Under the pieces are notes generated by a model. The model was given only the letters and a program-made list of their open reading frames with translations, was not told the origin of the DNA and searched no databases. Source: a virus. Taken from it: a DNA stretch of 64,000 nt. Positions within the stretch are counted from its first letter, which is position 1, and every line of letters begins with the position of its first letter. Location: IMG/VR virus record IMGVR_UViG_3300018080_005856, positions 1-64,000 of that record; one strand, written 5' to 3'. The position numbers and the translations under genes are program-made. Of this stretch, positions 1 to 64,000 are shown one piece after another.

Positions 1-450
1 GTCAAGAATGTTATACAGCTCATACATGATGAAAGGTTATACGCTATTCTTGCCGAAAGATCCTTGGAAAGAGCCAGAGATCTATATTCTGTTGATAAAA
101 TGATCACAGCATGGAGCACTCTATTTAAACAAGTAGTTACAGAACCAAGGGCAAAGAAACAATGGAGCAGCAACAAAACTATAGTAAGAGGTTTCGATGT
201 GTTCTTGGAATCAATAGGAAAACACAGTAGGTTGTTTAGTGACATTGATAATGATGCATGCTATACCATTAGTAAAGTACTTAGGGTAACAAACACAATA
301 CCAAGCTGCTGGTCCGGGACTAATAAAGGTACTCCTGGGCATTATATGAACCATTATGCTAATAACTATAGTTTAAGAGATCAAAAGTTAGAGAGTTGTG
401 TAAACCAAATTAAGGAGCGAGAAGAGAAAAGCAATGAGAAACCCTATTGA
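1..450 (+). CDS. Glycosyltransferase (GT-B/GT4-like), C-terminal part, 5'-truncated by the window
   Basis: The frame is open from base 1. VIQLIHDERLYAILAERSLERARDLYSVDKMITAW matches the typical GT4 C-terminal helix pattern. First gene of a sugar cluster. Confidence 0.6.
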   Translation, partial: VKNVIQLIHDERLYAILAERSLERARDLYSVDKMITAWSTLFKQVVTEPRAKKQWSSNKTIVRGFDVFLESIGKHSRLFSDIDNDACYTISKVLRVTNTIPSCWSGTNKGTPGHYMNHYANNYSLRDQKLESCVNQIKEREEKSNEKPY

Positions 451-1186
451 TGTCTATATTCAAGAAGCCGAACAGAGGTCAAAATCATATCCCAAAGATA
501 AAGAACTGATGGAAGCTGCCAATGAGTTCAGGATACACACATGCAGAGTAATGTATTCCTATAATCTTACATGGGCAGGAGTTCCTATAATCCAAACTCC
601 GTGGGATATCCAGGCATTTCAGGAACTGGTATGGAAAGTAAAACCAGAGGTTATAATAGAAACAGGAATAGCCTTCGGCGGGTCTCTAATGTTGAGTTCC
701 ACAATGCTGGGACTTCTAGAAGATTGTAGTATTATAACGGAAGGAGTAGTGGTTGGAATAGATATAGATATAAGGGAACACAATAGGATAGCTATAGAGA
801 ATCATCCACTTTCCAAACGTATACATATGATGGAGGGGTCCAGTACTGATCAATCCATATTATCTGAGGTGTCTGATATTGCAAGCGGTAAGAAGACTCT
901 AGTATGCCTGGATAGTAATCATACACATGAACATGTGCTAGAAGAACTAAAATTATACACTCCACTAGTCAGTAAAGAGAGTTACTGCATTGTATATGAT
1001 ACAGGTATTGCTGAAATTCCTGAAGATAAATTACGCCCAAGAGAATGGAATAGACACCGGAACCCAAAGAGTGCGGTGAATGAGTTTCTAACAACTACTT
1101 CTGAGTTTGAAATAGACAGCTCTTTCGATGAGAAATATCTGATCCCGGCCGCTACTGGAGGGTACCTAAGGAGAACCCATGAGTAG
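434..1186 (+). CDS. CmcI (cephalosporin hydroxylase)-family SAM-dependent sugar O-methyltransferase
   Basis: Family motifs YSYNLTWAGVPIIQ, KPEVIIETGIAFGGS, EGSS, LDSNHTHEHVLEEL, YCIVYDT, NPKSAV. Confidence 0.85.
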   Translation: MRNPIDVYIQEAEQRSKSYPKDKELMEAANEFRIHTCRVMYSYNLTWAGVPIIQTPWDIQAFQELVWKVKPEVIIETGIAFGGSLMLSSTMLGLLEDCSIITEGVVVGIDIDIREHNRIAIENHPLSKRIHMMEGSSTDQSILSEVSDIASGKKTLVCLDSNHTHEHVLEELKLYTPLVSKESYCIVYDTGIAEIPEDKLRPREWNRHRNPKSAVNEFLTTTSEFEIDSSFDEKYLIPAATGGYLRRTHE

Positions 1187-1958
1187 GAAATACATTATAG
1201 GAATAACTGCCCTAGATAGGGCACCGAACGAGAACTACATTGAGAACACTCTAAATAATCTTGAACAGTCTGGCGTGTTCCATTCCGACGTGCCTCATGA
1301 GGTCCATATCTTTGATTCAGGAAGCCATAGCTTAGATTACATACCAAAAGCATATGACCTAGAGATACATTCTCCGTTACAAAGCGAGGTAGATAAGATA
1401 AGGGAGATATACAACGATCCTGAGAGAAATCAAATAACCCTGAGACAGAATATGGTTTGCATGGCCGACTATTTCTCCAAAAGCGATGCTGACTTCGCAA
1501 TAATGATGGAGGATGACATAGAAACATGTGGAAGCTTCCTAGAGAGCGTAGATTTGTGGGTAGATAGGAATTTCAAACCACAAAAGGATAAGCTCATGCC
1601 AGTGGTGTCGTTCTTCACCCCTCGTGTTGGAGTACGGGCAGCATTCAGGTCTGGACAATCAGTATGGAGATATCCAGCCCATAAGTATTACGGTAGACAA
1701 TGTACTATGGTTAGAAAGGAGGATTGTGCATCTATAGCAGACTGGTTCATACAATTCTTTAAAGGAAAGAGTGGTGGTCATGATCTGGTATTACAGGGAT
1801 GGATGTTGAATAAATTCAGTAGAAGAACTCATCTATACTCATCTGCTCCGTGTTTTGCACAGCATATAGGGAGGTACTCTTCCTTTGTAGATAGAAAGAA
1901 GACAAGGATAAAGCCAATATCTCATAGTTATCAAGGAAGAGAGTGGAGGTATATTTGA
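1179..1958 (+). CDS. Putative GT-A glycosyltransferase
   Basis: IGITALDR N-terminus, MMEDD DxD-like motif, QHIG near the C-terminus, cluster context. Confidence 0.6.
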   Translation: MSRKYIIGITALDRAPNENYIENTLNNLEQSGVFHSDVPHEVHIFDSGSHSLDYIPKAYDLEIHSPLQSEVDKIREIYNDPERNQITLRQNMVCMADYFSKSDADFAIMMEDDIETCGSFLESVDLWVDRNFKPQKDKLMPVVSFFTPRVGVRAAFRSGQSVWRYPAHKYYGRQCTMVRKEDCASIADWFIQFFKGKSGGHDLVLQGWMLNKFSRRTHLYSSAPCFAQHIGRYSSFVDRKKTRIKPISHSYQGREWRYI

Positions 1959-2716
1959 TGGGTCAAAACCTAGAAAGAGTAGCAATATGTACTAACGTTA
2001 GGGATACAGCTGAGAAATGCGCAAAGATTTTGTATTCTTCTCTAATAGAATCAGAATATCCTGATCTGCTCACATTGAGTATAGGGTTTTGGTCTGCTTC
2101 TGCCAAAAGGAAGTTCTTACACACAGTAGAGGAATTATCGGCTCAGAAGGGTGAAGGCATTTTACCATCAATCGTAACATCAGTAGTAGATCAGAAAGCA
2201 AGAAACTCTTGCTATTATAATGCTGCGATAGCGAATAATCTTGCAGTGTATGCTACATCAGAATCCATTATATTTTGCCCAGGTGCGGATCATATATTAC
2301 CAAAGAATATAGTCCAGTTATGCAATAAGATCATTTCTGATGGGAAAGTATGGATCCCTCTAGCTTACAGTTTACATAAAGATAAACCTGCTGTTATATC
2401 TGGGGATAACAACGGTCCTAACTCGGGAGCAAACGGATGGTGGAAGAAAGCAGGCTTTGCTCCAGTGGGTATAACTCGGAACGACTATATCAGGATAGGT
2501 GGATGTAATGAACACTTCTCCGAATATGGGGGAGGAGATAACGATATGTTTGCTCGTATAGTAGATGCAGATATAGAGGTATACCAAAGCAGATGTGATG
2601 GCCTATTTCATACTTGGCATGAGCAGGACAAACAATGGAGAGCTAAGAAGAATAGAGGTTGGGGGGATGCTATAAGGAGATCCAAAACCAGAAGGCATAT
2701 GATAAAGGCCATATAG
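1958..2716 (+). CDS. Putative glycosyltransferase (GT2/GT7-C-like)
   Basis: IGGCNEHFSEYGGGDNDMFAR and LFHTWH resemble the GT7 C-terminal motif. The ATG at 1958 has a GGAGGT RBS. Confidence 0.65.
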   Translation: MGQNLERVAICTNVRDTAEKCAKILYSSLIESEYPDLLTLSIGFWSASAKRKFLHTVEELSAQKGEGILPSIVTSVVDQKARNSCYYNAAIANNLAVYATSESIIFCPGADHILPKNIVQLCNKIISDGKVWIPLAYSLHKDKPAVISGDNNGPNSGANGWWKKAGFAPVGITRNDYIRIGGCNEHFSEYGGGDNDMFARIVDADIEVYQSRCDGLFHTWHEQDKQWRAKKNRGWGDAIRRSKTRRHMIKAI

Positions 2717-2726
2717 GAACATATCA

Positions 2727-3512
2727 GTGATGAACAAGAACAACGTAAAGACTGTAATACTGGCCGGGGGAGGAGGGACAAGGTTAGGAGAACTAACTCA
2801 AACTATTCCAAAACCTATGGTAGAGATTGGGAATCGTCCCATTATATGGCACATAATGAGAACGTATTCCAACTATGGGTTCAGTAGATTCGAGATTTGC
2901 TGTGGGTATAAGGGACATATAATCAAGGAGTATTTTCACAACTATAAAGTAAACACTACTGATTTCACGGTATACACCAAGTACAACTATACTAGCTACT
3001 GTGATTCTTCAGACACTGACTGGACAGTATCTCTGACAGATACTGGGGAAGATACCATGACAGGTGGTAGACTACTTCGCATAAAACAGAAGATATCTGA
3101 TACCTTTATGATGACATATGGCGATGGACTATCTGATATTAATATAGCAGAGTTGCTTGAGTTCCACAAATCACACGGCAAGATAGCCACTGTCACTGCT
3201 GTAAACCCCCCAGGGAGATTTGGTGTTTTGGAGATAGAAAAGGATAAGTCAGTCAGTGCGTTCATAGAGAAACCAAATGACAATCATTGGATAAATGGAG
3301 GGTTCTTTGTTCTAGAACCAGGGGTATTTGATTATATAGACAAAGGAGATTCTACTATATTCGAGCACAATCCTTTGAGAAGACTTGCGGAAGACGGGCA
3401 GCTAAAGGCCTTTAAACACGAAGGGTTTTGGAAACCAATGGATACAATGAAAGACAAGGGGGAGTTACAGTTGCTATGGGAATCGGGAGAGGCACCATGG
3501 AAAGTTTGGTAA
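2727..3512 (+). CDS. rfbF: Glucose-1-phosphate cytidylyltransferase
   Basis: VILAGGGGTRL, PKPMVEIG, DTGEDTMTGGRL, TYGDG, WINGGFFV, GFWKPMDT, APWKVW. Confidence 0.95.
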   Translation: MMNKNNVKTVILAGGGGTRLGELTQTIPKPMVEIGNRPIIWHIMRTYSNYGFSRFEICCGYKGHIIKEYFHNYKVNTTDFTVYTKYNYTSYCDSSDTDWTVSLTDTGEDTMTGGRLLRIKQKISDTFMMTYGDGLSDINIAELLEFHKSHGKIATVTAVNPPGRFGVLEIEKDKSVSAFIEKPNDNHWINGGFFVLEPGVFDYIDKGDSTIFEHNPLRRLAEDGQLKAFKHEGFWKPMDTMKDKGELQLLWESGEAPWKVW

Positions 3513-4549
3513 ACAGTTTTAAGGGTAAGAAGGTACTCATAACCGGACATACTGGGTTCAAAGGTTCATGGCTAGCCATGTGGTTATTTATGATGGGAGC
3601 CGAGGTAGTTGGATACTCCCTCGAACCAAACACAAGACCAAGCCACTATGAACTCTTACAGTTACCATCTATAATGCGTTCTATTATGGGGGACGTAAGA
3701 GATTTCAGACAACTGTACACTGTTATAGCTGTGGAAAGACCAGACATTGTCTTCCATCTGGCTGCAGAACCGCTTGTAAGAGATGCAATTGATAACCCAA
3801 GAAACACGTTCAGTACTAATATGATGGGTACAGTAAACATATTAGACGCATGCAGGTTAATATACCCGGTTCCACAGGCTATTATAATAGTTACATCAGA
3901 TAAGACGTATCTTAATAAAGAATGGCACTGGGGATATAGAGAGACAGATGAGCTCGGAGGGAAAGATCCGTACGGAGCATCAAAAGGGTGTGCCGATATT
4001 ATAACAGCATCATTCAGAGATACATTCTATGACGGAAAGACTGTTGCATCTGTAAGGGCCGGTAATGTTATCGGCGGGGGAGACTGGTCAAAACACAGGC
4101 TACTTCCTGATATAATGAAGGCAAAGTTTACCAGAGAGCGTATAAACATACACAACCCTGACCATACTCGTCCATGGCAACACGTCTTGGATTGCGTATA
4201 TGGATACCTAATATTAGCACATAGAATATGCTCTGGAGAAGACGACAAGGCTAAGGCCTGGAACTTTGGCCCATCATACTCTAAGCCGTGTACGGTAAGA
4301 GAGATACTGGGCATGACCGGGGGTAAAACCAGCAATATATCTGTGTCCGAAAAGGCCAACAGCAAGGAGAACAGGTTGTTGAGATTGGACAGCTCCATGG
4401 CCAACTCAGAGTTGTCATGGGATTGTTTTTACAATACAGGGGAGGCAGTTGATATCACAACTAAATGGTATAAGAACTACTACGAAAATGGTGATATCAT
4501 TACTGCGGAACAGATAAAGGACTATGTGACACTTAGGTCATTTGAGTAA
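3497..4549 (+). CDS. rfbG: CDP-glucose 4,6-dehydratase
   Basis: KKVLITGHTGFKGSWL, TSDK, DPYGASK (YxxxK), RAGNVIGGGDW, RPWQHVLD. Start moved to the ATG at 3497, which has an RBS. Confidence 0.95.
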   Translation: MESLVNSFKGKKVLITGHTGFKGSWLAMWLFMMGAEVVGYSLEPNTRPSHYELLQLPSIMRSIMGDVRDFRQLYTVIAVERPDIVFHLAAEPLVRDAIDNPRNTFSTNMMGTVNILDACRLIYPVPQAIIIVTSDKTYLNKEWHWGYRETDELGGKDPYGASKGCADIITASFRDTFYDGKTVASVRAGNVIGGGDWSKHRLLPDIMKAKFTRERINIHNPDHTRPWQHVLDCVYGYLILAHRICSGEDDKAKAWNFGPSYSKPCTVREILGMTGGKTSNISVSEKANSKENRLLRLDSSMANSELSWDCFYNTGEAVDITTKWYKNYYENGDIITAEQIKDYVTLRSFE

Positions 4550-4573
4550 ACTGTCAAAAGGGGGCACTAATTC

Positions 4574-5170
4574 GTGAAATCTTTACTTATACTTGGATTC
4601 AAGAGAAGCTTTTCATCTAAGGTCTATCAAGAGTTGTCGAGGTCCATAAAGGGGATCAAGAAGACGGATGTTAGTGATGGGGAAGTTATAAATAGGAACA
4701 AGAACCTTCCTAGAGAGTACAAATACCCACACTATGCTGTTGCTGAGGATAAGTATGTACTGCATAAGGAAATACTGGATAAGTACTCTGACGGGTATCT
4801 TATTAAAGAGGTGACACAACCCTATACAATACTACGGTACATACAGGAACATCCCGGGAAATACAATGTCATATATATGGACAGAAACCTTGACCATATA
4901 GAGTTTGCATGCAGGAGGAAGGGATGGGGGCTTCCGGTATACCCGGAACTTGTAAGAATGAGAGAAGAGCTATTAAAGGTAGTCAACGGTGTTATAGTAG
5001 TCGACAAGGCCCTTACCAACCCACACCATATATTCACAGTTGTCAGGAACCTGGGGTACGAGGCCCCCACACATGATTATATAACTCCTGAGTTCAAGAG
5101 AATGACCAGTGCTTTCATGGAAAGGTTTGAAGCTGGTAAAGCAGAACTGTATGCTAGCAGGGAAAGATAG
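4574..5170 (+). CDS. Hypothetical protein, possibly sulfotransferase/P-loop-like
   Basis: LILGFKRSFSS resembles the sulfotransferase 5'-PSB motif and VIYMDRN the 3'-PB motif. Weak. Confidence 0.35.
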   Translation: MKSLLILGFKRSFSSKVYQELSRSIKGIKKTDVSDGEVINRNKNLPREYKYPHYAVAEDKYVLHKEILDKYSDGYLIKEVTQPYTILRYIQEHPGKYNVIYMDRNLDHIEFACRRKGWGLPVYPELVRMREELLKVVNGVIVVDKALTNPHHIFTVVRNLGYEAPTHDYITPEFKRMTSAFMERFEAGKAELYASRER

Positions 5171-5343
5171 TATAGTATATTAGGCTTATGATACCACAAC
5201 GCGTGAAACTTCTATTGGCCAGGGTAAAATCCATTTCTCACCCTGGTCAAAAGTTTTCCCCCTTGAAAACCAAAAGTCGTCTCACACCGAAAACTGAAAT
5301 TGGCCCTATATAGGGTTTATATACAATGTTGAGTAGGTGGTAG

Positions 5344-5649
5344 TTAGCTGGACGATTGATAGTCACGAAGTGAGGCGAATATCTTATGACGCACTATATC
5401 AGTAAATACTTCCTTACTATTTGATAGTTTTGCCCATCCTTGAAAATACCAATCGCCTTCCTCATCTACTGACTCTATTATACCCAGTAGTGTACCGGTG
5501 CCCTCCGCTTCCGCTTCTACGTACGATACTATTTTACTCTCTGGCTTATAATAGTAGAGTATCATTTCCAGGGCGTCCGATATGTCCTGATCTACTGCAA
5601 ATCTTACCTCTAGACCCTTTGTACCCTTAAATACCTTATTTATTACCAT
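5344..5649 (-). CDS. Phage structural protein, BppU-like beta-sandwich
   Basis: DQDISDA...YYKP...DEEGDWYFQGWA pattern. End of the tail module. Confidence 0.45.
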   Translation of the reverse strand: MVINKVFKGTKGLEVRFAVDQDISDALEMILYYYKPESKIVSYVEAEAEGTGTLLGIIESVDEEGDWYFQGWAKLSNSKEVFTDIVRHKIFASLRDYQSSS

Positions 5650-5650
5650 A

Positions 5651-5995
5651 TTAATACTCCATGTCCTGAATTATAGTTCTACAGTGTTCTGATAGCCCGG
5701 ATTTGAAACTCAGTTTGTACCTCAGATTGCCGGATAGTTCTATCCCTATAATCATCTCAGAGAACTTCTCTATTTTGTACTCAAGTCCAGAATTGGTGTT
5801 TAACTGGTATACCATCTTTGAGAAGTACTCCAGACGCCTTCCCCTGGCCAGTATTTCCTGTACTGTAGAAAACACATCTATAAGAACAGTTAATACTGCC
5901 GGGTAAACCGTTTCACCTACTTCATATACTTGTCCATATCCCTTGGTTATGATTTTCTGACCACTTCCATATCCCTTTGTTACTATTAGGCTCAT
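5651..5995 (-). CDS. Hypothetical virion-associated protein
   Basis: Coupled in the tail operon. Duplicated I(V/I)TKGYG N-terminal motif. Confidence 0.6.
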   Translation of the reverse strand: MSLIVTKGYGSGQKIITKGYGQVYEVGETVYPAVLTVLIDVFSTVQEILARGRRLEYFSKMVYQLNTNSGLEYKIEKFSEMIIGIELSGNLRYKLSFKSGLSEHCRTIIQDMEY

Positions 5996-8900
5996 TTATA
6001 CTTTGGTCCTTTCGTATGGATCTTCTGTAGTGGCAACACCATCTGCATCGGTAAGATCGTATCTGGCTACTTCGGTAATATTATCCTCATCATAGAATAT
6101 CATCTGATTCGTAGTAGTGTCTATTTTCCACCTTCCTGCTGTCATTTGTCTGAGGAAAGCTACGTTCGTGGATATAGTCCCTACTGTATTTGATACATCT
6201 GATATTTCACCACTTAGGGTAGCTATATCAGAGGATAATTCAGCTCTGGTAGGTGGATCATAGGCTGCTAAAGCGTCGGCAGCGTGTCCCTCTACATTAG
6301 CTTCTATAGCCAGGGCACTAACGTCAGCTTTCCAATCATCCTTACCAGTATAACTATCTAACGCATCATGCAGGTCAGCATCATTTACAGTGATTTCTCC
6401 ACTAGGTTCCCAGGACCCTGCACCATGTGTACCTGATAACTGTGAATCTATATCAGCTGCAGATGGAAGCGCCTGTATCTCTGAATATAAGTCAAAGTTC
6501 GACTCTCTAGTAATAGTTACAGCTCCTCCAGAATTGTCAGTTATTGTGAAGTTTCCTGCCAGACCTATTGTTCCACCAGTACAATTCGCATTTATAGTTA
6601 CTTCACCATGGCCATCTATATGTACAATGTCATCTCCACTCTGGCCCATGTTTTGGAACTCAATGCTCCCTGCCCAGTGTTTCATGTCCAGGTAAGTACT
6701 GCCAACTGCGGCACCAAAGTCTATTACTGGAGGCACAACATCGCTGGCTGCACTGAAGCAACCCTCCAGGATATAGAATGAAGCACTAAGAAGAGTTATA
6801 TCTCCCATTATTGCACATCTACCCATCCCACAACTTTCAAGGGATGAGTCAAACATCTTGCAGTCCATAAACCTGGCGTTGGTGCCAGTAGCCTCTCCGC
6901 TTATTGCAGGACCTTCAAAGTACGTGTATGCTATGCTCTGTCCATTTAGATCTATAGATGACTCAGGGCCATAGAAGGAGAACTCATCTGCAGAGTCATC
7001 AAGAGTAATGCTTGTTGCACCTGCCAGGTTAAATGAGTGCAGGTCAATATTGTCTGATATAGACATAGCATCTGCCCAAGTAGTAACAGGATTATCAGCC
7101 ACACCATTTATAAATGTAGTGGTACCGCTTGTACCATTCGTAGCATCTATCCATATCCTTCCTAAAGCATATCCTACGCTTCTATTAACTACAGCATAGC
7201 TTACATATATCTGGTCAACATAAAGTGCCGCTGCGGCATCCAGAGATGCATTGTAGAATCTCACTCTGACCTTTCCCTCATTAGCGCCGGTTCCGACATG
7301 ACTTGTAAATAGAGTGAAGGTATCGCTTCTATCAGCTGTGTTTATAACCCCAGCTATAGTACCTATCTGGGTCCATGATGCCCCTGTCCAGTTGTATGCA
7401 TATACAGTTATACTATTTCCAGCTGGTGGTGATTCTTGCAACCTCCCGGTCCACGTCACTGATGTGGGAACACCATCACCCCCGACAGTAAACTCATAGT
7501 ATAGTTCTATAGTGGTTGGACTAGCACCCGGAGTATCTATTCTGTGATATGTTCCGTCAAGGGCCGCCGTAGATGTATAACTATTTGTCTCAGTCCCAGT
7601 GGTGACTACAGCACTAGTGGCTGAAGTATTTATTGCAGCCCCTGTAATAGCTAAAGCATCAAGCTGGGACTGTTTTGCTGGGGCGTTTGGATCAGTATAT
7701 CCAGTACCATCGTACGTATCTTCGAAGTTTGTTACTGGGGTTACATTGTTGTTTATCCTGACAAGATTAACATCTATGGGCTCTACTAACTCGTCTATAA
7801 TATAGCCGGCAGTCCCTTCAGTTTCGTACTGACTCATATCCTGGTTGAATATGTTATAGGGAAGCAAGTGATTATCTAAAGTATCCACTGACCCAGAGTT
7901 TGTTAATGTTCCAATACCACCAACGTGAACTATTCCTCCAGAACAGGTGACATCCAGGTATGTATCACCTCCTGTTCCTGTTCTATACAATCTCTTACCT
8001 GTGGACAGCCCGCTTATCTGTACGTTCCCCTCTATTCCGGCCATCGTGAGAAGACTAGCACCATTGACATCTATGGTAACATCATCTACTCCAGACATGA
8101 GACCACCAAGGAACCCTACTACTTCTCCGTCAGCTAAGCTGTAATCTCCCTGCATAGCACAATCAAGAAAGTATCCATCCAGATCGGTTATACTCCACAT
8201 GTTACAGTTTATGGCATTTATCTTTCCATTACATACTCCACTAAGAGTACACATTTCAAACATGGTTTCATCAACGTCCTGCCCATTCAAGTTGACAATA
8301 CACTCGTTAGCTCCAGCCATTCCTATGAACTTCCATGCTGCGTATTCCTGATCTAGAGATATTGCCCCCTTAAATGTAATTGATGACAGCCCCCATGTGT
8401 CAGCTATAGTTCTTGCATCTGAAATATTACTGACTGGCTGGAATGGTGTACCGGTTGGATAGGTGGTACCGGCTGTCCCACTATCAGCATCCAACCATAC
8501 ATTTGAGTTGAACGCAGTCATAGCAATTGTGTGACCGGCCGTACCAGCTGTGGTGTACTGAGATATACTCTCATTATATACAGAGTATGGTACTAGATAA
8601 TTATAGTTTATAAACCCAGCACCGCTATTGTCTGTGAGTATTCCATTACCTACAAAGAATCCTATTCCTGCCAGTACAGAAGATTCTAGGGTAAACATAC
8701 CATCTCCTATTACGGAGATTATCCCCCCAAGCATGTTCCTGAAGGAAAGATTGCCGTTGAATCTTCCCATACCCACAAGTTGTGCGCCGTTCTGACAGTC
8801 AATAACTGAATCAAGACCACCAGCCATACAATCTGTACTATACACACTTGTGGCAGTAGGATCCAAGGTACAGGTACCTGCGAAGTTACTGTTAACGAAC

Positions 8901-10249
8901 GCCCCATTCAAGTTCTCTACTTCATCCAACCAGCATAAATCTGTTCGTATTGTACCGTTGCAGGTACCCTGCAGAGTACTGTTCTCAAAGAAACAATTCT
9001 CCACCGGTTGACCATTAAGATCTATAACGCTTGAGTTTATATTTGTTGCCGTGAAACTATATCCTGAGAAATCTCCTGACAGTGTAATTTCTCCATACAC
9101 TGAGAACTTCTCTATGTCATTTGCCTCCGCTATGGTTTTCGCGTCAGCCAGAGTCCTAGTAGGTTTGAACGGGGTACCTATTGGAAAAGCTGTTCCAACT
9201 TCTCCACTTATTGTATCAATGTATACGCATTCTCCAAATGCCCCCAACCTTTGTATCTGTCCTGCTGATCCTTCAACAACATACTGGCTTAGGTCCTCAT
9301 CAAATACAGCATAAGGTAGCATTTTATCAGTTAGGGACGTTACACCAGTATACCCTTTTGTAACAGTGCCTATTCCACCAAAGTAGAATATCCCAGCGGT
9401 TATAGAATCTGCCATAGTTATGATAGATCTACCAGTAATGGCACAGTATGATGTGGGATTTGTCATGTTTGCAAGTACAATTACTCCATCAAATTCCCCA
9501 AAACCAATACTCCCTGTTCCATTGAAGTCTATAGTTATTGGAGAGATACCTTGGGATGATGAGTCCCTCAGCATTATTGACTCGCCATCTGCAATACTGA
9601 AGGATCCCTCTATAGAGCAGTCATATCCATTTATGGAAGCATCTGTAATATTTGTCAACCAGCAGTCATTAGCAGTGAACCTATATCCCCCACAGTCTCC
9701 ACTAATAGTAAAGTTATGGAATGTACAGTTCTCTATGTCAGTACCAGCAAGAGTCAAAGCGGATGTAGTATGGTTATCCGTCTCAAACACATATCCGGGA
9801 CAATCTCCGCTCATAGTGAGATCCCCTAGTATATGTATTCTGTTTGACTTTATTCTTTCTGCAATAGTTATAGCATCATTCAAGTTATCAACTGGGTCAT
9901 AGGACGTACCAATGGGGTATCCTGTACCAGGAGAACCATTCTCTGTATCTATTGTAATCTTACCATTGTATACAGATCTTGACTCGTTCCATTCGAATTC
10001 TCCAGGGACTGGAGTATTTATAGTTCCTGTAAATAGATATGCATAAGAATGCTGGCCAGACTCCGGCTTATTTACAAGGTCAACTGTGTATCTATACAAA
10101 CCTGTTGCATCTATCTCGGTAGCGGAATCATTATTGAGGGCTACAGGGCTCCCATCAGATTTGTCATACAGGGTTACAGTTACAGTATCCCCTGTCTCTA
10201 GGGATTCAAGTAATATAGCATCATCTGCTAGGTCAAAGTTATAGGCCAT
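5996..10249 (-). CDS. Large tail-fibre/virion protein (1417 aa) with four internal repeats
   Basis: Four copies of (I/L)D...G..GT.(Y/F)P.GT...PV.....A..IA, each followed by beta-helix-like sequence. Acidic and Gly/Thr-rich. Confidence 0.7.
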   Translation of the reverse strand: MAYNFDLADDAILLESLETGDTVTVTLYDKSDGSPVALNNDSATEIDATGLYRYTVDLVNKPESGQHSYAYLFTGTINTPVPGEFEWNESRSVYNGKITIDTENGSPGTGYPIGTSYDPVDNLNDAITIAERIKSNRIHILGDLTMSGDCPGYVFETDNHTTSALTLAGTDIENCTFHNFTISGDCGGYRFTANDCWLTNITDASINGYDCSIEGSFSIADGESIMLRDSSSQGISPITIDFNGTGSIGFGEFDGVIVLANMTNPTSYCAITGRSIITMADSITAGIFYFGGIGTVTKGYTGVTSLTDKMLPYAVFDEDLSQYVVEGSAGQIQRLGAFGECVYIDTISGEVGTAFPIGTPFKPTRTLADAKTIAEANDIEKFSVYGEITLSGDFSGYSFTATNINSSVIDLNGQPVENCFFENSTLQGTCNGTIRTDLCWLDEVENLNGAFVNSNFAGTCTLDPTATSVYSTDCMAGGLDSVIDCQNGAQLVGMGRFNGNLSFRNMLGGIISVIGDGMFTLESSVLAGIGFFVGNGILTDNSGAGFINYNYLVPYSVYNESISQYTTAGTAGHTIAMTAFNSNVWLDADSGTAGTTYPTGTPFQPVSNISDARTIADTWGLSSITFKGAISLDQEYAAWKFIGMAGANECIVNLNGQDVDETMFEMCTLSGVCNGKINAINCNMWSITDLDGYFLDCAMQGDYSLADGEVVGFLGGLMSGVDDVTIDVNGASLLTMAGIEGNVQISGLSTGKRLYRTGTGGDTYLDVTCSGGIVHVGGIGTLTNSGSVDTLDNHLLPYNIFNQDMSQYETEGTAGYIIDELVEPIDVNLVRINNNVTPVTNFEDTYDGTGYTDPNAPAKQSQLDALAITGAAINTSATSAVVTTGTETNSYTSTAALDGTYHRIDTPGASPTTIELYYEFTVGGDGVPTSVTWTGRLQESPPAGNSITVYAYNWTGASWTQIGTIAGVINTADRSDTFTLFTSHVGTGANEGKVRVRFYNASLDAAAALYVDQIYVSYAVVNRSVGYALGRIWIDATNGTSGTTTFINGVADNPVTTWADAMSISDNIDLHSFNLAGATSITLDDSADEFSFYGPESSIDLNGQSIAYTYFEGPAISGEATGTNARFMDCKMFDSSLESCGMGRCAIMGDITLLSASFYILEGCFSAASDVVPPVIDFGAAVGSTYLDMKHWAGSIEFQNMGQSGDDIVHIDGHGEVTINANCTGGTIGLAGNFTITDNSGGAVTITRESNFDLYSEIQALPSAADIDSQLSGTHGAGSWEPSGEITVNDADLHDALDSYTGKDDWKADVSALAIEANVEGHAADALAAYDPPTRAELSSDIATLSGEISDVSNTVGTISTNVAFLRQMTAGRWKIDTTTNQMIFYDEDNITEVARYDLTDADGVATTEDPYERTKV

Positions 10250-10250
10250 T

Positions 10251-12152
10251 CTAATCTCCCACTAATTTCCGCTTGACATTCTTCAGGGTCAAGTTCCATT
10301 CTATCTGTTCCTCTACCGTATCTACAACAATCTTCTCATCTGCCCATCCTATCTTTGTTATAAGAAATGTGAACGGTTCATATGTAGTAGTTGCCCCAGC
10401 ATTAGGCTTATATTTCCTGGTTATTATCTGTTGGTCTATATCTCCACTAGAGTCAGTCAGCTCATCGAATACTGGAGAGTCGACTAAAATATCTTGGTCC
10501 TGACTCCAACACCTTATTCTCACATCCTCAAGGGCAGTACCTTCCTCATTTGTTATATTAATATCAACAGTATATTGTTCATAATAGAATGTAGTTGCCC
10601 AAAATCCTGACCATACGCTCAAATTGACAGCGCCAGGATTAATTATGTATTTATTACCACCATCCACAAAAGAGAATGCTTCAGCAGGAGCAGATAGTAA
10701 AGACAGGTCATAGATTTCTGGATTAGCCTGACCGCTGTTCAGAAAGTATAACCCGTAACTCTGACCTCCAGCACGAATCTGATCGAATAAGATTGCTGCC
10801 GAAGCTGGATTTATACTTCCTAAACTGGCAAGAACATCTCTCCAATGTAACGTATTCCCTGAAGGTGCCCCGAAAGAGAACTGATTTACCATAGTAGTTT
10901 CATAAGTATCATCTGGTCTTTTAATGGGAGTAACTGTTAGCCTTTCAACACTCAAGTTATCGTATCCAGTAATCTTCGATAGTTGAGTTGAAAATGCTGT
11001 CATATGACCGTAAATAGTAGGGCAAATACACATACTATCAAATAATTGTCCCATGCACCGAATAGTAGAACCTTCGGCTATAAACTCCGGTCTTGCTATT
11101 TGTCCTCGCCCTGACATGAACATGGACTCATAAGTAGCGGTTCCACAGACAAACAATGATCCTTCACAAATCATTGTTTCATTCTTAGTAATACAAACAG
11201 TTCTTGCAGTCTGCTCAACATCGCCAAGATATATTTGACAATCGAAATAATACCTGCCATTAACAAGGCTCGAATATCCCCATCCATTTGCCTGGTCTGC
11301 ATCATATATAGCCTTAAACAAGGCATCATCCACATTATAAATGCTTGTTGTAGCTGTATGAGTAGATATTGTACTGCCAGCATATCCTCTTAAACAATAC
11401 AGGAAGTTATTTGTTGCATCGAGATACAGTACCAGCATGTATTCGGAATCAATCTTTATAACACCGCCAAGTTCAAAATCAGCATCCGCATCAGTTACTT
11501 CAAGACCAAGCATATATACTATTGTACCATTAGTATGCTCAGCTTTCTCTGTACCCCACCATCCTCGACTTGTTGTAAGAGTATTACCTGCCTTATTTGT
11601 AACCTGCATTATTTCATCATCAATAAGAATCCATTGCCCTTTCTTTATATTCGTGGCATTTACGACATCAATCGCTGTCTCAGTTGCATCAACAAACTCA
11701 TTTAAAGTTGTTCCGCTTAATACTGCTCCATAATCTCCTGTAGCACCCATTCCTGTTACAAGATCTGAAGTTGAATCTGTTTCACTTGATCCATTTACCC
11801 ATATTGTATTTATATCAGAACTATCTGACTCTCCACCTGAATCAAGAGTAGCCTGTCCTCCGCTGCTAAAATCAACAATCTCGCCTGTTGGAGTAAAAGT
11901 ACCAGAAAGGACAACAAACCAAATACCGTTTAAATCTCCAAGAAACCCGACTTGCCCTTGTAAAACCTGCCCCTTAGCTCCTGAAGTCCTGCCTGTTATT
12001 AAGTCACCGACATTCCAATCTCCTGATACGCTCCCAACATCCCATTTCTTATGGGTGTTTGGTGTATTGGTTATTGTATAACCAGCAGAGTACACAGGTA
12101 ACCCCATACTTTTAGCTCCACCAGTTGCCCATCCTTTACTTGCAGTAATCAT
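10251..12152 (-). CDS. Virion structural protein (633 aa)
   Basis: Two copies of I.ID.E.M.V...RG..G.....H, a domain common in phage structural proteins. Operon context. Confidence 0.65.
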   Translation of the reverse strand: MITASKGWATGGAKSMGLPVYSAGYTITNTPNTHKKWDVGSVSGDWNVGDLITGRTSGAKGQVLQGQVGFLGDLNGIWFVVLSGTFTPTGEIVDFSSGGQATLDSGGESDSSDINTIWVNGSSETDSTSDLVTGMGATGDYGAVLSGTTLNEFVDATETAIDVVNATNIKKGQWILIDDEIMQVTNKAGNTLTTSRGWWGTEKAEHTNGTIVYMLGLEVTDADADFELGGVIKIDSEYMLVLYLDATNNFLYCLRGYAGSTISTHTATTSIYNVDDALFKAIYDADQANGWGYSSLVNGRYYFDCQIYLGDVEQTARTVCITKNETMICEGSLFVCGTATYESMFMSGRGQIARPEFIAEGSTIRCMGQLFDSMCICPTIYGHMTAFSTQLSKITGYDNLSVERLTVTPIKRPDDTYETTMVNQFSFGAPSGNTLHWRDVLASLGSINPASAAILFDQIRAGGQSYGLYFLNSGQANPEIYDLSLLSAPAEAFSFVDGGNKYIINPGAVNLSVWSGFWATTFYYEQYTVDINITNEEGTALEDVRIRCWSQDQDILVDSPVFDELTDSSGDIDQQIITRKYKPNAGATTTYEPFTFLITKIGWADEKIVVDTVEEQIEWNLTLKNVKRKLVGD

Positions 12153-12673
12153 TAGTCTTTAGTCACCTTATACTCTGTGCATTCCACTCCGCTAAAAGTG
12201 GCTTCTATGGTATATGTAGCAATTGCATTTGTATCATTGTCTGCATCAGTTGCAGTTGGATATATTTTCACTTTTGCATCAGTCATGTTCCCGCCCGAAT
12301 CATAAGTTTGATCATATATCCTGAAGTTCTCCTGAGCAAGACCAAGCGCACGAACAACGTTAGTATGAACAGTTGAAATATCTGCATCGAAGACCTGATG
12401 GTTATTCCCCTTCCCTTCTGGAAAGTGCGTGGCATGAATAATCATCAAAAACCAGAGTCCATTCGCATTAGGAGTATAACTTGCCCTATAATCACCATTG
12501 CCAAGCTCTGTTATAGAAACTGTAATTGACCCGCTGACTTCAGTACCTGAAGGATTATATAGTCTTATTGTAAAGTCTCCGGCGACAAGCCCAGTTACCG
12601 CAACATCACTTGAATCGACTACCCTGAAATCATCATATATCGTTGAATCTTTTACTCCGGTTATTGACCCCAT
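12152..12673 (-). CDS. Virion structural protein, Ig-like
   Basis: ITELGNGDYRASYTP beta-sandwich pattern. Coupled to its neighbours. Confidence 0.6.
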   Translation of the reverse strand: MGSITGVKDSTIYDDFRVVDSSDVAVTGLVAGDFTIRLYNPSGTEVSGSITVSITELGNGDYRASYTPNANGLWFLMIIHATHFPEGKGNNHQVFDADISTVHTNVVRALGLAQENFRIYDQTYDSGGNMTDAKVKIYPTATDADNDTNAIATYTIEATFSGVECTEYKVTKD

Positions 12674-12675
12674 TA

Positions 12676-12978
12676 CTACCTCTCAATTACTTTCGGTTCA
12701 GACTCCATCACAGAAATATTCTGTAACTCTGCCTTCCTTTTCTCCAAAAGTTCTATCTTTTTATCTATTACTTCGATATCTTCTATATCACTGAAATCCT
12801 CTTCTGGTTCTATTGAAAAGAAAGACCTTGCTTCTTCTTCGCTATCAAAATATGTCCAACCATCTACAGGATATTTATACTTGTCCTTCTCTTTAATATT
12901 CAGAGTGTACTCGCTGCTAAACACTTCATTCGGAGCATGTAATAATTTATCGTTCTCTAATTTGTAGAATCCGCTCAT
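12676..12978 (-). CDS. Hypothetical protein (tail-fibre chaperone-like)
   Basis: Follows the LRR gene directly. GFYK...YPVDGWTYFDSEEEA. Confidence 0.6.
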   Translation of the reverse strand: MSGFYKLENDKLLHAPNEVFSSEYTLNIKEKDKYKYPVDGWTYFDSEEEARSFFSIEPEEDFSDIEDIEVIDKKIELLEKRKAELQNISVMESEPKVIER

Positions 12979-14534
12979 TAGTAAACTCCGGTCCAGCCCT
13001 TGTTTGTAAGAGCCTTTTTATCATCAGCAGTCAAGTCCGCAGTTCCCCAATTTCCTGTCAGGGTCAGAGTTGCCGATCCCCTTCCTGCAAATGTCGGATG
13101 TGCCGCTCCCTGATCTGCCAATTTATCTGCATTGCCAGTTACTCCTATAATCTCCCCAAGAGTGAATGTTCCTGTTCTTGTCTTTACGGTATATGTAAAA
13201 TCCGTCAGCTTTGCCACTACTACACATGATTCTCCACTGGTTTGCCCTGTTATGACATCATCAACTTCCCAATCTGTTGCGGGAGCGACGTCTATTGTAA
13301 TGGTTTCTTCAAAATCACAGCATCCTGTTATGACATCATTCAGTTCAGCTCTTGCCATCTGGCAATTCAAGTAAGAACAATCTACACTAAGAGTTTCTTC
13401 TGCGAATGCTCCTTGTTTGAGGGAAGAACAATTTTGAAATATATTTGCAAAATTTGTTCCTGAACTGACATCAAGTTCTGGAATAACCTGAAGAGTCCAG
13501 CAAATATAAAACATCTTAGTAAAATTAGTTCCTGAACTAACGTCAAGTTCTGGAATAACCTGAAGAGCATGCGATCTTTCAAACATGCTTGTAAAATTAG
13601 TTCCTGATCCCGTATCAGGAAGTGTAACTTCTTGTAAAGAAGTACAATAATAGAACATGCTTGTAAAATCAGTCCCTGATCCTGTATCAGTAAGTGTGAC
13701 TTCTTGTAAAGAAGTACAATAATAGAACATGCTTGTAAAATCAGTCCCTGATCCTGTATCAGGCAGCGTAACTTCTTGCAAAGAAGTACACTGGTAAAAC
13801 ATATTTGCAAAATTAGTTCCTAAGGGCGTATTCAATTCAGGAACGCTTCTCAGCGAGTGGCATTGATAAAACATATTTGTAAAATTAGTTCCTAAGCTAA
13901 CATCAAGTTCTGGAATTGTTGGTAAAGAGAAACACTGGTAAAACATATATGAAAAGTCAGTCCCTGATCCTGTATCAGATAAAGAAATAGATTGTAAAGT
14001 ATAACTCTTATAAAACATATATGAGAAATCTGTTATTATACAAGTGCCAACAAAAGCAAATATTTCTAACATACCTGAATTAGAAGAATTGCCTTGGTAA
14101 AATTTACAATTTGTAATGTTTGATCCTGCGACTGCTATATCAAGCCAGCAATTTCTATAAGTTTGATTATCGCTACTATGTCGCTCATCAAAATTGATCT
14201 GCGTAAGATTACTCCCGCCCTGTGGAGTAATAGTAATTATTGCCTGTCTATATCCCCTACTGCATTCAGTTTCTGCTCCCAGGTCGGCATAGTCATAATT
14301 GTGCTCCGCAGTCACACTATCTGCAACGTTCTCAGGTGCGGAACCATCCCCCCAATCTACGGTATATGCACCTCTGCATTTTATCGCACAGAAATTGGTG
14401 TCTGTATCATAGACTGCATACAATCCGACTACTTTCTCTTCGCCGTCAGTAGGATGAGTTAAATCGAGCCAGTCCGAGGGTCTTTCATAGGCTTCAGAAC
14501 CACCAACTATTTTAGGTTTTACGCATTCTAACAT
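12978..14534 (-). CDS. BspA/DUF285-type leucine-rich-repeat surface or receptor-binding protein
   Basis: About 9 repeats of T(D/N)F..MF..C.SL....., and an N-terminal TVDWGDG PKD-like motif. Confidence 0.8.
   Translation of the reverse strand: MLECVKPKIVGGSEAYERPSDWLDLTHPTDGEEKVVGLYAVYDTDTNFCAIKCRGAYTVDWGDGSAPENVADSVTAEHNYDYADLGAETECSRGYRQAIITITPQGGSNLTQINFDERHSSDNQTYRNCWLDIAVAGSNITNCKFYQGNSSNSGMLEIFAFVGTCIITDFSYMFYKSYTLQSISLSDTGSGTDFSYMFYQCFSLPTIPELDVSLGTNFTNMFYQCHSLRSVPELNTPLGTNFANMFYQCTSLQEVTLPDTGSGTDFTSMFYYCTSLQEVTLTDTGSGTDFTSMFYYCTSLQEVTLPDTGSGTNFTSMFERSHALQVIPELDVSSGTNFTKMFYICWTLQVIPELDVSSGTNFANIFQNCSSLKQGAFAEETLSVDCSYLNCQMARAELNDVITGCCDFEETITIDVAPATDWEVDDVITGQTSGESCVVVAKLTDFTYTVKTRTGTFTLGEIIGVTGNADKLADQGAAHPTFAGRGSATLTLTGNWGTADLTADDKKALTNKGWTGVY
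13575..13800. repeat. Near-identical 72-nt tandem coding repeats within the LRR gene
   Basis: AACATGCTTGTAAAAT...CCTGATCC(T/C)GTATCAG...ACTTCTTG(T/C)AAAGAAGTACA occurs three times at a 72-nt period. Confidence 0.85.
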
Positions 14535-14626
14535 TATATCTCTATACCCCCGACAGGAATTTCCTCAATTTTGACTTTTGCTATCCTGCTTTTGATATCA
14601 TCTATAAAATAAGGCATTAAACACCC

Positions 14627-14932
14627 CTATGGAAGCGGAACTTCATCTATAGTATCTTCATCCTCATCTTCAAGGTCTGAAACGTCAGTCTGAGGAACCA
14701 TATCTGGAAAGTTCTTCTTTATCTCTTTCTCCCATTTCTTGATCTCTTTCTTTGCTTCTTTGTAATTATCCTTACCACCCATTGCCTCGTATATTATCTC
14801 ATCATAAGGTTTCTTCGGCTTCTTCAGTTGAAAGGCGACAAACTGATCCATATATGCTTGAGCAATTACTTCATCGGTAGGATCTGCACAGACAAAGTCA
14901 TTTATATTAAATACATAGTCATCTAGAAACAT
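14627..14932 (-). CDS. Hypothetical protein
   Basis: ORF in a co-oriented run. Confidence 0.65.
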   Translation of the reverse strand: MFLDDYVFNINDFVCADPTDEVIAQAYMDQFVAFQLKKPKKPYDEIIYEAMGGKDNYKEAKKEIKKWEKEIKKNFPDMVPQTDVSDLEDEDEDTIDEVPLP

Positions 14933-15308
14933 GGTGTTTCCCCAGTTGCTCTGTTACCCAATCTTCCGCGTCTTTGATCTTACTGAAGAAGAGCATTTCC
15001 TTCCCAGCCTTGTTTGCCAGTTTTGTAAGAGGGTGGTTCTTAGTATGTTTGTCAGATTTCAATACGAACGCGGTCTTGTCTGGCAACCCTCCAGATACCA
15101 ATGATCTCAATATGTCCAGCATTTCTCTAGAGGTAGTCCCGGTTATATCTACTACTGCCCTTTCATTTCTGCACGTATGTGAGAACGTTCTCAAGCCTTC
15201 CTTGGTCTTATCCCTATCAACCTTCCTCTTACCTCTGGACATATCTACGTGCATATAGTCCTTTCCGTTCTCGGTTTTCACTTTTATGTCTTTCTCTTTA
15301 TCATTCAT
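14919..15308 (-). CDS. Hypothetical protein (STAS/SpoIIAA-like pattern)
   Basis: AVVDIT...TAFV...FFSKIKDAEDWV. GGAGG RBS. Confidence 0.5.
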   Translation of the reverse strand: MNDKEKDIKVKTENGKDYMHVDMSRGKRKVDRDKTKEGLRTFSHTCRNERAVVDITGTTSREMLDILRSLVSGGLPDKTAFVLKSDKHTKNHPLTKLANKAGKEMLFFSKIKDAEDWVTEQLGKHHVSR

Positions 15309-15320
15309 ATCTCCTCCATT

Positions 15321-15539
15321 CTACCACGGTAAACCATCTGTAACCATGTGGTATTCTAGCCAGTTATAGTATTTGAGGTTCACAGTGTAAAAGGAACCAG
15401 TTTCTATCATATACGGTTCCCCTGTTTCTTCCGTAAACATTGTTCTCAATGTCTCGTGTTTCTTCTCTAGTGATAATTCTCTGGTACCCTCCAGCTTTAT
15501 CAGTTGCTCATCTATTGGGAGTGGTTTATTGTTACTCAT
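15321..15539 (-). CDS. Hypothetical protein
   Basis: ORF with RBS, overlapping the upstream stop. Confidence 0.6.
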   Translation of the reverse strand: MSNNKPLPIDEQLIKLEGTRELSLEKKHETLRTMFTEETGEPYMIETGSFYTVNLKYYNWLEYHMVTDGLPW

Positions 15540-15915
15540 CTTTCTCCTCCAGCTTTGCCACAGATTCTGGGCTTAGTTCCCCAAGTTTGAAATCATATAT
15601 ATCGTTATACAGCTCGCAGAACAGAAGTGCTATTCTAGATCTCAATAACTTCCTCAGTTTCCTCCTCTCGCTTATAGATTTTCCCCTTGCGTTCTCCTTG
15701 TGTTCTTCTATGAATTGCTCGCGTACTCTGATGAATTCCTCTGCGTATTCCTCTGATAGTAAGTTCTTACCCGCCCATGTCCATGGGTAGAAATAGTAAG
15801 TCTTGACAAATTCCCTAGTTATTTCTCTTTCTTCCCCGGTTCGTACTCTGAACTCATCTATTCTGTTCTGACAGGCCGTGAATTGTGCTAGTTGTGTCAA
15901 GCTTATGGTCCTCAT
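15532..15915 (-). CDS. Hypothetical protein
   Basis: Translationally coupled ORF. Confidence 0.65.
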   Translation of the reverse strand: MRTISLTQLAQFTACQNRIDEFRVRTGEEREITREFVKTYYFYPWTWAGKNLLSEEYAEEFIRVREQFIEEHKENARGKSISERRKLRKLLRSRIALLFCELYNDIYDFKLGELSPESVAKLEEKDE

Positions 15916-16412
15916 TATTCTTCTATGTTCCTTATAAAGTCCTCTTCTATTCTCTCTTCGGCTATTCTTTTTAGCATGTCGAGTATTGTAAGATCATATT
16001 CTTCGTCGGTCATTGGTTGATCTAATATATCCCCCAGTCTTTCCACTGCCATATTTATAAGAGTATTGGATATCAGCTGATTATACTCAGCTACCTCCTG
16101 GTCTACTTCTGGTTCGTCATCTGGTATTTTAACGAGTTGTTCATCTACTATCTCAAACCCTTCTGGGATGGTTCTATACCCCTCGTTGATCCTTTGGACT
16201 ATTGGTTTTACACTCTTGCCATCAAGCTCGTTCACGTTTAGCCCCGGGTATCCTTCGAATCCATCTGGGACCTTTATTATATTATCGTAATCCTTTACCT
16301 GTGTGCTGGATTGTACACCAACTTCGCCGTCAGAAGTATGATACACCTCTATGATAATGTCATCTTTCACAACACAATACCAGTTTGCCATATCTATGCT
16401 GTCCTCTTCCAA
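15915..16412 (-). CDS. Hypothetical protein, possibly tail-fibre assembly
   Basis: Acidic ORF directly after a tail-fibre-like gene. Confidence 0.55.
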   Translation of the reverse strand: MEEDSIDMANWYCVVKDDIIIEVYHTSDGEVGVQSSTQVKDYDNIIKVPDGFEGYPGLNVNELDGKSVKPIVQRINEGYRTIPEGFEIVDEQLVKIPDDEPEVDQEVAEYNQLISNTLINMAVERLGDILDQPMTDEEYDLTILDMLKRIAEERIEEDFIRNIEE

Positions 16413-17491
16413 ATTCTGACTAATCTATTCATAGGTCTTGTCTCATATCCTGTTCTCGGTGTTCCGTGCGAGCCATCTGTCTCTGCATCATCGGCTGTTA
16501 CTGCGGTAGCTCTGTTTCCTGTCGTATTAGCTAGACCGGTTCCACCATAGACATTAGATCCAGCTGCTGCATGCTTACTACCATCATTGTATAGGAAGTT
16601 TGTGCCGGCAGCTACTGGGTGATTATGAGTTGGATTTGTAGTAGCGTGGTGGTGGGCCATGAATGAATCTGTTTGTCTTCCATCTGTTCTATTTGTTGTC
16701 TCAGTTTCTCCGGATATTGGAGTTCCTTCTGTTCTGAAGAAACTTCCCTCTGTTTCCCATTGCTTTGCCCATGTTCCTCCAAATAACACGGCTGGTGATT
16801 TAGCATCTGGGAATGCATCTGCTGTTGTGTTTGTATTGGCATCGGGGTACTGAACGTAGAAACTTCCTACTGGGTATACTATGTTTACAACATCTGATAC
16901 TATACTGGACCATTCCGGGCATTTCCCGGGCCCGTTAGACTTCAAATAATATCCATCGTTTCCTGGAGCTATAGATACTAAATTGGCTTCTCCTGATCTA
17001 GTAAGAATTCCCCCATCTTCTTCGAATTCGTCCTTTCTGACCAGCTCTAGCAGCTCCGATTGCAATGTGGTATTTTTCACGAATCCTTCGGATATTAAAC
17101 CACTTAGGACCCGGCTATATCCCTCTTCGAAGTCAACTGTAAGAGTATCGTTTACTGTAATCAGGTATATGTTATCGTATAGGAGGCCGGTTATTCCTCC
17201 TGAGTCGTACAAAGGAGTACCAAGAGAAAGCTCACCAGATAACATGAATTTAGTCCAATCGTCTGAGCCCTGCCCATGTTTTATCCATAGTCCCGCTGGA
17301 GTTGTTTGGACCAATAATGACCCAGTAGGGGCCTGTACATCTGATGGGGCTGTTGCTATGGCGCCAACCCCTACGCTTTCACTCAGAGTGATATTCTCTG
17401 GCATATGATTGGACAGTGCAAATTCACCATAGGTTTCTGTCTCTGATGCCAGCAGGCGTAAAGCCTCATAATATCCAGGACCAAGTTTCAC
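16394..17491 (-). CDS. Tail fibre/baseplate protein with collar-like C-terminus
   Basis: VYPVGSFYVQY...PAVLFGGTW...FFR, an HHH/HNH metal motif, ETRPMN..VRIWKRTA. Confidence 0.75.
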   Translation of the reverse strand: MKLGPGYYEALRLLASETETYGEFALSNHMPENITLSESVGVGAIATAPSDVQAPTGSLLVQTTPAGLWIKHGQGSDDWTKFMLSGELSLGTPLYDSGGITGLLYDNIYLITVNDTLTVDFEEGYSRVLSGLISEGFVKNTTLQSELLELVRKDEFEEDGGILTRSGEANLVSIAPGNDGYYLKSNGPGKCPEWSSIVSDVVNIVYPVGSFYVQYPDANTNTTADAFPDAKSPAVLFGGTWAKQWETEGSFFRTEGTPISGETETTNRTDGRQTDSFMAHHHATTNPTHNHPVAAGTNFLYNDGSKHAAAGSNVYGGTGLANTTGNRATAVTADDAETDGSHGTPRTGYETRPMNRLVRIWKRTA

Positions 17492-17886
17492 TATGAGCTC
17501 CTATGACGTAAAAGTCCGCTAGCCGTCCAATTCACTGTAAAACTGCTACTGAGGGACCTTCTGTCTGTTTCAAAGTCTATGGCAGCTATTAGTCTGTTGG
17601 AATTGGATGAGTTATATATGACTGCCCACCTTGCAGTTATGCTACTGGCTGGCCATGTTACTGGGGATACTCTTAGCGTTCCATCCACGACAGTTTTACC
17701 TGTTATTCCTTTACCCCCGGCTGTATAACCGGTCCCGCTTACCTCGTATGTATCGTCGAAAACAGTATCTGATGTGTCCGGCGAATACGAGGAAGTCATA
17801 AGAGCACACATGAGATCGTCCTCTAATACCTTAGTATCTCCAGACAATGAATCATGTAGATATGAATCGAACACAATCGAAGCCAT
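17491..17886 (-). CDS. Phage structural protein
   Basis: EVSGTGYTAGG...W...ITARWAVIY, a pattern widespread in tail-region proteins. Confidence 0.7.
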   Translation of the reverse strand: MASIVFDSYLHDSLSGDTKVLEDDLMCALMTSSYSPDTSDTVFDDTYEVSGTGYTAGGKGITGKTVVDGTLRVSPVTWPASSITARWAVIYNSSNSNRLIAAIDFETDRRSLSSSFTVNWTASGLLRHRSS

Positions 17887-17893
17887 AGTTAAC

Positions 17894-18121
17894 CTACTTG
17901 TGTGCCTTTTCGTGTACTTTGTAGGTTATCCCGTCCTTGTTGTATCCGTTCCTGGATGGGCAAGCTGCCCGGGTTACCGCAGGGGGTTTCCTGAAAACTG
18001 TCTCCATTACTCCTGAACAGGTTATGTCTGGGTTACAGCACCCCTGAGGTAAGTGATCCATTGGTAACACCATTTCTTTCTCGAACCCACAAATATTACA
18101 CTTCTTGTCGTATGTTGGCAT
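17894..18121 (-). CDS. FmdB-family zinc-ribbon protein
   Basis: MPTYDKKCNICG...C...C... Confidence 0.7.
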   Translation of the reverse strand: MPTYDKKCNICGFEKEMVLPMDHLPQGCCNPDITCSGVMETVFRKPPAVTRAACPSRNGYNKDGITYKVHEKAHK

Positions 18122-18256
18122 AGTAAAATATCCTCCGATTTACATAGTCCTCTTTGGTGGCTATTTTACCATGTTAAAAGGTTATGGGGCAACTTCTGGA
18201 AGGAAAAGAAGAGGGGTTACCCCCTCTTTATTGTGCAGTTTGGATGTTTATGGCGC

Positions 18257-18688
18257 TTACTCAGTAGCAGCAGCGATCAGAGCCATGATCTCTTTGTAGA
18301 CACTGTTGGGAATGCTCATCCTTTCAAAGCTTTCGCCTTTTCCGGGTATGGGCATGCCATTGCCGTCTTTGTCAGAGACCCACTCAGATACAACAGCTCT
18401 GTGACCATTCAGCCTTGCAGGCTGGCCGGCGAGCAGTTCACCTGAATCTCTCAGTTTCTTAACCGGAGTTTGGAAGGTGATACCTGCCTTCTTGAGGGTT
18501 ATGCGGGCATTAGCAACCAGATGAGATCCTTTGGTAGGATCAGCCTGTTTACTGTTCGGGAAGATCGCGATTTGATAATCTTCAGCGTCGATTATCTTGT
18601 ATCCCTTTCCCTCACCTGTGGTGGCCTCGCGTATCTCAAATGTGAGCTTTTCCTCAGTCGGCTTGTTAACTTTCACAGAAACTTCCAT
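18257..18688 (-). CDS. Hypothetical protein, weakly SpoVG-like
   Basis: ANARITL..GITF...LLAGQP pattern. Has an RBS, an upstream motif copy and a downstream terminator. Confidence 0.45.
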   Translation of the reverse strand: MEVSVKVNKPTEEKLTFEIREATTGEGKGYKIIDAEDYQIAIFPNSKQADPTKGSHLVANARITLKKAGITFQTPVKKLRDSGELLAGQPARLNGHRAVVSEWVSDKDGNGMPIPGKGESFERMSIPNSVYKEIMALIAAATE

Positions 18689-18770
18689 GGTGCATCCTCC
18701 TTAACGAGATTTGACCCATTCTGGGCCCAGAACCTGCATCCGTAATGGATGCATATTCTTCATTTATAGA

Positions 18771-18892
18771 GAAAAAGAGGGGCGCTAGGCCCCTTAGTAT
18801 GTGAGTAGGGAATGTTTGAGGGCGAGAGGAGGGTCCCCCGCCCCGTCTTTCGACGGTATTATCTCAACAACCTCGAGTAGGTTGTTTTAAGT
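18771..18892 (-). ncRNA. Candidate ~120-nt structured sRNA
   Basis: ORF-free unit between a motif copy (18893-18906) and a terminator. Hairpins AACAACCT/AGGTTGTT, CCGTC-GAAA-GACGG and GGGCG/CGCCC. Confidence 0.55.
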
Positions 18893-18912
18893 CATTTATA
18901 AAGAAAGCCTTG

Positions 18913-19359
18913 TTATTCTTTAGGTGATGGAGTCTTTCGTTTTAGCGGTGTGACGTTGTCGGGTAGAATCTCGTCGACTACCTCATCGTTTTCGGTTATC
19001 TCCACTTTTCCCATACCGAAGCTGATATTGTCAGAGTCACCATCCCCTGACGGTTTCTGCTTTATAGATCCATCTACTATTCCCTGTACTATCCTGGATG
19101 GTTGTGTAATTCGTGCATGGGCATCAACTTTAAGGCCAGGTGCCTGGGGAGTATCTGCCCCACATGGTCCTAGCTGTACCGGTAGTCCCATAAGGAACTT
19201 TATCTGGCCTATTAGTCTACCAGATTCTGCCTTAAGCACTAACTGTGAAGGATTACAGTCCTGCTGGCTGAGCCTGATGTTCAGGTCTTCCAGCAGAACT
19301 GCCATAGATTCAAGTATTGTTCTCTCAAACTGGGCTCTCAAGAAGTCGAGTGTTTCCAT
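18913..19359 (-). CDS. Hypothetical protein
   Basis: ORF with RBS. Confidence 0.65.
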   Translation of the reverse strand: METLDFLRAQFERTILESMAVLLEDLNIRLSQQDCNPSQLVLKAESGRLIGQIKFLMGLPVQLGPCGADTPQAPGLKVDAHARITQPSRIVQGIVDGSIKQKPSGDGDSDNISFGMGKVEITENDEVVDEILPDNVTPLKRKTPSPKE

Positions 19360-19496
19360 AATCCTATTCTCCGTCCTCCGAAGTATATTATGCCAACGGA
19401 TATGATAACCGGGGTAGGCAGTAGTAGGATTCCTCCTACAACCGCCATCCTTTTCCAGTTCTTCTTATCTCGCCACCATTTCATACATTATACCTT

Positions 19497-19832
19497 TTAT
19501 AGTGCTGATTCTGCAAGGAGCTTACCTTCATCGTCAACCCCTTTCTTGCTTACCCAGACACCATCAACTACAAGGTACCATTCGTTGGTTGAGTCATCAA
19601 TGAGCCAATACACTTCGTGATCCTGTGCCAGCTTGGCAAACTTGGTAAGAGATTTTGTCCTTCTGTCGATCTTCTTCAAATTCTGGCCCAGAACTTTGAA
19701 CTTGATACCCCTCCAGCTGAACTCCGCATTTACAATCTCGGATCTGTTCTCGCTGGCGACCTCTTTTGGTGAAGTAACAAATACCTCATTTGCGAGAGGA
19801 ATGATTTCCTCTTTTAACTCTGCTTTGTTCAT
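19497..19832 (-). CDS. Hypothetical protein
   Basis: GGAGG RBS and an upstream motif copy at 19855-19868. Confidence 0.7.
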   Translation of the reverse strand: MNKAELKEEIIPLANEVFVTSPKEVASENRSEIVNAEFSWRGIKFKVLGQNLKKIDRRTKSLTKFAKLAQDHEVYWLIDDSTNEWYLVVDGVWVSKKGVDDEGKLLAESAL

Positions 19833-19908
19833 GGTCTTCCTCCATATTAATATTCGTTTGTATGGAAAAGAGCATGATTCATGTGATTTGGATTTCTGTC
19901 GGTAGGTT

Positions 19909-20346
19909 TTATTCTTTTGGTTGGTTGACAGTACTTTCCTCTATGTCCTCTTCTCTCTCCGCCATTATTTCCACCATCATGAATGATGCCAGGTCTGCCT
20001 TTTCCCTCTCCTCCTTCATCCTTTTATCGTTCCACTTCGTAGCTGCAGCAATTGCCATATCTGTATCTATGAACGAGGAAAGAAGGTCTGTCACCGGAAG
20101 TTCTATGAACCCCCTGTAGATTGCTTCCATTGCAGTAAGAGCTATTGCTGGGGCCTGGCCTTTCTTTATTGAAAATACAAGGCTATTCATAAGGTGCTGG
20201 TCGTGCATGTCTTTTACAAATAGGCTTTCACCATCTTGTGTTCTCCACCTTACGCTTTTCCAGTCAGGTCCTCTCTTATCGATAATCCTCCTAATGTATT
20301 GTAGTTCGGTACCAGAAACTAACTGCTCGTACCTTACATTAGGCAT
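19909..20346 (-). CDS. Hypothetical protein
   Basis: ORF with RBS. WRTQDG...KDMHDQHLMN motif. Confidence 0.7.
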   Translation of the reverse strand: MPNVRYEQLVSGTELQYIRRIIDKRGPDWKSVRWRTQDGESLFVKDMHDQHLMNSLVFSIKKGQAPAIALTAMEAIYRGFIELPVTDLLSSFIDTDMAIAAATKWNDKRMKEEREKADLASFMMVEIMAEREEDIEESTVNQPKE

Positions 20347-20360
20347 GTCTTTTCTCCTTA

Positions 20361-20867
20361 CTACTCGTGGTCAAAAGTTTGATCACTAGTGCTGTTACTA
20401 GACGTGGAATATATTATATTACCACTGTCTATTTGGTCATATGGCCCGTGTGGAGCTATGACTGGGTATTCTATTACAGAACCAGGGTAACTTATTGCGG
20501 GTGCACCAGAGTCATCAAAGGTAGTCCTATCCCATGTCTGTGTTCCTACGCTGGTTGTACCATTTACAAGCAGATCAACCATTTTCTCGAGCTTGTCAAG
20601 TTTGTCCATAACATCTTTTAACCTCAGAATGTCAAATGGACTGGTTTCCATCACAGCAGCTGGACTATGTCCTACTTGTTTGAATGCCTTTGCCAGATCT
20701 TTCAGATCTGCCTTTGGGTTTCCAGATAGATGTCGGTAAAGGTCTAATACTGCTTTTTCGTTCATGTTACTCCCTCCCGGGTATAATATGAAATTATACC
20801 CTCCTGGGGATTTATATGCAAGCAATATTTTGGTGGGTTGTTTATGTGGCAAGACCTCTAATAGCAT
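20361..20867 (-). CDS. Hypothetical protein (true start probably near 20765)
   Basis: GGGAG RBS before MNEKAV. Confidence 0.55.
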   Translation of the reverse strand: MLLEVLPHKQPTKILLAYKSPGGYNFILYPGGSNMNEKAVLDLYRHLSGNPKADLKDLAKAFKQVGHSPAAVMETSPFDILRLKDVMDKLDKLEKMVDLLVNGTTSVGTQTWDRTTFDDSGAPAISYPGSVIEYPVIAPHGPYDQIDSGNIIYSTSSNSTSDQTFDHE

Positions 20868-21708
20868 CGAACACGTTTACGGATTCGAAATCTTTCTCTC
20901 CTCTCAGGAACGATACAGCTTTCTCGGCACGTGATGCTGCGTATATTATCAGGTTCTCATTTTCCTCCATAGCATTGCACCATCCGTTTATGACATGTAG
21001 AGCTGTATCCCCAATCCTATCTTCCCATGTCATATTATACGCTTTGAGAATCATGGCACTTCCTATTTCGGATATGAGTCTTTCCATCCCGAACCTATTT
21101 GTATCCTCAGGGTCCCTTCCCTTTATCCTATCTTTCCCTGACGTCCAACGTACTAATGCACTGGTGAGATCATAATAGTACTCGTTCACATCATCGAAGT
21201 CCTCTTTTGGGGGAGTAAAGATAGTATCTGTCTCTGGGTCGTACTTTGCTACAGTAAGGTTGTCTCTAACCTGGAAGTTTGCACCAGATCTAAATACAAA
21301 TTCATCTATGGGGATATCGGGAGTCATATCAAGAGGAGAAATATCCTGATCGAAATCTATTATATTATCTATTCCAATCACGTTATAGAATCTCAGGACT
21401 GGTATTTTCTGTACTTCTGGTTTACCGTTCACTATATTCCCGGTTTCCTTCTCATATATCTTCCAGAAAGTTATTATAGGTTTATTGCATCCGGCGTCGT
21501 ATACCTTCCCCAGGGACTTTATCTCCTTTCTTGTTAGATAAAACCTGTTGTCATCTCCAGACAAAAGCAGCTGGTTCAGAACACTATACGGTTTTCTTCT
21601 GTTAAAGTTGCACTTATCTAATCCAAACCTCTTTGACTTCCATACTAGAGTCTGTTCATTCCTCATTATCTCTATTATGGATCTTGTTACTATTTCACTT
21701 ACAGACAT
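20842..21708 (-). CDS. ArdC-like antirestriction/ssDNA-binding protein (DUF1738 plus zincin-like domain)
   Basis: PYSVLNQLLL, FYLTRKEI, IPVLRFYNV, YDPETDTI..P...F, ERLISEIGSA, IIYAASRAEKAV. Confidence 0.75.
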   Translation of the reverse strand: MSVSEIVTRSIIEIMRNEQTLVWKSKRFGLDKCNFNRRKPYSVLNQLLLSGDDNRFYLTRKEIKSLGKVYDAGCNKPIITFWKIYEKETGNIVNGKPEVQKIPVLRFYNVIGIDNIIDFDQDISPLDMTPDIPIDEFVFRSGANFQVRDNLTVAKYDPETDTIFTPPKEDFDDVNEYYYDLTSALVRWTSGKDRIKGRDPEDTNRFGMERLISEIGSAMILKAYNMTWEDRIGDTALHVINGWCNAMEENENLIIYAASRAEKAVSFLRGEKDFESVNVFDAIRGLAT

Positions 21709-21720
21709 GTTAACCTCCCG

Positions 21721-22113
21721 TTAACAGAACTCCTCTCCTATCATATGAGTAAATTGTATTGGACATCCGGCTAGAATTTCCTCAAACTTCTTTACAGAGA
21801 GTCGTCTTCCATACTCATCTCTGATTGGGCGCCATCTCCATTTTGATATATCCAATATGATCTGCTTATCTACTGCCCATGTGAATGAACAGCATAGTCT
21901 TATTCCATGCATATCGTTAGCTAAAAGTACTGTTTCTCCGAGCACGGGCTTGTGGCATATTGGACATTCGTCCCACCACTCTACGTTTGCACCATGGTGT
22001 ACCTTTTCCTGGCCCTCTTTACATAGAGTAATCTTGCAATCCCAGCAATATGGACCAGCCCCTGACCTCTTTCCTATGTGTGTTCCATCGTACGTATAGA
22101 AATTAGTTCCCAT
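21721..22113 (-). CDS. Hypothetical Cys-rich protein
   Basis: MGTNFY...HIGKRSG, two CxxC pairs. Confidence 0.7.
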   Translation of the reverse strand: MGTNFYTYDGTHIGKRSGAGPYCWDCKITLCKEGQEKVHHGANVEWWDECPICHKPVLGETVLLANDMHGIRLCCSFTWAVDKQIILDISKWRWRPIRDEYGRRLSVKKFEEILAGCPIQFTHMIGEEFC

Positions 22114-22140
22114 ACTATTACTCCTATGTTATTATTCTCA

Positions 22141-22545
22141 TTATGCTGAAGCGTGAAAGGGAGAGACAAATCTATTATTATGGTAATCTTCGTGAATGTG
22201 TCTAACATCGCGCCACAAGAACTGATCTTCTATGGCATTAGGATTACGTTTTCTGATGTACCATATATGACCTATATTAACTAATACCCTCTTCAGCGTC
22301 TTTACTCCCTTGGAATCCGTTTCTTCCACTGCTATAACTATATCAGGAGTTGGTACATCAACAACACCAATATCACATACTATCCCCTCTATGGATGTAA
22401 TCTGTTCATTATCCCTGCCATATCCATTTGGTATTATCCTCACAATAGCTTCCTCTTCAATGCATTTGGCTAGCATGTCTACATGATGTCTATACTTCAA
22501 TAGAAACATCATACCACATGTATCTGCTATCTGTTTGTATATCAT
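22141..22545 (-). CDS. Hypothetical protein, possibly Sm/Hfq-like (weakest member)
   Basis: AGGAG RBS at the 22545 ATG. SIEGIVCDI...VNIGHIWYI pattern. Confidence 0.4.
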   Translation of the reverse strand: MIYKQIADTCGMMFLLKYRHHVDMLAKCIEEEAIVRIIPNGYGRDNEQITSIEGIVCDIGVVDVPTPDIVIAVEETDSKGVKTLKRVLVNIGHIWYIRKRNPNAIEDQFLWRDVRHIHEDYHNNRFVSPFHASA

Positions 22546-22710
22546 GCACGTTTCTCCTGCTACCAGGAAATATGGAACCCCATGATTCCAGCTATTATGA
22601 GTATCCATCCTATTAGGAGAGCGGTATCTGAGTGAAATATGAGCAGTATTGCTATTCCTATGCACGTGAATAATCCGCCAGGTATATACACTTTCATGTC
22701 CCCTCCTTTA

Positions 22711-23226
22711 TCAGGCCCACGGGTCTGCCTCTTTCCTTCTCTTGCTGCCCGGGAATAGATCTATCATGCTGAGAACCTTCTCATGCATCACATCAAAAAG
22801 ATGGTCATAATGCCTATCCTGGAAAGTCTCCATGCTTGTCATAAGTCCTTTGTCTGTCCATACACATCGCTTAGGGGTGGCCGGCACTACGGGCATTTCC
22901 ACGCCCATATTGGACCCCACACTCTGGAATTCTTCTTTCTGCTTCTCAGCTTCATCTAGATCTTTCCAGTATTGTTTCCATTTCTTCTTCCATGATATTT
23001 CTATAAACTCATGATGGGGTAGGAGCTTCACATAATACCCACCGTCCTTATCACTTATATAGAACTCCATTCTCCTTGTGTCTGTAAACCCAAGAGCTAT
23101 AAGATCTGTCAGGGGGAGATCTTCTATTCCCGCTCCTCCCAGTTTTCGCATAAGATCGCTGGGGTGAGGAAGTTTCACCTCTTCTGGTTCTTGCCCCAGT
23201 ATGGGCAAGCTTTCTTCATTTATCAT
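22711..23226 (-). CDS. Hypothetical protein
   Basis: ORF in a co-oriented run. Confidence 0.7.
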   Translation of the reverse strand: MINEESLPILGQEPEEVKLPHPSDLMRKLGGAGIEDLPLTDLIALGFTDTRRMEFYISDKDGGYYVKLLPHHEFIEISWKKKWKQYWKDLDEAEKQKEEFQSVGSNMGVEMPVVPATPKRCVWTDKGLMTSMETFQDRHYDHLFDVMHEKVLSMIDLFPGSKRRKEADPWA

Positions 23227-23439
23227 GTTATAATTCCTTAGTAGAAAGAGTGTATCCCATGAGAGAAGGCACGAAGCGGTTCTCCCATGAGAATAGCGAA
23301 CATATTCTAAATGGAGGTACCCTATGGGCTTAACCAGTCTATCGATCAGGCTATTATCATAGGTGTCGATTATGTATATTTAGGAGATACCGCTGCCTTT
23401 ACCCGCACGGTATCCGGTAAACCGCATTGATTGTTGGAT

Positions 23440-23622
23440 CTAGCCTTTTCTGCCTGTCCCTGCCCCGCGGCCCCCGCCGCGACCGTAACCCGGGCCACCC
23501 CTGGAGCATCCCCCTGTATTTCTTCCGAGGCCACGTCCTGCTCCTCTTCCGATGCCTCTCCCAGTTCCTCTCCTGGTGCTGCCCTGTCTCCTTGGTCTTG
23601 GTGTGGTTGGCCTAGTTGCCAT
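23440..23622 (-). CDS. 60-aa Arg/Gly-rich basic protein
   Basis: AGGAG RBS. GRGIGRGAGRGLGR...GRGGGRG. Lies just downstream of the CAT tRNA. Confidence 0.6.
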   Translation of the reverse strand: MATRPTTPRPRRQGSTRRGTGRGIGRGAGRGLGRNTGGCSRGGPGYGRGGGRGAGTGRKG

Positions 23623-23645
23623 TTTGCAACTCCTATATTGATGAT

Positions 23646-23719
23646 TGGCAGGGGTGGGACTTGAACCCACGACCTCAAGATCATGAATCTTGCGTTCTAA
23701 CCAGCTGAACTACCCTGCT
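23646..23719 (-). tRNA. tRNA with CAT anticodon (Met or Ile2), no encoded CCA
   Basis: Cloverleaf AGCAGGG-TA-GTTC/GAAC-CAAGA TTCATGA TCTTG-GTGGG TTCAAGT CCCAC-CCCTGCC-A. Confidence 0.9.
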
Positions 23720-24263
23720 CTATATCATCTTCAACAGTTTCCAGACTGTTGCTGATGTTATCTATTATTATATCATGCACTACCATATTTACAAGCAAAC
23801 ATAATCCAAACACAATGCCCATAGCTATGGACAGCGTTTCTATACCACAATTATACAGCAAAATATATATAGCTATTTTACTCATATGATCAAGCAGTGA
23901 TCCTACAGACGGCTCCAAATGATACCATATGGCCACAAGTCCCGGGTATTCTGCTGCATGTTCTATTTTACCACTAGCCACAGGTAAAGCTTCCCTTGCC
24001 ATTACGTATGTTGCAAACACTATGATTATTAACGATACTACCTGTGCCGTTGCTACTATTGGTACAGCTATATGCGGTATTAGCCCTGATGGGATAAGTG
24101 ACAATAATACTATTTCTAGCACTCTTAGGAATAGCCCGTACACTGGAGTAAGGCCCACTACTGCTCTAGTTGATAGTTCATAGTGGTACTTATCAGCTAT
24201 TCTGACTAGGAAATCATCAGCTTCAGTGTCTAGCCTGTGAATCAGGAACTTTAATACTCGCAT
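23697..24263 (-). CDS. Membrane protein (paralogue of 24223-24822)
   Basis: About 4 TM segments. ILLYNCG motif. Confidence 0.65.
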   Translation of the reverse strand: MRVLKFLIHRLDTEADDFLVRIADKYHYELSTRAVVGLTPVYGLFLRVLEIVLLSLIPSGLIPHIAVPIVATAQVVSLIIIVFATYVMAREALPVASGKIEHAAEYPGLVAIWYHLEPSVGSLLDHMSKIAIYILLYNCGIETLSIAMGIVFGLCLLVNMVVHDIIIDNISNSLETVEDDIEQGSSAG

Positions 24264-24822
24264 TCTTTGCTTTCTCCATATATGTAGTAGTTTCCCTGTG
24301 TCTTATTATCATATCTATATTCCGTAAAGCGGTTTCTACATACACTAATGACACAAATACATTTACGATGTACATCAAAAGAAGGATGGTGCTTTCTACT
24401 GGGTACCCACACTCATGGAGCAGTATTATAGTTGCTAAGCCCATGAACAGTCTTACTACTCTCGGAACTGACACAGCCAATCTGCGTAGTGCAATAAACA
24501 TATTTCCACATCTAGTAGGATTGCTAATCGTATCTTCCACCAGGTCTGGAACATTTCTATACATAAATACAAGTGCAGTATATTCCATGGTAGTAGCAAC
24601 TAATACTATCCATAGCATAGTATGTATTACACTAGCTATCCAGTCAGGGTACCCCATAAACAGAACTCCAAGGAGGAGGAACACAGCAATTGCCGGTTCA
24701 GCCAGCATAAGGAGTCTTACAATAATCCCTCGTCTTATAACTATCTGAGCTCTATTATTCAGGATGTTGTCTCTATTTAGCCTTCCTAATGCAACTATCA
24801 CATCTGACTTAGTATGTAGCAT
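24223..24822 (-). CDS. Membrane protein
   Basis: About 4 TM segments. ILLHECG motif. RBS. Confidence 0.65.
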   Translation of the reverse strand: MLHTKSDVIVALGRLNRDNILNNRAQIVIRRGIIVRLLMLAEPAIAVFLLLGVLFMGYPDWIASVIHTMLWIVLVATTMEYTALVFMYRNVPDLVEDTISNPTRCGNMFIALRRLAVSVPRVVRLFMGLATIILLHECGYPVESTILLLMYIVNVFVSLVYVETALRNIDMIIRHRETTTYMEKAKNASIKVPDSQARH

Positions 24823-24829
24823 TACTACC

Positions 24830-25015
24830 TCACATGAATAGGACTACTGCCATAAGGGCCAGTCCTCCTATAATTATAACAGCATGCTCTATGTATCTGT
24901 TTCTATACATTGGACAGTCTCCATACCGGTTCATATAGAAGTTATTACTGACGTCGTATGTAGAATTATCTGTACCAAGAACACAGCTTTTAGTGCAATG
25001 TTTACATTTTCCCAT
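24830..25015 (-). CDS. Small Cys-rich protein with a C-terminal TM segment
   Basis: CKHC..C...C and a hydrophobic tail. Confidence 0.55.
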   Translation of the reverse strand: MGKCKHCTKSCVLGTDNSTYDVSNNFYMNRYGDCPMYRNRYIEHAVIIIGGLALMAVVLFM

Positions 25016-25445
25016 CTTCGCTCGTCTCCTCAGATATTATGTCTGATACCTTCAACTCGCCAGTTTTATCAACAGTCATCACTCTTACTGGTCCTCCTAT
25101 TTGTCCCAGTACGATAACGTCAGTACCATCTTTATCTGTAACTCCCATCTTGTCCAGCTCTTTTTCAACTGTATACATCCTGGGGGTTATCACTCGTTTC
25201 ACGACCATCCAGTTCTTTACTGGCCCCCATATGAATCTTTTCACCAGGGTATCAATAACTAGAGGTATCCATACGCCTTTATATACCCCCAATATAATGC
25301 ATGCTATCAGTACCATATCTGGAGCATATATTACGAGACTGGGTTTGTCCTCGTTGTTCATTACATCAGTATGATGGTAGGCGCTCATTAGAAGTGATAG
25401 GACACTCAACGTGCCCAGTATCACTATTATATAGATATTGTACAC
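25002..25445 (-). CDS. Membrane protein
   Basis: N-terminal TM segments. GAGGAGG RBS with GTG start. Confidence 0.65.
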   Translation of the reverse strand: MYNIYIIVILGTLSVLSLLMSAYHHTDVMNNEDKPSLVIYAPDMVLIACIILGVYKGVWIPLVIDTLVKRFIWGPVKNWMVVKRVITPRMYTVEKELDKMGVTDKDGTDVIVLGQIGGPVRVMTVDKTGELKVSDIISEETSEDGKM

Positions 25446-25732
25446 TAATCCTCCTCGTAGTTCTTAAGCTGAACATATTCAGATGCATCGTTGTTCCAGA
25501 CGTATACTGTACAACCGTAAGATCTCTTAAGAATCCATCCTATTTCCATACTATACCTTGTAGCTATAGTGTCATCCAGGTATATTGTTCTATGCATTAT
25601 CATGGGGCCTATCTGATTTATGCTCTCCTTCAGAGCCTGAACAAGTTCTCCTACATTGTAATCCAACTTCTCCATTCTGAGACCGACGGTGAGATCCCCA
25701 TCTTCGTTTCTTTCAAGGCTTATGAAGAACAT
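25445..25732 (-). CDS. Hypothetical protein
   Basis: ORF with RBS. Confidence 0.6.
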   Translation of the reverse strand: MFFISLERNEDGDLTVGLRMEKLDYNVGELVQALKESINQIGPMIMHRTIYLDDTIATRYSMEIGWILKRSYGCTVYVWNNDASEYVQLKNYEED

Positions 25733-25733
25733 G

Positions 25734-26006
25734 TTACTTTGCCTCCTTCAAGTGTGAGATAAAGAACCCGGTTAGCTTCATACATATTCTAGCTGCCGCC
25801 TTCTCTTTGCTCTCATCTGTGAACACGAGCTTATGCGAAGTGTAACCGTCCTGCATTCCCTCAATCTCATAATACAATTCATCGATTGCATCGTCTATAT
25901 CAAGTAGGAAATCTTGCATATCGGCCTCCGTAAAAGAGAGCAGGTGGGTGTTCCTGCTCTCTGACTGAACGAATGGTGTTACGCTCGGTCTTATAGTGTA
26001 ATCCAA
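25734..26006 (-). CDS. Hypothetical protein
   Basis: ORF downstream of a TGCTATAAT extended -10 element. Confidence 0.55.
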   Translation of the reverse strand: MDYTIRPSVTPFVQSESRNTHLLSFTEADMQDFLLDIDDAIDELYYEIEGMQDGYTSHKLVFTDESKEKAAARICMKLTGFFISHLKEAK

Positions 26007-26063
26007 GGGTATAGGAACACCCTGGGGATATTATAGCACGGAGGCTATAGGTAAGCAAAACAA

Positions 26064-26252
26064 CTATCGGATTTCTAGTTCTCGCATGTTGTCTGCCTTT
26101 TGTTTGTTTCTATTGTATGGAATGGCTTTCCAAAGTGGGCATTGAGATCCTGAATCGCTCGAAGTTCTCCCATCTTTGGCCAAGCAAATACCTCCTCCTA
26201 GTGGATCATTCTTCCATTTTAACCAATTCTGGCATCCTCCACATCTCTTCAT
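26064..26252 (-). CDS. Small Cys-rich protein
   Basis: CGGC...C...C. AGGAGG RBS. Confidence 0.6.
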   Translation of the reverse strand: MKRCGGCQNWLKWKNDPLGGGICLAKDGRTSSDSGSQCPLWKAIPYNRNKQKADNMRELEIR

Positions 26253-26272
26253 AGGTATGCCTCCTAGTTTGT

Positions 26273-26698
26273 TTATATGGAAATGATCATTGGTTTCTCA
26301 TCTTCCAAATTCTTGCCTCTTCTATTGACCAGGCTCTTTAACCTATCTGCAAATTCCTGGTCAACGTGGAATATGAACTTGTCTGGATCTACTTCGGTCT
26401 TATGATATGTGAACATATATGCTCTAAATGTGAACCCTCGCAGAGCCAGTACTTCTCCAGTTCTATACATATCACAAGGATCTTCCACTTCTAGCAAATC
26501 CTCATTGTATAGTGATTTCTGTTGGTCTATAACTACTAAGAAGACGTACTCATCTTTGCTTTCCCTCATTTTGTGATGTTCGCTACACACCATCCAGACA
26601 GGAATGTCAGGTCTACTAACATTTCCAACTAATTCCTTACCACATACTGCGCATACAGTCCCGTCAAGTTTCAAGTATCCCTCTTTGGCCATTCTCAA
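26273..26698 (-). CDS. Hypothetical protein with a CxxC...CxxH zinc motif
   Basis: CAVC...CSEH. Confidence 0.65.
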   Translation of the reverse strand: MRMAKEGYLKLDGTVCAVCGKELVGNVSRPDIPVWMVCSEHHKMRESKDEYVFLVVIDQQKSLYNEDLLEVEDPCDMYRTGEVLALRGFTFRAYMFTYHKTEVDPDKFIFHVDQEFADRLKSLVNRRGKNLEDEKPMIISI

Positions 26699-26769
26699 TT
26701 CCTCCCTACTTTAACTTTCATATGATGTACACATCCTCCATGTGTTTATTCCTAGTATTGTTTGGGTAG

Positions 26770-27093
26770 TTATTCTCCCCCAAACTTCATCAGGATAAAC
26801 CCGGCTACTGCTGTAAAGTATCCTATAAACTGCAGGTAGTTGAACCTGGAAGCATCCTTACTAAAGAATAGAAGGGCAACCAGAAACCCACCAGACATAC
26901 ATAGATCATATATAACGGCATCAGCAGTCATAGACTTAGTAAACTTTGACACTACTGCCCAACCAGGGAATAGTCCTGAAACTACTATTAACCAGAACCA
27001 TGTACCAGACTCTGAGTTCTGGTTCTTTACGGACAACCATGCATAAAGCATATAGAATGCGATTACAATAGGGACCCATATAAAGTATGCCAA
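26770..27093 (-). CDS. Small 4-TM membrane protein (SMR/EamA-like size)
   Basis: Four hydrophobic segments. Confidence 0.6.
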   Translation of the reverse strand: MAYFIWVPIVIAFYMLYAWLSVKNQNSESGTWFWLIVVSGLFPGWAVVSKFTKSMTADAVIYDLCMSGGFLVALLFFSKDASRFNYLQFIGYFTAVAGFILMKFGGE

Positions 27094-27104
27094 ATGCTAT
27101 TCTC

Positions 27105-27320
27105 CTATGACCGGGGATTCCTGTTGGACAATTGAAATCTATCTGATACATCGCCCAGACAGTATTCGCTATCCCCTAATGACTTAGCCCTCTCTACCTC
27201 AGTTCTTGTTGCACGTCTGTATGGTGCCCCATCGATATCTTCACTGGTTACTATCGCTTTCCAGAACCGAGATGGGATAAACGCATTTCCCCAATAGTAT
27301 AGTTTCATAGGGCACCCCAT
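27105..27320 (-). CDS. Hypothetical protein
   Basis: ORF in a co-oriented run. Confidence 0.5.
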   Translation of the reverse strand: MGCPMKLYYWGNAFIPSRFWKAIVTSEDIDGAPYRRATRTEVERAKSLGDSEYCLGDVSDRFQLSNRNPRS

Positions 27321-27323
27321 TAT

Positions 27324-27803
27324 CTAGAACTGTCTAGTACAGAATTCATCAGCCGAGTGCGGCCCGCCAGTCTTCTCTTCCTTTTCACTATTTATGGCTG
27401 CTTTCTTTGATAACTTTACTCTGTACTCTTCCAGGTTTATAGTATCCTTGGTCATTTCGTTCCTCTCTATCACCTCATATCTATTACATCCTGTAAGGTA
27501 CTGGGTTATGCGGACTACTATTCCTTTCTTCTTGGATATAACATCCTTTATTTCATCTCCAAGTTCTACTACAAATGGATCAGGATCCTTGGTTGGTTTT
27601 ATCTTCTCTTTCTTCACAAGTTTTAGTAGTGGGCCATCTATCCACTTCCACTTAAGAGAATCTCCTTCTAGTGAGGTAGTATCCTGTACAGCATAGGTAC
27701 TTACCGCCTCTAGTCCTACAGTTCTGGCTCTTATTATGCCAGTAAATCCCGTGATACTGTCTTTTACCTGGTCCCCTAGACCAAACTCAAACTCTTGTTC
27801 CAT
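27324..27803 (-). CDS. Protein with two tandem SH3-like domains
   Basis: Duplicated LGD.(V/I)KD.I....G.I......L.....Y.V. AGGAGG RBS. Confidence 0.7.
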   Translation of the reverse strand: MEQEFEFGLGDQVKDSITGFTGIIRARTVGLEAVSTYAVQDTTSLEGDSLKWKWIDGPLLKLVKKEKIKPTKDPDPFVVELGDEIKDVISKKKGIVVRITQYLTGCNRYEVIERNEMTKDTINLEEYRVKLSKKAAINSEKEEKTGGPHSADEFCTRQF

Positions 27804-27862
27804 GGTACGTCCTCCTAATATTTATTGTTAGCCCTACCTAACTTTTCGCGCGAATTCTGAAA

Positions 27863-28018
27863 AGTGCTTGACACGTCTGTTTTCACTCATATATAGACCT
27901 AGGTACGGGCCTATGAGATTCGGCCTCCAGCCGAATCGGCCCTTGCCCTTAAAACGTGAAGGGGAAAGTCTAGGTATAAATACCTATATATAACAGTGAG
28001 AAATGTTTGTCAAGTATT
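27863..28018. other. Long imperfect inverted repeat with internal hairpins and two facing TTGACA boxes
   Basis: AGTGCTTGACA/TGTCAAGTATT, TCACT/AGTGA, ATATAG/CTATAT, ACCTAG/CTAGGT, GATTCGGC/GCCGAATC. Confidence 0.6.
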
Positions 28019-28085
28019 ATCCAGGTCGGCTCGGTTTTAGCCTCGCCTCCTAGTAAAGATGAGGGCTCTGGGCCCTCTGTAATGA

Positions 28086-28316
28086 TTACACATCGAGTAT
28101 CTGTGCCATCAGCATATCTTTCCTGCAGTCAACGCATACTGTAACAGGTACTTTCACCTTGTTGAATCTTACCTGTTCCGCAGGAGTGAGTATCTTCGAA
28201 GTGCTTCCGAATACACTCTCCATGTTCCCGGTATTCTTCTCAGTTATTTTAGCTCCGCATACTTTACACTTCATTGTTCCTCCGAACAACATCCGTGTTT
28301 GTTTTTGCGCTTCCAT
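28086..28316 (-). CDS. Small zinc-finger protein (start probably at MKCKVC)
   Basis: CKVC...CVDC. Confidence 0.6.
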   Translation of the reverse strand: MEAQKQTRMLFGGTMKCKVCGAKITEKNTGNMESVFGSTSKILTPAEQVRFNKVKVPVTVCVDCRKDMLMAQILDV

Positions 28317-28342
28317 GACTATATGTATGGAAAGCCTTGTTC

Positions 28343-28576
28343 TTACTTGAATAGGGCTTCCTCCTGGGTTTCATCATGGGCGGGGATGTACATTATCCCA
28401 AACTTGTTCTGGAACCTTTTCAGTTGTTCCTTTGCCTCACGTAGTTCATTGAAACAATCCTTGCAAAGAACAGTAAATGACTCGTCGCTATGACCAGTAT
28501 AAGTGGAATTGGAACAGCCATCGTTGTCGCATTCTATACACAGTGTTGGCTCGGATGCTTCTAGTTCTATACTCAT
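28343..28576 (-). CDS. Small Cys-rich protein
   Basis: CIEC...LCKDC. GGAGG RBS. Confidence 0.6.
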   Translation of the reverse strand: MSIELEASEPTLCIECDNDGCSNSTYTGHSDESFTVLCKDCFNELREAKEQLKRFQNKFGIMYIPAHDETQEEALFK

Positions 28577-28592
28577 ATGTTTCCTCCAATGT

Positions 28593-28975
28593 TGTATAAT
28601 GCAGAATCTGTAGAGGAGGACTTTCTCTTCTCCTTATCATGATCGCTACACGATTCGAATCAGATTCAGATCTAGGGTTCTTTCTAATCGGCTTCCGATT
28701 AGACAGTTTTGGCAACGCAGCATCTGCGTTTTATAAACATTCTGCATTGTGTATTGTTGGAACCTGTTTTCCTGCATTATAACCAAGGAAGAGGGCGAAT
28801 TTCGGAAATTCGTAGTTAAACGAATTATAATTTGACGGCACCGTAGCGGTTCCATGATGCGTTCCAACAAACTAGAATCCAGTAGTATCTACTGACTGCA
28901 GGCAGCCAGGCCCCAGGATCCACTGGAGATTCGTCCGGATGGCCCGTCAGGATCATAGATCCTTGTTTCATATGA
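28593..28975 (+). ncRNA. Candidate ~380-nt highly structured element, antisense to flanking genes
   Basis: No credible ORF. Many stems, whose G-T wobble pairs consistently favour the + strand. Confidence 0.55.
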
Positions 28976-29001
28976 GTACCGTAACAGTACTGTATACCAT
29001 T

Positions 29002-29337
29002 CTAGTTTGTATCATCAAGTGAAGATTCATAGTTTTCCAGAAGAAGCCTCAATATGGGCTCTAGTTTCTTATCCTTCTGTTGTAGTGTGAATACCAGTAT
29101 TCTACATTTGCCCAACTCGTTCTTCAGCTCGCTCTTCTCATCACTCAGTTGATCTATTATCTTCTCTTTGTCACATATCTCAACATGACATATGGTAGTA
29201 GCATAATATAGAGATCCCAACTCATAGCCGGCACTGATGGCACCACTAACCACTATGACTATTGAAGATATTATTCCCCATATAGCTCTGATACTGAGCT
29301 TTGATAGCAGACTGCGTATAGGTTCATTCTCTTTCAT
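29002..29337 (-). CDS. Membrane-anchored coiled-coil protein
   Basis: One TM segment plus a heptad region. TAGTATAAT -10 element just upstream. Confidence 0.6.
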   Translation of the reverse strand: MKENEPIRSLLSKLSIRAIWGIISSIVIVVSGAISAGYELGSLYYATTICHVEICDKEKIIDQLSDEKSELKNELGKCRILVFTLQQKDKKLEPILRLLLENYESSLDDTN

Positions 29338-29370
29338 TCCACTATTATACTACAAAAGATGGAGAGGAAA

Positions 29371-29568
29371 CTACTCTTCCTCTCCGTCTACTATCCTAAG
29401 AACATGATCGTCTTCTTTTACAATTACTTCGTCCAGTGAAAACTTAGGGTCATTTGACCTTCTCGCAAACCCAAGACAGTCACAACATCTCATTATGCCT
29501 CTCTCGTCCATATAAATGTCCACATCAGGATGGAGTTGTTTACACTGGGGGCATTCGATCATAACCAT
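29371..29568 (-). CDS. Small zinc-ribbon protein
   Basis: CPQC...CCDC. RBS and an upstream motif copy at 29594. Confidence 0.6.
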   Translation of the reverse strand: MVMIECPQCKQLHPDVDIYMDERGIMRCCDCLGFARRSNDPKFSLDEVIVKEDDHVLRIVDGEEE

Positions 29569-29608
29569 GACAGTACCTCCATAATATATTATTCATATAT
29601 ATGGAAAA

Positions 29609-29998
29609 CTAGGTGAGATCGCCCTGTGCTGTTTTCATGTTCTTGCGGGCCTTCTTCTGGGTTTTCTCGAGGCGCTTATGAACAGCAACATCAAGTCTGT
29701 AGGCTTGCTTATCTGTCTTATATATTGTTCGATTTAAATCCCTGGCTTCAGTTTCCATCGCCCTATGGAACTTTTGCAATGCCTTCTCCAGTGCAATTCT
29801 TTGCCCTTCACTTTCACTGAATGAATCGCCCGCGTCAAAGTTACACTTAGCGATACCTATATGTTCTCCGTAGCTGGATGAATCTTCATCTACGAACACT
29901 TTCAGGACACATTTTACTACCTTCTCGTTGTATGACCTGAACGATGCCACACCTGTAAAGGGGGCCATCTTTACTTTTATGCTCCTTTCCATTACCAT
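29609..29998 (-). CDS. Hypothetical phage protein
   Basis: GIAKC...D.F....G..IALEKA, a common phage pattern. Confidence 0.7.
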   Translation of the reverse strand: MVMERSIKVKMAPFTGVASFRSYNEKVVKCVLKVFVDEDSSSYGEHIGIAKCNFDAGDSFSESEGQRIALEKALQKFHRAMETEARDLNRTIYKTDKQAYRLDVAVHKRLEKTQKKARKNMKTAQGDLT

Positions 29999-30168
29999 AT
30001 CTCCTTCATGTCTTTGATCTTTGTTTCTAGCTTCCTGTTTATTTCCAGAGCGAGTTCATGGTCGGCGTCAGCATTGTCATGATCCAGTACAAATGCGATT
30101 ACATCCGGGCTATTACTATATACGGCCACTATGTTTCCGCCCCTTACTTCTACTACTACCTCTTTCAT
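29992..30168 (-). CDS. 58-aa hypothetical protein (not in the ORF track)
   Basis: MKEVVVEVRGGNIVAVYS..., AGGAG RBS, fills a gap. Confidence 0.6.
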   Translation of the reverse strand: MKEVVVEVRGGNIVAVYSNSPDVIAFVLDHDNADADHELALEINRKLETKIKDMKEIW

Positions 30169-30178
30169 ATGTATACTC

Positions 30179-30325
30179 CTACGTGAAAAGAGCTATTATT
30201 GCAGTCATCCCAGATGCTGAGGTAATAATAAGATTATTAGTACCTGAGTCTGATCCACCGAATGTAATAACTAATGTCACAGCTGCCCATATTCCGGCTA
30301 TTGCGATACCTTTTCCAATAGTCAT
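30179..30325 (-). CDS. 48-aa membrane peptide (not in the ORF track)
   Basis: MTIGKGIAIAGIWAAV..., AGGAGG RBS. Confidence 0.55.
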   Translation of the reverse strand: MTIGKGIAIAGIWAAVTLVITFGGSDSGTNNLIITSASGMTAIIALFT

Positions 30326-30436
30326 CCTTGGCCTCCTATAGTAGATAGTCCATTTATCCTTTTATAACTGCTATTGGTTTTAACTTCGTTATAATCTCAA
30401 CCAAATCGCTTTGTTCTTCCCATCCATATTCCACTC

Positions 30437-30841
30437 TCATTTGGTTTCTCCTTCAACTATTTCGCAAGCTCTTTCCCAGTTTTCCTTGAAGAATCCTGAT
30501 ATAGTTTCACGGCAGGTTATACACACTACTAATCCCGAGATAACCAAGATAATACATAGGCCTATAATAGTATATTGGCTAGTAGTTGGTACATATGCTG
30601 ACAAACCAAGGAACAATCTCCATGTATAGGGTATGATGTGATAAAATATCATACCCAAGCATGTAGATATGAATACAGAGAACACAAATGCAACCGCAAA
30701 CAGCCCGCCGGCCATAAGTATTCCAGCAGCTATCCCTGTCAGCTTGACCAGGTCCATTAGCTTAAGTCCCAAGAACACAAATACCTTCGCTATTGATTTA
30801 AACACTGTACTTTCTCCCTGTGGATGAGGCCTAGGCCCCAT
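30437..30841 (-). CDS. Membrane protein
   Basis: About 3 TM segments. Start probably at the internal GTG (VFKSIAK). Confidence 0.6.
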   Translation of the reverse strand: MGPRPHPQGESTVFKSIAKVFVFLGLKLMDLVKLTGIAAGILMAGGLFAVAFVFSVFISTCLGMIFYHIIPYTWRLFLGLSAYVPTTSQYTIIGLCIILVISGLVVCITCRETISGFFKENWERACEIVEGETK

Positions 30842-31442
30842 CCTTATCGCATTTATCCCAGTCTTCCTTCATTTCCCGGGCCTTCTTCTTTATATACCTG
30901 AAGATGACCTTCCTCGTTAAAAGATGCGCGCACTTAACTACTATAAGTGCTATTACGAACATTAAGAATATTTGCCATAGTGTCATTGGTTTCTCCTCCT
31001 TATCACTTGACTTAGATTCCTTTGGTACTTCTTTAATTATAATCTTCTCTACTACTTTTACTTCCTCTTCTGGGGGCGTATCTTCTCTATACACAATTTT
31101 GTCAATATAGCCGTCATCAAACAACAGGAAGCTAACACCTAGATGTTCATCGTGTGACCAGTTACCATATGTGAGATAGTGTCTAGATACCCAGCCCACG
31201 CCTTCAGCGGTCTGGGATCTAGTCTGTATCTGCAGTGTAGCAGATTCAGCGTAATTGTGTATTAAGTTGTATTCTGAAGTATTGTTGCCGAGCAGAGTCC
31301 CATTAAGATAGAAATCATACTCATCATAGTACTTAAAAACCAGCTCGCCTAATGGATGAGAACCTATAGGCGCACAACAAGACATAAGTCCAACAAGTAT
31401 GAGCGGTATACAACCCAGTATAACAGTCTTGAACCTTTTCAT
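30831..31442 (-). CDS. Putative lipoprotein with a C-terminal TM segment
   Basis: Signal peptide ending LMSC, and a hydrophobic C-terminal segment. Confidence 0.6.
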   Translation of the reverse strand: MKRFKTVILGCIPLILVGLMSCCAPIGSHPLGELVFKYYDEYDFYLNGTLLGNNTSEYNLIHNYAESATLQIQTRSQTAEGVGWVSRHYLTYGNWSHDEHLGVSFLLFDDGYIDKIVYREDTPPEEEVKVVEKIIIKEVPKESKSSDKEEKPMTLWQIFLMFVIALIVVKCAHLLTRKVIFRYIKKKAREMKEDWDKCDKDGA

Positions 31443-31446
31443 TACA

Positions 31447-31782
31447 TTACTCCTTTCTTAAGATACCCCCAAGGGAGGATACTCCTACTGTAGTTGGTTC
31501 TGTATTACGCCATTCTGCTTCCAGATTTACACCAACATCCTGACCACATTCGGGACATGTGAGAATGTCAATGTCATCCAAATACTCGTTGCAAAGCTGA
31601 ACCCACCTCTTCATATTGAGCCCGTTAGTATACTCAGTTTTAGGGTAGTCTGCACAATACAGCTTACCATTCTTTCGCTTCTTGATAATGAATATAATTC
31701 CCTCAAGTATGCGTTCACCGAACAGATATCCATCTAATCTTAGATTGTCTACCTCTTTACCACATTCTTCACACTTGAACAT
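31447..31782 (-). CDS. Zinc-ribbon protein
   Basis: CEEC...CPEC. Confidence 0.65.
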   Translation of the reverse strand: MFKCEECGKEVDNLRLDGYLFGERILEGIIFIIKKRKNGKLYCADYPKTEYTNGLNMKRWVQLCNEYLDDIDILTCPECGQDVGVNLEAEWRNTEPTTVGVSSLGGILRKE

Positions 31783-31793
31783 TGGTTACCTCC

Positions 31794-32066
31794 TTAAGGG
31801 GTTATCTTCCTTCTAAACAGGATATGAAGCTCTTTTATACTTCCTTTCTTTACAGTACTCTCTGTGCTCACCTCATTCTTACTGGAGCTTATGATTAATA
31901 CATCCTCTTCCCACAGGGGTGTGTCATCTATGTCTATATCAACATCAGATAGCTCAATCTTTTCTCCCTCCCATGTAACTATAGATACATCTACGTGGCC
32001 ATAATCATGGTCACAAGAACATCCAAGCCACATTGTTGCCAGTAGTATTACGCATAGTTTTCTCAT
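31794..32066 (-). CDS. Putative lipoprotein
   Basis: MRKLCVILLATMWLGC lipobox-like signal. Confidence 0.55.
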   Translation of the reverse strand: MRKLCVILLATMWLGCSCDHDYGHVDVSIVTWEGEKIELSDVDIDIDDTPLWEEDVLIISSSKNEVSTESTVKKGSIKELHILFRRKITP

Positions 32067-32332
32067 TTCTTTATCTCCTTGCCTTGTCAGATGTACCTAT
32101 CTGTTTATAATTATTATACCTTTCTGTTGCACTTATTCCTCGCCTATTGTTAAATATCCTTCTGTACCAATAGTTAACATCTTTTATGTGTCCACTAAAA
32201 TCAGGTTGTTCTAATAAATATTCTACTTTGCATAAATGTAATAGTCTTTTATCTATCATGTTTATCCCTCCGTATGATATTGAGCCGTCCTTCACACAAC
32301 ATCACATATTGACTTCGGGCTTCGCCACATCG

Positions 32333-32698
32333 TTAGTCGACATTGCCGCACTTTTTAGTTATGTTTGCAGCTAATTGATCTATATAGATTATTATTTTAT
32401 TTCTCATTTCCTCCTGAGTATCCGCACGATACCTGTATTCGAGATAATCTTCTATCTGATTTATGGTATTCTGGTAACTGCGGCAACGGTCGTCTAGCAC
32501 GGCATTTGAGTTCGCTTCGCACATTGCCTCATCCGGCTGTTTTTCCATGCATTCAGGACACTCAACATATGCATTGTCTTTTGTGGTATCATTTAATTTA
32601 TCTTTATATTTGCCTCTTAATCCTTTAATAAATTCTTTCCTCATTTTATTCTCATCCTCTGATTCTAAAAAGTACTCGTGCTTACACTTTTTACTCAT
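32333..32698 (-). CDS. Hypothetical protein
   Basis: ORF following tRNA-Pro. Confidence 0.6.
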   Translation of the reverse strand: MSKKCKHEYFLESEDENKMRKEFIKGLRGKYKDKLNDTTKDNAYVECPECMEKQPDEAMCEANSNAVLDDRCRSYQNTINQIEDYLEYRYRADTQEEMRNKIIIYIDQLAANITKKCGNVD

Positions 32699-32729
32699 AA
32701 CACTTTCCCCATGTCCTTTCCTCTAATAT

Positions 32730-32802
32730 TCGGGATAGAAGGATTCGAACCTTCGGACTCCTGGTCCCAAACCAGGCGTGGTGACCGCTCCACTATATCC
32801 CG
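32730..32802 (-). tRNA. tRNA-Pro(TGG), no encoded CCA
   Basis: CGGGATA-TA-GTGG/CCAC-CCTGG TTTGGGA CCAGG-GAAGG TTCGAAT CCTTC-TATCCCG-A. Confidence 0.92.
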
Positions 32803-33170
32803 TTATCCCCGCTACTAGCATATCTTGACCAGACATTAACATTATGTGGTCCAAAACATGCTACTATGTTCCTGGCTGGGGTGTGTATAAATCCTTTCTC
32901 TGAGTTCCCTTTATCATCCATTACATGTAACAATATTCTGACGGTATTGTTCTTGTCTATGCTCTGTATTTTACCTTCCACCCAGTGGGTTTTATGCAGC
33001 TTCTTTCCAGTGGTTGCTACTATTGGCGTGACCGCTTTATCAAAAGATATGGTAACTGCTTTATCCTTGTATTTTAACCAGCTATAGGCTCTCATAGTAT
33101 CAAACAAGCTAGGGGGCTCGCTAATGCACTTTGGACTGGGAGATTTCATCTTCCTTTTCCTCTTCCTCAT
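32793..33170 (-). CDS. Sm/Hfq-like paralogue
   Basis: LFDTMR...YKDKAVTI...VEGKIQSIDK..VRI...TPARNI. Confidence 0.5.
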   Translation of the reverse strand: MRKRKRKMKSPSPKCISEPPSLFDTMRAYSWLKYKDKAVTISFDKAVTPIVATTGKKLHKTHWVEGKIQSIDKNNTVRILLHVMDDKGNSEKGFIHTPARNIVACFGPHNVNVWSRYASSGDNGI

Positions 33171-33633
33171 CCTTGTCTTCCTTCATTAGTTCTTCTAGTG
33201 TAATCCCCTTGGCACTCATTATAAGCTCGTTCAGCTTCATTCTGGCAAATGCATTATCTCCAGCTTCATCCTTCATCCTCCTTGCTATATCACGCAGCCT
33301 TTCCATAGGCATCTCACTGGCTATCTCTGTTGCTCTGCTCTCTAGCATACTCATAATGGACATGGGGCCACTGCTCGGTATGTTCTCTCTTAGGTCTGAC
33401 AAGAGCTCCATTCCATTTGCCAGCTTTCTGTATTGGTCTACGAACATTAGGGCGAATACTCTTATCCGGTTAGGGTCCTCGGTTATCATTTTCTCTATGG
33501 CCTCTACTCTTTCCGACTGAGTTTCAGCGTTTGTCATCATGTTGGATATTACCTCGGCCCCTTTCTCGGCTATTTCCTGGGTGATACCACAGGCCTCAAA
33601 CATTGACTCAGCATCATGGTTATAGTCTTTCAT
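33121..33633 (-). CDS. Hypothetical helical protein
   Basis: AGGAGG RBS. Confidence 0.7.
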   Translation of the reverse strand: MKDYNHDAESMFEACGITQEIAEKGAEVISNMMTNAETQSERVEAIEKMITEDPNRIRVFALMFVDQYRKLANGMELLSDLRENIPSSGPMSIMSMLESRATEIASEMPMERLRDIARRMKDEAGDNAFARMKLNELIMSAKGITLEELMKEDKDEEEEKEDEISQSKVH

Positions 33634-33649
33634 ATCTTCCTCCTTGGGT

Positions 33650-33895
33650 CTATATAAATACTAGATCATTTGGGTTTGTTGCTACCCCTGTGTAGTTCAT
33701 AAACTCTTTCCAGTTGTTATCACAATGGAATACAACAAACACATACTTATCATTCCATGACTTTATTACGCCAACATCTACGCCATTCACATTCTTTGTT
33801 CCTTCTCTGAGTGCATCCAGTATGTTGACATGGTTAGCATGGTATAATACTGTCCTGCCTATGTCCCTATCTGTCAATGAATTTATCTCTATCAT
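33650..33895 (-). CDS. Hypothetical SH3-like phage protein
   Basis: DIGRTVLY...GVIKSWNDKYVFV...ATNPNDL. Confidence 0.65.
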   Translation of the reverse strand: MIEINSLTDRDIGRTVLYHANHVNILDALREGTKNVNGVDVGVIKSWNDKYVFVVFHCDNNWKEFMNYTGVATNPNDLVFI

Positions 33896-34323
33896 ATAAG
33901 TGCTCCATTATTGTCAGTAGCAGCTGGTTCAAATGTATAAAGGATGTCTTCTTCTCTTATCGTAGTTTCCAGAACATCAGCTATGTTATTCTTCAGAAAC
34001 GAGAGTGAGCATACCTTTTCCTTTATTGTTTTTGGAAGGAACATATCAAGGCACAGGGCGCTTCTAACAGCTCTGATCAAATGTATCTTGTCTATCCCCG
34101 TGAGGCTCCTGTTGGATCTCCAATTCCTCTTTGACCATTCCATAATGGCCCTTTCCCATTTCGCTATGTCCTTCGGGTACTTTCTAAACGATAACTGTCT
34201 TACCCCAAATACAGTCTTATGTACTGTAATCGCATATATATTATTAAGAAGACTAATAAATATTGCTCTTCCTCCAAGTTGTAATCCGGGTTGTGATCCA
34301 GATTGTTTATGTAGCTTGATCAT
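33892..34323 (-). CDS. Hypothetical protein
   Basis: Coupled ORF. Confidence 0.6.
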   Translation of the reverse strand: MIKLHKQSGSQPGLQLGGRAIFISLLNNIYAITVHKTVFGVRQLSFRKYPKDIAKWERAIMEWSKRNWRSNRSLTGIDKIHLIRAVRSALCLDMFLPKTIKEKVCSLSFLKNNIADVLETTIREEDILYTFEPAATDNNGALI

Positions 34324-34346
34324 CTCAATTCTCCAGGTTGTGAAAA

Positions 34347-34694
34347 CTACTCTTCATGTACCATGAAGCATTCTACCTCTAATGCTTCGTCCTCGTTCAA
34401 AACATCCAGATATTGATCCGGATATGGTACCAGATTTATATCTTCTATATTATGCTCAGGTACATCGAAGACTATTGATGGGTATACTGTACCCAGATTT
34501 GCAATCATAGTTACAGTTTCCCTTTCCGGAGATATTCTCTTCAACAAGACAGATAGTCTACGATATCCTCTGTTGTACGGGCCCATTCTAAAAGGACTAA
34601 ACTCTATTGGCATATAGAACCTAACGTTGCATATCTTGCCAACAAGATTGGTGAACCTTCCCATTCGGATAACCTTTGTTATGTCGTGACACAT
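34347..34694 (-). CDS. Sm/Hfq-like paralogue
   Basis: ITKVIR...LVGKICNV...LLKRISPERETVTM...VPEHNIEDI. Confidence 0.5.
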   Translation of the reverse strand: MCHDITKVIRMGRFTNLVGKICNVRFYMPIEFSPFRMGPYNRGYRRLSVLLKRISPERETVTMIANLGTVYPSIVFDVPEHNIEDINLVPYPDQYLDVLNEDEALEVECFMVHEE

Positions 34695-35062
34695 TAACTA
34701 TTTCCTGCGAAATCCTTTATCTTAACGATCTTTATAAACCCCGTATGGTATAACTCTTTTAGGGTGTCCATATGTATGCCTTTACAGCTATAATGGTCTG
34801 GTTTACCACTCTCATCTATCAACTTCATTATATTAGTCATAGAGGTATGTTCTACAGCCTGGTAGAGTGCGGCTTTGGCATGGTGTTCCTTTCCCCATGA
34901 ATGTTTGCCCTTCAGTGTCTTGACTCTCTTACCGTCTACCACAATACAGTATCCATCTTCATCGTCCATGACTTTGGTACTACTTTCTATGGCTTTCACA
35001 ACGGCGGCTCTGAAGCTCTTCTTCCTTATTTCTTCTGTGATATTAACCTTATCATTACTCAT
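34694..35062 (-). CDS. Hypothetical protein
   Basis: Coupled ORF. Confidence 0.6.
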   Translation of the reverse strand: MSNDKVNITEEIRKKSFRAAVVKAIESSTKVMDDEDGYCIVVDGKRVKTLKGKHSWGKEHHAKAALYQAVEHTSMTNIMKLIDESGKPDHYSCKGIHMDTLKELYHTGFIKIVKIKDFAGNS

Positions 35063-35068
35063 CTTTGC

Positions 35069-35440
35069 TTATTCTCCATTAACAATTGAGATTTCCGCCT
35101 CCCTCGCGTGACCTTCTCTGATCTCACGAATTATGTCTTTTACTGTGGTTGTGTTAAAGTCTACTACTGGATCTACTACTGGATTGTGGGTAATCCTTCT
35201 TATATACGTTGCTGGGATTCCCAAAAGAAGTACAATACCTTCAAAATATCCTGCTACATTAATTGTCCTAAGGTCTTCTGATATTTCCAGAACTACCACA
35301 TTCAAGGTGTCATATTGTCCAAACTCTTTGTATCCTGCTACCGTTATCATTACGTTCAAGTATATACGAGTGAAGCTATTAAGGTAGGGTTTAAAACCTT
35401 CAGCACGTAGTATATCTAATATATCCACACTTTGTTTCAT
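35069..35440 (-). CDS. Sm/Hfq-like paralogue
   Basis: ILDILR...YLNSFTRI...VVLEISEDLRTINV...IPATYIRRI. Confidence 0.5.
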   Translation of the reverse strand: MKQSVDILDILRAEGFKPYLNSFTRIYLNVMITVAGYKEFGQYDTLNVVVLEISEDLRTINVAGYFEGIVLLLGIPATYIRRITHNPVVDPVVDFNTTTVKDIIREIREGHAREAEISIVNGE

Positions 35441-35769
35441 AGCAGGGACACCTCAGCTTTCTCGAAGGCTTCGCTCTTGAACATATCAATAAGACGTTTG
35501 CTGTGCATATCACCAAGGCTAAGAGGCTCCACTCTCCTTACAAATCTTATAGGAATATCAGACAGAATGTTACAAGAATACCCAAAGTCGTATATTAGCC
35601 TAACATGTGAACAATCTTCTGATATTCCTAGTATTACCCCTACAAGCTCAAGTCCCCGCCATACCTCTTTGTCAGCAACTACATTAGCCAGTTTAATGAA
35701 ACAAATACAGCACAGTCTATTACTAAGCTCGGTAAACTGTGCCGCACGTATTACATCAGTGATGTTCAT
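35437..35769 (-). CDS. Sm/Hfq-like paralogue
   Basis: ITDVIR...LSNRLCCI...LVGVILGISEDCSHVRL...IPIRFVRRV. Confidence 0.5.
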   Translation of the reverse strand: MNITDVIRAAQFTELSNRLCCICFIKLANVVADKEVWRGLELVGVILGISEDCSHVRLIYDFGYSCNILSDIPIRFVRRVEPLSLGDMHSKRLIDMFKSEAFEKAEVSLL

Positions 35770-35774
35770 GGTGC

Positions 35775-36344
35775 CTATTTCATTATCTTCATAAGGTTAT
35801 CTTTTCCCATTCTCCTCAGGGCACGCTCCAGAAACTCTTGACTGTTGCAACGTATCTCTTGGGACGGTGGAGAATACCGACTGGAGAAAGTTACGGTGGC
35901 TAAGCTGTTAGTCTGGGTATCATAACAGATACCATACCTGCAACTTCTCCTGGGCTCTAGCTCGTCTAGTTCTTCTGCGAGGTCTCTAAGGCTTTGCGCT
36001 ATTATAAGAGCTTCTACATACTCTTCAGCTTCTTCCTCTGTCTTGAAGTAGTTTCCTATAGAGAATCTGAAATTATCTTCTCCACTTCTGGCATCTACAG
36101 TTTCCTCAATGGCTCCGTCATTTCCGACAAAGTGGTATGTGTCAAACCGTTTGCGCTTGCTGGTGCTCCGATGTTCTCCTCTCTCAAGCTTATCGATGTC
36201 CTCGCTCAGCTCTCTCACTTGCCTCTGATACATCAAAACACTATCTTCTAGAACTAGAAGCCTGTTGTCAATCTCCGATAGAGCATCTTTGATTTCCCTA
36301 TTTGAAAGACTCTTAGATATTGGTGCTTTAGATTTAGTGGGCAT
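35775..36344 (-). CDS. Hypothetical coiled-coil protein
   Basis: IGNYFKTEEEAE phage motif. AGGAGG RBS at 36344. Confidence 0.65.
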   Translation of the reverse strand: MPTKSKAPISKSLSNREIKDALSEIDNRLLVLEDSVLMYQRQVRELSEDIDKLERGEHRSTSKRKRFDTYHFVGNDGAIEETVDARSGEDNFRFSIGNYFKTEEEAEEYVEALIIAQSLRDLAEELDELEPRRSCRYGICYDTQTNSLATVTFSSRYSPPSQEIRCNSQEFLERALRRMGKDNLMKIMK

Positions 36345-37038
36345 TATGTTCCTCCTTTTCTTCACAGATATTGTGCGTATATCTCTTGTCATAGTTTGCT
36401 GTTGCTATTTCCAGAATTTCCCTGTTTATAGCTTTACCATGTTTATGAAACTCGAATGGTATATCACCAAACATATGAGATCCAAAACTACTAGAGAAGA
36501 ATTTCATCATATAGTTTTCTAGAATCCTGTTGTCTATTGATTGTACCAGTTCTACTAACAACGAAATGCCGTGTTTCCCTACAACCCGAGCTAGTGTTTC
36601 CACATCTTCCCTATTAGCAGCTCCACAAATTGTATGTATTGTAGGGCCCATGTGGCCCGTGTTTGCATATATCATGCATACATTCAGCATCCTATAACAG
36701 TTTTCACCAAACTTCTCTGCTTGATATGTTCTCAGTCTCTCGCCATATGTTCCTCTTCTGTAGAATACGTATCTATCTACGTCACCATCTAACATACCAA
36801 AGAACTTTAATGCTACCATGGTAGTCATCCACATGTTGATGTAATCTTCTTCCTTGCTTATGTATTTAAGCAGCTTCTTTGAAATCCATGGTATTTCATC
36901 TCCTGCTAGATCTGTTCTCTCGAAGAGTTCCAACATGGTTACCTCACTTTTGCCTCCGAATAGTTCCTCTACTCTTCTTCTTGGGTAGCCAGAACATGGC
37001 TTCCATGACATTATTAAACCTGGGGTCAGGGTTATCAT
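36334..37038 (-). CDS. Hypothetical protein
   Basis: Start moved to MITLTP, which has an AGGAGG RBS. Confidence 0.65.
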   Translation of the reverse strand: MITLTPGLIMSWKPCSGYPRRRVEELFGGKSEVTMLELFERTDLAGDEIPWISKKLLKYISKEEDYINMWMTTMVALKFFGMLDGDVDRYVFYRRGTYGERLRTYQAEKFGENCYRMLNVCMIYANTGHMGPTIHTICGAANREDVETLARVVGKHGISLLVELVQSIDNRILENYMMKFFSSSFGSHMFGDIPFEFHKHGKAINREILEIATANYDKRYTHNICEEKEEHNAH

Positions 37039-37085
37039 ATGATATTCCTCCTTTATTGTAATTTGTAGGTATAGAAACGAATAAA

Positions 37086-37454
37086 CTATTCGAACGAACA
37101 CTTAACCATAGTTGGTTTTGTACCGGACTTAGGTTGCGAATGAGTCCATGTATACATTGAGGGTACAGTATGTATCTCTCCTATCTTATCAAAGGGTATC
37201 CACATTCTTACTCGTGGGTATCCATACATGAAGGAGGAGTACTCGAATAATAGTTCATAATTATCATTTGTTCTTATCACTATTCCGTCTAGCTTGGAGG
37301 ATCTGTATATTTGACTCTTTTGGTCCTTCTCCTGGAGGATATTAACCTTTATCGCCCCGGCTATATGAATAACCACATGCTGGCCTATCTTATCTTCTAT
37401 GGATACTCGCCTCAGTTCGTTGAATATGTTAGCCACAGTGTGTCTCCTTCTCAT
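37086..37454 (-). CDS. Sm/Hfq-like paralogue
   Basis: IFNELRR...IGQHVVI...LDGIVIRTND...WIPFDKIGEI. Confidence 0.55.
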   Translation of the reverse strand: MRRRHTVANIFNELRRVSIEDKIGQHVVIHIAGAIKVNILQEKDQKSQIYRSSKLDGIVIRTNDNYELLFEYSSFMYGYPRVRMWIPFDKIGEIHTVPSMYTWTHSQPKSGTKPTMVKCSFE

Positions 37455-37855
37455 GCCGTAACGTAATATGTTGTTGTTTCATAGGACGCATACACTCCTC
37501 CAACATGGGCGGACATTTTGGAGTTGGTCCTAGGGTTGTCGTATAACATCTCCCAGGTTTCGCTACATCTTATCCTTCTTATACCGTAAATGAGATCTGC
37601 TGTTGTAGTATTTCTACCTGGAAAACCACTGCTGTGTGGCTGGATGAATATCTCAAACCCACTGTTGTATGCCAACTCGCGGATAGAGCTGATGTATACC
37701 CTAAATAAGTAATCTTGAATGAGCGATACATCTATATCTACAGGTCTTTTAGTAGATATAAGATTGCATAATCTTAAGGCCTGGCAGAAACCTATTTCAT
37801 CCACAAGGGCTTGCGGTAGCAAGCTGTGATTTGTCATGTCATTCCTCCTGCACAA
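37451..37855 (-). CDS. Hypothetical protein
   Basis: Coupled ORF. Confidence 0.6.
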   Translation of the reverse strand: MCRRNDMTNHSLLPQALVDEIGFCQALRLCNLISTKRPVDIDVSLIQDYLFRVYISSIRELAYNSGFEIFIQPHSSGFPGRNTTTADLIYGIRRIRCSETWEMLYDNPRTNSKMSAHVGGVYASYETTTYYVTA

Positions 37856-38213
37856 ACTTATCTAGGGATTTGGCGTTTACTCCAACAATTACATCCCATT
37901 CTGCGACGGTTGGCTTTACCATGTGCCTTGGTACTATACTGCTTATAGCATCAAAAGGAATTACAGCTCTCAAATCAATACTACTAGAAATGATTTGGTC
38001 TGGGCCAACCCTTGAATCAACAGTGAAACTATTATTGTCTACATATGTTACAATCCCATCCATGCATTCCACATATATGTTGGCTCTACTGTCAGGAATT
38101 AGATCATTATCATTTGCTGGTACCAGTACACATCTTTTCCCAATGTACTGTTCCAGTGACTTTCTTCTAAGTACATTAAACACAGTGGGAGATCTTTTTG
38201 ACATGTCAACCAA
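37839..38213 (-). CDS. Sm/Hfq-like paralogue (closest to Hfq)
   Basis: VFNVLRR...YIGKRCVL...MDGIVTYVDNNSFTV...VIPFDAISSIVP, compared with Hfq FLNALRR...QGQIESFD...VYKHAISTVVP. Confidence 0.6.
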   Translation of the reverse strand: MVDMSKRSPTVFNVLRRKSLEQYIGKRCVLVPANDNDLIPDSRANIYVECMDGIVTYVDNNSFTVDSRVGPDQIISSSIDLRAVIPFDAISSIVPRHMVKPTVAEWDVIVGVNAKSLDKFVQEE

Positions 38214-38374
38214 GCTCCATTACCTTAGCTTTCTTCTTAGTTCTGTAATAGTCAAGCACAAATTCTATATTCTTACCTATAGACCATTTACCCATAGGGG
38301 CGCTCTCTACAACTATTCCGTTCTCTTCTCTCAGACCGAAGACCCCATAAGGTAACTCTATTCTGTACCACATT

Positions 38375-38788
38375 TTATACCTTCCTAAACTTTATCCACT
38401 CTTTCCCATTCCATATCACATTATCATCCAATAAAGTTTCAGAGCTGCATTCCAATACATTGGCTAGATCTTCTTCATTGGGAGTATGTCTTCTCAGAAT
38501 ATCCTCATTTGTAACAGGGCTTACTGAGCGTATTTTGTCCACTGGTAGTGGTGCCAAAAAGGCAGTTCTTGTATCTATTAGTTTACCTTTTGGAGTTTCT
38601 CTCTTCCAGTGCATCACAAATAGTATACGGAGTTCTTCTCTATTTATGTCTAGTTGTTTGATAATAGCATAAAGGGAATACTTCGATTCTCTTAGTGATA
38701 TTAGACTAAGCATGTTCTTCATAGGGATATACCCAACCATTCTCAGGCAACTCATTGCGTTTATGTTACTATCCATCATACTCCTCAT
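38375..38788 (-). CDS. Sm/Hfq-like paralogue
   Basis: AMSCLR...MKNMLSLI...LYAIIKQLDI...LRI...LPVDKIRSVSP. Confidence 0.45.
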   Translation of the reverse strand: MRSMMDSNINAMSCLRMVGYIPMKNMLSLISLRESKYSLYAIIKQLDINREELRILFVMHWKRETPKGKLIDTRTAFLAPLPVDKIRSVSPVTNEDILRRHTPNEEDLANVLECSSETLLDDNVIWNGKEWIKFRKV

Positions 38789-39146
38789 TACATAGTATTC
38801 TGAGCCTGCACGGAGATATGCGTCTTATGGTTATTGTGTTGTTTATACCCATATAGTCGAAGGCATTTTCTGTTTCTACTATCCTGAAGCATTCCCCTAT
38901 ATGATCCTTTGAAAGTGTTCGCAGGAAGACAGCTGAGAACCTTTTTCCATCTATGACATATGTATCAGTCTCTGGTTCGTAAACCATGGTATCTTGTACT
39001 GATAGTAATGTTAACCATGGGAATAACAGCCAACGTAACCACGATGGTACTCTTTCTCCCTCTTTTCGTTTGAGTATCTTCCTGAAAATGACCCTGGCTA
39101 CAGTCCTCTTGTACTTCAGGTACTTATTGATAAGCTTGCTAATCAT
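38769..39146 (-). CDS. Hypothetical protein
   Basis: ORF in a co-oriented run. Confidence 0.6.
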   Translation of the reverse strand: MISKLINKYLKYKRTVARVIFRKILKRKEGERVPSWLRWLLFPWLTLLSVQDTMVYEPETDTYVIDGKRFSAVFLRTLSKDHIGECFRIVETENAFDYMGINNTITIRRISPCRLRILCNEEYDG

Positions 39147-39150
39147 GGGA

Positions 39151-39675
39151 TTAACCTGCCTTCTTCTTTCTTAACGGTTTTCCTTTGACCTTGGCCACTT
39201 CCGCAGATAGTTTGTCCAAAATGGATACCGCCGCTTTGGAAACACGTGATAGTTTATCCTTCAGCAGTTGGATGTCATACTCTATCGATTCAAAGAACTC
39301 AGTTCTAAGGTCTTCATCGCTTATAACATCGGTATATTTCATATAGCCACGACCAGATGTTCTGTTTCCTGGAGTGGATACATATTCTCTTACCTCTATT
39401 GGCTTTGCTTGTTTTCCTCCAGGTATGACAACTATTTTCATTTCCCTTATGAGTTCTGACGCTACTCCTAGATTGTACTTCTCTGCCGCTTTCTTCGTAT
39501 CCCATTCAAACGCATGATACTTATGTGTATACGACTTAGGGTTCTTGGCCAGTTTGTAAACCATATACTGATCCAGGTAACCGTCGTTATTGTCGCAAAG
39601 TTCCTTCAGTTCCTTTCTTATCTGGGACCTCACGTTAGGACCACGCTTCTTTCTAGTTGCTTTCTCGTTCTTCAT
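39151..39675 (-). CDS. Basic helical protein, candidate partner of the Cas7-like gene
   Basis: G.L....V...A..P.S..H...FEWD...AA..Y.L..A..LIR pattern, which I recognise from phage genes next to solo RAMP-like genes. AGGAGG RBS. Confidence 0.6.
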   Translation of the reverse strand: MKNEKATRKKRGPNVRSQIRKELKELCDNNDGYLDQYMVYKLAKNPKSYTHKYHAFEWDTKKAAEKYNLGVASELIREMKIVVIPGGKQAKPIEVREYVSTPGNRTSGRGYMKYTDVISDEDLRTEFFESIEYDIQLLKDKLSRVSKAAVSILDKLSAEVAKVKGKPLRKKKAG

Positions 39676-39706
39676 GTTGTTCCTCCTGTTATATATTATA
39701 TATGTT

Positions 39707-39728
39707 AAAAGAGAGGCCGAAGCCTCTC
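39707..39728 (-). terminator. Intrinsic terminator closing the periodic RNA
   Basis: GAGAGGC-TTCG-GCCTCTC-TTTT on the minus strand. Confidence 0.85.
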
Positions 39729-39742
39729 ATAACTTTGATGCA

Positions 39743-39797
39743 GACGAGTTGAATTGTGATGACTTGAACTGCTTCAAATCGTGACGCGAGGACCCGG
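39743..39797 (-). repeat. Eleven-unit 5-nt-period array (NCR-NN), candidate guide RNA
   Basis: CCG GG/TCC TC/GCG TC/ACG AT/TTG AA/GCA GT/TCA AG/TCA TC/ACA AT/TCA AC/TCG TC. C at position 2 in 10 of 11 units and a purine at position 3 in 10 of 11. Confidence 0.75.
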
Positions 39798-39815
39798 CAA
39801 CTATTATTCATAGTT

Positions 39816-39829
39816 CATATATATGGAAA
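39816..39829 (-). promoter_or_regulatory. Phage motif copy TTTCCATATATATG driving the periodic RNA
   Basis: Perfect consensus copy abutting the stop codon of the Cas7-like gene. Confidence 0.7.
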
Positions 39830-40471
39830 CTACTTATCAGATATCTTAAATCTGCCATTCATTCCACCCTTTCCAGATTTAGCTTCAGCTCTTCCAACGC
39901 CCAAACCAACTTCAAGGCCGGCTCTGTGCATCAGTTCTGTCAGTGTTTTTACCGATATTGTATCGGCATCATACTCTACCCTTGCCTTGATGCTCCATGT
40001 TTCCCACATTGTGCATATTGACGCCACAGATTTACCTTGGTCAGTTCTCACTACCCTGGGTAAGCATACTGGTGTTCCAACTACCTCTATAACCGGTGTT
40101 CCACATCTCCTATCAACCCCATCAGCCAGAGAGAATACCGTTTGTTTCATCTGGTTCATGGTGAGATCCGTATTCCTTGCTGCAGAGATTAGAGCAGACC
40201 TTATGGATAATGCACTTATTCCTATCTTGCCTTTTCCAAAGGTGTACCTGCTTTCTAAGTATAAGTACTCAAGATCAGGTTTCTCCTCCGCACCTCTCCT
40301 TGCTCGCTTCCCCGGTTCCTTGTCGAATAGGGACTTTATAATTCTGTCCCTCGATTCCCCTGACATTCTGTGACATATCAGTGGAGAAATACCCTTAAGA
40401 TGAAATACAACTATCTTGTGGTTGGGCATCACAGATAGTACTTGTTCCTTACTTTTCTTTGATGGTGCCAT
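39830..40471 (-). CDS. Solo Cas7/RAMP-like protein (213 aa)
   Basis: Beta1 VFHLKGISPLICH, helix ISALSIRSALISAA, WSIKARVEY, Gly-rich loop AGLEVGLGVGR...GRFKI. AGGAGG RBS at 40471 and a motif copy at 40495-40508. Confidence 0.75.
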   Translation of the reverse strand: MAPSKKSKEQVLSVMPNHKIVVFHLKGISPLICHRMSGESRDRIIKSLFDKEPGKRARRGAEEKPDLEYLYLESRYTFGKGKIGISALSIRSALISAARNTDLTMNQMKQTVFSLADGVDRRCGTPVIEVVGTPVCLPRVVRTDQGKSVASICTMWETWSIKARVEYDADTISVKTLTELMHRAGLEVGLGVGRAEAKSGKGGMNGRFKISDK

Positions 40472-40554
40472 GAGTGTCCTCCTTTCTATATTTTCAGGAA
40501 TATGGAAACTACAGATTGGGACATTGGGTTCCAGACCTTGGAAAGAAAGGGGAC

Positions 40555-40749
40555 CTAGTCCCCCTTGGTGTTGTCTTTCCTGACCTGACATAGCAAGTAT
40601 CTCTTTGCTATTGCCATGTTCATTTGATAACGGATGGCCCATGATTGAATATCCATAGCCGGCCGTTCAATTGATTTCTCATAATCAACTAGATCCGTTC
40701 CAAACATGGTCAGTGATTTAATGATATCTACTCTACCTGTCTTTGACAT
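40555..40749 (-). CDS. Hypothetical protein
   Basis: ORF followed by a terminator hairpin. Confidence 0.5.
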   Translation of the reverse strand: MSKTGRVDIIKSLTMFGTDLVDYEKSIERPAMDIQSWAIRYQMNMAIAKRYLLCQVRKDNTKGD

Positions 40750-40752
40750 AAT

Positions 40753-41172
40753 CTATTCTCCGGCTTCTGCCTCCTTTAGCGCGCAGTTGATGCACACCAT
40801 GCGGCCGTCCCTATGCCTCTGAATCCTGAGGCTCTTTGGGGTGTTACTCCAGTATTCTCCACATACATCGCATTTCTCCATATCTGTAGCCCCAAGTTCG
40901 CCTTCCCTTTGATTCATGGCATCTGGGTCAGTTTTCTGGCAGCCACAGTTTTCGCATACCATGTACTCGTCTTCCAGCAACCACCCACAACGACACTCCC
41001 ACATAGGTATCAGGCATTCAGCATAACCAGTTTCCGCTTTTGACTGCCTCTCTTTCTTCCATTTGGAACACACTTCAAGAGCATCTTCCAAGTCGTAGAA
41101 TTCTCCCTTGTGCCATATATTAGAGGTAATGCCGTCTTTGTGATAGCCTATTGATACTACTTTGTACTTCAT
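40753..41172 (-). CDS. Zinc-finger protein
   Basis: WECRCG...CENC, CDVC...CINC. Confidence 0.65.
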   Translation of the reverse strand: MKYKVVSIGYHKDGITSNIWHKGEFYDLEDALEVCSKWKKERQSKAETGYAECLIPMWECRCGWLLEDEYMVCENCGCQKTDPDAMNQREGELGATDMEKCDVCGEYWSNTPKSLRIQRHRDGRMVCINCALKEAEAGE

Positions 41173-41184
41173 TTAGGAACCTCC

Positions 41185-41376
41185 TTACTGTTCAAATGGG
41201 TTGTACTGCAGCAAACACCAATCTAGCCGTAGTTCTCTTCTCTTTCGCTTCTTCTTCTTCCATGGGAGCTTCTTTGATTCTTCCCATTCTCTGAAGATGC
41301 GTTCTTTCATAGATGCTTTGGCTTCTGCAAGGTCACATAGAGTTTGCGACATTATTTGCAAATAAGTTCTCCTCAT
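41185..41376 (-). CDS. Small basic hypothetical protein
   Basis: ORF with RBS. Confidence 0.55.
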   Translation of the reverse strand: MRRTYLQIMSQTLCDLAEAKASMKERIFREWEESKKLPWKKKKRKRRELRLDWCLLQYNPFEQ

Positions 41377-41423
41377 AGTTTCTATTCCTCCTTTATATAG
41401 TCTATTCTATGGAATTGCTCCAC

Positions 41424-41669
41424 CTATAGTCCTTGTGGCATTGGCATCCAGCCAGCAACATCTTCGCATGCTATATATGCTGGAATGAATCCATCATCAA
41501 AGTATAATGCGTTCTTAAGCTGATCTCTATAGCATGTGCCACCAAATTCCTGGTCATCTTTGGACAGATAACCAACGGTGACCCGGTTGCGTGTCCTATT
41601 GGGATAGACCAGTGACAGTATAATTGTCTTACCCTCTATAGGGTCCCTATCCGTAATCCAGTCATTCAT
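41424..41669 (-). CDS. DUF551-like protein
   Basis: MNDWI..RDP...VAGWMPMP. Confidence 0.65.
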   Translation of the reverse strand: MNDWITDRDPIEGKTIILSLVYPNRTRNRVTVGYLSKDDQEFGGTCYRDQLKNALYFDDGFIPAYIACEDVAGWMPMPQGL

Positions 41670-41670
41670 G

Positions 41671-41991
41671 TCATGACCTCCTCTCTTTCATTTCGAGCCT
41701 CTCGAGTCTCTCGTTCTCAAGCATATCCACCATTCTTCTATAGGCCTCATCTAGCATCTCTATGTGATCCATCGGGTAGCCGGTCCAAGTCATCATCTCT
41801 GCTACTATTTGACCAAACCATTTTACCAAACCGCCCATACTTGAGAGATCGCGCCCGGCCATGTCTAGTGGGCTACCTTGCACTTTTGTGCTGTTGACAA
41901 CCCCGATTAGATCCTCGAGGAAGCTAGCCTTGTTAGCTAATTCCCTAATGACATTACTCATGTCCTCGATCAGTTCGTCTTTTATTACCAT
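41671..41991 (-). CDS. Hypothetical protein
   Basis: AGGAGG RBS. Confidence 0.65.
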   Translation of the reverse strand: MVIKDELIEDMSNVIRELANKASFLEDLIGVVNSTKVQGSPLDMAGRDLSSMGGLVKWFGQIVAEMMTWTGYPMDHIEMLDEAYRRMVDMLENERLERLEMKERRS

Positions 41992-42009
41992 TGTTCGTCC
42001 TCCTTACTA

Positions 42010-42375
42010 TTATATGTTACTATTAGCATAGAAGATAATAGTGTTAGGTTTATCCAAGGATTCTGCCAGATCTAGTGAGTGCTTTGTTCCTCTGCTTTCT
42101 CCATCCCAGAATGCCAGAACCATGTCACAATGATCCACTATGAGCTTATTCCTCTTGTATCCCGCTGATTTGCCGTACTTGTTCCACTCAGCTCTGAATA
42201 CTGTCAAGGGTATATTGTTCTCATTCGCATATCTTGCTCCCAGGGAATCAGCTCCCCTGGCACCGCCAGATACTATTTCCTCTATTTCGTGACCGTTTCT
42301 TATGAGCTCTTCAACACTCTGCTTGAGTAATTCATAGTCGTCGAATTCTCTTGATCCTATTATTGCTAGTATCAT
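42010..42375 (-). CDS. DUF2493/YspA-like SLOG-family protein
   Basis: IIGSR.F.DY, IVSGGARGAD, AEWNKYGKSAG.KRN, FWDGESRGT. Confidence 0.9.
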   Translation of the reverse strand: MILAIIGSREFDDYELLKQSVEELIRNGHEIEEIVSGGARGADSLGARYANENNIPLTVFRAEWNKYGKSAGYKRNKLIVDHCDMVLAFWDGESRGTKHSLDLAESLDKPNTIIFYANSNI

Positions 42376-42499
42376 GTTACATCCTCCTTAAGTTATATTC
42401 ATATATATAGAAAGGCGAATCTTAAGCCATGTGTTCCAGAGTACCAGTAAAAGAAGCGGGCGTTAGCCCGCGGTTGTTTCTCACTATGATGACCTATTG

Positions 42500-42781
42500 C
42501 TACTCGGGGTAGCTGTTGTCGCCCTCGGCTTCAGCTTCCTCGGGTTGCTCTTTATTAGCTTCAGCAACAGAGCCACTTACCTTCTCAAGATACTCCTTTG
42601 CAGGTATTGTGACTTCATAGGTCGGAAGTATGATGGTCGTCCTCATGATGTCTTCACCGGTTGACTTGTTCTTATAGTCACCCTTACGCTCTCTGAACTC
42701 ACATTTCTTGAGAACTTCCTCATCAAATAAGCCCATCTTCTTTAGCTGAACGAATTGGCCTCTAGTAATCGTACATTGCAT
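42500..42781 (-). CDS. Hypothetical protein with an acidic tail
   Basis: Own motif copy (42844), RBS and terminator. Confidence 0.65.
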   Translation of the reverse strand: MQCTITRGQFVQLKKMGLFDEEVLKKCEFRERKGDYKNKSTGEDIMRTTIILPTYEVTIPAKEYLEKVSGSVAEANKEQPEEAEAEGDNSYPE

Positions 42782-42857
42782 GACGATACCCTCCTGTTTG
42801 TGATTCGCGAATCAAGAATGATTCACGCGAGATATTTCTATCTCATATGTATGGAAA

Positions 42858-42940
42858 GGAAAGGGCCTTTCGGCCCTTAGGGATCATAGCGTTTATCAAA
42901 CAAGGGATGACCCCTTATCAATCATCATACTAGGAGATAC
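42858..42940 (-). ncRNA. Candidate ~80-nt sRNA
   Basis: ORF-free unit from motif copy 42941-42954 to the terminator AAGGGCC-GAAA-GGCCCTT. Confidence 0.5.
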
Positions 42941-42951
42941 CATAAATATGG

Positions 42952-43104
42952 AAAAAGAGAGCTGGCCTGCTCTCTTAATCCGTGCGTGTTATAGTATTGG
43001 CTTTGTTCCTGCGGTCAGCCTACCCAGCAGTTGAGCAGTTACAGGAACTATAAGTGCTCACCACCGGCTCCTCTGGATCCGCGAAATCCTTCGGGATAAC
43101 ACAC
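42952..43104 (-). ncRNA. Candidate ~150-nt structured RNA with pseudoknot
   Basis: TGGTATAAT at 43111-43119. Stems GTGTGTTAT/ATAACACGC and GTTCCTG/CAGGAAC, with TGAGCA/TGCTCA crossing them. Terminator at 42955-42976. Confidence 0.55.
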
Positions 43105-43139
43105 CTCTGTATTATACCACGAGTAAGGAATCGAAGAAA

Positions 43140-43340
43140 CTATCCTCCGGCTCCATGCTTACAAAGACAGTCCTTAGACACACACTTACCTGTGTGATCA
43201 ACCTGACATGGGCCGCAGCCTTCACATATAACTACGGCATACATGCCTTTCCTGGTATCCTCTTCTGATGATAAACCGGATAGATCGCCTAGATCTTCAC
43301 CAAAGTGATCTATACTGCACTGCTTACAGAAATCAGCCAT
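43140..43340 (-). CDS. Small Cys-rich phage protein
   Basis: MADFCKQCS...ICEGCG...VDH.G.C...C...H. Confidence 0.7.
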   Translation of the reverse strand: MADFCKQCSIDHFGEDLGDLSGLSSEEDTRKGMYAVVICEGCGPCQVDHTGKCVSKDCLCKHGAGG

Positions 43341-43398
43341 AGCTATTCCTCCTGTATTATAGTCACAGTTATGGAAAAGATGAGAGCCAGAGGCTCTC

Positions 43399-43677
43399 TT
43401 ATCCGAGATGTATGGGTCTGTTCTTCATATAGATATAGGCAACAAGTCCAGCTACGGCTACACATCCGAATCCTGTGAGGAACAGGTACAGAATAGTAAG
43501 CCATATGCTTCCAGTTCCTATCAAGAACAGAACTATTGAGCCTGTAGCCATGGCCCCTACTATCCATAGTTTCTTATCGTAGATATTCGGGTTGTTTCTC
43601 TTTACATTCACTGAGAATGCCCACCAGCTTACTACGATAGAAGCCACATAAACCAGAACGGCTAGAAATGTAATCAT
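43399..43677 (-). CDS. Small membrane protein
   Basis: 3 TM segments. GGAGGAGG RBS. Confidence 0.65.
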   Translation of the reverse strand: MITFLAVLVYVASIVVSWWAFSVNVKRNNPNIYDKKLWIVGAMATGSIVLFLIGTGSIWLTILYLFLTGFGCVAVAGLVAYIYMKNRPIHLG

Positions 43678-43722
43678 GATAACACCTCCTCCATCTATTC
43701 TATCAGTAAGGAAAGAAGGGGA

Positions 43723-43923
43723 CTACTCGTCCCCGAAGATGTTGTCCTGGCATTTCTGGCACAACCCTGATATTTCGTACTCTTTCCGAGATAGATCATC
43801 TCTGAAGCTATTCGGATTAGGGAGTACTACTTGATGGCAAATAGGACATCTACGTGACTCTATGTCCTTCTTTGCCTCAGGGAATACCTTGAATACGGGT
43901 TTGTTAAGATCTGGTTTATTCAT
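43723..43923 (-). CDS. Small zinc-finger phage protein
   Basis: CPIC...FRDDLSRKEY.ISGLCQKCQD..F. Confidence 0.7.
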   Translation of the reverse strand: MNKPDLNKPVFKVFPEAKKDIESRRCPICHQVVLPNPNSFRDDLSRKEYEISGLCQKCQDNIFGDE

Positions 43924-43984
43924 GTCTAAACAGCCTCCAGACTAACCATATTATGAATATTACTATCAACAATTCCATGACTGG

Positions 43985-44640
43985 CCTCCTTATCATAAGT
44001 ATGAAATTTATCCCCCTTTCCTGTATCCGGGGTACCATTGTCCCTTCAGACTCGCGCCCCTCTTGAGGAAGCTTAATAATAACAGAGCGCACCATTCCAG
44101 ACATCTGCGAGCGAACGGCGCCAGCCGGCCGGAGATGCACAGCTATGCCTGTCATTCTACCGTGCGTCATTCAAGAGATGGAATTAAGCCTCGCGAGGGA
44201 CTAAAGAGAAATACTCTGACGGCTACTCGTCAATAGTCTAATAAGGGATTATCGCCCGGGAAAATAGCCCTGTAACCCAGTACATTTCCCTATGGCTCCG
44301 GCTATTGCTCGGTCACTCTCCCCCTCAAGGGGGCCGGACGCCTCTTACAATCCTATTTCTCAGCTGTTTTCATGTACATCCCTCTCCTGTACATGAATGC
44401 TGTCGACACTTCCATAAATCCTCCGGGGAAAGGGTAATCACCCCCAGATATCCAGTATAAATACTGATATATCCAGGGACGGGGGAGGAAATCCCCCGGA
44501 CCCCCTCTATTCCTAGCCAATCAAGATCCTGAACCGGTAAAATATATAGATCGGGTATGAGCCGATCCATATATCTGTCACAGAAGCGTCAGCCACACCC
44601 CTGCCGGTCGGCCCCACCAATGGCTGAAATGGGAAGGCCC
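43985..44640 (-). ncRNA. Candidate large (~650-nt) structured RNA
   Basis: Starts at motif copy 44641-44654. GC-rich with many long stems and no ORF with an RBS. Confidence 0.6.
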
Positions 44641-44671
44641 CATTTGTATGGAAAAGAAGAGGCCGTAGCCT

Positions 44672-44938
44672 CTATTCATTGCTAGTTGATATGACTATTC
44701 GCCCTTCATCATCAAACTCGTTGTTGTGTTCGTATGGGTTATACCCCATCCTCTTTAAATCATGTAAGGCGGCACGGCAGGATTTTATCTCGCCGTTGCA
44801 ACTAAAGACGATAAGTATGGTGATATGGTCACCAGTATGCTCGTCCACCGCGCAGAGGTCAACGTTAGTATGGACGGACTTCTCCAGCACTATACACCAG
44901 TGCTTGTTTTCTTTATGTTTTCCTTCAAACATTCTCAT
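44672..44938 (-). CDS. Hypothetical protein
   Basis: RBS, structured leader, motif copy at 45028, terminator. Confidence 0.65.
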   Translation of the reverse strand: MRMFEGKHKENKHWCIVLEKSVHTNVDLCAVDEHTGDHITILIVFSCNGEIKSCRAALHDLKRMGYNPYEHNNEFDDEGRIVISTSNE

Positions 44939-45058
44939 CTCTATTTCCTCCTTGTTTTATCATAGCCAATTTGGGGGGTCTACCAAAGCAGAACACCCCC
45001 AAAGTAAGCTATTATGATCAACGTCCTCATAAATATAGAAAAGAAGAGGCCGTAGCCT

Positions 45059-45334
45059 CTATACTCGCCAGGTTCTTATATCATTGACGGCCTTACTAAT
45101 ATCAACGTGTTGAGCCAGAATATCTCGGGCTACGTCTATCTTTCCCTGTCTGTAGGCCTCGTACCATATGGCCTGAGTAAGCTCAGATATTGCTTTTATA
45201 TCCTCATCTTTTACATCCTTTCCCATATGTACTACCTTATCCAGGAACTGGAAAGCGCATCTGTGGATTTGAACTCGGTGCAGCTCACTATCCTCTGAAA
45301 ACGTTACTTCACATAGAACTAAAGAATCGTCCAT
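45059..45334 (-). CDS. Hypothetical protein
   Basis: Start moved to MDDSLV (AGGAGGT RBS). Motif copy at 45379. Confidence 0.65.
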   Translation of the reverse strand: MDDSLVLCEVTFSEDSELHRVQIHRCAFQFLDKVVHMGKDVKDEDIKAISELTQAIWYEAYRQGKIDVARDILAQHVDISKAVNDIRTWRV

Positions 45335-45408
45335 GTATATTACCTCCTTTAATGTAGTTGACTTATGATCAATGTCCTCGTAAATATGGAAAAGAGGGCT
45401 ATTAACCC

Positions 45409-45846
45409 TCAGTGTGAGCATGGTGCCCCTGTAGCAAGGCGCGCCTCAGCGTCAGCGGGGTTCTCACCCGCATTTACATGGACAAACTCTATTTCTATTT
45501 GGTCCTTCACACGAGTTATCCACTCCTGGTACTCTTTTGTGGCCGGTTTCTTAGCCTTCCAAGAGCCATTCGCCCAAGCAGATACACCTTCGTAGTAGTG
45601 TTTAATGACTACTTTCTCGTACCCCTTGGAATGAGCATATCTGACAGCCTCTATGGCTGCCTTGATTTCGCCCCCTACGTTCCTCATAGAGACAATATCG
45701 TCCCTAACTAAGGCGCCATGGGCTTTATACCCATCAGAAGCCACTATCCCCCAACCCACAAGGGTTGGATTATTAATAGTAAACGAGCCGTCAGTATAAA
45801 CCTCTATAGTTCTCACAACATCACCTCCAATACAGATATATAACAA
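45409..45846 (-). CDS. rnhA: Ribonuclease HI (true start probably the GTG near 45817)
   Basis: VYTDGS, RNVGGEIKAA, Y.GV..WA.G.WKA, F.HV.A..N..AD..A. The second catalytic Asp position appears as H/Y (IKHYYEG). Confidence 0.8.
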   Translation of the reverse strand: MLYICIGGDVVRTIEVYTDGSFTINNPTLVGWGIVASDGYKAHGALVRDDIVSMRNVGGEIKAAIEAVRYAHSKGYEKVVIKHYYEGVSAWANGSWKAKKPATKEYQEWITRVKDQIEIEFVHVNAGENPADAEARLATGAPCSH

Positions 45847-46248
45847 ATCTCATATATATAGAAACACGCTATATTACCTCTTTTATTACCTTTACATACT
45901 GAGATATTACCCTCACTACATACATCTCATTGCCCTTACATACAATATGGGGGTGCGTCCCTCTATACAGTACTCCCCTTCTATGCCATTACAATACCTA
46001 TACCGGGTACAATACAATACAATACTAGATACAATACCAGGTACATGAACTTGACAGGGCTAGGACGCTCATTATTTATATACTGAGCTATTATTTGTGA
46101 CCTGACTTATGCAGGTCATTATATGGGTTTAAGACCCATATTATTGGCAAAACTGTCAGATTCTTGACAGTAATTTGCTTATGGGTTCCCCTCCCTAAAG
46201 GGCACCCTCCCCATGTGTTCCTTATGTGTTTTTATGTTAAAAGGGGGC

Positions 46249-46584
46249 CTAGTGGCCCCAGATCTTATGGTCTTGATACTTCCATATAGGCAGTGATATG
46301 CTATATACTAGGGCGCCTAGCACCGCAGTATTTCTACAGTAGTACCAGAGACACTTCAATATGGCCGGATAGCCGTAATAATACGCTACCAGGGTCCATA
46401 TTCCGAATATGAAGGAACAGGTATATGCCAGCATAGCTAGCGTTTCACTTTCCCTCCATGTTGCCATTCCTATCAGGAATAGCACCGCAGTTATAATATG
46501 TAACCCATACGCTACAGATAGGACACTTCCGTATTCTGTAGACTGACTCAGTATGGGCCTTCCCTCTATAATGAACCAATCCAC
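46249..46584 (-). CDS. Membrane protein
   Basis: 3 TM segments. GGAGG RBS with GTG start. Confidence 0.65.
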   Translation of the reverse strand: MDWFIIEGRPILSQSTEYGSVLSVAYGLHIITAVLFLIGMATWRESETLAMLAYTCSFIFGIWTLVAYYYGYPAILKCLWYYCRNTAVLGALVYSISLPIWKYQDHKIWGH

Positions 46585-46764
46585 GATTACCTCCAGTAAG
46601 TATGATTATATTGTACTTTCTTGCTGTTATGGGCTGTCACAGCAAGGAGACGAGGGGGTAGCCTAAGTACATAGGCATCCAGATTCCGAGTCAGGTACTG
46701 GCTAAACGACAGTCCTGATTCTCACCCATGGGTATGGAAACGTAAAGGGGAGGGCCTTAGCCCT

Positions 46765-46944
46765 CTATTCTAATGTGGTTACGATCTCTTTTACCAACTC
46801 CATTCCCTCTTTCCCATACTCTATGAGTTTAGGGAGTTCATCTCCGGAGATCTCATATTTGAGATCTACTTTGGCGCCTGACAGGCTGAACTTCTCGTCC
46901 GGGACTTCAAGGGACTTTACTTCGAATGTCATTTGCATGATCAT
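46765..46944 (-). CDS. 59-aa hypothetical protein (not in the ORF track)
   Basis: MIMQMTFEVKSLEV..., AGGAG RBS, motif copy at 46985, terminator. Confidence 0.6.
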   Translation of the reverse strand: MIMQMTFEVKSLEVPDEKFSLSGAKVDLKYEISGDELPKLIEYGKEGMELVKEIVTTLE

Positions 46945-47035
46945 GATATATACTCCTGTTAGTATGATTTGGGACTCTATATCCCACTATTATGGAAAGA
47001 TGAGGGCCTATTAAGCCCTCTATGTTTACTCGGTT

Positions 47036-47308
47036 TTAACCCTCTCTGACGGTAGCTGTCTGCCGGGACAATTTCTCCATCTTTACGAGGGCTTTCTGCT
47101 CTTTCCTGTATGCGTTTACAGCATTAAGCAGGTGCTGCCTGCAGACGTGGCAGGACATGATATGATCGATTGTTTCGATGTTATCATGAATGAGCTTCTC
47201 GCTCTTCTCTGCATTGTTACAGGTATTATGTTCGACCCACTTCTTCTCCAGTTTGTGAGAAGTGTTTGCGAGTCCTGTTACGGCGTTAGTTACTATGTTC
47301 TTAAACAT
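47036..47308 (-). CDS. Hypothetical protein
   Basis: AGGAGGT RBS, motif copy at 47333, H...C..C. Confidence 0.65.
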   Translation of the reverse strand: MFKNIVTNAVTGLANTSHKLEKKWVEHNTCNNAEKSEKLIHDNIETIDHIMSCHVCRQHLLNAVNAYRKEQKALVKMEKLSRQTATVREG

Positions 47309-47344
47309 AGTGGTACCTCCTTAGGTAATATTCATGAGTATGGA

Positions 47345-47472
47345 AAAGAGAGGCGAGCCGGTGCAATATCCTGCGTGCCCTCGTTAACTTTCAGATGTTT
47401 CGGGAGTAACCCTATCAACTGTTGGTATGGAGTGACGCATTCCCTTTCCCCGTTGGGACACCGTGATCCTCT
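47345..47472 (-). ncRNA. Candidate ~125-nt sRNA
   Basis: ORF-free unit between two motif copies. Its ends pair (GAGG..CGGTGT / GCACCG..CCTC-TTTT). Confidence 0.5.
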
Positions 47473-47495
47473 CATTTATATGGAAAGAGAAGGGG

Positions 47496-47684
47496 CTATG
47501 CCCCTAGGATTGACATTCCTGTGTATTTCCCTTTCTCCAGGGTTTCTACCACCGCTTTCTTTATAAGATCAGTAGGCCTGCCAAGGATAACACCCAGAAA
47601 CAGAACGAAGTCTGCCTCTTTCTTGTTTACCTCTGGGGCACCAGATTCTCTGATCTTCCGCTTCCAAATTGACATTGATATCAT
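47496..47684 (-). CDS. Hypothetical protein
   Basis: GAGGAGGT RBS. Confidence 0.55.
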   Translation of the reverse strand: MISMSIWKRKIRESGAPEVNKKEADFVLFLGVILGRPTDLIKKAVVETLEKGKYTGMSILGA

Positions 47685-47896
47685 CTCAGTACCTCCTCAA
47701 TATTGATATGAATCCCGGCTTCCTCAAAACGTCTTACTGTCTCGAGGTTATCTATGAACCCGGGTAACTCTCTCTTTACCTGCTGTAGCATGCGGGTGAG
47801 CTTTTGCCTCGCTACAACATTCCTACGAATCTTATCAATATCAGAGTCATTAAGGCCCTGTATAAAGCGTATAGCTTTAATCATATCTATTTTCAT
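47681..47896 (-). CDS. Hypothetical protein
   Basis: AGGAGG RBS and motif copy at 47944. Confidence 0.6.
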   Translation of the reverse strand: MKIDMIKAIRFIQGLNDSDIDKIRRNVVARQKLTRMLQQVKRELPGFIDNLETVRRFEEAGIHINIEEVLR

Positions 47897-47954
47897 GATA
47901 TTGCCTCCTTTGCACCGCCCACTATTCTAGAGGTGGGACAATGCATATATATGG

Positions 47955-48390
47955 AAAAGGAAGGCCGTGCACAGCCTCCCATACGGGATACATGGATTAC
48001 AGTTGGGCTAGGCACCTCGTCATTTCAGACTGTCTATTTACGCTCAGAGTGGACCATCTCTTCATCACGCACGTGACCGTCTTCTTGGTACCATTCCCAC
48101 GCTTATCTCCAGGGGATCCAGACCTGAAGATTATAGCTTCACCCAAGGACTTATCCGATTGTATGAAGCAGGTAGGGCGCCCCCTGAACGAATCCAGAGA
48201 ACGCCCTTTCAGTGGGTTTCACAGAAGAATACAACGGGGTATTAGGAAGGATTAAATATAATACCGCTAGTATGGAACCCCAAACAGAACCCCGGTAATA
48301 TAGTAATAACCCCCTATAAAGGGAAGGGTAGCCTCTTACCGCCGTTAATCCTCCCTGTAATGCGCATGGTAACGACCTTAAGTTGTTACA
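47955..48390 (-). ncRNA. Candidate ~430-nt structured RNA
   Basis: Long stems with minus-strand G-U pairs. Ends in a terminator. Confidence 0.6.
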
Positions 48391-48395
48391 TTATG

Positions 48396-48440
48396 TGAGC
48401 AGGGTAGGTCTGAACCTACCACTCACCATAAGGCCTGCTC
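48396..48440 (-). ncRNA. Minimal tRNA-like element (acceptor stem plus T-arm)
   Basis: GAGCAGG-ccttatggtgagtg-GTAGG TTCAGA CCTAC-CCTGCTC-A. Confidence 0.5.
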
Positions 48441-48610
48441 TACTTGGCTACTTTATGCAGTAATTTGCCAAGCTCTGAAGCACTGATATTAGTGCCACCT
48501 CTCTTGATCTCATTTAACAACAGCCAGAAGGATGTATCTCTCATACCTCTGGACTTCTGCCATTTTCTGAGTTCAGTAAGTCTGTCATTAAGTACCTTTG
48601 GATTCAACAT
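48440..48610 (-). CDS. 56-aa basic protein (not in the ORF track)
   Basis: MLNPKVLNDRLTELRKWQK..., AGGAGGT RBS. Confidence 0.6.
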   Translation of the reverse strand: MLNPKVLNDRLTELRKWQKSRGMRDTSFWLLLNEIKRGGTNISASELGKLLHKVAK

Positions 48611-48611
48611 A

Positions 48612-48926
48612 TTACACCTCCTTTTCTGCCCAATAGATGACTTTTCCTACCATTGGTTTAAGTGTAATGTGCACCTTACACCCACCACATGTACCCGTGT
48701 ACATGTTTTGAGATGGGTGTTTCTTAAGCACGTACAGACCCTTGCGAGTCTTCATTTTAACAGACTCGCCACCTGCTACATTCGTAACTACTACAGTAAG
48801 CTTTTCATTTCTGTAATAGTACACCTGTCCTTCAAGAGAGCAGTTGTTTGATGTAACCGGTTCGCCATGCTCCTCAATGCCTGTTACAATGTACTTCTTG
48901 AGACTGATTTGTTGTACCTGTTTCAT
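48612..48926 (-). CDS. Basic hypothetical protein
   Basis: AGGAGGT RBS. Confidence 0.65.
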   Translation of the reverse strand: MKQVQQISLKKYIVTGIEEHGEPVTSNNCSLEGQVYYYRNEKLTVVVTNVAGGESVKMKTRKGLYVLKKHPSQNMYTGTCGGCKVHITLKPMVGKVIYWAEKEV

Positions 48927-49013
48927 AAGGTACCTCCTGGTTTAATTATTTCCCCTATTACGCTACGGGGATATGCCCCCTGAGATCGCGAGTCCCAGGG
49001 GGCAACGAGATTA

Positions 49014-51458
49014 TTAGCCAAGTAACCTCTCCGCATAGAGGCATGCCATACCATTCATACCTCTTACGTTGGAAACCTCCTTTCTCTCTACGAGTGCTTG
49101 CACGAACACCGCATATAGAACGATAGCCCTTTCGATCTTAGATACATCGAGTGTATCTATTATCTCTGGGTTATCATGGAGTTGTTTCCTGGTAGTTCCG
49201 ACAATCTTCTCAAGAAGAGTATCCACAACTACCATGTGGACATGAGCCATAGGCTTATGAGCTAACGCCCACATCTGCAGCATGACCTCTCTTTCTTCGG
49301 CGGAGATCAAAGGCTTAGCCGCTTTAATGTTGTCAGCACGAAACTCGCCAGCAACATCAAAGATCTTGTCGGTATCAAGCTCTACTCTATACACCTGACG
49401 TATAGCCTGAGCGAAGGATTCTGCAGTTCCTTCTCTCCAGCCGACAAGTTTACCACTGATGACAGTAGCGGTAGGGGACTCCCTGTCACCAATGAGAAGT
49501 TTACCAAGAACTGTGTCACACAGTTCATAGGCTTCATTGACCCCAACAGATAGGCCAACATACTTCTTAATCCCTTGGACACTGTCCTGGATAGACTGTG
49601 CCAGAGGTAGAAGATCACTCATAGCAGATTCTAAAGCATCTGACCGGAAATCATAGACAGTAGCCAGACATTTCATGTAAGCCGCTACAAGTATAGCTGT
49701 TCTCTCTTGACACCACCTGCCATGCATACAGGCTGTCCAGGGAGTAAGCTCACCTTCAGCAGGTACCGATGATTTATCTATCATTCCGAAATCATCAGTA
49801 GCCCGCACCATGCTTCTATACCCCGGGAGGAATAGAGCATGATCATCACAGTCAGACTGCCAACCAACTGTGGCTTCCAAACACACTACAGCCACGACTC
49901 CATCTACATCATCCAAGGTATGCTCAGATAGACGTAGATCTAAGAAGGAGCCCTTTGTAGTATTTGGATACCTGACCCCAGCAACAAAGTCAGATATTTC
50001 TCCAGTCCGAATAGTAAACTGAGTAAATCCAGACTGAAGTGCATCCCGCATTTCACGAGATGGTACAAACTCCCCAGGAAGAAGCTTGTGAACGTGACCA
50101 CCATCCACAACCACATGAGTCCTGTGTATTATTGCTGCATATACAGAACTCGGGGCATTGGCACTCATAAGAGCCTTAGACCTCTTATTAAGTCCCATTA
50201 TGACTCCCGGATCGTTTGCAGGAAGATATCCAAGAACATACTTAGACAGATAGCTATCTATAAGTACATCCTCTTCATCATTGGATAGACCCATATCCAA
50301 GTGACGATACATGGATCCCCTGAGATCATTCAGAGCTGCAGTCTTACCAAATGCCTCTTTACGGAGAAGAGCCATGATATCTTTCCGTGTGACCTTATCC
50401 CACTGTCCAAGAACCATATAGAACAGGTTCAGGCGATAAGCCTCCTTCTGTTCATGGTTCTCAATCTTGGACAGCCCGATAGTCATGTCGAGAACTACGG
50501 AGTCTTTCCCGGCATAATCTACCTTTATCCATTTGATAGCCGAGTCATAACACCAACCATCAAACTCCTCTGGAATAGGCTTTCCATCTGGTCCTATAGA
50601 AGCCTGTGCTGGGGAGTGGAGCAGCCTCCCCTTCACTATTCCAGTCTTTCCATCCATAGGAACAAGACCTCTTACAAGACCAAAGTCCCCGGATTGTAGG
50701 ATACTTGCTCTGCGGACTAAGATCACACCATCCGCATCCAGAGTATTACCTACTTCAGAAAGCTCCTCTGGGAATACCTTTATCTTGAGCTGATCAGGCA
50801 TTCCGAGGATCTCAGACCAACCGTCTTTACCCGCCCTTATGCGAAGGACGTTGACCTCTTGATCTGATACGTTGCCACACGCTTCACGGATAACGTCAGC
50901 AAACATGTCCCTATTCACCGAAACTATTCCATTCAGAATGGTTTCAGCTCTCCTGGAGGATATCCAGGAAGGATGTGCCGGGAATGCTACACCCTTAACA
51001 CCTGTCATCTTGAGGGCATACTCAAAGAGTCTACCTCTCAGAAAGGTGCTACATGAAATCAGGTTGAGATTAAAGCGCTCCTTTCCCTTCTGATTCCGGT
51101 TCCTTTTAGCTATCTGTTGACCGTTGTACTTTAAGCCAGCACAATAGCTACGGCCTGCACGAGATCTCCGCATATCCCTTGCGAGCTCGACACCGAGGAC
51201 TTCTGCCAGTGCTGCAGCTGTAAATGTCTTAGTAACATCTACAGCCACCTGACGAAGCTCTCTTTTCCTGAAGGCCTTAAATGCCTTAAAGACATAAGAC
51301 CCAGGGAGGACGATCTGATTCTTTATATACGGTGATACAAAGAACCTGTCCCCGTTCCAAACAAGCGTCTTTCCAGGCAATGGCCTGAAGTCAGCTTGCT
51401 CAGATGCCCGGAGAGATGACCCTCCGAGTAACAACTTAAGTAACCCATGATTATCCAT
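49014..51458 (-). CDS. Divergent single-subunit two-barrel RNA polymerase (YonO / cellular-RdRP-like), 814 aa
   Basis: Motifs in the expected order: DADGVILV, LVRG...IVKG.L, DSAIKW, VAGVRYP, WQSDCDDH (DxDGD position). AGGAGGT RBS. Confidence 0.7.
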   Translation of the reverse strand: MDNHGLLKLLLGGSSLRASEQADFRPLPGKTLVWNGDRFFVSPYIKNQIVLPGSYVFKAFKAFRKRELRQVAVDVTKTFTAAALAEVLGVELARDMRRSRAGRSYCAGLKYNGQQIAKRNRNQKGKERFNLNLISCSTFLRGRLFEYALKMTGVKGVAFPAHPSWISSRRAETILNGIVSVNRDMFADVIREACGNVSDQEVNVLRIRAGKDGWSEILGMPDQLKIKVFPEELSEVGNTLDADGVILVRRASILQSGDFGLVRGLVPMDGKTGIVKGRLLHSPAQASIGPDGKPIPEEFDGWCYDSAIKWIKVDYAGKDSVVLDMTIGLSKIENHEQKEAYRLNLFYMVLGQWDKVTRKDIMALLRKEAFGKTAALNDLRGSMYRHLDMGLSNDEEDVLIDSYLSKYVLGYLPANDPGVIMGLNKRSKALMSANAPSSVYAAIIHRTHVVVDGGHVHKLLPGEFVPSREMRDALQSGFTQFTIRTGEISDFVAGVRYPNTTKGSFLDLRLSEHTLDDVDGVVAVVCLEATVGWQSDCDDHALFLPGYRSMVRATDDFGMIDKSSVPAEGELTPWTACMHGRWCQERTAILVAAYMKCLATVYDFRSDALESAMSDLLPLAQSIQDSVQGIKKYVGLSVGVNEAYELCDTVLGKLLIGDRESPTATVISGKLVGWREGTAESFAQAIRQVYRVELDTDKIFDVAGEFRADNIKAAKPLISAEEREVMLQMWALAHKPMAHVHMVVVDTLLEKIVGTTRKQLHDNPEIIDTLDVSKIERAIVLYAVFVQALVERKEVSNVRGMNGMACLYAERLLG

Positions 51459-51541
51459 AGGGTACCTCCTGTATTTATTGTATGCCTCTGTGAGACACCC
51501 TCATAGTATTGAACTCAATAGTTCAATACCCAGAGGCTGCC

Positions 51542-51634
51542 TCATAAACACATACTACAGGGTATAACAAGTTGTTTGGCACAGTCACGATGTGAAGACT
51601 CACAACTGTGCATGCGTCGGTGTCGATATACCAT
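51542..51634 (-). CDS. 30-aa Cys/His-rich peptide (not in the ORF track)
   Basis: MVYRHRRMHSCESSHRDCAKQLVIPCSMCL, AGGAGGT RBS. Confidence 0.4.
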   Translation of the reverse strand: MVYRHRRMHSCESSHRDCAKQLVIPCSMCL

Positions 51635-51683
51635 AATGACACCTCCTATTGTTAATGCACTGTACCGATCTCAGCTACGGTAT

Positions 51684-51725
51684 GCGTCCGCCCGGGAGTC
51701 GAACCCGGGTAAGCGCCATTCGGAC
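51684..51725 (-). ncRNA. Minimal tRNA-like element (acceptor-like stem plus canonical T-arm)
   Basis: GTCCG-aatggcgctta-CCCGGG TTCGACT CCCGGG-CGGAC, directly after a stop codon. Confidence 0.6.
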
Positions 51726-52034
51726 TTACTTCCACTCAGACAGGGGTGGCCCCTCCAGAGCGAGGTGTTCCCCCATCATATCTCTGGCATCATCCAGCAA
51801 CTGATCAAGATCAATCACTGGTTTGCCTACTTCCGCCTTAAGCTCGGTAGGAATATCAGCTACAGCCATGATGTGATTCCATGACTGTAAGAACTGTTCT
51901 GCCTCCTTCTTACTTAAGGCCTTCCCACTATACGCTTCAATAAGCAGCATAGTGTCCTTCACTGCAGTGGTTACCTGCTCCATCCTTCTCTTCATCCTTC
52001 TTGTGACTTCTTGTAACTCTATTGCCTTTGACAT
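51726..52034 (-). CDS. Hypothetical helical protein
   Basis: AGGAGGT RBS directly after hammerhead A. Confidence 0.7.
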   Translation of the reverse strand: MSKAIELQEVTRRMKRRMEQVTTAVKDTMLLIEAYSGKALSKKEAEQFLQSWNHIMAVADIPTELKAEVGKPVIDLDQLLDDARDMMGEHLALEGPPLSEWK

Positions 52035-52050
52035 AGAGTACCTCCTGTGA

Positions 52051-52106
52051 TATGTTTCGGATCCCGCTACAGATCCTCATCAGTGGGCTTAAGCTACCCA
52101 TACATA
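52051..52106 (-). ncRNA. Type III hammerhead ribozyme A (GUA site, cut between 52101 and 52100)
   Basis: TATGTA|TGGG-tagcttaag-CCCA CTGATGA GGATC-tgtagcgg-GATCC GAAACATA. Intact core and three stems. Confidence 0.92.
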
Positions 52107-52136
52107 GGGACAGTTTTACATCATGTCCCAGGATGT
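52107..52136 (-). ncRNA. H-type pseudoknot motif A
   Basis: ACATC CT GGGACA T GATGT AAAAC TGTCCC. Covaries with copy B. Confidence 0.75.
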
Positions 52137-52141
52137 AATGC

Positions 52142-52330
52142 TTAACGATATTGAGATAGATCTATACCTTTAACATTAAACCTACCAAATACTGCTTCAC
52201 GCTCAGCATTAACAGCCTTAAGCTTTCTTAAAGCCATCTGCACCTTTGCAGCGTGATACGGGTGAGCCTTGCAGAATTCAGCTATCTGCTCTGGGCTCAT
52301 TTCGAGTAAAGTTTTAACTAGTTCGACCAT
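52142..52330 (-). CDS. 62-aa hypothetical protein flanked by the hammerheads
   Basis: AGGAGGT RBS directly after hammerhead B. Confidence 0.7.
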   Translation of the reverse strand: MVELVKTLLEMSPEQIAEFCKAHPYHAAKVQMALRKLKAVNAEREAVFGRFNVKGIDLSQYR

Positions 52331-52347
52331 AATGGACCTCCTATAGT

Positions 52348-52406
52348 AGTGTTTCGGCTCTTGCTTAGGGAGCCATCTTCAGTGGGCTTAAAGCTACCCA
52401 GACACC
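52348..52406 (-). ncRNA. Type III hammerhead ribozyme B (GUC site, cut between 52401 and 52400)
   Basis: GGTGTC|TGGG-tagctttaag-CCCA CTGAAGA T GGCTC-cctaagcaa-GAGCC GAAACACT. The loops can pair (GCUU/AAGC). Confidence 0.88.
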
Positions 52407-52434
52407 GGGTAGTTTTACATCATACCCAGGATGC
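52407..52434 (-). ncRNA. H-type pseudoknot motif B
   Basis: GCATC CT GGGTA T GATGT AAAAC TACCC. Confidence 0.75.
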
Positions 52435-52440
52435 TTGAGC

Positions 52441-52614
52441 TTACTTCTGTGTAGATACGCACTGGCCAGTAACTTTGTTGCAGACTACTTTGCCTTTGAA
52501 AGCATCACTAATCTGCTTGTCCTGCCTTGCTGCCAAAACTACAAACAGAGCCAAGAAAGCTACTGTAGCTACACCAACCATAAACTCTCCAAACTTCTCT
52601 TTTCTTGTATTCAT
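52441..52614 (-). CDS. 57-aa single-TM protein (not in the ORF track), first gene of the leftward operon
   Basis: MNTRKEKFGEFMVGVATVAFLALFVVLA...C....C, AGGAG RBS. Confidence 0.65.
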   Translation of the reverse strand: MNTRKEKFGEFMVGVATVAFLALFVVLAARQDKQISDAFKGKVVCNKVTGQCVSTQK

Positions 52615-53010
52615 ACTGATTCTCCTAGTTGCGGACTATACCCATTGATTCTGCAGGGGATTTAACTGCAGATCTCATACACTGTTATCCAGGTGGTATG
52701 AGTTACCTGTACGGCTCCATTGACTGATCCCAATGGCGCGCTATACTTGTCTACTCGTCCAATACGGTGTATAGCAACCTCTTGGCGCGAGGGTAGAAGT
52801 ACCCGGGGGCTCGAACCAAGCAGATCCGATCCTCTCTAATACTCACCTGGTCCCGTTATACCCAAAACCGGGTTTGGCCCCCTATAGGGATTTTTGTCTT
52901 GACTCCTGGATATGGTTCTTGTAATCTTATGGGTGATAACCCTACGAACTTTTCTGGAACCCTGTAGATGGTATAAAGAGATCCTATGATTTTTGATACA
53001 GGTGGGGATT

Positions 53011-53661
53011 ATGATAAAGAGTAAGATAGTATCCTTTGATTCTTTTACTTTGGGGGCAATCCGGGCCAGTCGCTTTGAATGGGACCGTGGTGACTCGATA
53101 GTTACTATGGCAATATCCAGGAATCTTAATCCCAAACCAAATATGATGGTAATACCCCTGGATGTTTCTATAGTAAAGGGAAATACCTTAGAACCCAGCC
53201 CTAATGCCAACATGGGTTACGGGAGTAAAGTAATAGGTAACGGGTATGTCTATACAATATATCCACAACCCGATTATATTGATGTATGGAACGAGATAGA
53301 TATGAAGGACAGAACGAACCTCGTGACCGGTCTTACTGAAAGAATAATAGTACCCCGATCTACTAAAGAACATAAGAAAGCCCAGTTTCACGCCCTGGAT
53401 ATTGATATAAGAGATGAGGTAATGATGCGTCTTAAATATAAAGCCGGCCGTATACAAGTATTATGCCCGGGCAATAATCAACTGTTAGTAAGCAGGGACG
53501 GAGGGATGTTCATGTCAGCCATTCATATATACAATAATATCGGACAGATTAACTCTTTAGTGGGTAAGCTAATATCTTCATGGGATTATCCAGAAGATCA
53601 CGTTAGCCGCCGGGCCTGGTATTTGTGGCACAGCCGATGGTGTAGATCATGGGAAAAGTAA
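53011..53661 (+). CDS. Tandem paralogue 1
   Basis: LDIDIRDEVMMRLK...LCP...VSRDGG.F...W..W. Confidence 0.7.
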   Translation: MIKSKIVSFDSFTLGAIRASRFEWDRGDSIVTMAISRNLNPKPNMMVIPLDVSIVKGNTLEPSPNANMGYGSKVIGNGYVYTIYPQPDYIDVWNEIDMKDRTNLVTGLTERIIVPRSTKEHKKAQFHALDIDIRDEVMMRLKYKAGRIQVLCPGNNQLLVSRDGGMFMSAIHIYNNIGQINSLVGKLISSWDYPEDHVSRRAWYLWHSRWCRSWEK

Positions 53662-54368
53662 AGTACAACATAATAAGCAGAACGGCTATAATAATGGAAG
53701 CCCTGCTGTTACCTAGAGAAGATCCCGAGCACTGTGGGGTGCAAGTATATCCCTCCCTGGGTGGTGGGTTTATTAGCAGCTGTTCTCCAAAATACATAAA
53801 GGAAATCGTAAAAGATTACAAGCGGATGCTTCTCACTGTAGATATACGATTAAGGGAGAACAAGAATGGTGATTATCAGAGTAATTATAGTCACTATACT
53901 ACAGAGGAAACCCATATAGGCATAGTAACCCGAATGACTGGTGACTCATATATTTACCGTGTAAGGCCCTTTGATGAATATCTCGCGATGTGGAATGAAA
54001 TGACCTATACGGGAAAGAAATCCCTTCTGAGTGAGGTGAGTGAGTATATATCTATATTATCAAGCAAAAGAAATGCGTTTCCGGCATTCGCTATAATGGA
54101 GCTATACCTGGGTCGGGAAGTAACACATATTCTGAGATATAGGGCCTCTACTATAAGTATACTGGCGCCAACTCCTAGGTGCCCGTTCATAAGCCTTGAC
54201 GGGAAACCTTTCGTACCCTGGTTCCGTATATATAATGATATTCAGCCCTTATTCGAGCTCATAAATAGCTTGCTTCCGAAAGAACCGGGCTTGTTCTCTA
54301 ATCCTGGTAAAGAACATTACGTATTCTGGGCGGCCTGGAAAGAACTAATGGAGAAAACAGCATGGTAG
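53649..54368 (+). CDS. Tandem paralogue 2
   Basis: IMELYLGREV...LR...LAP...ISLDG..F...W..W. Confidence 0.7.
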   Translation: MGKVKYNIISRTAIIMEALLLPREDPEHCGVQVYPSLGGGFISSCSPKYIKEIVKDYKRMLLTVDIRLRENKNGDYQSNYSHYTTEETHIGIVTRMTGDSYIYRVRPFDEYLAMWNEMTYTGKKSLLSEVSEYISILSSKRNAFPAFAIMELYLGREVTHILRYRASTISILAPTPRCPFISLDGKPFVPWFRIYNDIQPLFELINSLLPKEPGLFSNPGKEHYVFWAAWKELMEKTAW

Positions 54369-55039
54369 TAACAGTTGAAAGAACACAGATAATAGAAGTA
54401 TTAGCTAATGTATCTGTACCTGCATCCCATGATGAGAACTGCCGTGTGGTTTATATACCTTATAACCAACAGAGCGAACCCATTCGTAAAGTAGTAAGCA
54501 TTATTGTAGGGGTATCTACTATTCCTCATAGTTCCTGGAAAGATGAATGGGGCTTCAGATATCGGCATACTCAGGAAGATCCAGGACCCGTTCCCTTCTA
54601 TACCTATATGATGCGCACCCGGGAGGATTATGAGCTGTGGTTAGCTTCAGATCGCGTAACCCGTAAAGACTTTATGCGCTCCATGGATAATTACGTTCAC
54701 GCCCACCGGGAACACGTTGACAGAGAGTTTTACATACCCGTGCTTAACATAGACCTGGAAGACGACATCATGACTCGCCTAAAAGTAGGGGCCCGTATAT
54801 TAAAGATAGCGGCCCCCGTATACCCTACATCCAATGTTACAATGTTAAGCCGGAATAACGGCCCCTACGGTTTCTTACCAATTGAGTCCGCCACTATTCC
54901 ACTCCACCTGGTCATCTTCAAAGCCATAGGATATGCCAGGAGATCTGACTACACGTCTCCGTGGAGAACTTGGAGAAATTCCAAGATGGCTCAGTATAAT
55001 CTGGAAGGAGCGGTAAAGGCCAGAGGGGGTACCGTATGA
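54362..55039 (+). CDS. Tandem paralogue 3
   Basis: VLNIDLEDDIMTRLKVG...AAP...LSRNNG.Y...W..W. Confidence 0.7.
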   Translation: MVVTVERTQIIEVLANVSVPASHDENCRVVYIPYNQQSEPIRKVVSIIVGVSTIPHSSWKDEWGFRYRHTQEDPGPVPFYTYMMRTREDYELWLASDRVTRKDFMRSMDNYVHAHREHVDREFYIPVLNIDLEDDIMTRLKVGARILKIAAPVYPTSNVTMLSRNNGPYGFLPIESATIPLHLVIFKAIGYARRSDYTSPWRTWRNSKMAQYNLEGAVKARGGTV

Positions 55040-55743
55040 AAGTATCATTTCACATGGCAGAAAGTGTAAGATTCAGGGCCTGTGTAAATACAGCAAAACA
55101 CCTTACCGGTAGAAGAACTATCAACATATTCCATAGGGTAGTAGGATCTGAACCGTACCAAATAGATGCTTATAATAATCATTCAGCAACTACCGTGGAA
55201 AAGTACAAGGATATAATTGTAGAGTACCACGCTAATCTCATAGACTTATCCAGCAGATGTCAGATACTTGAAGATATCCATGGTGACCCCGCTACTCATA
55301 AAACTGAAGAGGACGCTCTCAGGCAGTTCGAAAACAGCCTGGTTGCCAATATAAGGATAGTAACAGACAACGACAAGAATATCCACATGTTCCCTATAAT
55401 GGAGATAGACATAAGCAACGATGTTATGTTCAGATTAAAGACAGGCTGCCGTACTATAAGAATGCTGTGCCCTAACAATTACAGTGGGGGAATGATAAGC
55501 CGGGACGGTGGCCTATTTGAAAGATTCATGGGAAATGTTTCTACTTCACATATCAAACCCATCTCAGCCGCAGATTGTTCTATTAAACTAAGTTACCATA
55601 TAGGAGAAATAGTCCATAGGGCTATAAAGTATACGATAACCGAGGGTATTAGGGCCCCCAGCTGGCCGTCGTGGGATAACTGGCGGGATACCTACGAATT
55701 CGTCAAAGGGGAACAAATAAATGTAGGGGTGCTTAAGATATGA
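55036..55743 (+). CDS. Tandem paralogue 4
   Basis: IMEIDISNDVMFRLKTG...LCP...ISRDGG.F...W..W. Confidence 0.7.
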   Translation: MKVSFHMAESVRFRACVNTAKHLTGRRTINIFHRVVGSEPYQIDAYNNHSATTVEKYKDIIVEYHANLIDLSSRCQILEDIHGDPATHKTEEDALRQFENSLVANIRIVTDNDKNIHMFPIMEIDISNDVMFRLKTGCRTIRMLCPNNYSGGMISRDGGLFERFMGNVSTSHIKPISAADCSIKLSYHIGEIVHRAIKYTITEGIRAPSWPSWDNWRDTYEFVKGEQINVGVLKI

Positions 55744-56426
55744 GAGTATCATTCTATCAGACAGAGCACATTGAAATATTAGCCGGTGTACAACGTCATG
55801 GATTGAACAATCAAACTCTAATACTCCCTAAAACAGTACGGTTATATGGTTTTGACCAGACAGACAATACCATTACTCTCCTAGTAACATACTACGCTGG
55901 CGATAAAAACACTATCTCGCAAACCAGGATCAGGATGGTGGAAGGATATGAAAAGGAATCACCGTTGTTTTATGACGCTTCCGAGGAGAGGCAGGCCTTA
56001 CGTCGGTTCTGGCATCAGGTATCTGAGACCATTAAGCCTATGTGGAATAGCGATAAAAATCGATATGAAGTTACTATAATGGAAATAGACCTTAGGGATG
56101 ATGTTATGGCTATGGTAAAAACCGGATGTAAACACCTCAGGATGGTATGCCCGGGATCATACTCCCGGGGGCTTATAGTAAGCGAGGACGGGGGTCCTTT
56201 TCTTAATAGGCTGCCCCCTGGGTTTTATTATCCCAACTATAGGTGGGGTGTTAGCCATCCCATGGTAGAGTGCCATAGGGACAAAGACATAGTAGAGGTT
56301 TTGTATAAGTCCGTGCGTGATTACCTGCCAGATGAGATTGAGATGGTATATTGGCAATGTTGGCTGGATTGGAAGAGTAGCTATGAAGAAGAGTTGGGCA
56401 TGTTGGAGAATCCTATCCCCTTATAA
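55740..56426 (+). CDS. Tandem paralogue 5
   Basis: IMEIDLRDDVMAMVKTG...VCP...VSEDGG.F...W..W. Confidence 0.7.
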   Translation: MRVSFYQTEHIEILAGVQRHGLNNQTLILPKTVRLYGFDQTDNTITLLVTYYAGDKNTISQTRIRMVEGYEKESPLFYDASEERQALRRFWHQVSETIKPMWNSDKNRYEVTIMEIDLRDDVMAMVKTGCKHLRMVCPGSYSRGLIVSEDGGPFLNRLPPGFYYPNYRWGVSHPMVECHRDKDIVEVLYKSVRDYLPDEIEMVYWQCWLDWKSSYEEELGMLENPIPL

Positions 56427-56438
56427 TGGAGGCAAATA

Positions 56439-56894
56439 ATGTCACGTGATCTTGAGTACGATAGAGACAGTTACGGTGACCCCTTCAATGCGTTCAGAGG
56501 AGATACTAAGATGTCCGCTTACCTGGATGTAGATTCTGGTATGTTTGATAATGTAATGGATAGGTTGTATATAGGGAGGGCTCGACATATCAAAGTAAGC
56601 TTGAGCCTTGTAATGTATTATACTGATAGTGTTTCCACGGCCATGTGTGATCTCAGCATTTCCAGGGCCCTAGAGATATATAATATAGAGATAGGAAAAC
56701 AAGAGATAGGAAAACGTAGATATGGGAATAGTAGACTTATATGGTATAACACTGAGTATAAGCCCCCGGTTAAAGGTTCATTTGCCTACAAATGTCTGGA
56801 AGCCGCAGCAAGAATAATAAAGGACCAATCATTGAGTAATGACACTATATTGGACATTGTATACGGTGGAAATAGTGTTATAAGAGTAAAATAG
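56439..56894 (+). CDS. Hypothetical protein
   Basis: GGAGG RBS. DNVMDRLYIG weakly echoes the paralogue motif. Confidence 0.65.
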   Translation: MSRDLEYDRDSYGDPFNAFRGDTKMSAYLDVDSGMFDNVMDRLYIGRARHIKVSLSLVMYYTDSVSTAMCDLSISRALEIYNIEIGKQEIGKRRYGNSRLIWYNTEYKPPVKGSFAYKCLEAAARIIKDQSLSNDTILDIVYGGNSVIRVK

Positions 56895-56903
56895 GAGAAA
56901 ACA

Positions 56904-57866
56904 ATGGACGATAATAAAGAACAGAACGAGCTCAAACATCTTGCTCACAATTATACCCCTTATCACGGCTCCGGGGGTACTACCACCCAGGTTTCCTCTG
57001 ATGATGATAAAGAGACCACAGCCAATATGGTACTGGTTAATCTCATGAAAAGAAAGAACGACCTGATAAGGAGCGAGATTCTAAGAACCATATACGAGGG
57101 AACCGGAGATGGTGATGATTATGTAGTAAGGGGAACCAAAGCAAGGAAGTTACTCGATAGTATATCGTATTCTAATGGTGAATGTTATCTGATGCGAGAG
57201 GTCTACGCCACGGACGAAGATTATGAAGAGATTATGTTATGGCCCGAAGAGGAAGCTTTGAAAATAGCATATGAGATCTTACACTGGCTTACATTACATA
57301 CCCCAGATTCCAAGGCTAAATATGAGAAGGAAAATCCTGGGTGTAATATTGCACATGGTGAAATGGCCAGTGGGATCACCCAGAGTACATGTCCATTCTG
57401 TGTACGAGAAACACTACACAAGCAAATTTCCTGTGTGATGTGTGGTTATGGTAAGAGAAATGGAATATGCGTACGTCAGTACTCACGTATACGGTTCCTT
57501 TCTACCATAATAAATATTAACGATGCTATAACTACGGAATCATATATAGCGATACGGGATGAAATGGAGAGGGATCTTTCTGTGATTTATGCCACCCGAT
57601 TCCCAGAACACCGTGATCGTATTTGCAAGCCTAGATACCGACCGCTAGAAGCAAAGGATCTTGATAGCGTCATGGGAAAAGTAATAGAACGCACATTGTC
57701 TTCTGGGTATACTGTAATGCATACCCTGTCGAGTGCTGTAGTGGATAAAGATGGAAAGCTGTTAAGCATTGCCAGTATAAGCATGAAAGACCTGGAAACA
57801 GAGGGATGGGTGTTCAGGGATACTCATGAACCTGTAGCCGTGAAAATTATCACCGGAGAGAAGTAG
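56904..57866 (+). CDS. Hypothetical protein with a Cys cluster
   Basis: CPFC...C..C.Y....G.C. Confidence 0.7.
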   Translation: MDDNKEQNELKHLAHNYTPYHGSGGTTTQVSSDDDKETTANMVLVNLMKRKNDLIRSEILRTIYEGTGDGDDYVVRGTKARKLLDSISYSNGECYLMREVYATDEDYEEIMLWPEEEALKIAYEILHWLTLHTPDSKAKYEKENPGCNIAHGEMASGITQSTCPFCVRETLHKQISCVMCGYGKRNGICVRQYSRIRFLSTIININDAITTESYIAIRDEMERDLSVIYATRFPEHRDRICKPRYRPLEAKDLDSVMGKVIERTLSSGYTVMHTLSSAVVDKDGKLLSIASISMKDLETEGWVFRDTHEPVAVKIITGEK

Positions 57867-57872
57867 GTTGAC

Positions 57873-58211
57873 ATGGAGATATTGTTCATAATTCTTGTTA
57901 TTATTTCAGCGGGATACATGTTTGTTTGCGTAACAAATAATAGACCGCCTACAAAACTCATTTATGCTATCATATCAACAGCGGTTCTCGTAGTGTCTAT
58001 ACTGTCAATATTATACATTGCTGTGAACCGTTATGATGGAATAAGTATATCAGAAATATCTGTAGATCATATATCAGAGGGGGATATGACAATAACGTTT
58101 GAGAAACCAACACTGTGTCGATTTACAGTAGAAGTATATAAGTCTTGGTCTTTTGTGGAGGACAGGATAATATCCATCCATGTGATTGGAGACAAGGAGG
58201 TAAGAAAATGA
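57873..58211 (+). CDS. Membrane protein
   Basis: Two N-terminal TM segments. Confidence 0.65.
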   Translation: MEILFIILVIISAGYMFVCVTNNRPPTKLIYAIISTAVLVVSILSILYIAVNRYDGISISEISVDHISEGDMTITFEKPTLCRFTVEVYKSWSFVEDRIISIHVIGDKEVRK

Positions 58212-58591
58212 CAATACTATCTGACTTTATAGAAACAAGGGGGCTGTATAGTGATATCAGGAATACAAGCGGAGATATAGCCGTAGAGTATAAGAAAGAC
58301 TTTCGTGGTATAGGTAGAATGTTCCTCAGAAGAGTAGCAGAAAGACTGGATCTGGTAGAATATAGAATATCCTACAATGCTGCAGGTATTGCCTGTTCTG
58401 GTGATCACATTCTAATGGGTATGAAAGGAGAGAAGGGCATATATGTTTCCTTCAACACAGACGGGATGAAGGAAATACTGTACCGAAGTATAACAGACAT
58501 GCAGGACTTCACAGGTGGCCAGAATAACTACGTGCCCATTGTAGCTGACTATGATGAGATTGTAAGTAAACTGGAGAAATTGCTTGAATGA
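58208..58591 (+). CDS. Hypothetical phage protein
   Basis: AGGAGGT RBS at MTILSD. N.AGIACSGD...LYR.....D.TGG.N. Confidence 0.7.
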   Translation: MTILSDFIETRGLYSDIRNTSGDIAVEYKKDFRGIGRMFLRRVAERLDLVEYRISYNAAGIACSGDHILMGMKGEKGIYVSFNTDGMKEILYRSITDMQDFTGGQNNYVPIVADYDEIVSKLEKLLE

Positions 58592-59364
58592 TACCCATAT
58601 TTTACGATAGTATGAACATTTCCTACAGTACTCCATATGATAACGTTCCGGACGAAGTCAGTTCAGATTCCGGTGTTACTACCAAAATGCTAAGGAATAT
58701 CCATAGGATAATTCCTGGGGAAATCAGGGTAAATGAAGGAGCTAGTCGGGATATTACAGTCAGCTACAATTACTCTGTAGGAGTATGTGTTACTACTCCT
58801 ATGGATGTAATGTTCAGAAACCATATTGGTATAATTCGCAATAACAGTTACCTAATGTGGATGACGGCCGACCAGGAAATACATGGTGATATATCTGGAA
58901 ACCTAACATATAGTCTAGCGGAAGGAGCACAGTGGCAGTTCCTGCAGTTGTGCAATATAGATAACAAGATAGATATGTTGAAAGTAATGTATAATCCCAT
59001 GGCCGCGAGTGATCCCGTTTCAGCAAGAATGCATACACAAAGACATTGTCTATCTGATAGTTTCCGCCAGTTTGTGCATAATAATGGTTATGGTATTAGT
59101 GATTCATTATTAAAGGCAGCAGCTACTGTGGAAAGTATCCTGGCCCCGTTTGCAATACGGTCATACAATAAAGAAGAAGGGGAGACAGGTACGGTAACGA
59201 CTTTGCAAGAGTTTAGTGAGCTGCTTGATCTGAAATATGGCGTATTGAAAAGGTGTTTATCTGGTTTATCCTGTGGAGTAAACGCTCTCAGGGCCAAAGA
59301 TGATATGAAAGAATGGAAGAAGGAAGCCGATAGCTTGGCTGAGTACTATGGGAGAAAGATGTGA
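58588..59364 (+). CDS. Hypothetical protein
   Basis: Coupled ORF. Confidence 0.7.
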   Translation: MIPIFYDSMNISYSTPYDNVPDEVSSDSGVTTKMLRNIHRIIPGEIRVNEGASRDITVSYNYSVGVCVTTPMDVMFRNHIGIIRNNSYLMWMTADQEIHGDISGNLTYSLAEGAQWQFLQLCNIDNKIDMLKVMYNPMAASDPVSARMHTQRHCLSDSFRQFVHNNGYGISDSLLKAAATVESILAPFAIRSYNKEEGETGTVTTLQEFSELLDLKYGVLKRCLSGLSCGVNALRAKDDMKEWKKEADSLAEYYGRKM

Positions 59365-59852
59365 TGAATACGGATGTATTACCATACATTGCAGTAGTAG
59401 ATGATTTAGTCCTGCATAAACGTGTCTTGGCTAGCCCTGTAGGCGCTCTTATTGCGCATAAAGAGTTCAAGTCGGTTTTATATGAGTGCCGTGACAGTAT
59501 AGACACCAGAGCACGTACCTTATTATCAGAAGAGTTTGCCCCATGTGACGTGTCGTTTGGAGAACCTGAAGCGAATATTCTGCGTGATCATCTTATTTCC
59601 AAGATATATAAGTTGTTTATTCCAAGCATGGAGTGTGCAAAAGCAAGGGGGCTGTTGACAGAAAACTATGAGATAAGTATAGATTATCACAGGTTCCGGA
59701 ACGGAGATATAACAGATAATAAGAAAGTGATGAGACATCTCAATGAAGATATGAAAAACACATGGGTTAAAGATATCCTTGAAAATGAGTACTGTATCGT
59801 AGATCTCATTACTGTGTCAATACATAAAGAAGGAGAGTTACATAATGCCTAA
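59361..59852 (+). CDS. Hypothetical protein
   Basis: Coupled ORF. Confidence 0.65.
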   Translation: MMNTDVLPYIAVVDDLVLHKRVLASPVGALIAHKEFKSVLYECRDSIDTRARTLLSEEFAPCDVSFGEPEANILRDHLISKIYKLFIPSMECAKARGLLTENYEISIDYHRFRNGDITDNKKVMRHLNEDMKNTWVKDILENEYCIVDLITVSIHKEGELHNA

Positions 59853-60294
59853 AGATCATGAGAAAACCGAAAGCACGATGGAGAGATACCATCATCTTAC
59901 AGAGAGTATAGGGCAGTGGCGGAGAGCCATGGATCTATTACACTCAGAATTATGCAATCTTATAACTGATCAATTGAGAGTCCTGAAGATGCCGGCCATA
60001 AAGATAGATCTTACTATAATAGAAAAGACGGAAAGTGAGCCGGAACCGGATGACCTCCTGTCTGTAGTAAATCTGGACAGGCTGGTAACAAGTGGACTTG
60101 ATACCAAGGAGATAGAGGTTTCATTAGAGTGGAAATATGGTGATGATGATTGTGATGAAGACCGATACAGTATAAGACTAGAGGAATTAACCATAGACGA
60201 GTTGCATAAGCTATCTACACAGATTATACTTGGAGAGAAGGCACCATATCATAGTAACAATGATGATGAAGGTCTGGAATATACTGAACAATAG
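59845..60294 (+). CDS. Acidic hypothetical protein
   Basis: Coupled ORF with RBS. Confidence 0.65.
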   Translation: MPKDHEKTESTMERYHHLTESIGQWRRAMDLLHSELCNLITDQLRVLKMPAIKIDLTIIEKTESEPEPDDLLSVVNLDRLVTSGLDTKEIEVSLEWKYGDDDCDEDRYSIRLEELTIDELHKLSTQIILGEKAPYHSNNDDEGLEYTEQ

Positions 60295-60321
60295 TAGGAT
60301 GCATTAAATGGAGGTGAGACT

Positions 60322-60675
60322 ATGATGGATATATGTTACTTTATGGCAAACAATATAGAGGGCCTGGGTGAGGTTCATAAGTTCCCTCTCTACGCATCAC
60401 CAGAAGGATATGTATTTGAATGCCAGGGTTGGGCTACTCAAGATGTAATAGACAACAACGTAGACGACCCCGTAATGACAGAGTGGTATATCTTTGCGGA
60501 GACATATAAGGAAGGAGAGGTAGAGTATTATGGTGCTATATCATCTCCCGAGGGAATAAAACTATGTCATTTCAAGCATTCAGATCTCAAGAAGATCCCA
60601 CATATTCTGATAGAGAGGGACGTGAGGATACTGAATGATATTCAGCCCCCGGAAACATGGAGAAAGCTAGGCTAG
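60322..60675 (+). CDS. Hypothetical protein, weakly DUF2958-like
   Basis: PLYA...WYI.....YYG......L..F....L......IERD. Confidence 0.55.
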   Translation: MMDICYFMANNIEGLGEVHKFPLYASPEGYVFECQGWATQDVIDNNVDDPVMTEWYIFAETYKEGEVEYYGAISSPEGIKLCHFKHSDLKKIPHILIERDVRILNDIQPPETWRKLG

Positions 60676-61442
60676 CCGTATATTTTGCCGTTTACTATAG
60701 CTTTACCATATCTGAATAATACAGGTTGATAGAGAAAGTTATTCCCGACTTTAGGAAGATAAAAGATTCCAGCCGATGCCGACCAGTTGCTTGTAACAGG
60801 ATGTTTCATATAGTTATCTTTATGATCGATATCCTCAAAGGTGCCCAGTTGTATCGCGAATAGTTCCCCTCTCATGTGTTTATGTATTTCCACACCGGTA
60901 ACATGTGTATGATACCGTACTACGGAGATCCCATTAGTTTGTACTAACTTTCTGACACGATTTGAGGGACAATCGCCACTTCCGTTCTTATCATCACCAT
61001 GCATAAAGAATATAGTGTTCTTCCATACATATTCCTTCATGGCTTCCCATCCTAGTTCTTCCAATTTCAGCAACTTGGCACCGTCGGTAGCGTCAAGATC
61101 TTCCAGCCATAGTTCTCCCTTCTTCTTACTCTCTAACCTTCTCCAAAAGTGGTTATCCTTGAGAAGTATCTTCCTCGCTGCCGGCGCCGCGGCGTTCACT
61201 TGAGTCATCCAGTTAAATGCTAGATCCAGTTCATATTGTAGTCCTGTTAGCTGGTAAGAGTTCTTTGGGTACATTGACAGACAATCGGCACATATTATAT
61301 CTCCCCCATCCAAGATAGTATCAGGCTCTATATCTTGTATAATTTCCAAGAGAAGATTACATGCTTTCTTATCATGTCTTGGTATATGAATATCTCCGTA
61401 TGTAAACAGTATCCTGTAATCATCTCTTATAGATTTTGCCAT
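60672..61442 (-). CDS. Calcineurin-like metallophosphoesterase
   Basis: GDIH, GGDIICAD, DNH, MHG, YHTH motifs. Confidence 0.8.
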   Translation of the reverse strand: MAKSIRDDYRILFTYGDIHIPRHDKKACNLLLEIIQDIEPDTILDGGDIICADCLSMYPKNSYQLTGLQYELDLAFNWMTQVNAAAPAARKILLKDNHFWRRLESKKKGELWLEDLDATDGAKLLKLEELGWEAMKEYVWKNTIFFMHGDDKNGSGDCPSNRVRKLVQTNGISVVRYHTHVTGVEIHKHMRGELFAIQLGTFEDIDHKDNYMKHPVTSNWSASAGIFYLPKVGNNFLYQPVLFRYGKAIVNGKIYG

Positions 61443-61464
61443 TACGTTACTCTCCTATGATATA

Positions 61465-64000
61465 TTAGTTACATGCGTTATATAGTCTGTTCAATGTAGA
61501 TGATCCTGTTGTGTAGAAATGTCCCCCTCTACGTTGCTGATTGAACATGAACTCCCTTGATATTAGTTCTAGTTTCTCATCATGCCCACTCGGTCTTTGT
61601 GTCCTTGTTGAAGCAGGAACCGGCATTATTGTAGGAGTTGGTAGAAGAGAAGAAGGGGATACAGCCTTTGTTCTTGATCCTACTAGGAACATACCCCCCG
61701 CTTCTGTTAATCTGTCTGCTGCTGATCTTGTGCTTACTGTGAATTCTTCTGGGCTCAGTGTTGGTGAAACCATTTCGTCGAAAACTATTCCAGGGTATCT
61801 ATCGGAGAGTCTTGTAGTATTGTTCTTTATCTCTTCATAATAAACATCGTTGACCTTTGCTCTCCGATCAAATGACCTGCTTACCCTGGGATCCTTTCTC
61901 GTGTTGAATCCCATCTCCATCTTTGTTCTGACCTGTGATGGCCTCTCTCTGGTCTTTGGGATTACTGGCACTATGGAAGTAGCGTCCAACAGATCTCCAG
62001 CTTTCTTCCCTACAGTTGACTGGGTGATACTCGACAGTTTCTCTCTTGCAGTATCCATAGTAGACTTTAGATCTGACTCGGCCAGTTGACTTTCCTGGGC
62101 ATACTTCCCCACTTTGGCTTTCTCTGATCTTAATGTTGTAGCCAACTTCCCTTTTGATGCATTATACAGCTCGGCAGATTTGGATTGTATTTCTCTGGCA
62201 GCTGACTCCACGTGTTTTATGGCCTTTGCCATTGGGGCGGTGCCCATTACTTCCGATGTCTTCTTAGCTATGTCTTCAGCTAGGCCTGTAACGGTTTGCC
62301 ATAAATCGCTTCTTAAGAATACATTTCTGGCAGTGTTTATAAGACCCTTCCATTCCTTTAATACTTCCTCTGCTGGTAAGCTTCTCAGACCTTTGAATAT
62401 TGCGTGTGCCTTTTCTATTGGAGAACCCATAGGACTATGCGCTTTGTAACCCATCCTCAGTTGTGACTCTGGCTCAATAGAAGGGGACGAACTACTCCAC
62501 TGTACTTTCTTTAATCTCTTAAACCTCTCCTGTCTTTCTCTTATGCTCCTTCTTATGTCCTTGTCACTTTTGATATGTGGTAATATGCCGAACGTAGCAA
62601 TGCCTGCTATCCCACCAGCTACTATATATCTTGGGTTCTGTATAGCAAGGTCTGCTCCTTTTATGAGTTTCTTAACCTGTTCTGACACACCTACGCCAGT
62701 GCTTTTCAGTATATTATTGAATTCCCCTCTGCTCTGGTTGGCGCTGCGACCTATCGCAACAGAATACATGTCTTTGAAATAGCTTCGGAATGCCTTAATG
62801 TGGCGGTTTACTGTTTCTCCTCTTCCCAGTACTTTCCTCCACCTGGAACCAAAGTCACTGTACATTAATCTTCGTGATACCGTATATATGGAGGCGTGTG
62901 AACCGTCATCTACTCTGTCCCGGTTGTGAGTAAGATAGAACTTCAGTTTCTCATACTTATTCTGGATTGCGGTCCTTACATTGTTTGCTCCAGCTATATA
63001 TGATAGTAGTCCTGCTATCATAAGGGTACCAACTGGAAACCTTGGAGCCCCTCTCCTAGCCTTCCCAACAATGGTGCCAAACGAGTTGTTCTTTGCCACC
63101 TGGGCCAGGAACATATCAGGACTGGACTCTAGAAGATTTCTATCCGTTAGTGCTCCTGTTATGGCTTTAAGAGGTAGGTCTTTTGTGTTTATGCCCATCC
63201 GTATAAGCTTATCATTGGATGTATTCAGGAGATGGCGGGTAAACTCGGTGTTTAGAGAATCTTGTACAGCTACTCCTACGTTTCTATCTATAGTTTTACT
63301 ATATTGTCTTAAAGCAAATTGGAAGTCGGATTCAAGTGTGGGATGGTTCTTTCCATACTTGCCCAGTGAGTAACCTAGTTCTGATAACCTTTTCTCTGTA
63401 TTAGTCATCATCAGTTTGTCAAGATGAGCAGCCAGTTCTCTATCTTTGAAAACGTTATCCAAGACCGTTTCAGTAGCAAAGTCTTTCCCTATATCGAAAG
63501 ACTTGGCCAGGTTCTCTATATATGTAGTAGAGTATGCCTGTATGTTCCTCCTTACCTGTGGACTCATCCACCTAGCGGTTGCTTCTGGATCTAATATGTT
63601 GAACATTAGCTTGGACCTAGCTGCAGCTGCACTTGCTTTTAGCCGGTCTTGGAAAAGACCTCTTCTATGGTACTTAAGGGCCTCTATGTCATTTGACAGA
63701 ACGTTGGCATCGCTCTCTGCAGTAAGTCTTATTACATCGGGGCTGAGGTCGAACTCCTCACTAAGTTCCCGCATACGGGTCTTGGTGAATTCCTCTTTCC
63801 TCCAGTTCCGTGACCTCTGGTATGTCTTCGAACTTTCCGCTATCTTCTGCTGGTCATCTACGTTCTTCAGCATATGAAGCTCAGAATCAAGGAACCTTTC
63901 ACCGTTCGAGGTACGCCTTGCTTCTTCAACAAATGTCTTGAACCGGCACTGATATCTCATCGGGCAGCTTGCGCAAGCGTAGGGATTACATGCCCCTTTC
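61465..64000 (-). CDS. Large protein (>840 aa), 5'-truncated; probable virion/internal protein
   Basis: The frame stays open to the window end (KGACNPYACASCPMRYQC...). Helical, with Gly-rich hydrophobic segments and SDFGS/SPMGS motifs. Confidence 0.6.
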   Translation of the reverse strand, partial: KGACNPYACASCPMRYQCRFKTFVEEARRTSNGERFLDSELHMLKNVDDQQKIAESSKTYQRSRNWRKEEFTKTRMRELSEEFDLSPDVIRLTAESDANVLSNDIEALKYHRRGLFQDRLKASAAAARSKLMFNILDPEATARWMSPQVRRNIQAYSTTYIENLAKSFDIGKDFATETVLDNVFKDRELAAHLDKLMMTNTEKRLSELGYSLGKYGKNHPTLESDFQFALRQYSKTIDRNVGVAVQDSLNTEFTRHLLNTSNDKLIRMGINTKDLPLKAITGALTDRNLLESSPDMFLAQVAKNNSFGTIVGKARRGAPRFPVGTLMIAGLLSYIAGANNVRTAIQNKYEKLKFYLTHNRDRVDDGSHASIYTVSRRLMYSDFGSRWRKVLGRGETVNRHIKAFRSYFKDMYSVAIGRSANQSRGEFNNILKSTGVGVSEQVKKLIKGADLAIQNPRYIVAGGIAGIATFGILPHIKSDKDIRRSIRERQERFKRLKKVQWSSSSPSIEPESQLRMGYKAHSPMGSPIEKAHAIFKGLRSLPAEEVLKEWKGLINTARNVFLRSDLWQTVTGLAEDIAKKTSEVMGTAPMAKAIKHVESAAREIQSKSAELYNASKGKLATTLRSEKAKVGKYAQESQLAESDLKSTMDTAREKLSSITQSTVGKKAGDLLDATSIVPVIPKTRERPSQVRTKMEMGFNTRKDPRVSRSFDRRAKVNDVYYEEIKNNTTRLSDRYPGIVFDEMVSPTLSPEEFTVSTRSAADRLTEAGGMFLVGSRTKAVSPSSLLPTPTIMPVPASTRTQRPSGHDEKLELISREFMFNQQRRGGHFYTTGSSTLNRLYNACN

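Follow-up and report, generated by a model that had tools for sequence, protein, structure and literature searches.

YonO, P23-45 gp64 and their relatives are single-chain two-barrel RNA polymerases, a group considered similar to the ancestor of the cellular RNA polymerases, and how they find their promoters is hardly known. For YonO of SPbeta one start site is known and the promoter sequence is undefined (Forrest et al. 2017, PMC5467207), and for gp64, the non-virion enzyme of P23-45, only a weak GC-rich motif has been described, whereas gp96, the virion enzyme of the same phage, has strongly conserved and dense promoters (PMC10770324, Chaban et al. 2024). In T4-type phages, composite cassettes termed PeSLs join a stem-loop terminator to an early promoter (Arbiol et al. 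2010, PMC2839356; Comeau et al. 2014, PMC4122927).

The motif considered here recurs in a 64,000-nt stretch, the window, of a 150,487-bp phage contig. Searched across the window, the pattern TTTCYATA-N4-YG (TTTCYATANNNNYG) gives 19 matches against 0.64 expected (the largest shuffle gave 3), with 18 of the 19 on the minus strand, and so the strand-specific series of about 21 copies described in an earlier note on this DNA is statistically well founded. Exact matches account for 16 of the 21 firm coordinates in that note, while 1-3 mismatches separate the variants at 18761, 18893, 28320, 43701 and the 'possible' 26270 from the pattern. One further exact match, at 22089, is absent from its list; it falls within an ORF, by 10 nt, and probably arose by chance. 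The full consensus is 16 nt long, TTTCCATA-yay-ATG-R-R, intergenic and confined to one strand. Positions left free by the pattern are also constrained, G being found at each of positions 9-11 in 0/17 copies and A at position 12 in 14/17, and positions 15 and 16 are purines in 16/17 and 15/17 respectively; beyond the 16 nt no conserved positions were seen around the copies. In the output of an independent repeat finder the motif forms the dominant repeat family (D1-D4) of this region. A PWM scan of the whole contig, of the genome-wide kind proposed in the earlier note, places all 17 sites scoring at least 17 on the minus strand between 19855 and 47957, 14 of them within 39.8-48 kb, and the maximum outside this series does not exceed 16.1, and neither the tail genes nor the plus-strand blocks yielded a high-scoring copy, just as the note had it. 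A contig-wide k-mer and intergenic word search gave no second repeated phage-specific motif, and the repeated signals found in its intergenic DNA come down to three: the motif, the ribosome-binding site and TATAAT words resembling a −10 box.

Table 1. Coordinates in the window of the motif copies and variants, the polymerase gene and the element heading its operon
Feature	Position	Strand	PWM score	Context
P0001, 814-aa single-chain two-barrel RNA polymerase (fold model, Foldseek)	49014..51458	-		DxDD loop; candidate motif reader
Single-copy element AGTCAAG-N9-CCTATAGG, distinct from motif	52878..52904	-		heads operon holding P0001; conserved in L003, partly in L001
Motif copy	47944..47957	-	23.6	first past polymerase operon; 1 nt upstream lies the end of hairpin 47980-47959
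Motif copy	47473..47486	-	23.5	upstream hairpin 47505-47491; heads ~125-nt unit without convincing ORF
Motif copy	47333..47346	-	24.2	ATG 47308 25 nt downstream
Motif copy	46985..46998	-		upstream hairpin 47020-47002; cassette 46759-47013 missing in some natural variants
Motif copy	46727..46740	-	21.9	hairpin 46765-46750, end 9 nt upstream
Motif copy	45851..45864	-	22.2	no hairpin; start 45816 35 nt downstream
Motif copy	45379..45392	-	24.2	hairpin 45410-45394
Motif copy	45028..45041	-	24.0	hairpin 45060-45045, same sequence as hairpin preceding 44641 (repeats D1, D5)
Motif copy	44641..44654	-	24.2	hairpin 44673-44658; then structured leader or RNA (z = -3.0)
Variant TTTCCTTACTGATA	43701..43714	-		hairpin 43734-43718; ATG 43677 24 nt downstream
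Motif copy	43364..43377	-	18.3	hairpin 43398-43382; ATG 43340 24 nt downstream
Motif copy	42941..42954	-	20.6	adjoining upstream hairpin; heads ~87-nt ORF-free unit closed by next terminator
Motif copy, top score	42844..42857	-	25.9	hairpin 3 nt upstream
Motif copy	42400..42413	-	23.3	no adjoining hairpin; ATG 42375 25 nt downstream
Motif copy	40495..40508	-	18.3	no hairpin; ATG 40471 24 nt downstream
Motif copy	39816..39829	-	23.2	no hairpin; heads ~140-nt structured ORF-free unit (z = -2.5)
Variant TTTCTATACCTACA, intergenic, unlisted in earlier note	37064..37077	-	12.4	ATG 37037 27 nt downstream
Motif copy	29594..29607	-	23.4	no hairpin; start 29568 26 nt downstream
Variant TTTCCATACATATA	28320..28333	-	12.3	
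Variant TTTCCATATAAACA	26270..26283	-	11.5	start codon 18 nt downstream
Motif copy	19855..19868	-	22.4	no hairpin; ATG 19832 23 nt downstream
Weak variant TTTCTTTATAAATG	18893..18906	-	10.9	
Variant TTTCTCTATAAATG	18761..18774	-	15.1	hairpin 3 nt upstream

Reuse by the motif of the T-run of a preceding terminator, another point of the earlier note, is seen at 13 of the 23 motif sites, where a GC-rich hairpin ends 0-9 nt upstream and one T-run is common to hairpin and motif. Terminator-like sites (a GC-rich hairpin plus T-run) number 25 in 39-54 kb against 10.6 expected, and these hairpins are predicted to be intrinsic terminators. The motif nonetheless seems autonomous and not a mere U-tract, because the ten sites that have no hairpin still keep the TTTC. 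At nine sites the motif ends 18-27 nt 5' of a start codon that has a strong ribosome-binding site (GGAGG), and there are also ORF-free units delimited by the motif at their head and a terminator at their end. The genes of the block are small ORFs without Pfam matches, with one ArdC-like anti-restriction gene among them.

The product of the gene at 49014-51458, just upstream of the motif series and called a phage RNA polymerase in the earlier note, is by its fold model indeed an RNA polymerase, but one of the single-chain two-barrel kind of QDE-1 and P23-45 gp64 and not of the classical T7 type. The AF2 model of this protein (P0001) has a pLDDT of 91.2, an AF2 run with a 6-sequence input having reached only 49.8 and its model not being used, and Foldseek matches the former to QDE-1 (1e-10) and to two Thermus phage enzymes of the non-virion type, P74-26 gp62 (6e-9) and P23-45 gp64 (8e-9; 8f72), and further to RDR2, crAss gp66 and gp96. 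Residues R208/K211/D212, R496/P498 and D536/D538/D539 are invariant. Neither Pfam nor PHROG gave a match to P0001, the family alignment, run as a profile against PDB and Pfam, gave nothing meaningful, and no close relatives were found in IMG/VR contigs, GTDB genomes or GenBank phages. A T7-like identity for P0001 was ruled out by the lack of a PF00940 match and by the different, two-barrel fold; a six-frame search of the contig for a T7-like enzyme gave no match, as did the control of that search. The polymerase operon carries tRNA-like pieces and is itself free of the motif, and the element at its head is a candidate for the signal used by the enzyme that first transcribes the P0001 gene.

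The earlier note had suggested looking for co-occurrence of motif and polymerase, and in each of five related metagenome contigs with a homologous polymerase, hairpins, T-runs and a short motif follow one another in an analogous series on one strand. The series lies on the polymerase strand, sets in 1-3 genes past the polymerase gene and has no member upstream of it; these contigs are short, and the co-occurrence is also compatible with readers other than the P0001 homologues. The motifs themselves differ between contigs: TTTTTATACTNAYGG in four copies in L003, TTTTTATAC-N3-CGA in 3-5 copies in L001, TTTCTTATACTCACGG in L007, CCCTTATTTTTGG in ten copies in L008 and TTTTTGG-type copies in L002/L009. 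The TTTTTGG type occurs in two separate branches of the polymerase tree, and motif type thus tracks the tree imperfectly. In L008 another motif, ACCTTTATG, has seven copies, all of them upstream of the polymerase operon, so that two classes of signal flank the polymerase gene there, the upstream class being independent of the polymerase.

We consider the chances about even that the motif copies are promoters read by P0001, with the RNA starting at the conserved G. The gene for P0001 would be transcribed first by another enzyme, either host RNA polymerase or an injected virion RNA polymerase, after which P0001 would initiate at position 14 of the motif, the invariant G, or right beside it, at some 20-24 same-strand sites. 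The products would be short mRNAs, each with a leader of about 24 nt, together with several small ORF-free structured RNAs, and most units would close with a GC-rich hairpin and T-run, at which P0001 would terminate and which the TTTC of the next promoter overlaps, making of each a self-contained terminator-promoter cassette. If the motif were not its own then P0001 would be without a visible regulon, because no other repeated phage-specific signal was found. The layout is like that of the T7 group in that the polymerase gene ends the first operon and is followed by what would be compact same-strand promoters ending in a G start, and by terminators of the hairpin and U-run type, but P0001 is no relative of T7 RNAP and the motif has 16 conserved positions in place of 23. 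P0001 shares with YonO the single-chain two-barrel form of a phage RNA polymerase of around 800-840 aa; unlike for YonO, about 20 candidate sites here yield a consensus, their starts being predicted only.

Points that tell against reading of the motif by P0001 come from elsewhere in the contig and from the block itself. A 2121-aa protein of the tail module (110367-116732), which has an invariant DxDxD at 1390-1394 and no cysteine, is a candidate second RNA polymerase, and the ArdC-like gene inside the motif block would be expected to be expressed immediately, before new polymerase is made. Were the 2121-aa protein injected with the DNA, the motif could be its promoter and the block a pre-early host-takeover region, for which P23-45 gp96 and the virion polymerases of N4 and phiKZ provide the precedent of an injected polymerase reading a pre-early region; we hold this to be rather unlikely. 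The 14 copies in 8 kb do recall the 14 strongly conserved AT-rich promoters of the P23-45 virion RNAP within 9 kb of small genes (PMC10770324), and the best profile alignments of the 2121-aa protein, non-significant as they are, fall on conserved beta and beta' motifs. However, the protein has no Pfam match and hhalign against E. coli beta and beta' is not significant (probability <1%), while the ESM Atlas was uninformative; its relatives number none in IMG/VR and two in the protein collection, on structural-module contigs only. Reading by the virion enzyme would also leave P0001 without a visible promoter set, the polymerase operon lacks the motif, unlike that of P23-45 gp64, and the separate motif class upstream of the L008 polymerase operon would fit a pre-early enzyme better. 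Overall the locus resembles P23-45 in pairing a gp64-like single-chain two-barrel RNA polymerase with a possible second one in the tail module, and in having, among the small genes of an early region, clustered copies of a short non-sigma-70 motif on one strand, with sigma-70-like signals in other modules. It differs in the motif sequence, in a polymerase gene that is not behind the motif, in fusion of the motif to ordinary hairpin terminators, in a DxDD loop instead of DxDxD, and in being known from sequence alone as opposed to TSS or ChIP mapping.

That the motif acts instead on RNA, as a cleavage or 3'-end signal beside a protective hairpin, dividing one long transcript into messages for single genes, or as an extended part of a terminator specific to the polymerase, seems quite improbable. 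More than half of the copies do contact a hairpin, the tRNA-like pieces in the polymerase operon suggest RNA processing in this phage, and a 26-nt terminator motif is conserved in P23-45 (PMC10770324), but the ten hairpin-less copies retain all 16 positions, and a fixed distance of 18-27 nt to the start codon with conservation running through the G and then purines is typical of start sites. The known sites of endoribonucleases are also much shorter or less specific than the motif. Very little weight is given to reading by host RNA polymerase through an alternative or phage-made specificity factor, akin to T4 gp55 at the late promoter TATAAATA, even with TATAAATG present within the copies at 18761, 18893 and 47473 and with the contig being about 79% complete, so that a factor gene could lie outside it. 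Sigma-70 region 2 or 4 was not found in the contig, no −35/−10 pair stands at a workable spacing and hexamers 16-18 nt apart are not conserved at the motif sites, and conservation extends through the presumed +1, a feature not usual in promoters that depend on sigma. This agrees with the non-sigma-70 character and promoter-like placement ascribed to the motif in the earlier note. An extended −10 reading of the AT-rich leader was rejected as the start would fall in the ribosome-binding site, as was a Bacteroidota-type −7 (TAnnTTTG) reading on account of the strong GGAGG sites and wrong spacing. Sigma-70-like sites are not enriched (29 against 30.2 expected); by eye such sites stand ahead of several other modules, again without statistical enrichment.

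If P0001 is the reader, a further and tentative proposal is that it reads a 16-bp duplex promoter unaided by any sigma-like partner, that the roughly 20 natural variants give the first high-information consensus for an RNA polymerase of the QDE-1/YonO/gp64 type, and that the terminator-fused cassettes are gained and lost by recombination like the PeSLs of T4-type phages. A compact enzyme with some 20 natural promoter variants and lineage-specific versions would permit factor-independent recognition to be tested in vitro, and might yield an orthogonal transcription system; a little-known enzyme family is made testable, the principle itself not being new. In common with the PeSLs a stem-loop terminator is joined to a putative promoter, in a plastic region where the composites flank small genes without assigned function, but in the PeSLs this is an early promoter for host sigma-70, whereas the promoter part here has no sigma-70 likeness and its probable reader is a phage enzyme. 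The likeness may extend to at least one natural indel with breakpoints inside the repeated composite: the cassette 46759-47013 is exactly absent in low-depth contigs from three runs, with a joint of 8-10 shared letters. This fits a loss by recombination between two terminators, in keeping with the recombination points imagined in the earlier note, and with it the fusions would carry modular gene shuffling, as proposed for the PeSLs, over to the regulon of a phage polymerase. A second joint, 40872-42096, was set aside as unreliable. Runs containing the stretch are sediment and seawater DNA metagenomes only, with no RNA run among the listed holders, and variant positions in the other runs are too few to be informative, none falling in motifs. 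The source phage is uncultured and marine.

The TTTCYATA-N4-YG element lies on a linear IMG/VR virus contig of 150,487 bp, estimated to be 79% complete, whose first 64 kb make up the window; the stretch is found in sediment and seawater metagenomes. Minus-strand genes run from ~53 kb down to 5 kb and the motif-bearing part from 48 to 18.7 kb. In the window 19 sites match the pattern where 0.64 would be expected, and 18 of these are minus-strand sites, so the repeated strand-specific motif claimed by the earlier note is real; 16 of its 21 coordinates are exact matches and five, including one given as possible, turn out to be variants with one to three mismatches. A weight matrix made from 17 exact sites and scanned across the whole contig places every site scoring at least 17 on the minus strand, from 19855 to 47957 (14 in 39.8-48 kb), with no comparable site in the remaining 100 kb; the next best scores (16.1 and 16.0) both fall inside ORFs. 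Ten motif positions are invariant by construction since the sites were picked with the search pattern. The free positions are also constrained, with G at 9-11 in none of the 17 exact sites, A at 12 in 14, and purines at 15 in 16 and at 16 in 15. A pattern-blind repeat finder also recovered this element, as its dominant family, and together with the constrained free positions this defines a 16-nt element, TTTCCATA-yay-ATG-R-R.

A GC-rich hairpin with 6-9 pairs precedes the motif by 0-9 nt at 13 of the 23 sites, and so the pyrimidine run past the stem continues into TTTC, in line with the proposed reuse of the preceding terminator's T-run. Ten sites have the complete motif and no hairpin, and so TTTC is part of the motif and not a mere U-tract. 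Terminator-like sites are enriched in 39-54 kb (25 vs 10.6 expected). In nine sites the motif end lies 18-27 nt upstream of a start codon preceded by GGAGG; other copies head 87-140-nt stretches without a convincing ORF, closed by the next terminator. When five of these ORF-free units were folded, three were more stable than shuffles (z -2.1 to -3.0). The sites thus have the anatomy of independent transcription units made of promoter, short leader or small RNA, and terminator.

Coordinates of features and motif words on the contig and on metagenome contigs with a polymerase homologue (L001 to L009)
Feature	Contig	Position (strand)	Remarks
Near-match, score 16.1	this contig	4870-4883 (minus)	isolated, within an ORF; either chance or an internal/antisense start
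Near-match, score 16.0	this contig	100630 (plus)	as preceding
288-aa protein	this contig	20842-21708 (minus)	inside motif-bearing block; ArdC N-terminal and zincin-like metallopeptidase domains, anti-restriction type
Exact motif match	this contig	22089	just inside an ORF, absent from first list; probably chance
Motif variant	this contig	37064	intergenic, overlooked in first list
Diverged patch	this contig	45442-45703	260 nt
Lost cassette	this contig	46759-47013	46758 joined to 47014
Stretch without convincing minus-strand ORF	this contig	47958-48440	~480 nt, between polymerase-operon end and first motif copy
P0001	this contig	49014-51458 (minus)	814 aa
tRNA-like pieces	this contig	~51690-51725, ~52795-52830 (minus)	between polymerase-operon genes
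tRNA-like pieces	L001	5070-5110	
tRNA-like pieces	L003	~1700-1745	
AGTCAAG-N9-CCTATAGG	this contig	52878-52904 (minus)	single copy
AGTCAAG-N9-CCTATAGG	L003	991-1014	conserved
AGTCAAG-N9-CCTATAGG	L001	1514-1525	partly conserved
2121-aa protein	this contig	110367-116732	
Motif TTTTTATACTNAYGG	L003		four copies
Motif TTTCTTATACTCACGG	L007		
Motif TTTTTATAC-N3-CGA	L001		three to five copies
Motif CCCTTATTTTTGG	L008		ten copies
Motif, TTTTTGG type	L002/L009		
Second word ACCTTTATG	L008	716-1386	seven same-strand copies

The candidate reader P0001 has no match in Pfam or PHROG and no relatives found among GenBank phages, its family having only 23 representatives among 1.8 billion proteins. R208/K211/D212, R496/P498 and D536-x-D538-D539 are kept in these relatives. 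The AlphaFold model (22 sequences, pLDDT 91.2) matches QDE-1 (1e-10), P74-26 gp62 (6e-9) and P23-45 gp64 (8e-9) in Foldseek, and further plant RDR2, crAss-like gp66 and P23-45 gp96; P0001 is thus a single-chain two-barrel RNA polymerase. The phage RNAP first proposed for this gene is retained as an RNA polymerase, but the two-barrel fold matches rule out a T7-type identity. No T7-like RNAP was found on the contig.

Six readable metagenome contigs of 3-10 kb (L001, L002/L009, L003, L007 and L008) carry a homologous polymerase of 35-50% identity. The expected co-occurrence of motif and polymerase is seen on every one with DNA past the gene: on the polymerase strand, a hairpin and T-run are followed by a brief conserved word whose last base is G, 10-40 nt 5' of a ribosome-binding site, in a series starting 1-3 genes downstream of the polymerase gene and never upstream. 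The L003, L007 and L001 motifs are plainly homologous to that of the window. Motif type does not cleanly follow the polymerase tree, and so co-variation is not claimed. The second word of L008, which is confined to AT-rich DNA preceding the polymerase operon and in two copies sits inside GTACC-TTTAT-GGTAC palindromes, would be a second candidate promoter class, and so two signal classes flank the polymerase gene, the ten-copy series being downstream. The upstream class cannot depend on that polymerase, since the enzyme would not yet have been made.

The motif may well be a promoter read by P0001, to which we give about an even chance. Its T7-like gene order of polymerase then candidate promoters, conserved in all relatives, counts for P0001, as do the motif-free polymerase operon and the separate upstream class in L008. 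Besides the motif, intergenic word searches of the contig returned only -10-like words and the ribosome-binding site, and so P0001 would have no visible regulon were the motif not its own. A possible though unlikely reader is the 2121-aa tail-module protein, a candidate virion RNAP. It is cysteine-free, lies beside a 2105-aa neighbour, has SxDxDxDP at residues 1388-1395 (DxDxD invariant among its three known relatives), and, in profile alignments, scores best (though not significantly) over conserved motifs of beta and beta'. An ArdC-like anti-restriction gene within the motif block favours this enzyme, as does the dense, strongly conserved promoter set of Thermus phage P23-45. The tape-measure-fused virion RNAP of that phage has 14 strongly conserved AT-rich promoters within 9 kb of DNA that also contains the gene for gp64, a non-virion RNAP with a weaker, GC-rich motif of its own; later genes are served by host RNAP (PMC10770324). 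In contrast to gp64, whose gene lies within the virion-promoter region, the polymerase operon of the window has no motif copy. Relatives of the 2121-aa protein occur on structural-module contigs only, which makes co-occurrence uninformative as to which of the two candidates reads the motif.

Host RNAP with an additional factor is a very improbable reader. No conserved positions were found beyond the 16 nt, and so no -35 or -10 partner; sigma-70-like sites in 39-54 kb are at chance level (29 vs 30.2 expected), which agrees with the original non-sigma-70 assignment, and no sigma-70 region 2 or 4 was found on the contig. A signal acting at the RNA level seems quite unlikely.

Neither terminator-promoter cassettes nor phage-specific promoters read by phage two-barrel RNAPs are new in kind. 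New are the 16-nt consensus, its pairing with a small unannotated DxDD-loop polymerase family and the fusion of a candidate non-sigma-70 promoter to terminators, a finding that is solid, testable and moderately interesting. When contigs of four other runs were compared with 38-53.5 kb, three runs showed a low-depth contig joined at ATAGAGGGCT, a 10-nt word common to the 5' arms of two terminators, and lacking precisely one unit of candidate promoter, 59-aa ORF and terminator. The suggestion that cassettes act as recombination points thus gains one exact cassette loss at a terminator joint, a single example and no rule. The loss would match the description of PeSL terminator/promoter composites of T4-type phages, although those carry sigma-70 early promoters (PMC2839356, PMC4122927) and the candidate promoter part here is non-sigma-70. 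Separately, the patch within one cassette is ~13% diverged in other runs with flanking kilobases identical, suggesting that this DNA was replaced locally or is under diversifying selection.

At its head the polymerase operon has the AGTCAAG-N9-CCTATAGG element, which ends like a T7-type promoter (TATAGG) and could either act as a first-operon promoter or form the 5' portion of a structured RNA. ARAGORN called no tRNA on the tRNA-like T-arm and acceptor pieces (GGTTCGA.YCCCGGG) of this operon, which may be RNA-processing sites.

Follow-up and report, generated by a model that had tools for sequence, protein, structure and literature searches.

VIPR, a CRISPR-related and RNA-guided silencer of DNA, was first described in 2026 (10.64898/2026.04.26.720920, 10.64898/2026.04.26.720927, 10.64898/2026.10.15.759431). 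According to these preprints, a VIPR system comprises the RAMP protein Vipr, vrRNAs built from 9-16 GGY-NN units and a structured tail, and the accessory gene vap, and most systems are phage-borne. To silence DNA, the guide pairs at two bases and passes over one, and VIPR owes its programmability to a fixed GGY scaffold held by defined residues. In the cryo-EM paper on the Vipr of phage SUSP1, G1 is held by H17 and D177 and G2 by R138 and W178, while the pocket for Y3 includes R179; the substitutions D177A and R138A each abolish silencing by SUSP1. Departures from the common design are already on record, since the preprints include systems with a single vrRNA, solo vrRNAs that are used in trans, and consensus forms other than GGY, of which NNNGG, YNNNG and NNNNG are named in the methods section of 10.64898/2026.04.26.720920.

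The described systems nearest to the locus studied here form a VIPR clade whose vap carries a FEWD motif (phrog_4652 plus phrog_15946), with Cyanophage Cy-LDV1 (g34/g33), the Mycobacterium phages Philus and Donkeykong, and the Gordonia phages UmaThurman and Ecliptus. Our locus resembles them in its Vipr (29% identical, E 7e-28) and Vap (30%), both homologous to theirs, in gene order, in a sense-strand array beside vipr and in having a phage genome as carrier, and its 11 units compare with the 9-12 units of each of their guides. They carry several GGC-NN guides per locus (4-7 called), whereas we find one candidate guide without a G phase. The Type II VIPR of the Escherichia phage SUSP1 likewise combines a minimal RAMP, equipped with a thumb and a G-loop, with an accessory gene in a phage genome, and its vrRNAs of ~100 nt, in which five-base units precede a structured 3' tail, can be likened to the RNA predicted here. 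In contrast, the SUSP1 locus encodes four GGY-NN guides whose tail is a pseudoknot, whereas here a single candidate guide combines a C-only scaffold with a simple UUCG hairpin; the two are distant in sequence, being linked through the family profile, and Cys and Val stand in our protein where SUSP1 has R138 and D177, which it needs for silencing. The NNNGG, YNNNG and NNNNG forms resemble our array in having a five-base unit with a reduced constant part, but each of them retains at least one G, whereas the sense-strand array here is YNNNN, with a pyrimidine only.

More distantly, the Cas7-type backbone subunits of Class 1 CRISPR effectors (Csm3, Cmr4, Cas7) polymerise along their guide and flip bases with a thumb at a fixed period, which is 6. 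The fold is common to these proteins and to the Vipr of our locus (Z 10-11), but the period here is 5, a PDB search finds no similarity at the sequence level, and the multi-gene cas operons and arrays of Class 1 systems have no counterpart in our repeat scan and Vipr-profile search.

Here we describe a VIPR locus, consisting of vipr, one candidate vrRNA gene and vap, in an uncultured phage. It belongs to a known kind and does not constitute a new class. On balance we favour, as the probable reading, a VIPR locus with a pyrimidine-anchored single guide and lost G-contact residues that acts as a guide-loaded silencer; the three alternatives weighed below together retain a substantial, though clearly smaller, share of our confidence. 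Since a single locus and homology are its basis, the claim is to be taken as a lead, no established result.

The Vipr-family protein and its neighbourhood

The locus was found in an IMG/VR record of 150,487 bp (estimated to be 79% complete), of which the first 64,000 nucleotides form the window that was analysed. All genes around positions 39151-40508 are on the minus strand. The vipr gene (39830-40471, minus strand) starts with an ATG that follows AGGAGG and encodes a stand-alone protein of 213 aa containing LKGISPLICH and GLEVGLGVGR...GRF, the RAMP hallmarks from which the original prediction set out. An exhaustive HMMER search returned 1035 homologues at E<=1e-3, the nearest with 35% identity. 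Neither vipr nor vap falls in a Pfam family, and a PDB search with the single sequence gave noise only, but a profile built from 50 homologues matches PDB 36pp_D, the 'SUSP1 Vipr protein', with an E value of 9e-8. The AlphaFold (AF2) model (pLDDT 92) has a long beta-hairpin thumb at residues 131-168 and a Gly-rich loop at 189-206. Its top matches in the PDB are all Cas7/Csm3/Cmr RAMPs (Foldseek E 4e-5), and the best structural alignment, to Csm3, reaches Z 11.2 over 149 residues with an rmsd of 3.7; the Cas7-type fold expected of this ORF was thus recovered, on the basis of a model. We conclude that 39830-40471 encodes a Cas7-fold RAMP of the Vipr family.

A Class 1 CRISPR-Cas effector was considered as an identity for the locus and rejected. 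The fold is common to both, but a repeat scan of the 150,487-bp record found no CRISPR-like spaced repeats, and the Vipr-family profile matches the record once, leaving no second RAMP gene in the 150,487 bp. Both searches agree with the earlier observation of no CRISPR array and no other cas genes in the window.

Downstream of vipr lies a basic gene of 174 aa (39151-39675, minus strand; pI 9.7) with a FEWD motif and, 5' of its start, an AGGAGG ribosome-binding site. It matches phrog_15946 and is 30% identical to g33 of Cy-LDV1 (E 2e-11). Genes of this family stand beside vipr in seven related loci, among them Cy-LDV1, the metagenomic loci L007 and L009, the Mycobacterium phage Philus and the Gordonia phages UmaThurman and Ecliptus; the 54 relatives of the gene are all unnamed. 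By homology and position, the partner gene picked out in the original prediction is therefore the usual neighbour of vipr, the family's accessory vap gene. Its predicted structure (pLDDT 90) had no informative PDB match, the best Foldseek hit being to MarR-type regulators at E 0.36, and a wide structure search matched only the C-terminal helical hairpin (Z<8). A DNA-binding role for Vap would be borrowed entirely from the VIPR preprint.

Synteny extends to the DNA between the two genes. Cy-LDV1, whose vipr is 29% identical to ours (E 7e-28), carries a GGC-NN array in the same vipr-vap gap. When GGY arrays of at least five units were called with a simple caller in seven relatives' loci, 36 of 36 were on the vipr strand and 0 were antisense. 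The expectation that homologues would be flanked by period-5 arrays was thus borne out, at the same position and on the same strand, although their constant element is GGY and not the CR that had been anticipated. The profile match, the partner gene and the position of the array together assign the locus to the published VIPR kind and not to a separate non-CRISPR system, as had been proposed; the VIPR report to which the proposal pointed does exist, in the form of the 2026 preprints.

We recovered five vipr-positive contigs, which came from five runs in four studies (sediment and seawater samples, 2018 and 2021). Among the public runs listed as carrying the locus, none is of RNA. Protein and intergenic DNA are identical in all five, so the constant positions of the array cannot be separated from the variable ones by comparing them.

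The five-base array and its predicted transcript

Between vipr and vap lies a gap of 154 nt that contains a promoter motif, the array of 11 five-base units and, ahead of TTTT, a UUCG hairpin. The units occupy 39800-39746 on the minus strand and can be written xxC-RN. Their recurring base, at the fifth position of the units so delimited, is C in 10/11 units and T in the exception, so that a pyrimidine is present in 11/11, and a purine follows it in 10/11, in agreement with the counts first noticed. The two positions before C are G in only 3/11 and 2/11 units, which is background. The number of units falls inside the published range of 9-16, and the lack of G enrichment sets the scaffold apart from GGY, as had been predicted. 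In the relatives' canonical arrays, N4, the first guide base, is a purine in 209 of 299 cases (70%) and the second guide base is unbiased, so there is no need to count the purine after C as constant; the earlier idea that CR is the gripped element is probably wrong, since only the pyrimidine is constant. The array is probably a YNNNN-type scaffold, in which a pyrimidine is the sole constant base, judged from a single array of low information. Because pyrimidine alone is constant on the sense strand, where neither GGY nor any of NNNGG, YNNNG and NNNNG is found, we class the locus as a variant and not as a canonical VIPR member.

The strongest alternative, which we regard as unlikely, is that the five-base phase arose by chance in a cis-regulatory leader, in which promoter, alternative pairing and terminator make up an attenuator of vap, with the guide acting in trans or encoded in the unassembled part of the genome. 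On the scale of the genome, a chance run is not negligible: in first-order Markov shuffles based on the genome's own dinucleotide transitions, a period-5 run in which at least 10 of 11 units share a base is present at least once in 0.175 of the shuffled 150-kb genomes for plus-strand G, as here, and in 0.11 of them for plus-strand C. The array is the best period-5 signal in 37-43 kb, but at 4.31 bits it is barely above the best control period (4.09) and below the 5.0-7.0 bits of the six relatives' loci with a clear GGY array. Its periodicity is therefore weak alone and takes its weight from its position. Within the 154-nt gap, the exact syntenic site of the relatives' arrays, the local P is 0.0054 (20000 dinucleotide shuffles), and the array is the sole such signal within 3 kb to either side of vipr; the unbroken pyrimidine phase and the unit count within the published range also speak against a chance origin. 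The missing part of the record and the documented use of solo vrRNAs in trans would leave room for a guide elsewhere, but the 150,487-bp record has no GGYNN array of at least five units anywhere, and a GGY guide would hardly be usable by this Vipr because its G contacts are missing.

The stop codon of vipr (TAG, 39832-39830) directly abuts a promoter-like motif, TTTCCATA-TATA-TG, at 39829-39816 on the minus strand, as originally reported. The 13-nt word GTAGTTTCCATAT found here recurs 5' of vipr at 40512-40500, where the promoter-like motif reads TTTCCATA-TTCC-TG (40508-40495, minus strand). The core TTTCCATA occurs 21 times in the window compared with 4.25 expected, and the genome has 12 copies of TTTCCATA-N4-TG, every one of them on the minus strand and within 29.6-48.0 kb, with one preceding vipr and one preceding the array. 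Copies with a downstream gene have a ribosome-binding site within ~60 nt, and the rest precede apparently non-coding sequence. The TATA-TG version before the array has identical counterparts at 29607 and 47957. The vap gene has no TTTCCATA promoter of its own, an arrangement that would suit control of vap by read-through from an attenuator.

Promoter motif, strand and terminal hairpin together predict a sense-strand RNA of ~111 nt (39816-39706), with a start near G39816, a 5' hairpin (AACUAU-GAAUA-AUAGUU, 39815-39799), the array, a short linker and a 3' tail. The tail hairpin GAGAGGC-UUCG-GCCUCUC (39728-39711), noted from the outset as terminator-like, runs into TTTT (39710-39707), so that the element as a whole (39728-39707) resembles an intrinsic terminator, and the AGGAGG of vap follows. 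The run of four Ts is under the threshold of the terminator scanner. Hairpins at this phage's other cassettes likewise have short T/C tails. In size, the predicted RNA is similar to published vrRNAs. It matches no Rfam family, and the genome contains no second copy of its 5' or 3' elements. The predicted fold (MFE -30.3 kcal/mol, z -2.95) counts against the reading we favour: the array is not single-stranded but pairs with the tail, and the pairing of its 5' part with the 5' arm of the terminator is antiterminator-like, in keeping with a vap attenuator.

Somewhat less probable than the attenuator is a guide transcribed from the plus strand, which would read (NNNYG)n, belong to the published NNNNG type and lie antisense to the 3' end of vipr. 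Its appeal is that the plus strand has G in 10/11 units, that G is the base kept by the published scaffolds, and that NNNNG is a repeat form listed in the first VIPR paper. The array fits NNNNG in this orientation only, however, and the evidence on strand disfavours it: none of the relatives' 36 arrays is antisense, the promoter-motif copies and the hairpin with its T run are all oriented to the minus strand, and on the plus strand the hairpin would come upstream of the tract, with no terminator downstream. A host-type -10 element could lie in the AT-rich sequence of 39681-39702, but no sigma-70-like site scored there. The protein argues in the same direction, since an NNNNG guide would call for the opposite combination to that of this Vipr, which is without the thumb Arg for G2 yet retains the Arg in the pyrimidine pocket.

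Guanine-contact residues and phylogeny

We took the roles of scaffold-contacting residues from the cryo-EM paper and checked their numbering on the family-profile alignment, which was anchored on invariant residues. The thumb residue that holds G2, R138 of SUSP1, corresponds to C153 in our protein; 145 of 149 homologues have Arg in this column, and ours is the sole Cys. At the position of D177, which holds G1, our protein has V192, whereas 119 of the 149 homologues have E and three have D. About 18% of the relatives are thus also without an acidic residue at position 192, so a strict link between this column and G1 does not hold. H17, the other residue that holds G1, is kept as H34 in a column that is variable in the family (H in 52, N in 51 of 149), and the Arg of the Y3 pocket, R179, is kept as R194, invariant among the 149 homologues. 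The same difference is seen at the level of motifs: all six comparators with GGC arrays keep D-[IL]-R-x-R in the thumb and G-x-G-[ED]-[GW]-R-P in the G-loop, while the corresponding sites of our Vipr read VASIC and GLGVGRA. Guanines and G-contact residues have hence been lost together, at one locus. For one relative that deviates at 153 or 192, the contig spans 1 kb and has no period-5 signal above controls.

In a quick tree of 150 homologues, no terminal branch is longer than that of our Vipr. The proteins of its sister clade retain R and E, and at two of their loci (L146 and L148) the sense strand next to vipr has a period-5 signal based on G, which argues that the loss is derived in this lineage. 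Given this branch and a nearest homologue at 35% identity, the substitutions could also reflect general divergence or decay. A decaying VIPR remnant, in which protein and array have drifted out of function, would account for the absence of GG, for the loss of contact residues and for the length of the branch, and agrees with the changes in near-invariant columns (R153C, S197A, S200G, G204M, W205N) and with target scans that found none, but it is the least probable of the alternatives and distinctly improbable, because the ORF is intact and gives a confident RAMP model, all invariant glycines and R194 are retained, vap is intact, vipr and the RNA unit both carry the exact phage promoter word, the identical locus recurs in contigs of the five runs from four studies, and random drift would not retain a pyrimidine in every unit.

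Proposed mechanism and scans for targets

Under the reading we favour, a pyrimidine-anchored guide loaded on Vipr, the phage promoter at 39829-39816 would drive the ~111-nt sense RNA that ends at the UUCG hairpin. By analogy with SUSP1, Vipr protomers would load along the 11-unit tract, one per five-base unit, and each protomer might hold the pyrimidine of its unit in the conserved Arg-containing pocket. Since GG is absent and the residues that hold the guanines are lost, the register would be set by the single pyrimidine of a YNNNN-type unit. The next two bases (R, N) could then be offered for gapped pairing with double-stranded DNA, in a code, again modelled on the SUSP1 work, in which two bases are read and one is skipped. 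The outcome might be the silencing of a competing mobile element, assisted by Vap in a role likewise suggested by SUSP1.

Two further steps are conceivable for a Vipr lineage that relies on a one-pyrimidine anchor without guanine recognition, although we put them forward as speculation that is unlikely to hold. If the two freed positions were also presented, the code could expand from 2-of-5 to as much as 4-of-5; separately, the loading of Vipr on the nascent tract could choose between the terminator and the competing long-range pairing, thereby gating read-through into vap. Reading of four bases in five, if true, would bring the system closer to CRISPR Cas7 filaments, whose pairing is nearly contiguous.

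Compared with the main text of the preprints, the pyrimidine-only scaffold and the loss of both guanine-contact residues are novel. If the favoured reading is correct, the locus would show that the code of the scaffold is open to evolution and that a single pyrimidine in each unit may suffice for register, which bears on the choice of period in RAMP filaments and on the flexibility with which such guides might be engineered. Callers that require GG[C/T]NN would miss loci of this kind.

Scans for targets in several frames returned matches at about chance level only. We searched for exact patterns in the canonical frame, in which the guide doublets read GG, CT, GT, GA, GA, AG, AA, AT, AA, AA and GT with one skip base. 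With up to three mismatches allowed, the full pattern has no match in the genome of the phage itself, and it has none in the viral contigs database. For the nine doublets at the centre, there were 76 matches in metagenomes, 38 in genomes and 1 in viral sequences, and none of them extends at both ends. With the frame shifted to [CRN][NN], there were 10 viral matches from four sequence families, none of which extends, and a contiguous four-base reading with one base flipped gave no match. The end windows of the doublet pattern had 6 viral matches each. The closest approach to the full pattern is on an unrelated viral contig, L092, which matches 10/11 doublets where ~0.5 such matches would be expected by chance. 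Matches to 9/11 doublets lie in unrelated proteins, and the L092 site itself is antisense within a large ORF, with the skip base at codon position 1.

Transcription of vipr, its array and vap

The gene preceding vipr (the RAMP gene of the Vipr family, 40471-39830, minus strand) is a 64-aa ORF (40555-40749), whose end is closed on the minus strand by a hairpin, GGGGAC-TAG-GTCCCC, followed by TTTCTTT (40549-40563). The vipr promoter motif follows a short way downstream of this hairpin, so a separate transcription unit probably begins with vipr. When the predicted RNA that carries the tract of five-base units (39706-39816, minus strand) is folded to its minimum energy, the units that open the tract (GCCGGG, CCUC) pair with the terminator hairpin, at its loop and 5' arm, in the manner of an antiterminator. 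No promoter motif of its own was found for vap, the accessory gene downstream (39151-39675, minus strand), and its expression may therefore depend on read-through of this terminator.

Promoter-motif cassettes

The motif TTTCCATA-N4-TG occurs in 12 copies between 29594 and 47957, exclusively on the minus strand. Many copies have in front of them a GC-rich sequence that carries a short T/C tail and was shown in one case to be a hairpin. What comes after each copy is either a gene with its ribosome-binding site or sequence that is apparently non-coding. They look like cassettes running from promoter to terminator, as part of a transcription programme specific to the phage. An 814-aa ORF (49014-51458) lies immediately upstream of the cluster, and a Pfam search returned no match for it.

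Relatives in temperate actinophages

In three temperate actinophage loci, from Cheoctovirus mycobacteriophages and Gordonia phage UmaThurman, the vipr-vap pair sits within the immunity region, flanked by a repressor or antirepressor on one side and an excise gene on the other. This placement fits a role in prophage-prophage conflicts. The deposited annotations of Mycobacterium phage Philus and UmaThurman give GGC-NN guide arrays as protein translations. Philus gp52 is extended at its N terminus by a long segment in which Gly, Ala, Arg and Trp abound (starting MAGMARHGAAWQG; 2147-2500 of locus L012), and UmaThurman gp40 (3125-3448 of L014) is a 107-aa Arg/Gly-rich 'hypothetical protein'; both of these stretches are vrRNA arrays adjoining vipr homologues.

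Phage relatedness and occurrence

Only one of the six largest ORFs tested (365-1417 aa; 5996-17491, 49014-51458 and 61465-63960) has a Pfam match: ORF 12978-14534, to DUF285/BspA-type leucine-rich repeats. The other five belong to no Pfam family. Characterised phages are all very distant from this one. The same DNA is present in metagenomes of sediment and of seawater, across four studies.

Follow-up and report, generated by a model that had tools for sequence, protein, structure and literature searches.

The closest described systems to the locus analysed here are single-chain RNA polymerases (RNAPs) of phages that are built around two double-psi beta-barrels (DPBBs). The non-virion RNAPs gp64 of Thermus phage P23-45 and gp62 of P74-26 (PDB 8f72 and 8f5m) are chains of about 600-800 amino acids (aa). 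Each is encoded in a pre-early operon that lies upstream of a group of small early genes, which the enzyme transcribes using a compact promoter motif of its own (PMC10770324). YonO, from the Bacillus prophage SPbeta, is a single-chain two-barrel DNA-dependent RNAP of approximately 840 aa whose gene lies upstream of, and on the same strand as, the genes that the enzyme transcribes, which form a single late operon (PMC5467207). Two-barrel RNAPs carry a basic b-motif of two Lys and one Arg in the beta-type barrel (K838, R842, and K846 in beta) as well as an RxP motif, whose ribose-contacting Arg is conserved among two-barrel RNAPs and absent from PolD (PMC7708050); PolD has GLAPHT in place of this motif. 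The acidic a-motif, with the Asp triad DxDGD, has been treated as a universal signature across the range from bacterial enzymes to the RdRPs of eukaryotes (PMC7708050), and DxDxD is the pattern sought in published screens for further phage RNAPs (PMC10770324). Whether template-dependent RNA synthesis requires the Asp triad has been examined in YonO and gp64. Variation in the a-motif, including NxDGD in PolD and DFDID in crAss-like RNAPs, indicates that some change is tolerated; the acidic spacing in multisubunit RNAP, PolD DP2, and the crAss-like gp66 is i, i+2, i+4.

We analysed a 64,000-nucleotide (nt) window of a viral record of 150 kb (IMG/VR record IMGVR_UViG_3300018080_005856, positions 1 to 64,000), in which the minus-strand gene P0001 (49014..51458) encodes an 814-aa protein that its translation, an AlphaFold2 (AF2) model, and fold matches confined to two-barrel RNAPs identify as a putative single-subunit two-barrel RNAP. 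The open reading frame (ORF) is intact and begins with a strong ribosome binding site (RBS), which reads AGGAGG-N7-ATG. The original prediction had described this protein, from its motifs, as a YonO- and QDE-1-like polymerase with a non-canonical DCDD loop. All of the motifs named are present in the order claimed, i.e., D243-G244, R263...K276-G277, S306..K309, R496-Y-P498, and W533-Q-S-D-C-D-D-H540, and this order parallels that of the YonO-family invariants DG249, R266, KG271, K316, RxP492, and DNDGD535, so that DG, R...KG, K, RxP, and Q-x-D occur in YonO and P0001 in the same order and with similar spacing. The position given for DCDD (49842-49853) agrees exactly with the codon mapping, which places residues D536-D539 at codons 49853-49842 of the minus strand.

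Structure prediction followed by Foldseek strongly supports placement of P0001 in the two-barrel polymerase superfamily. The AF2 model (pLDDT 93.1, pTM 0.90) gave whole-chain fold matches, in Foldseek and VIA, to gp62/gp64, QDE-1, RDR2, gp96, gp66, and PolD DP2. In Foldseek comparisons against the PDB, QDE-1 was matched at E 6.6e-10, P74-26 gp62 at 6e-9, P32 gp64 at 1e-8, RDR2 at 2e-7, crAss phi14:2 gp66 at 2e-6, and P23-45 gp96 at 8e-5, followed by beta' chains; matches in BFVD and the ESM Atlas were likewise to RdRP or RNAP clusters. VIA ranked gp62 (Z 17.4-17.5, 414-440 residues aligned) and gp64 (Z 17.4) highest, with 414-459 aligned residues for the pair, ahead of QDE-1 (Z 15.6, 499-520 residues aligned), RDR2 (Z 13.5), and gp96 (Z 10.9). 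QDE-1 and the eukaryotic RDRs match the fold over nearly the whole of P0001 at approximately 11-13% identity, although QDE-1 has a DYDGD loop and acts in RNA silencing, a function without an equivalent in phages. The likeness to YonO is one of motif order and spacing; no solved YonO structure was among the fold matches.

Both barrels that define the catalytic core of the superfamily are found in the model. Barrel 1, a beta-like DPBB at approximately residues 218-344 (50427..50807, minus strand), was assigned from the strand pattern of the model; VIA aligned PolD DP2 with residues 214-562 and the DPBB-like protein 4avr with residues 221-330. Conserved positions in this barrel, in an alignment of 40 family sequences, are D243-G244, R263, K276-G-R278, K309, and E333; the basic residues, which are candidates for the b-motif, are retained in 40/40 (K276), 38/40 (R278), and 39/40 (K309) members. 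Barrel 2, a beta'-like DPBB at approximately residues 431-558 (49785..50168, minus strand), was assigned from VIA matches to an AR9 beta' fragment (Z 8.7, residues 431-558) and to designed DPBBs (Z 8.1-8.2, residues 436-546). Chains of the beta'/Rpb1 type aligned at Z 8-10 across residues 428-690, which include the barrel-2 region, the RxP motif, the acidic loop, and the long helix that follows; E. coli beta', from its residue 339, aligned starting at residue 428. Unlike multisubunit RNAP, PolD DP2, and gp66, P0001 holds both barrels within one 814-aa chain, as do gp62 and gp64; it exceeds these by approximately 170 aa and has a helical region at its C-terminus.

With regard to the acidic loop, D536-C537-D538-D539 (49842..49853, minus strand) is predicted, from its position in the model and its conservation, to be the metal-binding loop. 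It lies between a helix (529-533) and the last strand of barrel 2 (540-545), and this topology, together with the flanking motifs, suggests that it occupies the loop of the beta'-type barrel in which other polymerases have DxDGD. The RNAP-type nucleotide-selectivity motif R496-Y-P498 (49965..49973, minus strand; R in 39/40 and P in 40/40 members) is located 40 residues before the loop. In P74-26 gp62, the canonical DYDGD lies at the same distance past R-x-P, ahead of a hydrophobic strand ending in P; gp62 and P0001 nevertheless have only the fold in common, as hhalign (probability 1.2%) detected no sequence similarity between gp62 and the P0001 family. Among the 40 aligned family members, which span approximately 17-65% identity, G244, K276, P498, D536, D538, and D539 are invariant and D243 is kept in 39; in total, the three Asp and eight other positions show no change. 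The second position of the loop varies (G in 24, C in 5, D in 4, N in 4, and S in 3 members), yielding a family consensus of D-G-D-D and a family motif of DxDD, whereas DxDGD was found in 0/40 members. The earlier statement that the Gly is absent and three Asp remain was thus right, and applies to the whole family rather than to P0001 alone; with D-x-D-D kept by 40/40 homologues, the Cys of DCDD is not an error. The loop is one residue shorter than DxDGD, and the acidic residues are spaced i, i+2, i+3, in contrast to the third acidic residue at i+4 in multisubunit RNAP, PolD DP2, and gp66.

P0001 belongs to a separate small phage family that was previously unannotated. The proposed YonO/QDE-1 likeness stands for the fold and falls for sequence membership in the YonO or Pfam RdRP families: P0001 had no Pfam match at E <= 1, including to PF05183 (RdRP), which some YonO relatives do match, and hhalign of the family profile returned a probability of 0.15% against YonO, which has DNDGD rather than DCDD, and 0.17% against a 14-member YonO alignment. 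A single-sequence hhalign comparison placed QSDCD-DH opposite QFDNDGDK of YonO, an alignment that at a probability of 0.15% is not evidence. Searches of PHROGs and PDB sequences with P0001 or the family profile yielded nothing meaningful, as did tblastn searches of 50,697 phage records in GenBank, for which P0001 and three distant members served as queries. The close-family alignment found no relative in IMG/VR or in 185,579 species genomes; by comparison, YonO relatives are common in Bacillota genomes (> 3500 matches). Neither DGDD nor DCDD appears in the viral two-barrel RNAPs listed with their motifs in Supplementary Data 4 of PMC10770324, which is weak evidence of novelty because that survey was keyed on DxDxD, and no paper that mentions DxDD alongside double-psi turned up in a full-text literature search. 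Distant family members carry fusions to an SF1 helicase, RNase H, and NADAR/DUF1848 or DUF4326 domains, which leave room for replication-linked roles; the PIF1/AAA_30-type SF1 helicase (P0033) and RNase H (P0037) fusions each occur in a single distant member, and Pfam found neither domain in P0001.

Downstream of the polymerase gene, motif scans confirmed the array of approximately 21 motif copies on the same strand that had been reported. The motif has the form TTTCCATA-N4-TG. Its exact form, TTTCCATANNNNTG, occurs 12 times, always on the minus strand, compared to 0.34 copies expected, and 0/100 shuffles reached 12; a relaxed form yields approximately 20 copies, all on the polymerase strand between 19.8 and 48.0 kb. 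Across the 150-kb record, the minus strand has 19 copies of TTTCCATA at 19.8-48.0 kb and 9 elsewhere, and the entire plus strand has 4. The first copy past the polymerase gene (TTTCCATATATATG, 47944..47957, minus strand) directly follows a 9-bp hairpin and T-run. A dense cluster on the same strand (42844..47486), in which most copies follow GC hairpins, contains exact copies at 47473-47486, 47333-47346, 46985-46998, 46727-46740, 44641-44654, 43364-43377, 42941-42954, and 42844-42857 and variant copies at 45851-45864, 45379-45392, and 45028-45041. Further minus-strand copies (19855..42413) are located at 42400-42413, 40495-40508, 39816-39829, 37064-37077, 29594-29607, 28320-28333, 26270-26283, and 19855-19868, and most of these have an RBS start 18-26 nt after the first motif base. 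Copies are often preceded by a hairpin and T-run and lie 4-12 nt 5' of an RBS; because they often abut such intrinsic-terminator-like hairpins, part of the motif signal (the T-run) could be the terminator's.

The relatives provide a further line of evidence that the motif accompanies the polymerase. As counterparts of the motif sequence of this phage, TTTCCATATATATGA, the genome L014 (44% identity) carries CCYTTATTTNTGR 10 times versus 0.32 expected, all downstream of its polymerase gene and on the same strand, L008 (42% identity) carries CTCTTTTTATAC 3 times versus 0.03 expected, and L007 has similar motif copies, so that three relatives have lineage-specific versions downstream of their own polymerase genes. 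A recurrent, strand-specific motif that precedes genes and co-occurs with the polymerase gene across lineages is what would be expected of a cognate promoter, and we infer that P0001 uses the motif as such.

The polymerase gene would be the last of a leftward operon that begins near 53.0 kb. The upstream part (51459..52990, minus strand), as read from the sequence, contains four small ORFs, two hammerhead-III candidates (52346-52408 and 52049-52108, minus strand; sub-threshold Rfam matches of 31.7 and 23.5 bits), and a tRNA-like minihelix (51685-51725, minus strand). Motif scans found no copy of TTTCCATA in this region, and the operon must be transcribed by another enzyme, for which the host RNAP, or perhaps an RNAP carried in the virion, is a candidate. 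The hammerhead candidates flank a 62-aa ORF 0.6-0.9 kb upstream of the polymerase gene and, being in the polymerase's own operon, are more simply read as mRNA-processing elements.

Taken together, these data make it probable that P0001 is an active single-subunit DNA-dependent two-barrel RNAP responsible for transcribing a block of early or middle genes from approximately 20 downstream promoters. P0001 would recognize the compact promoter TTTCCATA-N4-TG, initiate within or just after the motif, and transcribe approximately 20 short units (small ORFs, two tRNAs, and perhaps small RNAs) within the 30 kb immediately downstream of its gene, with hairpin and T-run terminators between units abutting the next promoter. 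Both catalytic activity and a DNA template are inferred here. The original prediction had offered two options, an active variant that transcribes from the motif copies and a repurposed enzyme that acts on the neighbouring ribozyme-processed RNAs; the former appears to be the best-supported reading, resting on the invariance of DxDD, an RxP of the RNAP type, the statistics of the motif, and the versions of it specific to each lineage among the relatives, whereas the latter found no support, the hammerhead candidates lying upstream in the polymerase's own operon. An enzyme that copies or amplifies RNAs, e.g., hammerhead-excised RNAs encoded just upstream, would be in keeping with the RNA-templated QDE-1 and plant RDR2 among the best structural matches, with the two hammerhead-III candidates around the 62-aa ORF, and with a twister-P1 candidate located after the polymerase gene in L009, a distant relative. 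We nevertheless regard such an RNA-dependent RNA polymerase as very improbable, since the top structural matches gp62/gp64, as well as YonO, are DNA-dependent, ribozyme searches around the polymerase genes of L007, L008, L010, L011, L014, and L015 returned none, proximity is the sole link between the ribozyme RNAs and the enzyme, and cleavage within the polymerase's own mRNA may simply separate cistrons.

A different possibility, which we consider unlikely, is that P0001 is an active two-barrel RNAP but the motif is not its promoter; the motif could serve the host RNAP, perhaps assisted by a phage factor, or another phage polymerase, or could be mainly terminator-associated, with P0001 transcribing, e.g., late genes, much as YonO transcribes a single late operon (PMC5467207). 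The many copies directly after hairpin and T-run terminators fit this reading, as does a 2121-aa protein (record positions 110367-116732) that may be a second polymerase, given the invariant D-F-D-F-D in its homologues; this protein had no Pfam or PDB-sequence match, and the AF2 model of its residues 480-1620, built from 6 sequences, reached a pLDDT of 45.9. By contrast, the hairpin-free copies (29607, 39829, 40508, 26283, and 19868) retain the full TTTCCATA core, the motif is unlike a sigma-70 promoter, and sites resembling such promoters show no enrichment (25 versus 24.8 expected), a search for a second recurrent motif before the polymerase operon or the structural genes found none, and the motif versions of three relatives accompany their polymerase genes. 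A replication enzyme, either a primase-like RNA polymerase or a DNA polymerase that, like PolD, arose from the same fold, seems quite improbable. It would be in keeping with the P0033 and P0037 fusions, with the lack of a recognizable DNA polymerase or primase among the larger ORFs scanned (approximately half of the length of the 150-kb record), and with an altered a-motif, as the NxDGD of PolD shows variation with a change of substrate; however, 39/40 members have R-x-P rather than GLAPHT, P0001 itself lacks helicase and RNase H domains, the absence of replication genes may simply reflect a record that is only approximately 79% complete, and the promoter-like array would be left unexplained. 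Finally, the departure of the loop from a consensus described as common to every two-barrel RNAP (PMC7708050) could mean that P0001 is an inactive relic or a structural protein with a decayed metal loop, but this is extremely improbable in view of the 11 positions invariant across such divergent members and an intact ORF with a strong RBS.

In the DxDD family, the fold, the RxP motif, and three invariant Asp persist although the loop is one residue short, and because of this shortening motif-based screens miss the family. An active P0001 would show that a Mg-binding loop can be rebuilt so that its acidic residues are spaced i, i+2, i+3, and the family would represent a new lineage among the single-chain relatives of cellular RNAPs that inform ideas on how RNAPs originated; it would also provide a compact polymerase of 814 aa whose predicted promoter, at 14 nt, is easy to test in vitro. 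A more far-reaching scenario, which we put forward as a tentative possibility, combines a metal-loop geometry unlike that of any characterized two-barrel polymerase with a cascade of two polymerases in which P0001 would act second: the 2121-aa protein, a giant tail-module protein with an invariant DxDxD, would be injected and would transcribe the ribozyme-cut pre-early operon, from which the DxDD enzyme is made. In an alternative version, the shift of the third Asp may accompany a change in chemistry, to primer or DNA synthesis, at which the helicase and RNase H fusions of distant members hint.

P0001, the 814-aa product of ORF 49014-51458 on the minus strand, is predicted from its modelled structure and its sequence to represent a distinct family of single-chain two-barrel RNA polymerases (RNAPs) that have DxDD as the metal loop, and to use a compact promoter. 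The AlphaFold2 model, built from a 40-sequence alignment of the family, had a mean pLDDT of 93.1 and a pTM of 0.90. Foldseek searches of the PDB with this model returned, at E <= 1e-3, two-barrel polymerases exclusively (QDE-1 [6.6e-10], P74-26 gp62, P32 gp64, RDR2, crAss-like phi14:2 gp66, and P23-45 gp96), while bacterial beta' chains appeared from 1.3e-3, slightly over this cutoff. VIA, a fold search independent of Foldseek, covered 48,161 representative chains and placed gp62 first (Z 17.4, 440 aligned residues), followed by QDE-1 (15.6), ZmRDR2 (13.5), gp96 (10.9) and, further down, Rpb1/beta'-type chains and AR9 and PhiKZ non-virion RNAP fragments; this ranking was reproduced on a second look. 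Designed DPBB proteins matched P0001 residues 431-558 in the VIA search, and PolD DP2 aligned over both barrels (residues 214-562). BFVD and ESM Atlas matches were likewise RdRP or RNAP clusters. The model and matches confirm the double-psi beta-barrel fold of YonO/QDE-1 type proposed in the original prediction, whose listed polymerase motifs were also all found in the order described.

P0001 had no match in Pfam, PHROGs, PDB sequences or 50,697 GenBank phage records. Six relatives (34-65% identity) emerged when 5.8 billion proteins were searched with a word index, and a profile search against 1.84 billion cluster representatives matched 43 clusters, of which 37 had E <= 1e-10; the family is thus real but rare. 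No member was found in IMG/VR besides the window's own record, or in 185,579 prokaryotic species genomes, and three distant members had no tblastn match in GenBank phages. Members that could be placed are on short metagenomic contigs with small ORFan genes around them, and these contigs look like phage early regions. Comparisons by hhalign with YonO, the YonO family and gp62 gave probabilities of 0.15-1.2%, and P0001 lacks the PF05183 match carried by some YonO relatives. Judged by sequence, P0001 belongs with neither YonO nor gp64; its family is a separate one in the two-barrel superfamily, recognisable by structure and the order of a few residues alone.

The acidic DCDD motif (D536-D539, codons at 49853-49842) lies, in the model, in the loop that connects a short helix (529-533) to the final strand of barrel 2 (540-545). 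NADFDGD of beta' occupies the same position in the DPBB fold, and R496-Y-P498, located 40 residues before DCDD, corresponds to the R-x-P that precedes DxDGD in beta', YonO and gp62; the predicted placement of DCDD at the DxDGD site of barrel 2 rests on this topology and these flanking motifs. D536, D538 and D539 are invariant in the 40 aligned members, and the position separating the first two is G in 24, C in 5, D in 4, N in 4 and S in 3; DCDD recurs in close relatives (42-47% identity), others have DGDD, and DxDGD is found in 0/40. The absence of the Gly with retention of three Asp, initially noted for P0001, is hence true of the whole alignment, and conservation of DxDD in all 40 members rules out that the Cys is an assembly error or that the Gly was lost by accident. 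When the comparison is anchored on the next strand (...LFLP in P0001, ...YLFP in gp62), the loop comes out one residue short of DYDGD. According to PMC7708050, all two-barrel RNAPs have DxDGD and PolD has NxDGD; crAss-like enzymes have DFDID. These motifs share the i, i+2, i+4 spacing, from which the P0001 family departs.

RNAPs carry the selectivity motif RxPxLH, with the Arg touching the ribose, where PolD has GLAPHT (PMC7708050). Since the R is kept in 39/40 family members and the P in 40/40, the sequences favour rNTP use. Single distant members (P0033, P0037, P0027 and P0036) carry fusions to an N-terminal PIF1/AAA_30 SF1 helicase, to a C-terminal RNase H, to NADAR plus DUF1848, or to DUF4326. 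A replication-linked role is possible for these members because of the fusions; P0001 itself has no helicase, RNase H, NADAR/DUF1848 or DUF4326 domain.

Downstream of the polymerase gene, 19 copies of TTTCCATA lie on the minus strand at 19.8-48.0 kb, as compared to 9 elsewhere on that strand (~122 kb) and 4 on the entire plus strand of the record; for TTTCCATANNNNTG, the window has 12 copies, only on the minus strand, versus 0.34 expected. With one-mismatch variants (TTTCTATA and others), about 20-22 good copies were counted, in agreement with the ~21 originally reported on the polymerase strand. Structural genes have no copy in front of them. Many copies are immediately preceded by a GC hairpin plus T-run, and 41-53.8 kb contains 22 terminator-like sites versus 7.7 expected; hairpin-free copies retain the full core, which rules out that the motif is a mere terminator tail. 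In many copies the RBS starts 18-26 nt past the first base of the motif, leaving room for the predicted transcription start only within, or right after, the motif. The 6 kb at 42400-48000(-), where ORFs >= 100 aa are few, hold ~15 promoter-like motifs along with many hairpin terminators; several units appear too short, or too distant from an RBS, for coding, and some may be small RNAs. Five TACAATAC copies, partly an ACAAT pentamer run, cluster at 45990-46037(+) in a gene-poor stretch amid the motifs.

Loci of relatives carry distinct versions of the motif downstream of the polymerase gene, on its strand: CCYTTATTTNTGR in L014 (44% identity; 10 copies versus 0.32 expected), CTCTTTTTATAC followed by a TNATGG-like sequence in L008 (42% identity; 3 versus 0.03), and similar copies with weaker statistics in L007 (37% identity). 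The common pattern is a pyrimidine-rich run, (A/T)TA(T/C), 3-4 nt, and TG(R). Motifs that are specific to a lineage and accompany its polymerase gene fit the picture expected of cognate promoters. Upstream of the L014 polymerase operon, GTACCTTTATG(T/G), which is unlike the downstream motif, occurs about four times (1230-1400, plus strand) and may be a promoter for the enzyme transcribing the polymerase gene; the window yielded no counterpart.

The polymerase operon is read leftward on the minus strand from about 52.98 kb and comprises an ORF for a small membrane protein, a hammerhead-III candidate (52346-52408), a 62-aa ORF, a second hammerhead-III candidate (52049-52108), a 102-aa ORF, a tRNA-like acceptor/T-arm minihelix (51685-51725), a 30-aa ORF and the polymerase gene. 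Because the operon (51.5-53.0 kb) contains no copy of the TTTCCATA motif, it would have to be transcribed by another polymerase. A parallel layout is found in P23-45: gp64 is encoded in a pre-early operon that a virion RNAP transcribes, and in turn drives early genes from a motif of its own (PMC10770324). A candidate virion RNAP is the 2121-aa tail-module protein at 110367-116732(+) of the record (L005:368-6733), which has DQDMD at residue 1390 and whose five homologues have an invariant D-F-D-F-D (DxDxD); it had no Pfam or PDB-sequence match, and the AlphaFold2 model of residues 480-1620 was of low confidence (pLDDT 46).

The original prediction had offered two options, an active variant polymerase transcribing from the motif copies or a repurposed enzyme acting on the neighbouring ribozyme-processed RNAs. 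Both hammerhead candidates, 300 nt apart, retain the CUGAUGA/CUGAAGA...GAAAC core intact; their scores, 31.7 and 23.5 bits (E 2e-4 and 0.04 when 1.6 kb was searched), fall below the Rfam gathering score of 48.5. An RNA-templated role would gain from the twister-P1 candidate at L009:2681-2732(+), 37 nt past the stop codon of the distant member P0012 (~21% identity; 42.5 bits, E 1.9e-6, gathering score 67.2), but four closer relatives (L007, L008, L014 and L015) showed no ribozymes around their polymerase genes. This role is unsupported, and an active variant polymerase is the favoured reading. tRNA-like minihelices (acceptor-like stem plus GGTTCGA(C/G)TCC T-arm), possible signals for processing by RNase P or tRNase Z, also occur between operon cistrons at about 52795-52820(-) and just past the gene next to the polymerase in L007 (5070-5112).

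The window covers the initial 64 kb of a 150,487-bp IMG/VR record (CheckV completeness ~79%) from a tailed phage. The record encodes a T4-type large terminase, capsid protein, RecA, tail-fibre-like proteins and an M23 peptidase within a 2760-aa protein, and uses strong AGGAGG ribosome-binding sites throughout; for most of its genes, neither Pfam nor PHROGs gave a match. A 96-nt tRNA-Ala(GGC) called by ARAGORN at 2813-2908(+), inside ORF 2727-3512 and without Rfam support, is probably false. Eight 72-nt (24-codon) tandem repeats were observed at 13437-14050, within a 518-aa ORF (12978-14534, minus strand).

Follow-up and report, generated by a model that had tools for sequence, protein, structure and literature searches.

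Two type III hammerhead ribozymes in a phage operon each abut a widespread, apparently undescribed pseudoknot

The locus described here bears on the function of bacterial and phage hammerhead ribozymes: two hammerheads lie in the gaps of a viral operon, and the ribozyme has a fixed partner placed with nucleotide precision. What do the ribozyme and its partner do for the genes around them? The DNA analysed (the window) was the first 64 kb of one linear IMG/VR virus contig of 150,487 bp, with a G+C content of 42% and a CheckV completeness of about 79%. On the minus strand, a series of small same-strand genes runs from 53213 to 49014 and ends with an 814-aa gene. Both intergenic gaps at 52440-52331 and 52141-52035 are occupied by cassettes, called A (upstream) and B (downstream) below. 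The order within the gaps is a stop codon, 5–6 nt, an H-type pseudoknot of 28–30 nt, an abutting hammerhead, 6–7 nt, GGAGG, and ATG (Table 1).

Table 1. Coordinates of the operon features, listed from upstream to downstream.
Feature	Coordinates	Strand	Details
57-aa ORF	52441..52614	minus	stop codon 52443-52441, 6 nt before pseudoknot A
Pseudoknot A, H-type	52407..52434	minus	S1 GCAUC/GAUGU, L1 C(U), S2 (U)GGGU/ACCC(G), L2 AU, L3 AAAACU
Type III hammerhead A	52348..52406 (52406-52348)	minus	Rfam match, descriptor scan, fold, direct reading
RBS GGAGG of the 62-aa ORF	52337..52341	minus	6 nt past the stem III end of hammerhead A
62-aa ORF	52142..52330	minus	without family match; stop codon 5 nt before pseudoknot B
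Pseudoknot B	52107..52136	minus	S1 ACAUC/GAUGU, S2 GGGAC/GUCCC, L3 AAAACU
Type III hammerhead B	52051..52106 (52106-52051)	minus	Rfam match, descriptor scan, fold, direct reading
102-aa ORF	51726..52034	minus	RBS GGAGG 52045-52041, after hammerhead B
tRNA-like acceptor/T-arm minihelix	51686..51725	minus	T-loop UUCGACU; directly after the stop codon of the 102-aa ORF
Near-perfect hairpin of ~84 nt	51476..51559	minus	dG -44 kcal/mol, z -6.65; just before the polymerase RBS
814-aa gene, predicted single-subunit two-barrel RNA polymerase (QDE-1/YonO-like)	49014..51458	minus	structure model, Foldseek

By every sequence and structure criterion, the two hammerheads appear genuine. Direct reading found the core complete in both copies (C3-U4-G5-A6-N7-G8-A9, G12-A13-A14, the A15.1-U16.1 pair, and H17), with H17 being C in hammerhead A and A in hammerhead B. 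The upstream copy has the stem III GGUGU/ACACU and the triplet GUC, with a predicted cut after C52401 (52401|52400), and the downstream copy has the stem III UAUGU/ACAUA and the triplet GUA, with a predicted cut after A52101 (52101|52100). The core of hammerhead B reads CUGAUGA. That of hammerhead A reads CUGAAGA, which is tolerated because core position 7 is free, and a single additional U is inserted between A9 and stem II. Helix lengths are alike in the two copies: loops close stem I (5 bp) and stem II (5–6 bp), and stem III (5 bp) is open. The three-way junction was the minimum-energy fold of each ribozyme taken alone. As judged by reading, GCUU of loop I could pair with AAGC of loop II in hammerhead A (4 bp), and GCU with AGC in hammerhead B (3 bp). 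The cleavage rate of hammerhead A could be low because of the extra U beside stem II and the possible loop pairs numbering only 3–4.

A type III hammerhead descriptor was written for this analysis, with dinucleotide shuffles as the specificity control. Hammerheads A and B were its sole sites on either strand of the entire 150,487-bp contig, and no match was found in 40 dinucleotide shuffles when the descriptor was set to the actual stem lengths of A and B. In a 701-nt search, the Rfam model RF00008 (Hammerhead_3) matched 52108-52049 with 31.7 bits (E = 8.1e-5) and 52408-52346 with 23.5 bits (E = 0.018). The preliminary description of the locus had reported two type III hammerheads with intact cores and compensatory stem changes between them, and both statements hold up against the direct reading, the Rfam alignments, the descriptor, the shuffles, and the folds. 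The comparison with Hammerhead_3 that it had proposed gave a divided answer: both copies match the model, but both score below the curated gathering threshold of 48.5 bits. For this reason, an Rfam scan of the whole window at gathering thresholds returned only two tRNAs, and the hammerheads surfaced at E-value thresholds only. Plant viroid and satellite sequences predominate in the RF00008 model, so that its gathering threshold is a scoring rather than a structural criterion. When IMG/VR was searched with patterns based on stem I, a 14-base pattern gave chance matches only and a longer one gave none, suggesting that the exact ribozyme has no close copy in that collection.

The same architecture was found elsewhere. 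Two unrelated contigs, L547 (VFSW01071707.1) and L233 (to which the TARA contig L568 is identical), each carry a pseudoknot-hammerhead cassette whose stem sequences are wholly different. In L233, two hammerheads flank a 332-aa gene (1 kb). The one on the 5' side is of type III (35.7 bits), and between the preceding stop codon and this ribozyme, a plain 12-bp hairpin (dG -19.8, z -7.2) takes the place of a pseudoknot. L547 has a single pseudoknot-hammerhead cassette, with two type II hammerheads upstream. The second hammerhead of L233 and the type II pair of L547 indicate that these loci are hammerhead clusters of the kind already described, and the single cassette of L547 and the hairpin partner in L233 indicate that what is conserved is not a unit with a cassette at either end. 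The candidate pairing between loops I and II of A and B is not conserved in L233 or L547.

These comparisons also bear on whether the hammerheads could be inactive relics, with the similarity of the cassettes reflecting nothing but a recent local duplication. Cassettes A and B are 81% identical, and the sub-threshold Rfam scores and the insertion next to the core of copy A would be in keeping with decay. Against this, neither copy has lost any invariant core position, and the differences between the copies are compensatory at one pair in stem II, two in stem III, and two in stem 2 of the pseudoknot. Moreover, the extra U of hammerhead A is found in the independent cassette of L233, and the same architecture is seen again in unrelated contigs whose stems all differ. 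We find the relic explanation barely credible, and consider it very likely that the hammerheads cleave themselves in vivo.

The two predicted cuts delimit exactly 300 nt, which comprise the body of hammerhead A, the RBS GGAGG, the 62-aa ORF, pseudoknot B, and the 5' strand of stem III of hammerhead B. These cuts, this length, and these contents, apart from the stem III strand, had been given before, and our reading agrees with them; the exact length carries no detectable meaning. It had also been proposed that the operon is cut into monocistronic units, which is supported by the findings that the ribozymes are genuine and lie in intercistronic gaps on the same strand as the genes, in line with the reading of a prophage arrangement published earlier (Perreault 2011, PMC3088659). 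On this analysis, cleavage of the transcript by the hammerheads probably yields messages of one gene each. Other parts of the operon likewise speak for heavy processing. The tRNA-like minihelix after the 102-aa ORF, which was not called by ARAGORN, is a candidate third processing site, and the long hairpin before the polymerase gene is a candidate RNase III-type site. A relative with a polymerase of 43% identity lacks a hammerhead at the corresponding junction and has there a tRNA-like RNA that is Y-shaped and very stable (z -6.3).

The pseudoknot had been treated as a feature of this locus, and that part of the preliminary description did not stand. A search of IMG/VR with a pseudoknot-tail pattern found the same element in many contigs with no hammerhead downstream and with compensatory variation in S2. 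Two 19-base patterns of the loops and tail, in which S1 was left free, had at least 120 IMG/VR matches each, compared to ~3 expected by chance. With a descriptor demanding both helices and the conserved linkers, we counted 380 pseudoknot copies, roughly 370 of them distinct, at 251 loci in 4.47 Mb of fetched viral DNA, and one copy in shuffled DNA. A looser descriptor gave matches no better than those in shuffles and was dropped in favour of the one requiring the linkers. About two thirds of the first pattern matches were found to belong to a coding-gene family and not to the RNA.

In the consensus, S1 has 4–6 bp with a C-G closing pair, L1 is C or CU, S2 is (U)GRGY paired with RCYC(A), L2 is AU, and L3 has 5–9 nt with AAACU at its end. 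The base frequencies in the linkers are biased upwards, as the collection was seeded with patterns containing those bases. Pseudoknots A and B both fit the conserved linkers, including the C-G closure of S1, L1 C(U), L2 AU, and the AAACU end of L3. Pairing in S1 was tested on 100 fixed windows, S1 lying outside the search pattern. The S1 cells were paired in 82.8% of cases compared to 55.6% in shuffles, and none of 500 shuffles reached the observed pairing or covariation; controls in which S1 was slid gave 28–42% pairing. Two S1 positions were paired in 100% of cases with 4–5 pair types, and there were 101 distinct S1 sequences. S2 took the forms GGGC/GCCC, GAGC/GCUC, GGCC/GGCC, AAGC/GCUU, GGGAC/GUCCC, and GGGUU/AACCC. 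When the cassettes were folded without pseudoknot energies, competitor hairpins appeared.

No match to the pseudoknot was found in Rfam 15, either in the 701-nt search or in a 48-nt search at E 10, and PreQ1-I (RF00522) gave no match at E up to 10 in both searches. Two known pseudoknotted RNAs were considered and rejected as its identity: the Pistol ribozyme, which had no Rfam match at the pseudoknot, and the tmRNA pseudoknot, which had no Rfam match there either, the element of the crAss-like record cr7_1 lying in the spacer before the tmRNA coding piece. A BLAST search with the 34-nt pseudoknot sequence against named phages returned two crAss-like records only; conserved stretches of this kind are too short to be picked up by BLAST. 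No description was found when the literature was searched by topic and motif string, and the element may be present without a name in bulk catalogues like PMC10690425. To judge from these sequence comparisons, the ~29-nt pseudoknot is an independent and widespread phage module that is apparently undescribed. It is not part of the ribozyme but a portable module, a widespread RNA family missing from Rfam.

The placement of the pseudoknot followed strict rules. About half of the copies start 4–11 nt (mode 5–6) after the same-strand stop codon of an ORF of at least 50 aa, and a position within a long ORF was seen for only 10 of the 380. Such close spacing downstream of the stop codon may alternatively point to an interaction with the terminating ribosome, rather than to a 3'-end cap. 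Thirty-one copies end 3–12 nt before the 5' end of a same-strand tRNA, 19 of them at 3–4 nt; none ends 13–73 nt before a tRNA 5' end, and no coupling to the 3' side of tRNAs was found. The order gene, pseudoknot, tRNA was seen in 16 of the 31 tRNA-linked copies, which have a stop codon 4–14 nt upstream. The pseudoknot also stands before a permuted tmRNA (Rfam RF04321, 66.4 bits) in the crAss-like phages cr7_1 and cr124_1; it stops 3 nt ahead of the 5' end of the coding piece, which is a further RNase P site. In all four distinct cassettes (A, B, and those of L233 and L547), the gap between the pseudoknot and the scissile bond is 5–6 nt, the minimum that stem III permits. Terminators were not enriched after the pseudoknot (8 compared to 10 in controls), and an RBS with a start codon was enriched 5–25 nt downstream of it. 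A recognizable processing site abuts only ~10% of the pseudoknots, and the remaining ~90% precede an ordinary RBS and gene.

The anatomy, conservation, covariation, and positional rules observed for the cassette and its pseudoknot fit a model of operon punctuation in which cutting by a hammerhead or RNase P is coupled with capping of the new mRNA 3' end by the pseudoknot, and we consider this model as a whole reasonably probable. Each gap between the small genes of this phage early operon would then hold a compact processing cassette. The hammerhead would cut itself during RNA synthesis; the downstream message would have a 5'-OH at its start, with the folded ribozyme body immediately ahead of its RBS, and the upstream message would end with the pseudoknot and a 5–6-nt tail bearing a 2',3'-cyclic phosphate. 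Phages would place the pseudoknot between the stop codon and any RNA cutting site, be it a hammerhead or the 5' end of a tRNA or tmRNA, and the pseudoknot would serve as a 3'-end cap halting 3'-to-5' exonucleases, so that each excised message would be stable. In bacteria, PNPase and RNase II are classically held back by stem-loops at 3' ends; 3' exonucleases are also stopped by compact pseudoknots such as evopreQ1, small H-type ones serve as engineered 3' caps, and RNase R requires a 3' overhang of about 7 nt.

Several observations point to the new 3' end. The pseudoknot is always on the upstream product and as close to the cut as geometry permits, suggesting that its job belongs to that end. 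The plain hairpin in the pseudoknot slot of L233 fits a generic 3'-terminal protective structure. A protective role of the pseudoknot at 3' ends thus seems to us nearly an even chance. The wider proposal, that this is an abundant dedicated 3'-end cap which phages combine with interchangeable cutters to punctuate operons, is one that we put forward tentatively, as a serious possibility falling short of even. If it is true, the pseudoknot counters 3'-to-5' exonucleases much as xrRNAs counter 5'-to-3' ones, and the cassette is a natural, fully RNA-encoded 'cut and cap' insulator.

The spacing of 5–6 nt from the stop codon puts the knot at the entry of a terminating ribosome, so that it need not be unwound, and this is compatible with a cap. 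The spacing is also the main argument for a rival explanation, in which the pseudoknot blocks no exonuclease and is a folding insulator or ribosome buffer that shields the folding of the following ribozyme or tRNA from the ribosome and the upstream coding RNA and so keeps processing efficient. This spacing equals that of recoding pseudoknots at the ribosome entry channel, the element would on this view always lie 5' of a structured RNA that needs to fold quickly, and competitor pairings exist between parts of the cassette and the hammerhead strands. We regard this explanation as unlikely, given that the ordinary RBS and gene which follow ~90% of the copies offer no structured RNA to shield, that a plain hairpin replaces the pseudoknot in L233, and that insulation would not call for a spacing as tight as the 3–4 nt to RNase P sites. 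Alternatively, the pseudoknot might bind a protein or ligand, as a translational operator, a site for an S1-like or phage factor, or a preQ1-like aptamer, and so regulate termination and re-initiation or self-cleavage. The loop and tail nucleotides (C-CUGRGY-AU-G and AAACU) are indeed conserved beyond the needs of the helices, the topology and size resemble those of the preQ1-I aptamer, and an alternative 8-bp hairpin in cassette A would disable the hammerhead if the pseudoknot were open. That hairpin, however, is not conserved in cassette B, the 48-nt search at E 10 matched neither PreQ1 nor any other riboswitch in Rfam, and several copies per genome lie beside unrelated genes with no conserved neighbouring gene seen. 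A regulatory binding site is in our view quite improbable.

A further explanation concerns the excised RNA as a whole. According to the preliminary description, the 300-nt single-gene unit could circularise, and the circle might resist re-cleavage with a chimeric stem III of just 3 pairs. The ends could be joined by host RtcB or by self-ligation of the hammerhead. The arithmetic of the junction is correct, with a stem III of 3 Watson-Crick pairs (given before as ~3 bp), the 5'-OH and 2',3'-cyclic phosphate ends would be chemically compatible, and retrozymes and viroid-like RNAs are established to use tandem hammerheads in this way. The circle itself remains unsupported speculation and is very unlikely. 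No RtcB gene was found on the contig, which is about 79% complete, and tandem prophage hammerheads gave no detectable circular or spliced products (PMC3088659). The cassettes occur singly elsewhere, as in L547, or face a hammerhead with a hairpin, as in L233; the pseudoknot precedes tRNAs far more often, where formation of a circle is impossible; and ligation would be impeded by the structures at the two ends, a pseudoknot (3') and a folded ribozyme (5'). Stops occur in all three frames of the circle, which led us to reject rolling-circle translation and leaves the divisibility of the length by three without translational meaning. Cutting and 3'-end capping remain the explanation that we prefer for the cassette.

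The hammerheads belong to a known kind, and their tandem arrangement is already known. In prophages, clustered hammerheads (Rfam clan of Hammerhead_1, Hammerhead_II, and Hammerhead_3) lie on either side of single genes or of short blocks of genes, and cleavage in vitro was shown for tandem sets; their processing into single-gene mRNAs was proposed, and circular or spliced products were considered and looked for but not detected (Perreault 2011, PMC3088659). The hammerheads described here are likewise canonical and flank a single gene from the intergenic gaps of a phage operon. Unlike those clusters, the type III ribozymes here sit 5–6 nt downstream of a conserved H-type pseudoknot, which differs from the pseudoknot formed by loops I and II in PMC3088659. 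What is new is this conserved pseudoknot, placed between stop codons and RNA cut sites, beside the hammerhead clusters already known. As in retrozymes and viroid-like RNAs, two hammerheads bound a short unit with ligatable 5'-OH and 2',3'-cyclic phosphate ends. Unlike retrozymes, the unit lies in a DNA phage operon, contains an ORF with an RBS, has no repeats and no antisense copy, and would form a weak chimeric hammerhead at its junction. If the model of mRNA punctuation and 3'-end capping holds, it explains one class of phage hammerheads.

Similarities to other systems were also apparent. The pseudoknot shares its size (~28–32 nt) and topology with preQ1-I/evopreQ1 and with luteovirus frameshift pseudoknots, having an S1 of 4–5 bp, an L1 of 1–2 nt, an S2 of 4–5 bp, and an A-rich L3 of 6–7 nt. 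Its spacing after a codon resembles that of recoding pseudoknots. Unlike preQ1-I, it has no Rfam PreQ1 match, and its conserved loop CUGRGYAU differs; it lies after stop codons and before processing sites, and not in 5' leaders or at slippery sites. The engineered evopreQ1, derived from preQ1-I, caps the 3' ends of prime-editing guide RNAs, and engineered versions protect RNA 3' ends. Cutting of a polycistronic RNA at intergenic structured elements is also known from mitochondrial tRNA punctuation and from the RNase III sites of T7 early genes. Here, the junction elements are hammerheads, tRNAs, tmRNA, a tRNA-like minihelix, and a long hairpin, and in contrast to the mitochondrial and T7 systems, the cutting would be partly self-catalysed and a dedicated pseudoknot stands 5' of the cut. 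If the punctuation and capping model holds, the cassette would also provide engineered operons with a small natural part, about 85 nt long, that insulates and stabilizes cistrons.

The gene downstream of the cassettes had been called RdRP-like, and a confident structure model matching QDE-1 and phage two-barrel polymerases bears this out. The 814-aa protein had no matches in Pfam, PHROGs, NCBIfam, PDB sequences, or a phage tblastn search. No Pfam family was found at E up to 10, with PF05183 unmatched, and back-translated patterns found no relative in IMG/VR. Its identity was resolved by a profile search followed by structure prediction. An exhaustive search yielded 23 homologues, and an AF2 model built from 21 of the sequences had a pLDDT of 90.8 and a pTM of 0.87. 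The best PDB match of the model in Foldseek was Neurospora QDE-1 (E = 1.7e-10), and further matches were plant RDR2, the RNA polymerases of phages P32, P74 (both with E of about 1e-9), and P23-45, and gp66 of the crAss-like phage phi14:2. The Foldseek probability was 1.00 for QDE-1, RDR2, P32 gp64, P74 gp62, and phi14:2 gp66. The canonical DxDGD metal-binding loop is absent from the protein. Its metal loop reads SDCDDH (D-x-D-D), in which D536, D538, and D539 are invariant among 21 homologues, and the family consensus is GDGDDH. On the strength of the model, the protein is a single-subunit two-barrel RNA polymerase with a double-psi beta-barrel fold, sharing this fold with the QDE-1/YonO/crAss-like gp66 polymerases and differing from them in the D-x-D-D loop and the missing PF05183 match. 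Relatives of this polymerase at 41–43% identity have neither hammerhead nor pseudoknot, and the polymerase relatives L690 and L691 have no hammerheads. The closest relative, at 66% identity, has gaps of 113–138 nt between its small upstream genes, similar to the cassette gaps described here.

The 102-aa ORF of the window operon was followed, directly after its stop codon, by a tRNA-like minihelix resembling an acceptor/T-arm. The minihelix was not called by ARAGORN or Rfam, and it may represent an RNase P-type processing site at the operon's third junction. Downstream, a near-perfect hairpin of ~84 nt was located just 5' of the polymerase RBS, similar to the RNase III sites found between the early genes of phage T7.

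The 814-aa ORF itself is, according to its predicted structure, a QDE-1/YonO-like two-barrel RNA polymerase (model pLDDT 90.8; Foldseek E 1.7e-10), and only 23 homologues were found among 1.8 billion representative proteins. Its D-x-D-D metal loop is unusual, reading SDCDDH in the window protein compared to GDGDDH in the family consensus. In L690, the contig of a relative with a 43% identical polymerase, the gap 5' of the polymerase gene contained no hammerhead but a very stable Y-shaped tRNA-like RNA, which was recognised by neither ARAGORN nor Rfam. The window and both polymerase relatives (L690 and L691) also shared the leader element UUCGAGCC(C/U)CCGGG, located 5' of the small gene that opens the operon; it may belong to an early promoter, a leader or a T-loop-like structure.

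Features of the window and of related viral contigs
Feature	Location	Strand	Details
Two-barrel RNA polymerase, 814-aa ORF	window 49014-51458	-	predicted structure
Near-perfect hairpin	window 51476-51559	-	dG -44 kcal/mol, z -6.65
Cys-rich ORF, 30 aa	window, ATG at 51634		between minihelix and hairpin
tRNA-like minihelix	window 51686-51725	-	GUCCG ... CCCGGG-UUCGACU-CCCGGG-CGGAC
Possible 8-bp hairpin, cassette A	window 52378-52414	-	CUACCCGG paired with CUGGGUAG
Leader element	window ~52803-52822; L690 ~1080-1100; L691 ~1592-1610	- (window)	
Y-shaped tRNA-like RNA	L690:1641-1719	+	dG -51.8, z -6.3; T-arm UGGGUUCAAAUCCCA
Type III hammerhead	L233:6782-6837	-	
Two type II hammerheads	L547:43-106, 604-667	+	
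Pistol ribozyme	L169:6429-6497	+	66.9 bits
Group I intron	L325:9641-9846	+	59.9 bits
Permuted tmRNA	L495 (NC_055895.1, cr7_1) 1404-1639		Rfam RF04321
Permuted tmRNA	L397:11778-12019		Rfam RF04321

Within cassette A, an 8-bp hairpin could form between pseudoknot stem 2 (3' strand) and hammerhead stem I (5' strand), and it would disable both the pseudoknot and the hammerhead. This alternative pairing is probably incidental, because cassette B does not conserve it.

Both other cassette-bearing contigs had extra hammerheads, one of type III in L233 and two of type II in L547. These flanked single genes, and the two sets are therefore hammerhead clusters of the type known from prophages (Perreault 2011). 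Upstream of the extra L233 hammerhead, a 12-bp hairpin replaced the pseudoknot.

Two contigs with many pseudoknot modules also contained a Pistol ribozyme (L169) and a group I intron (L325), neither of which adjoined a module. Permuted (two-piece) tmRNA genes were present in crAss-like and other viral contigs (66–67 bits). In the crAss-like phage cr7_1 and in cr124_1, the pseudoknot module was located within the tmRNA spacer, 3 nt 5' of the coding piece, and in L397 a divergent variant was located 9 nt 5' of the coding piece.
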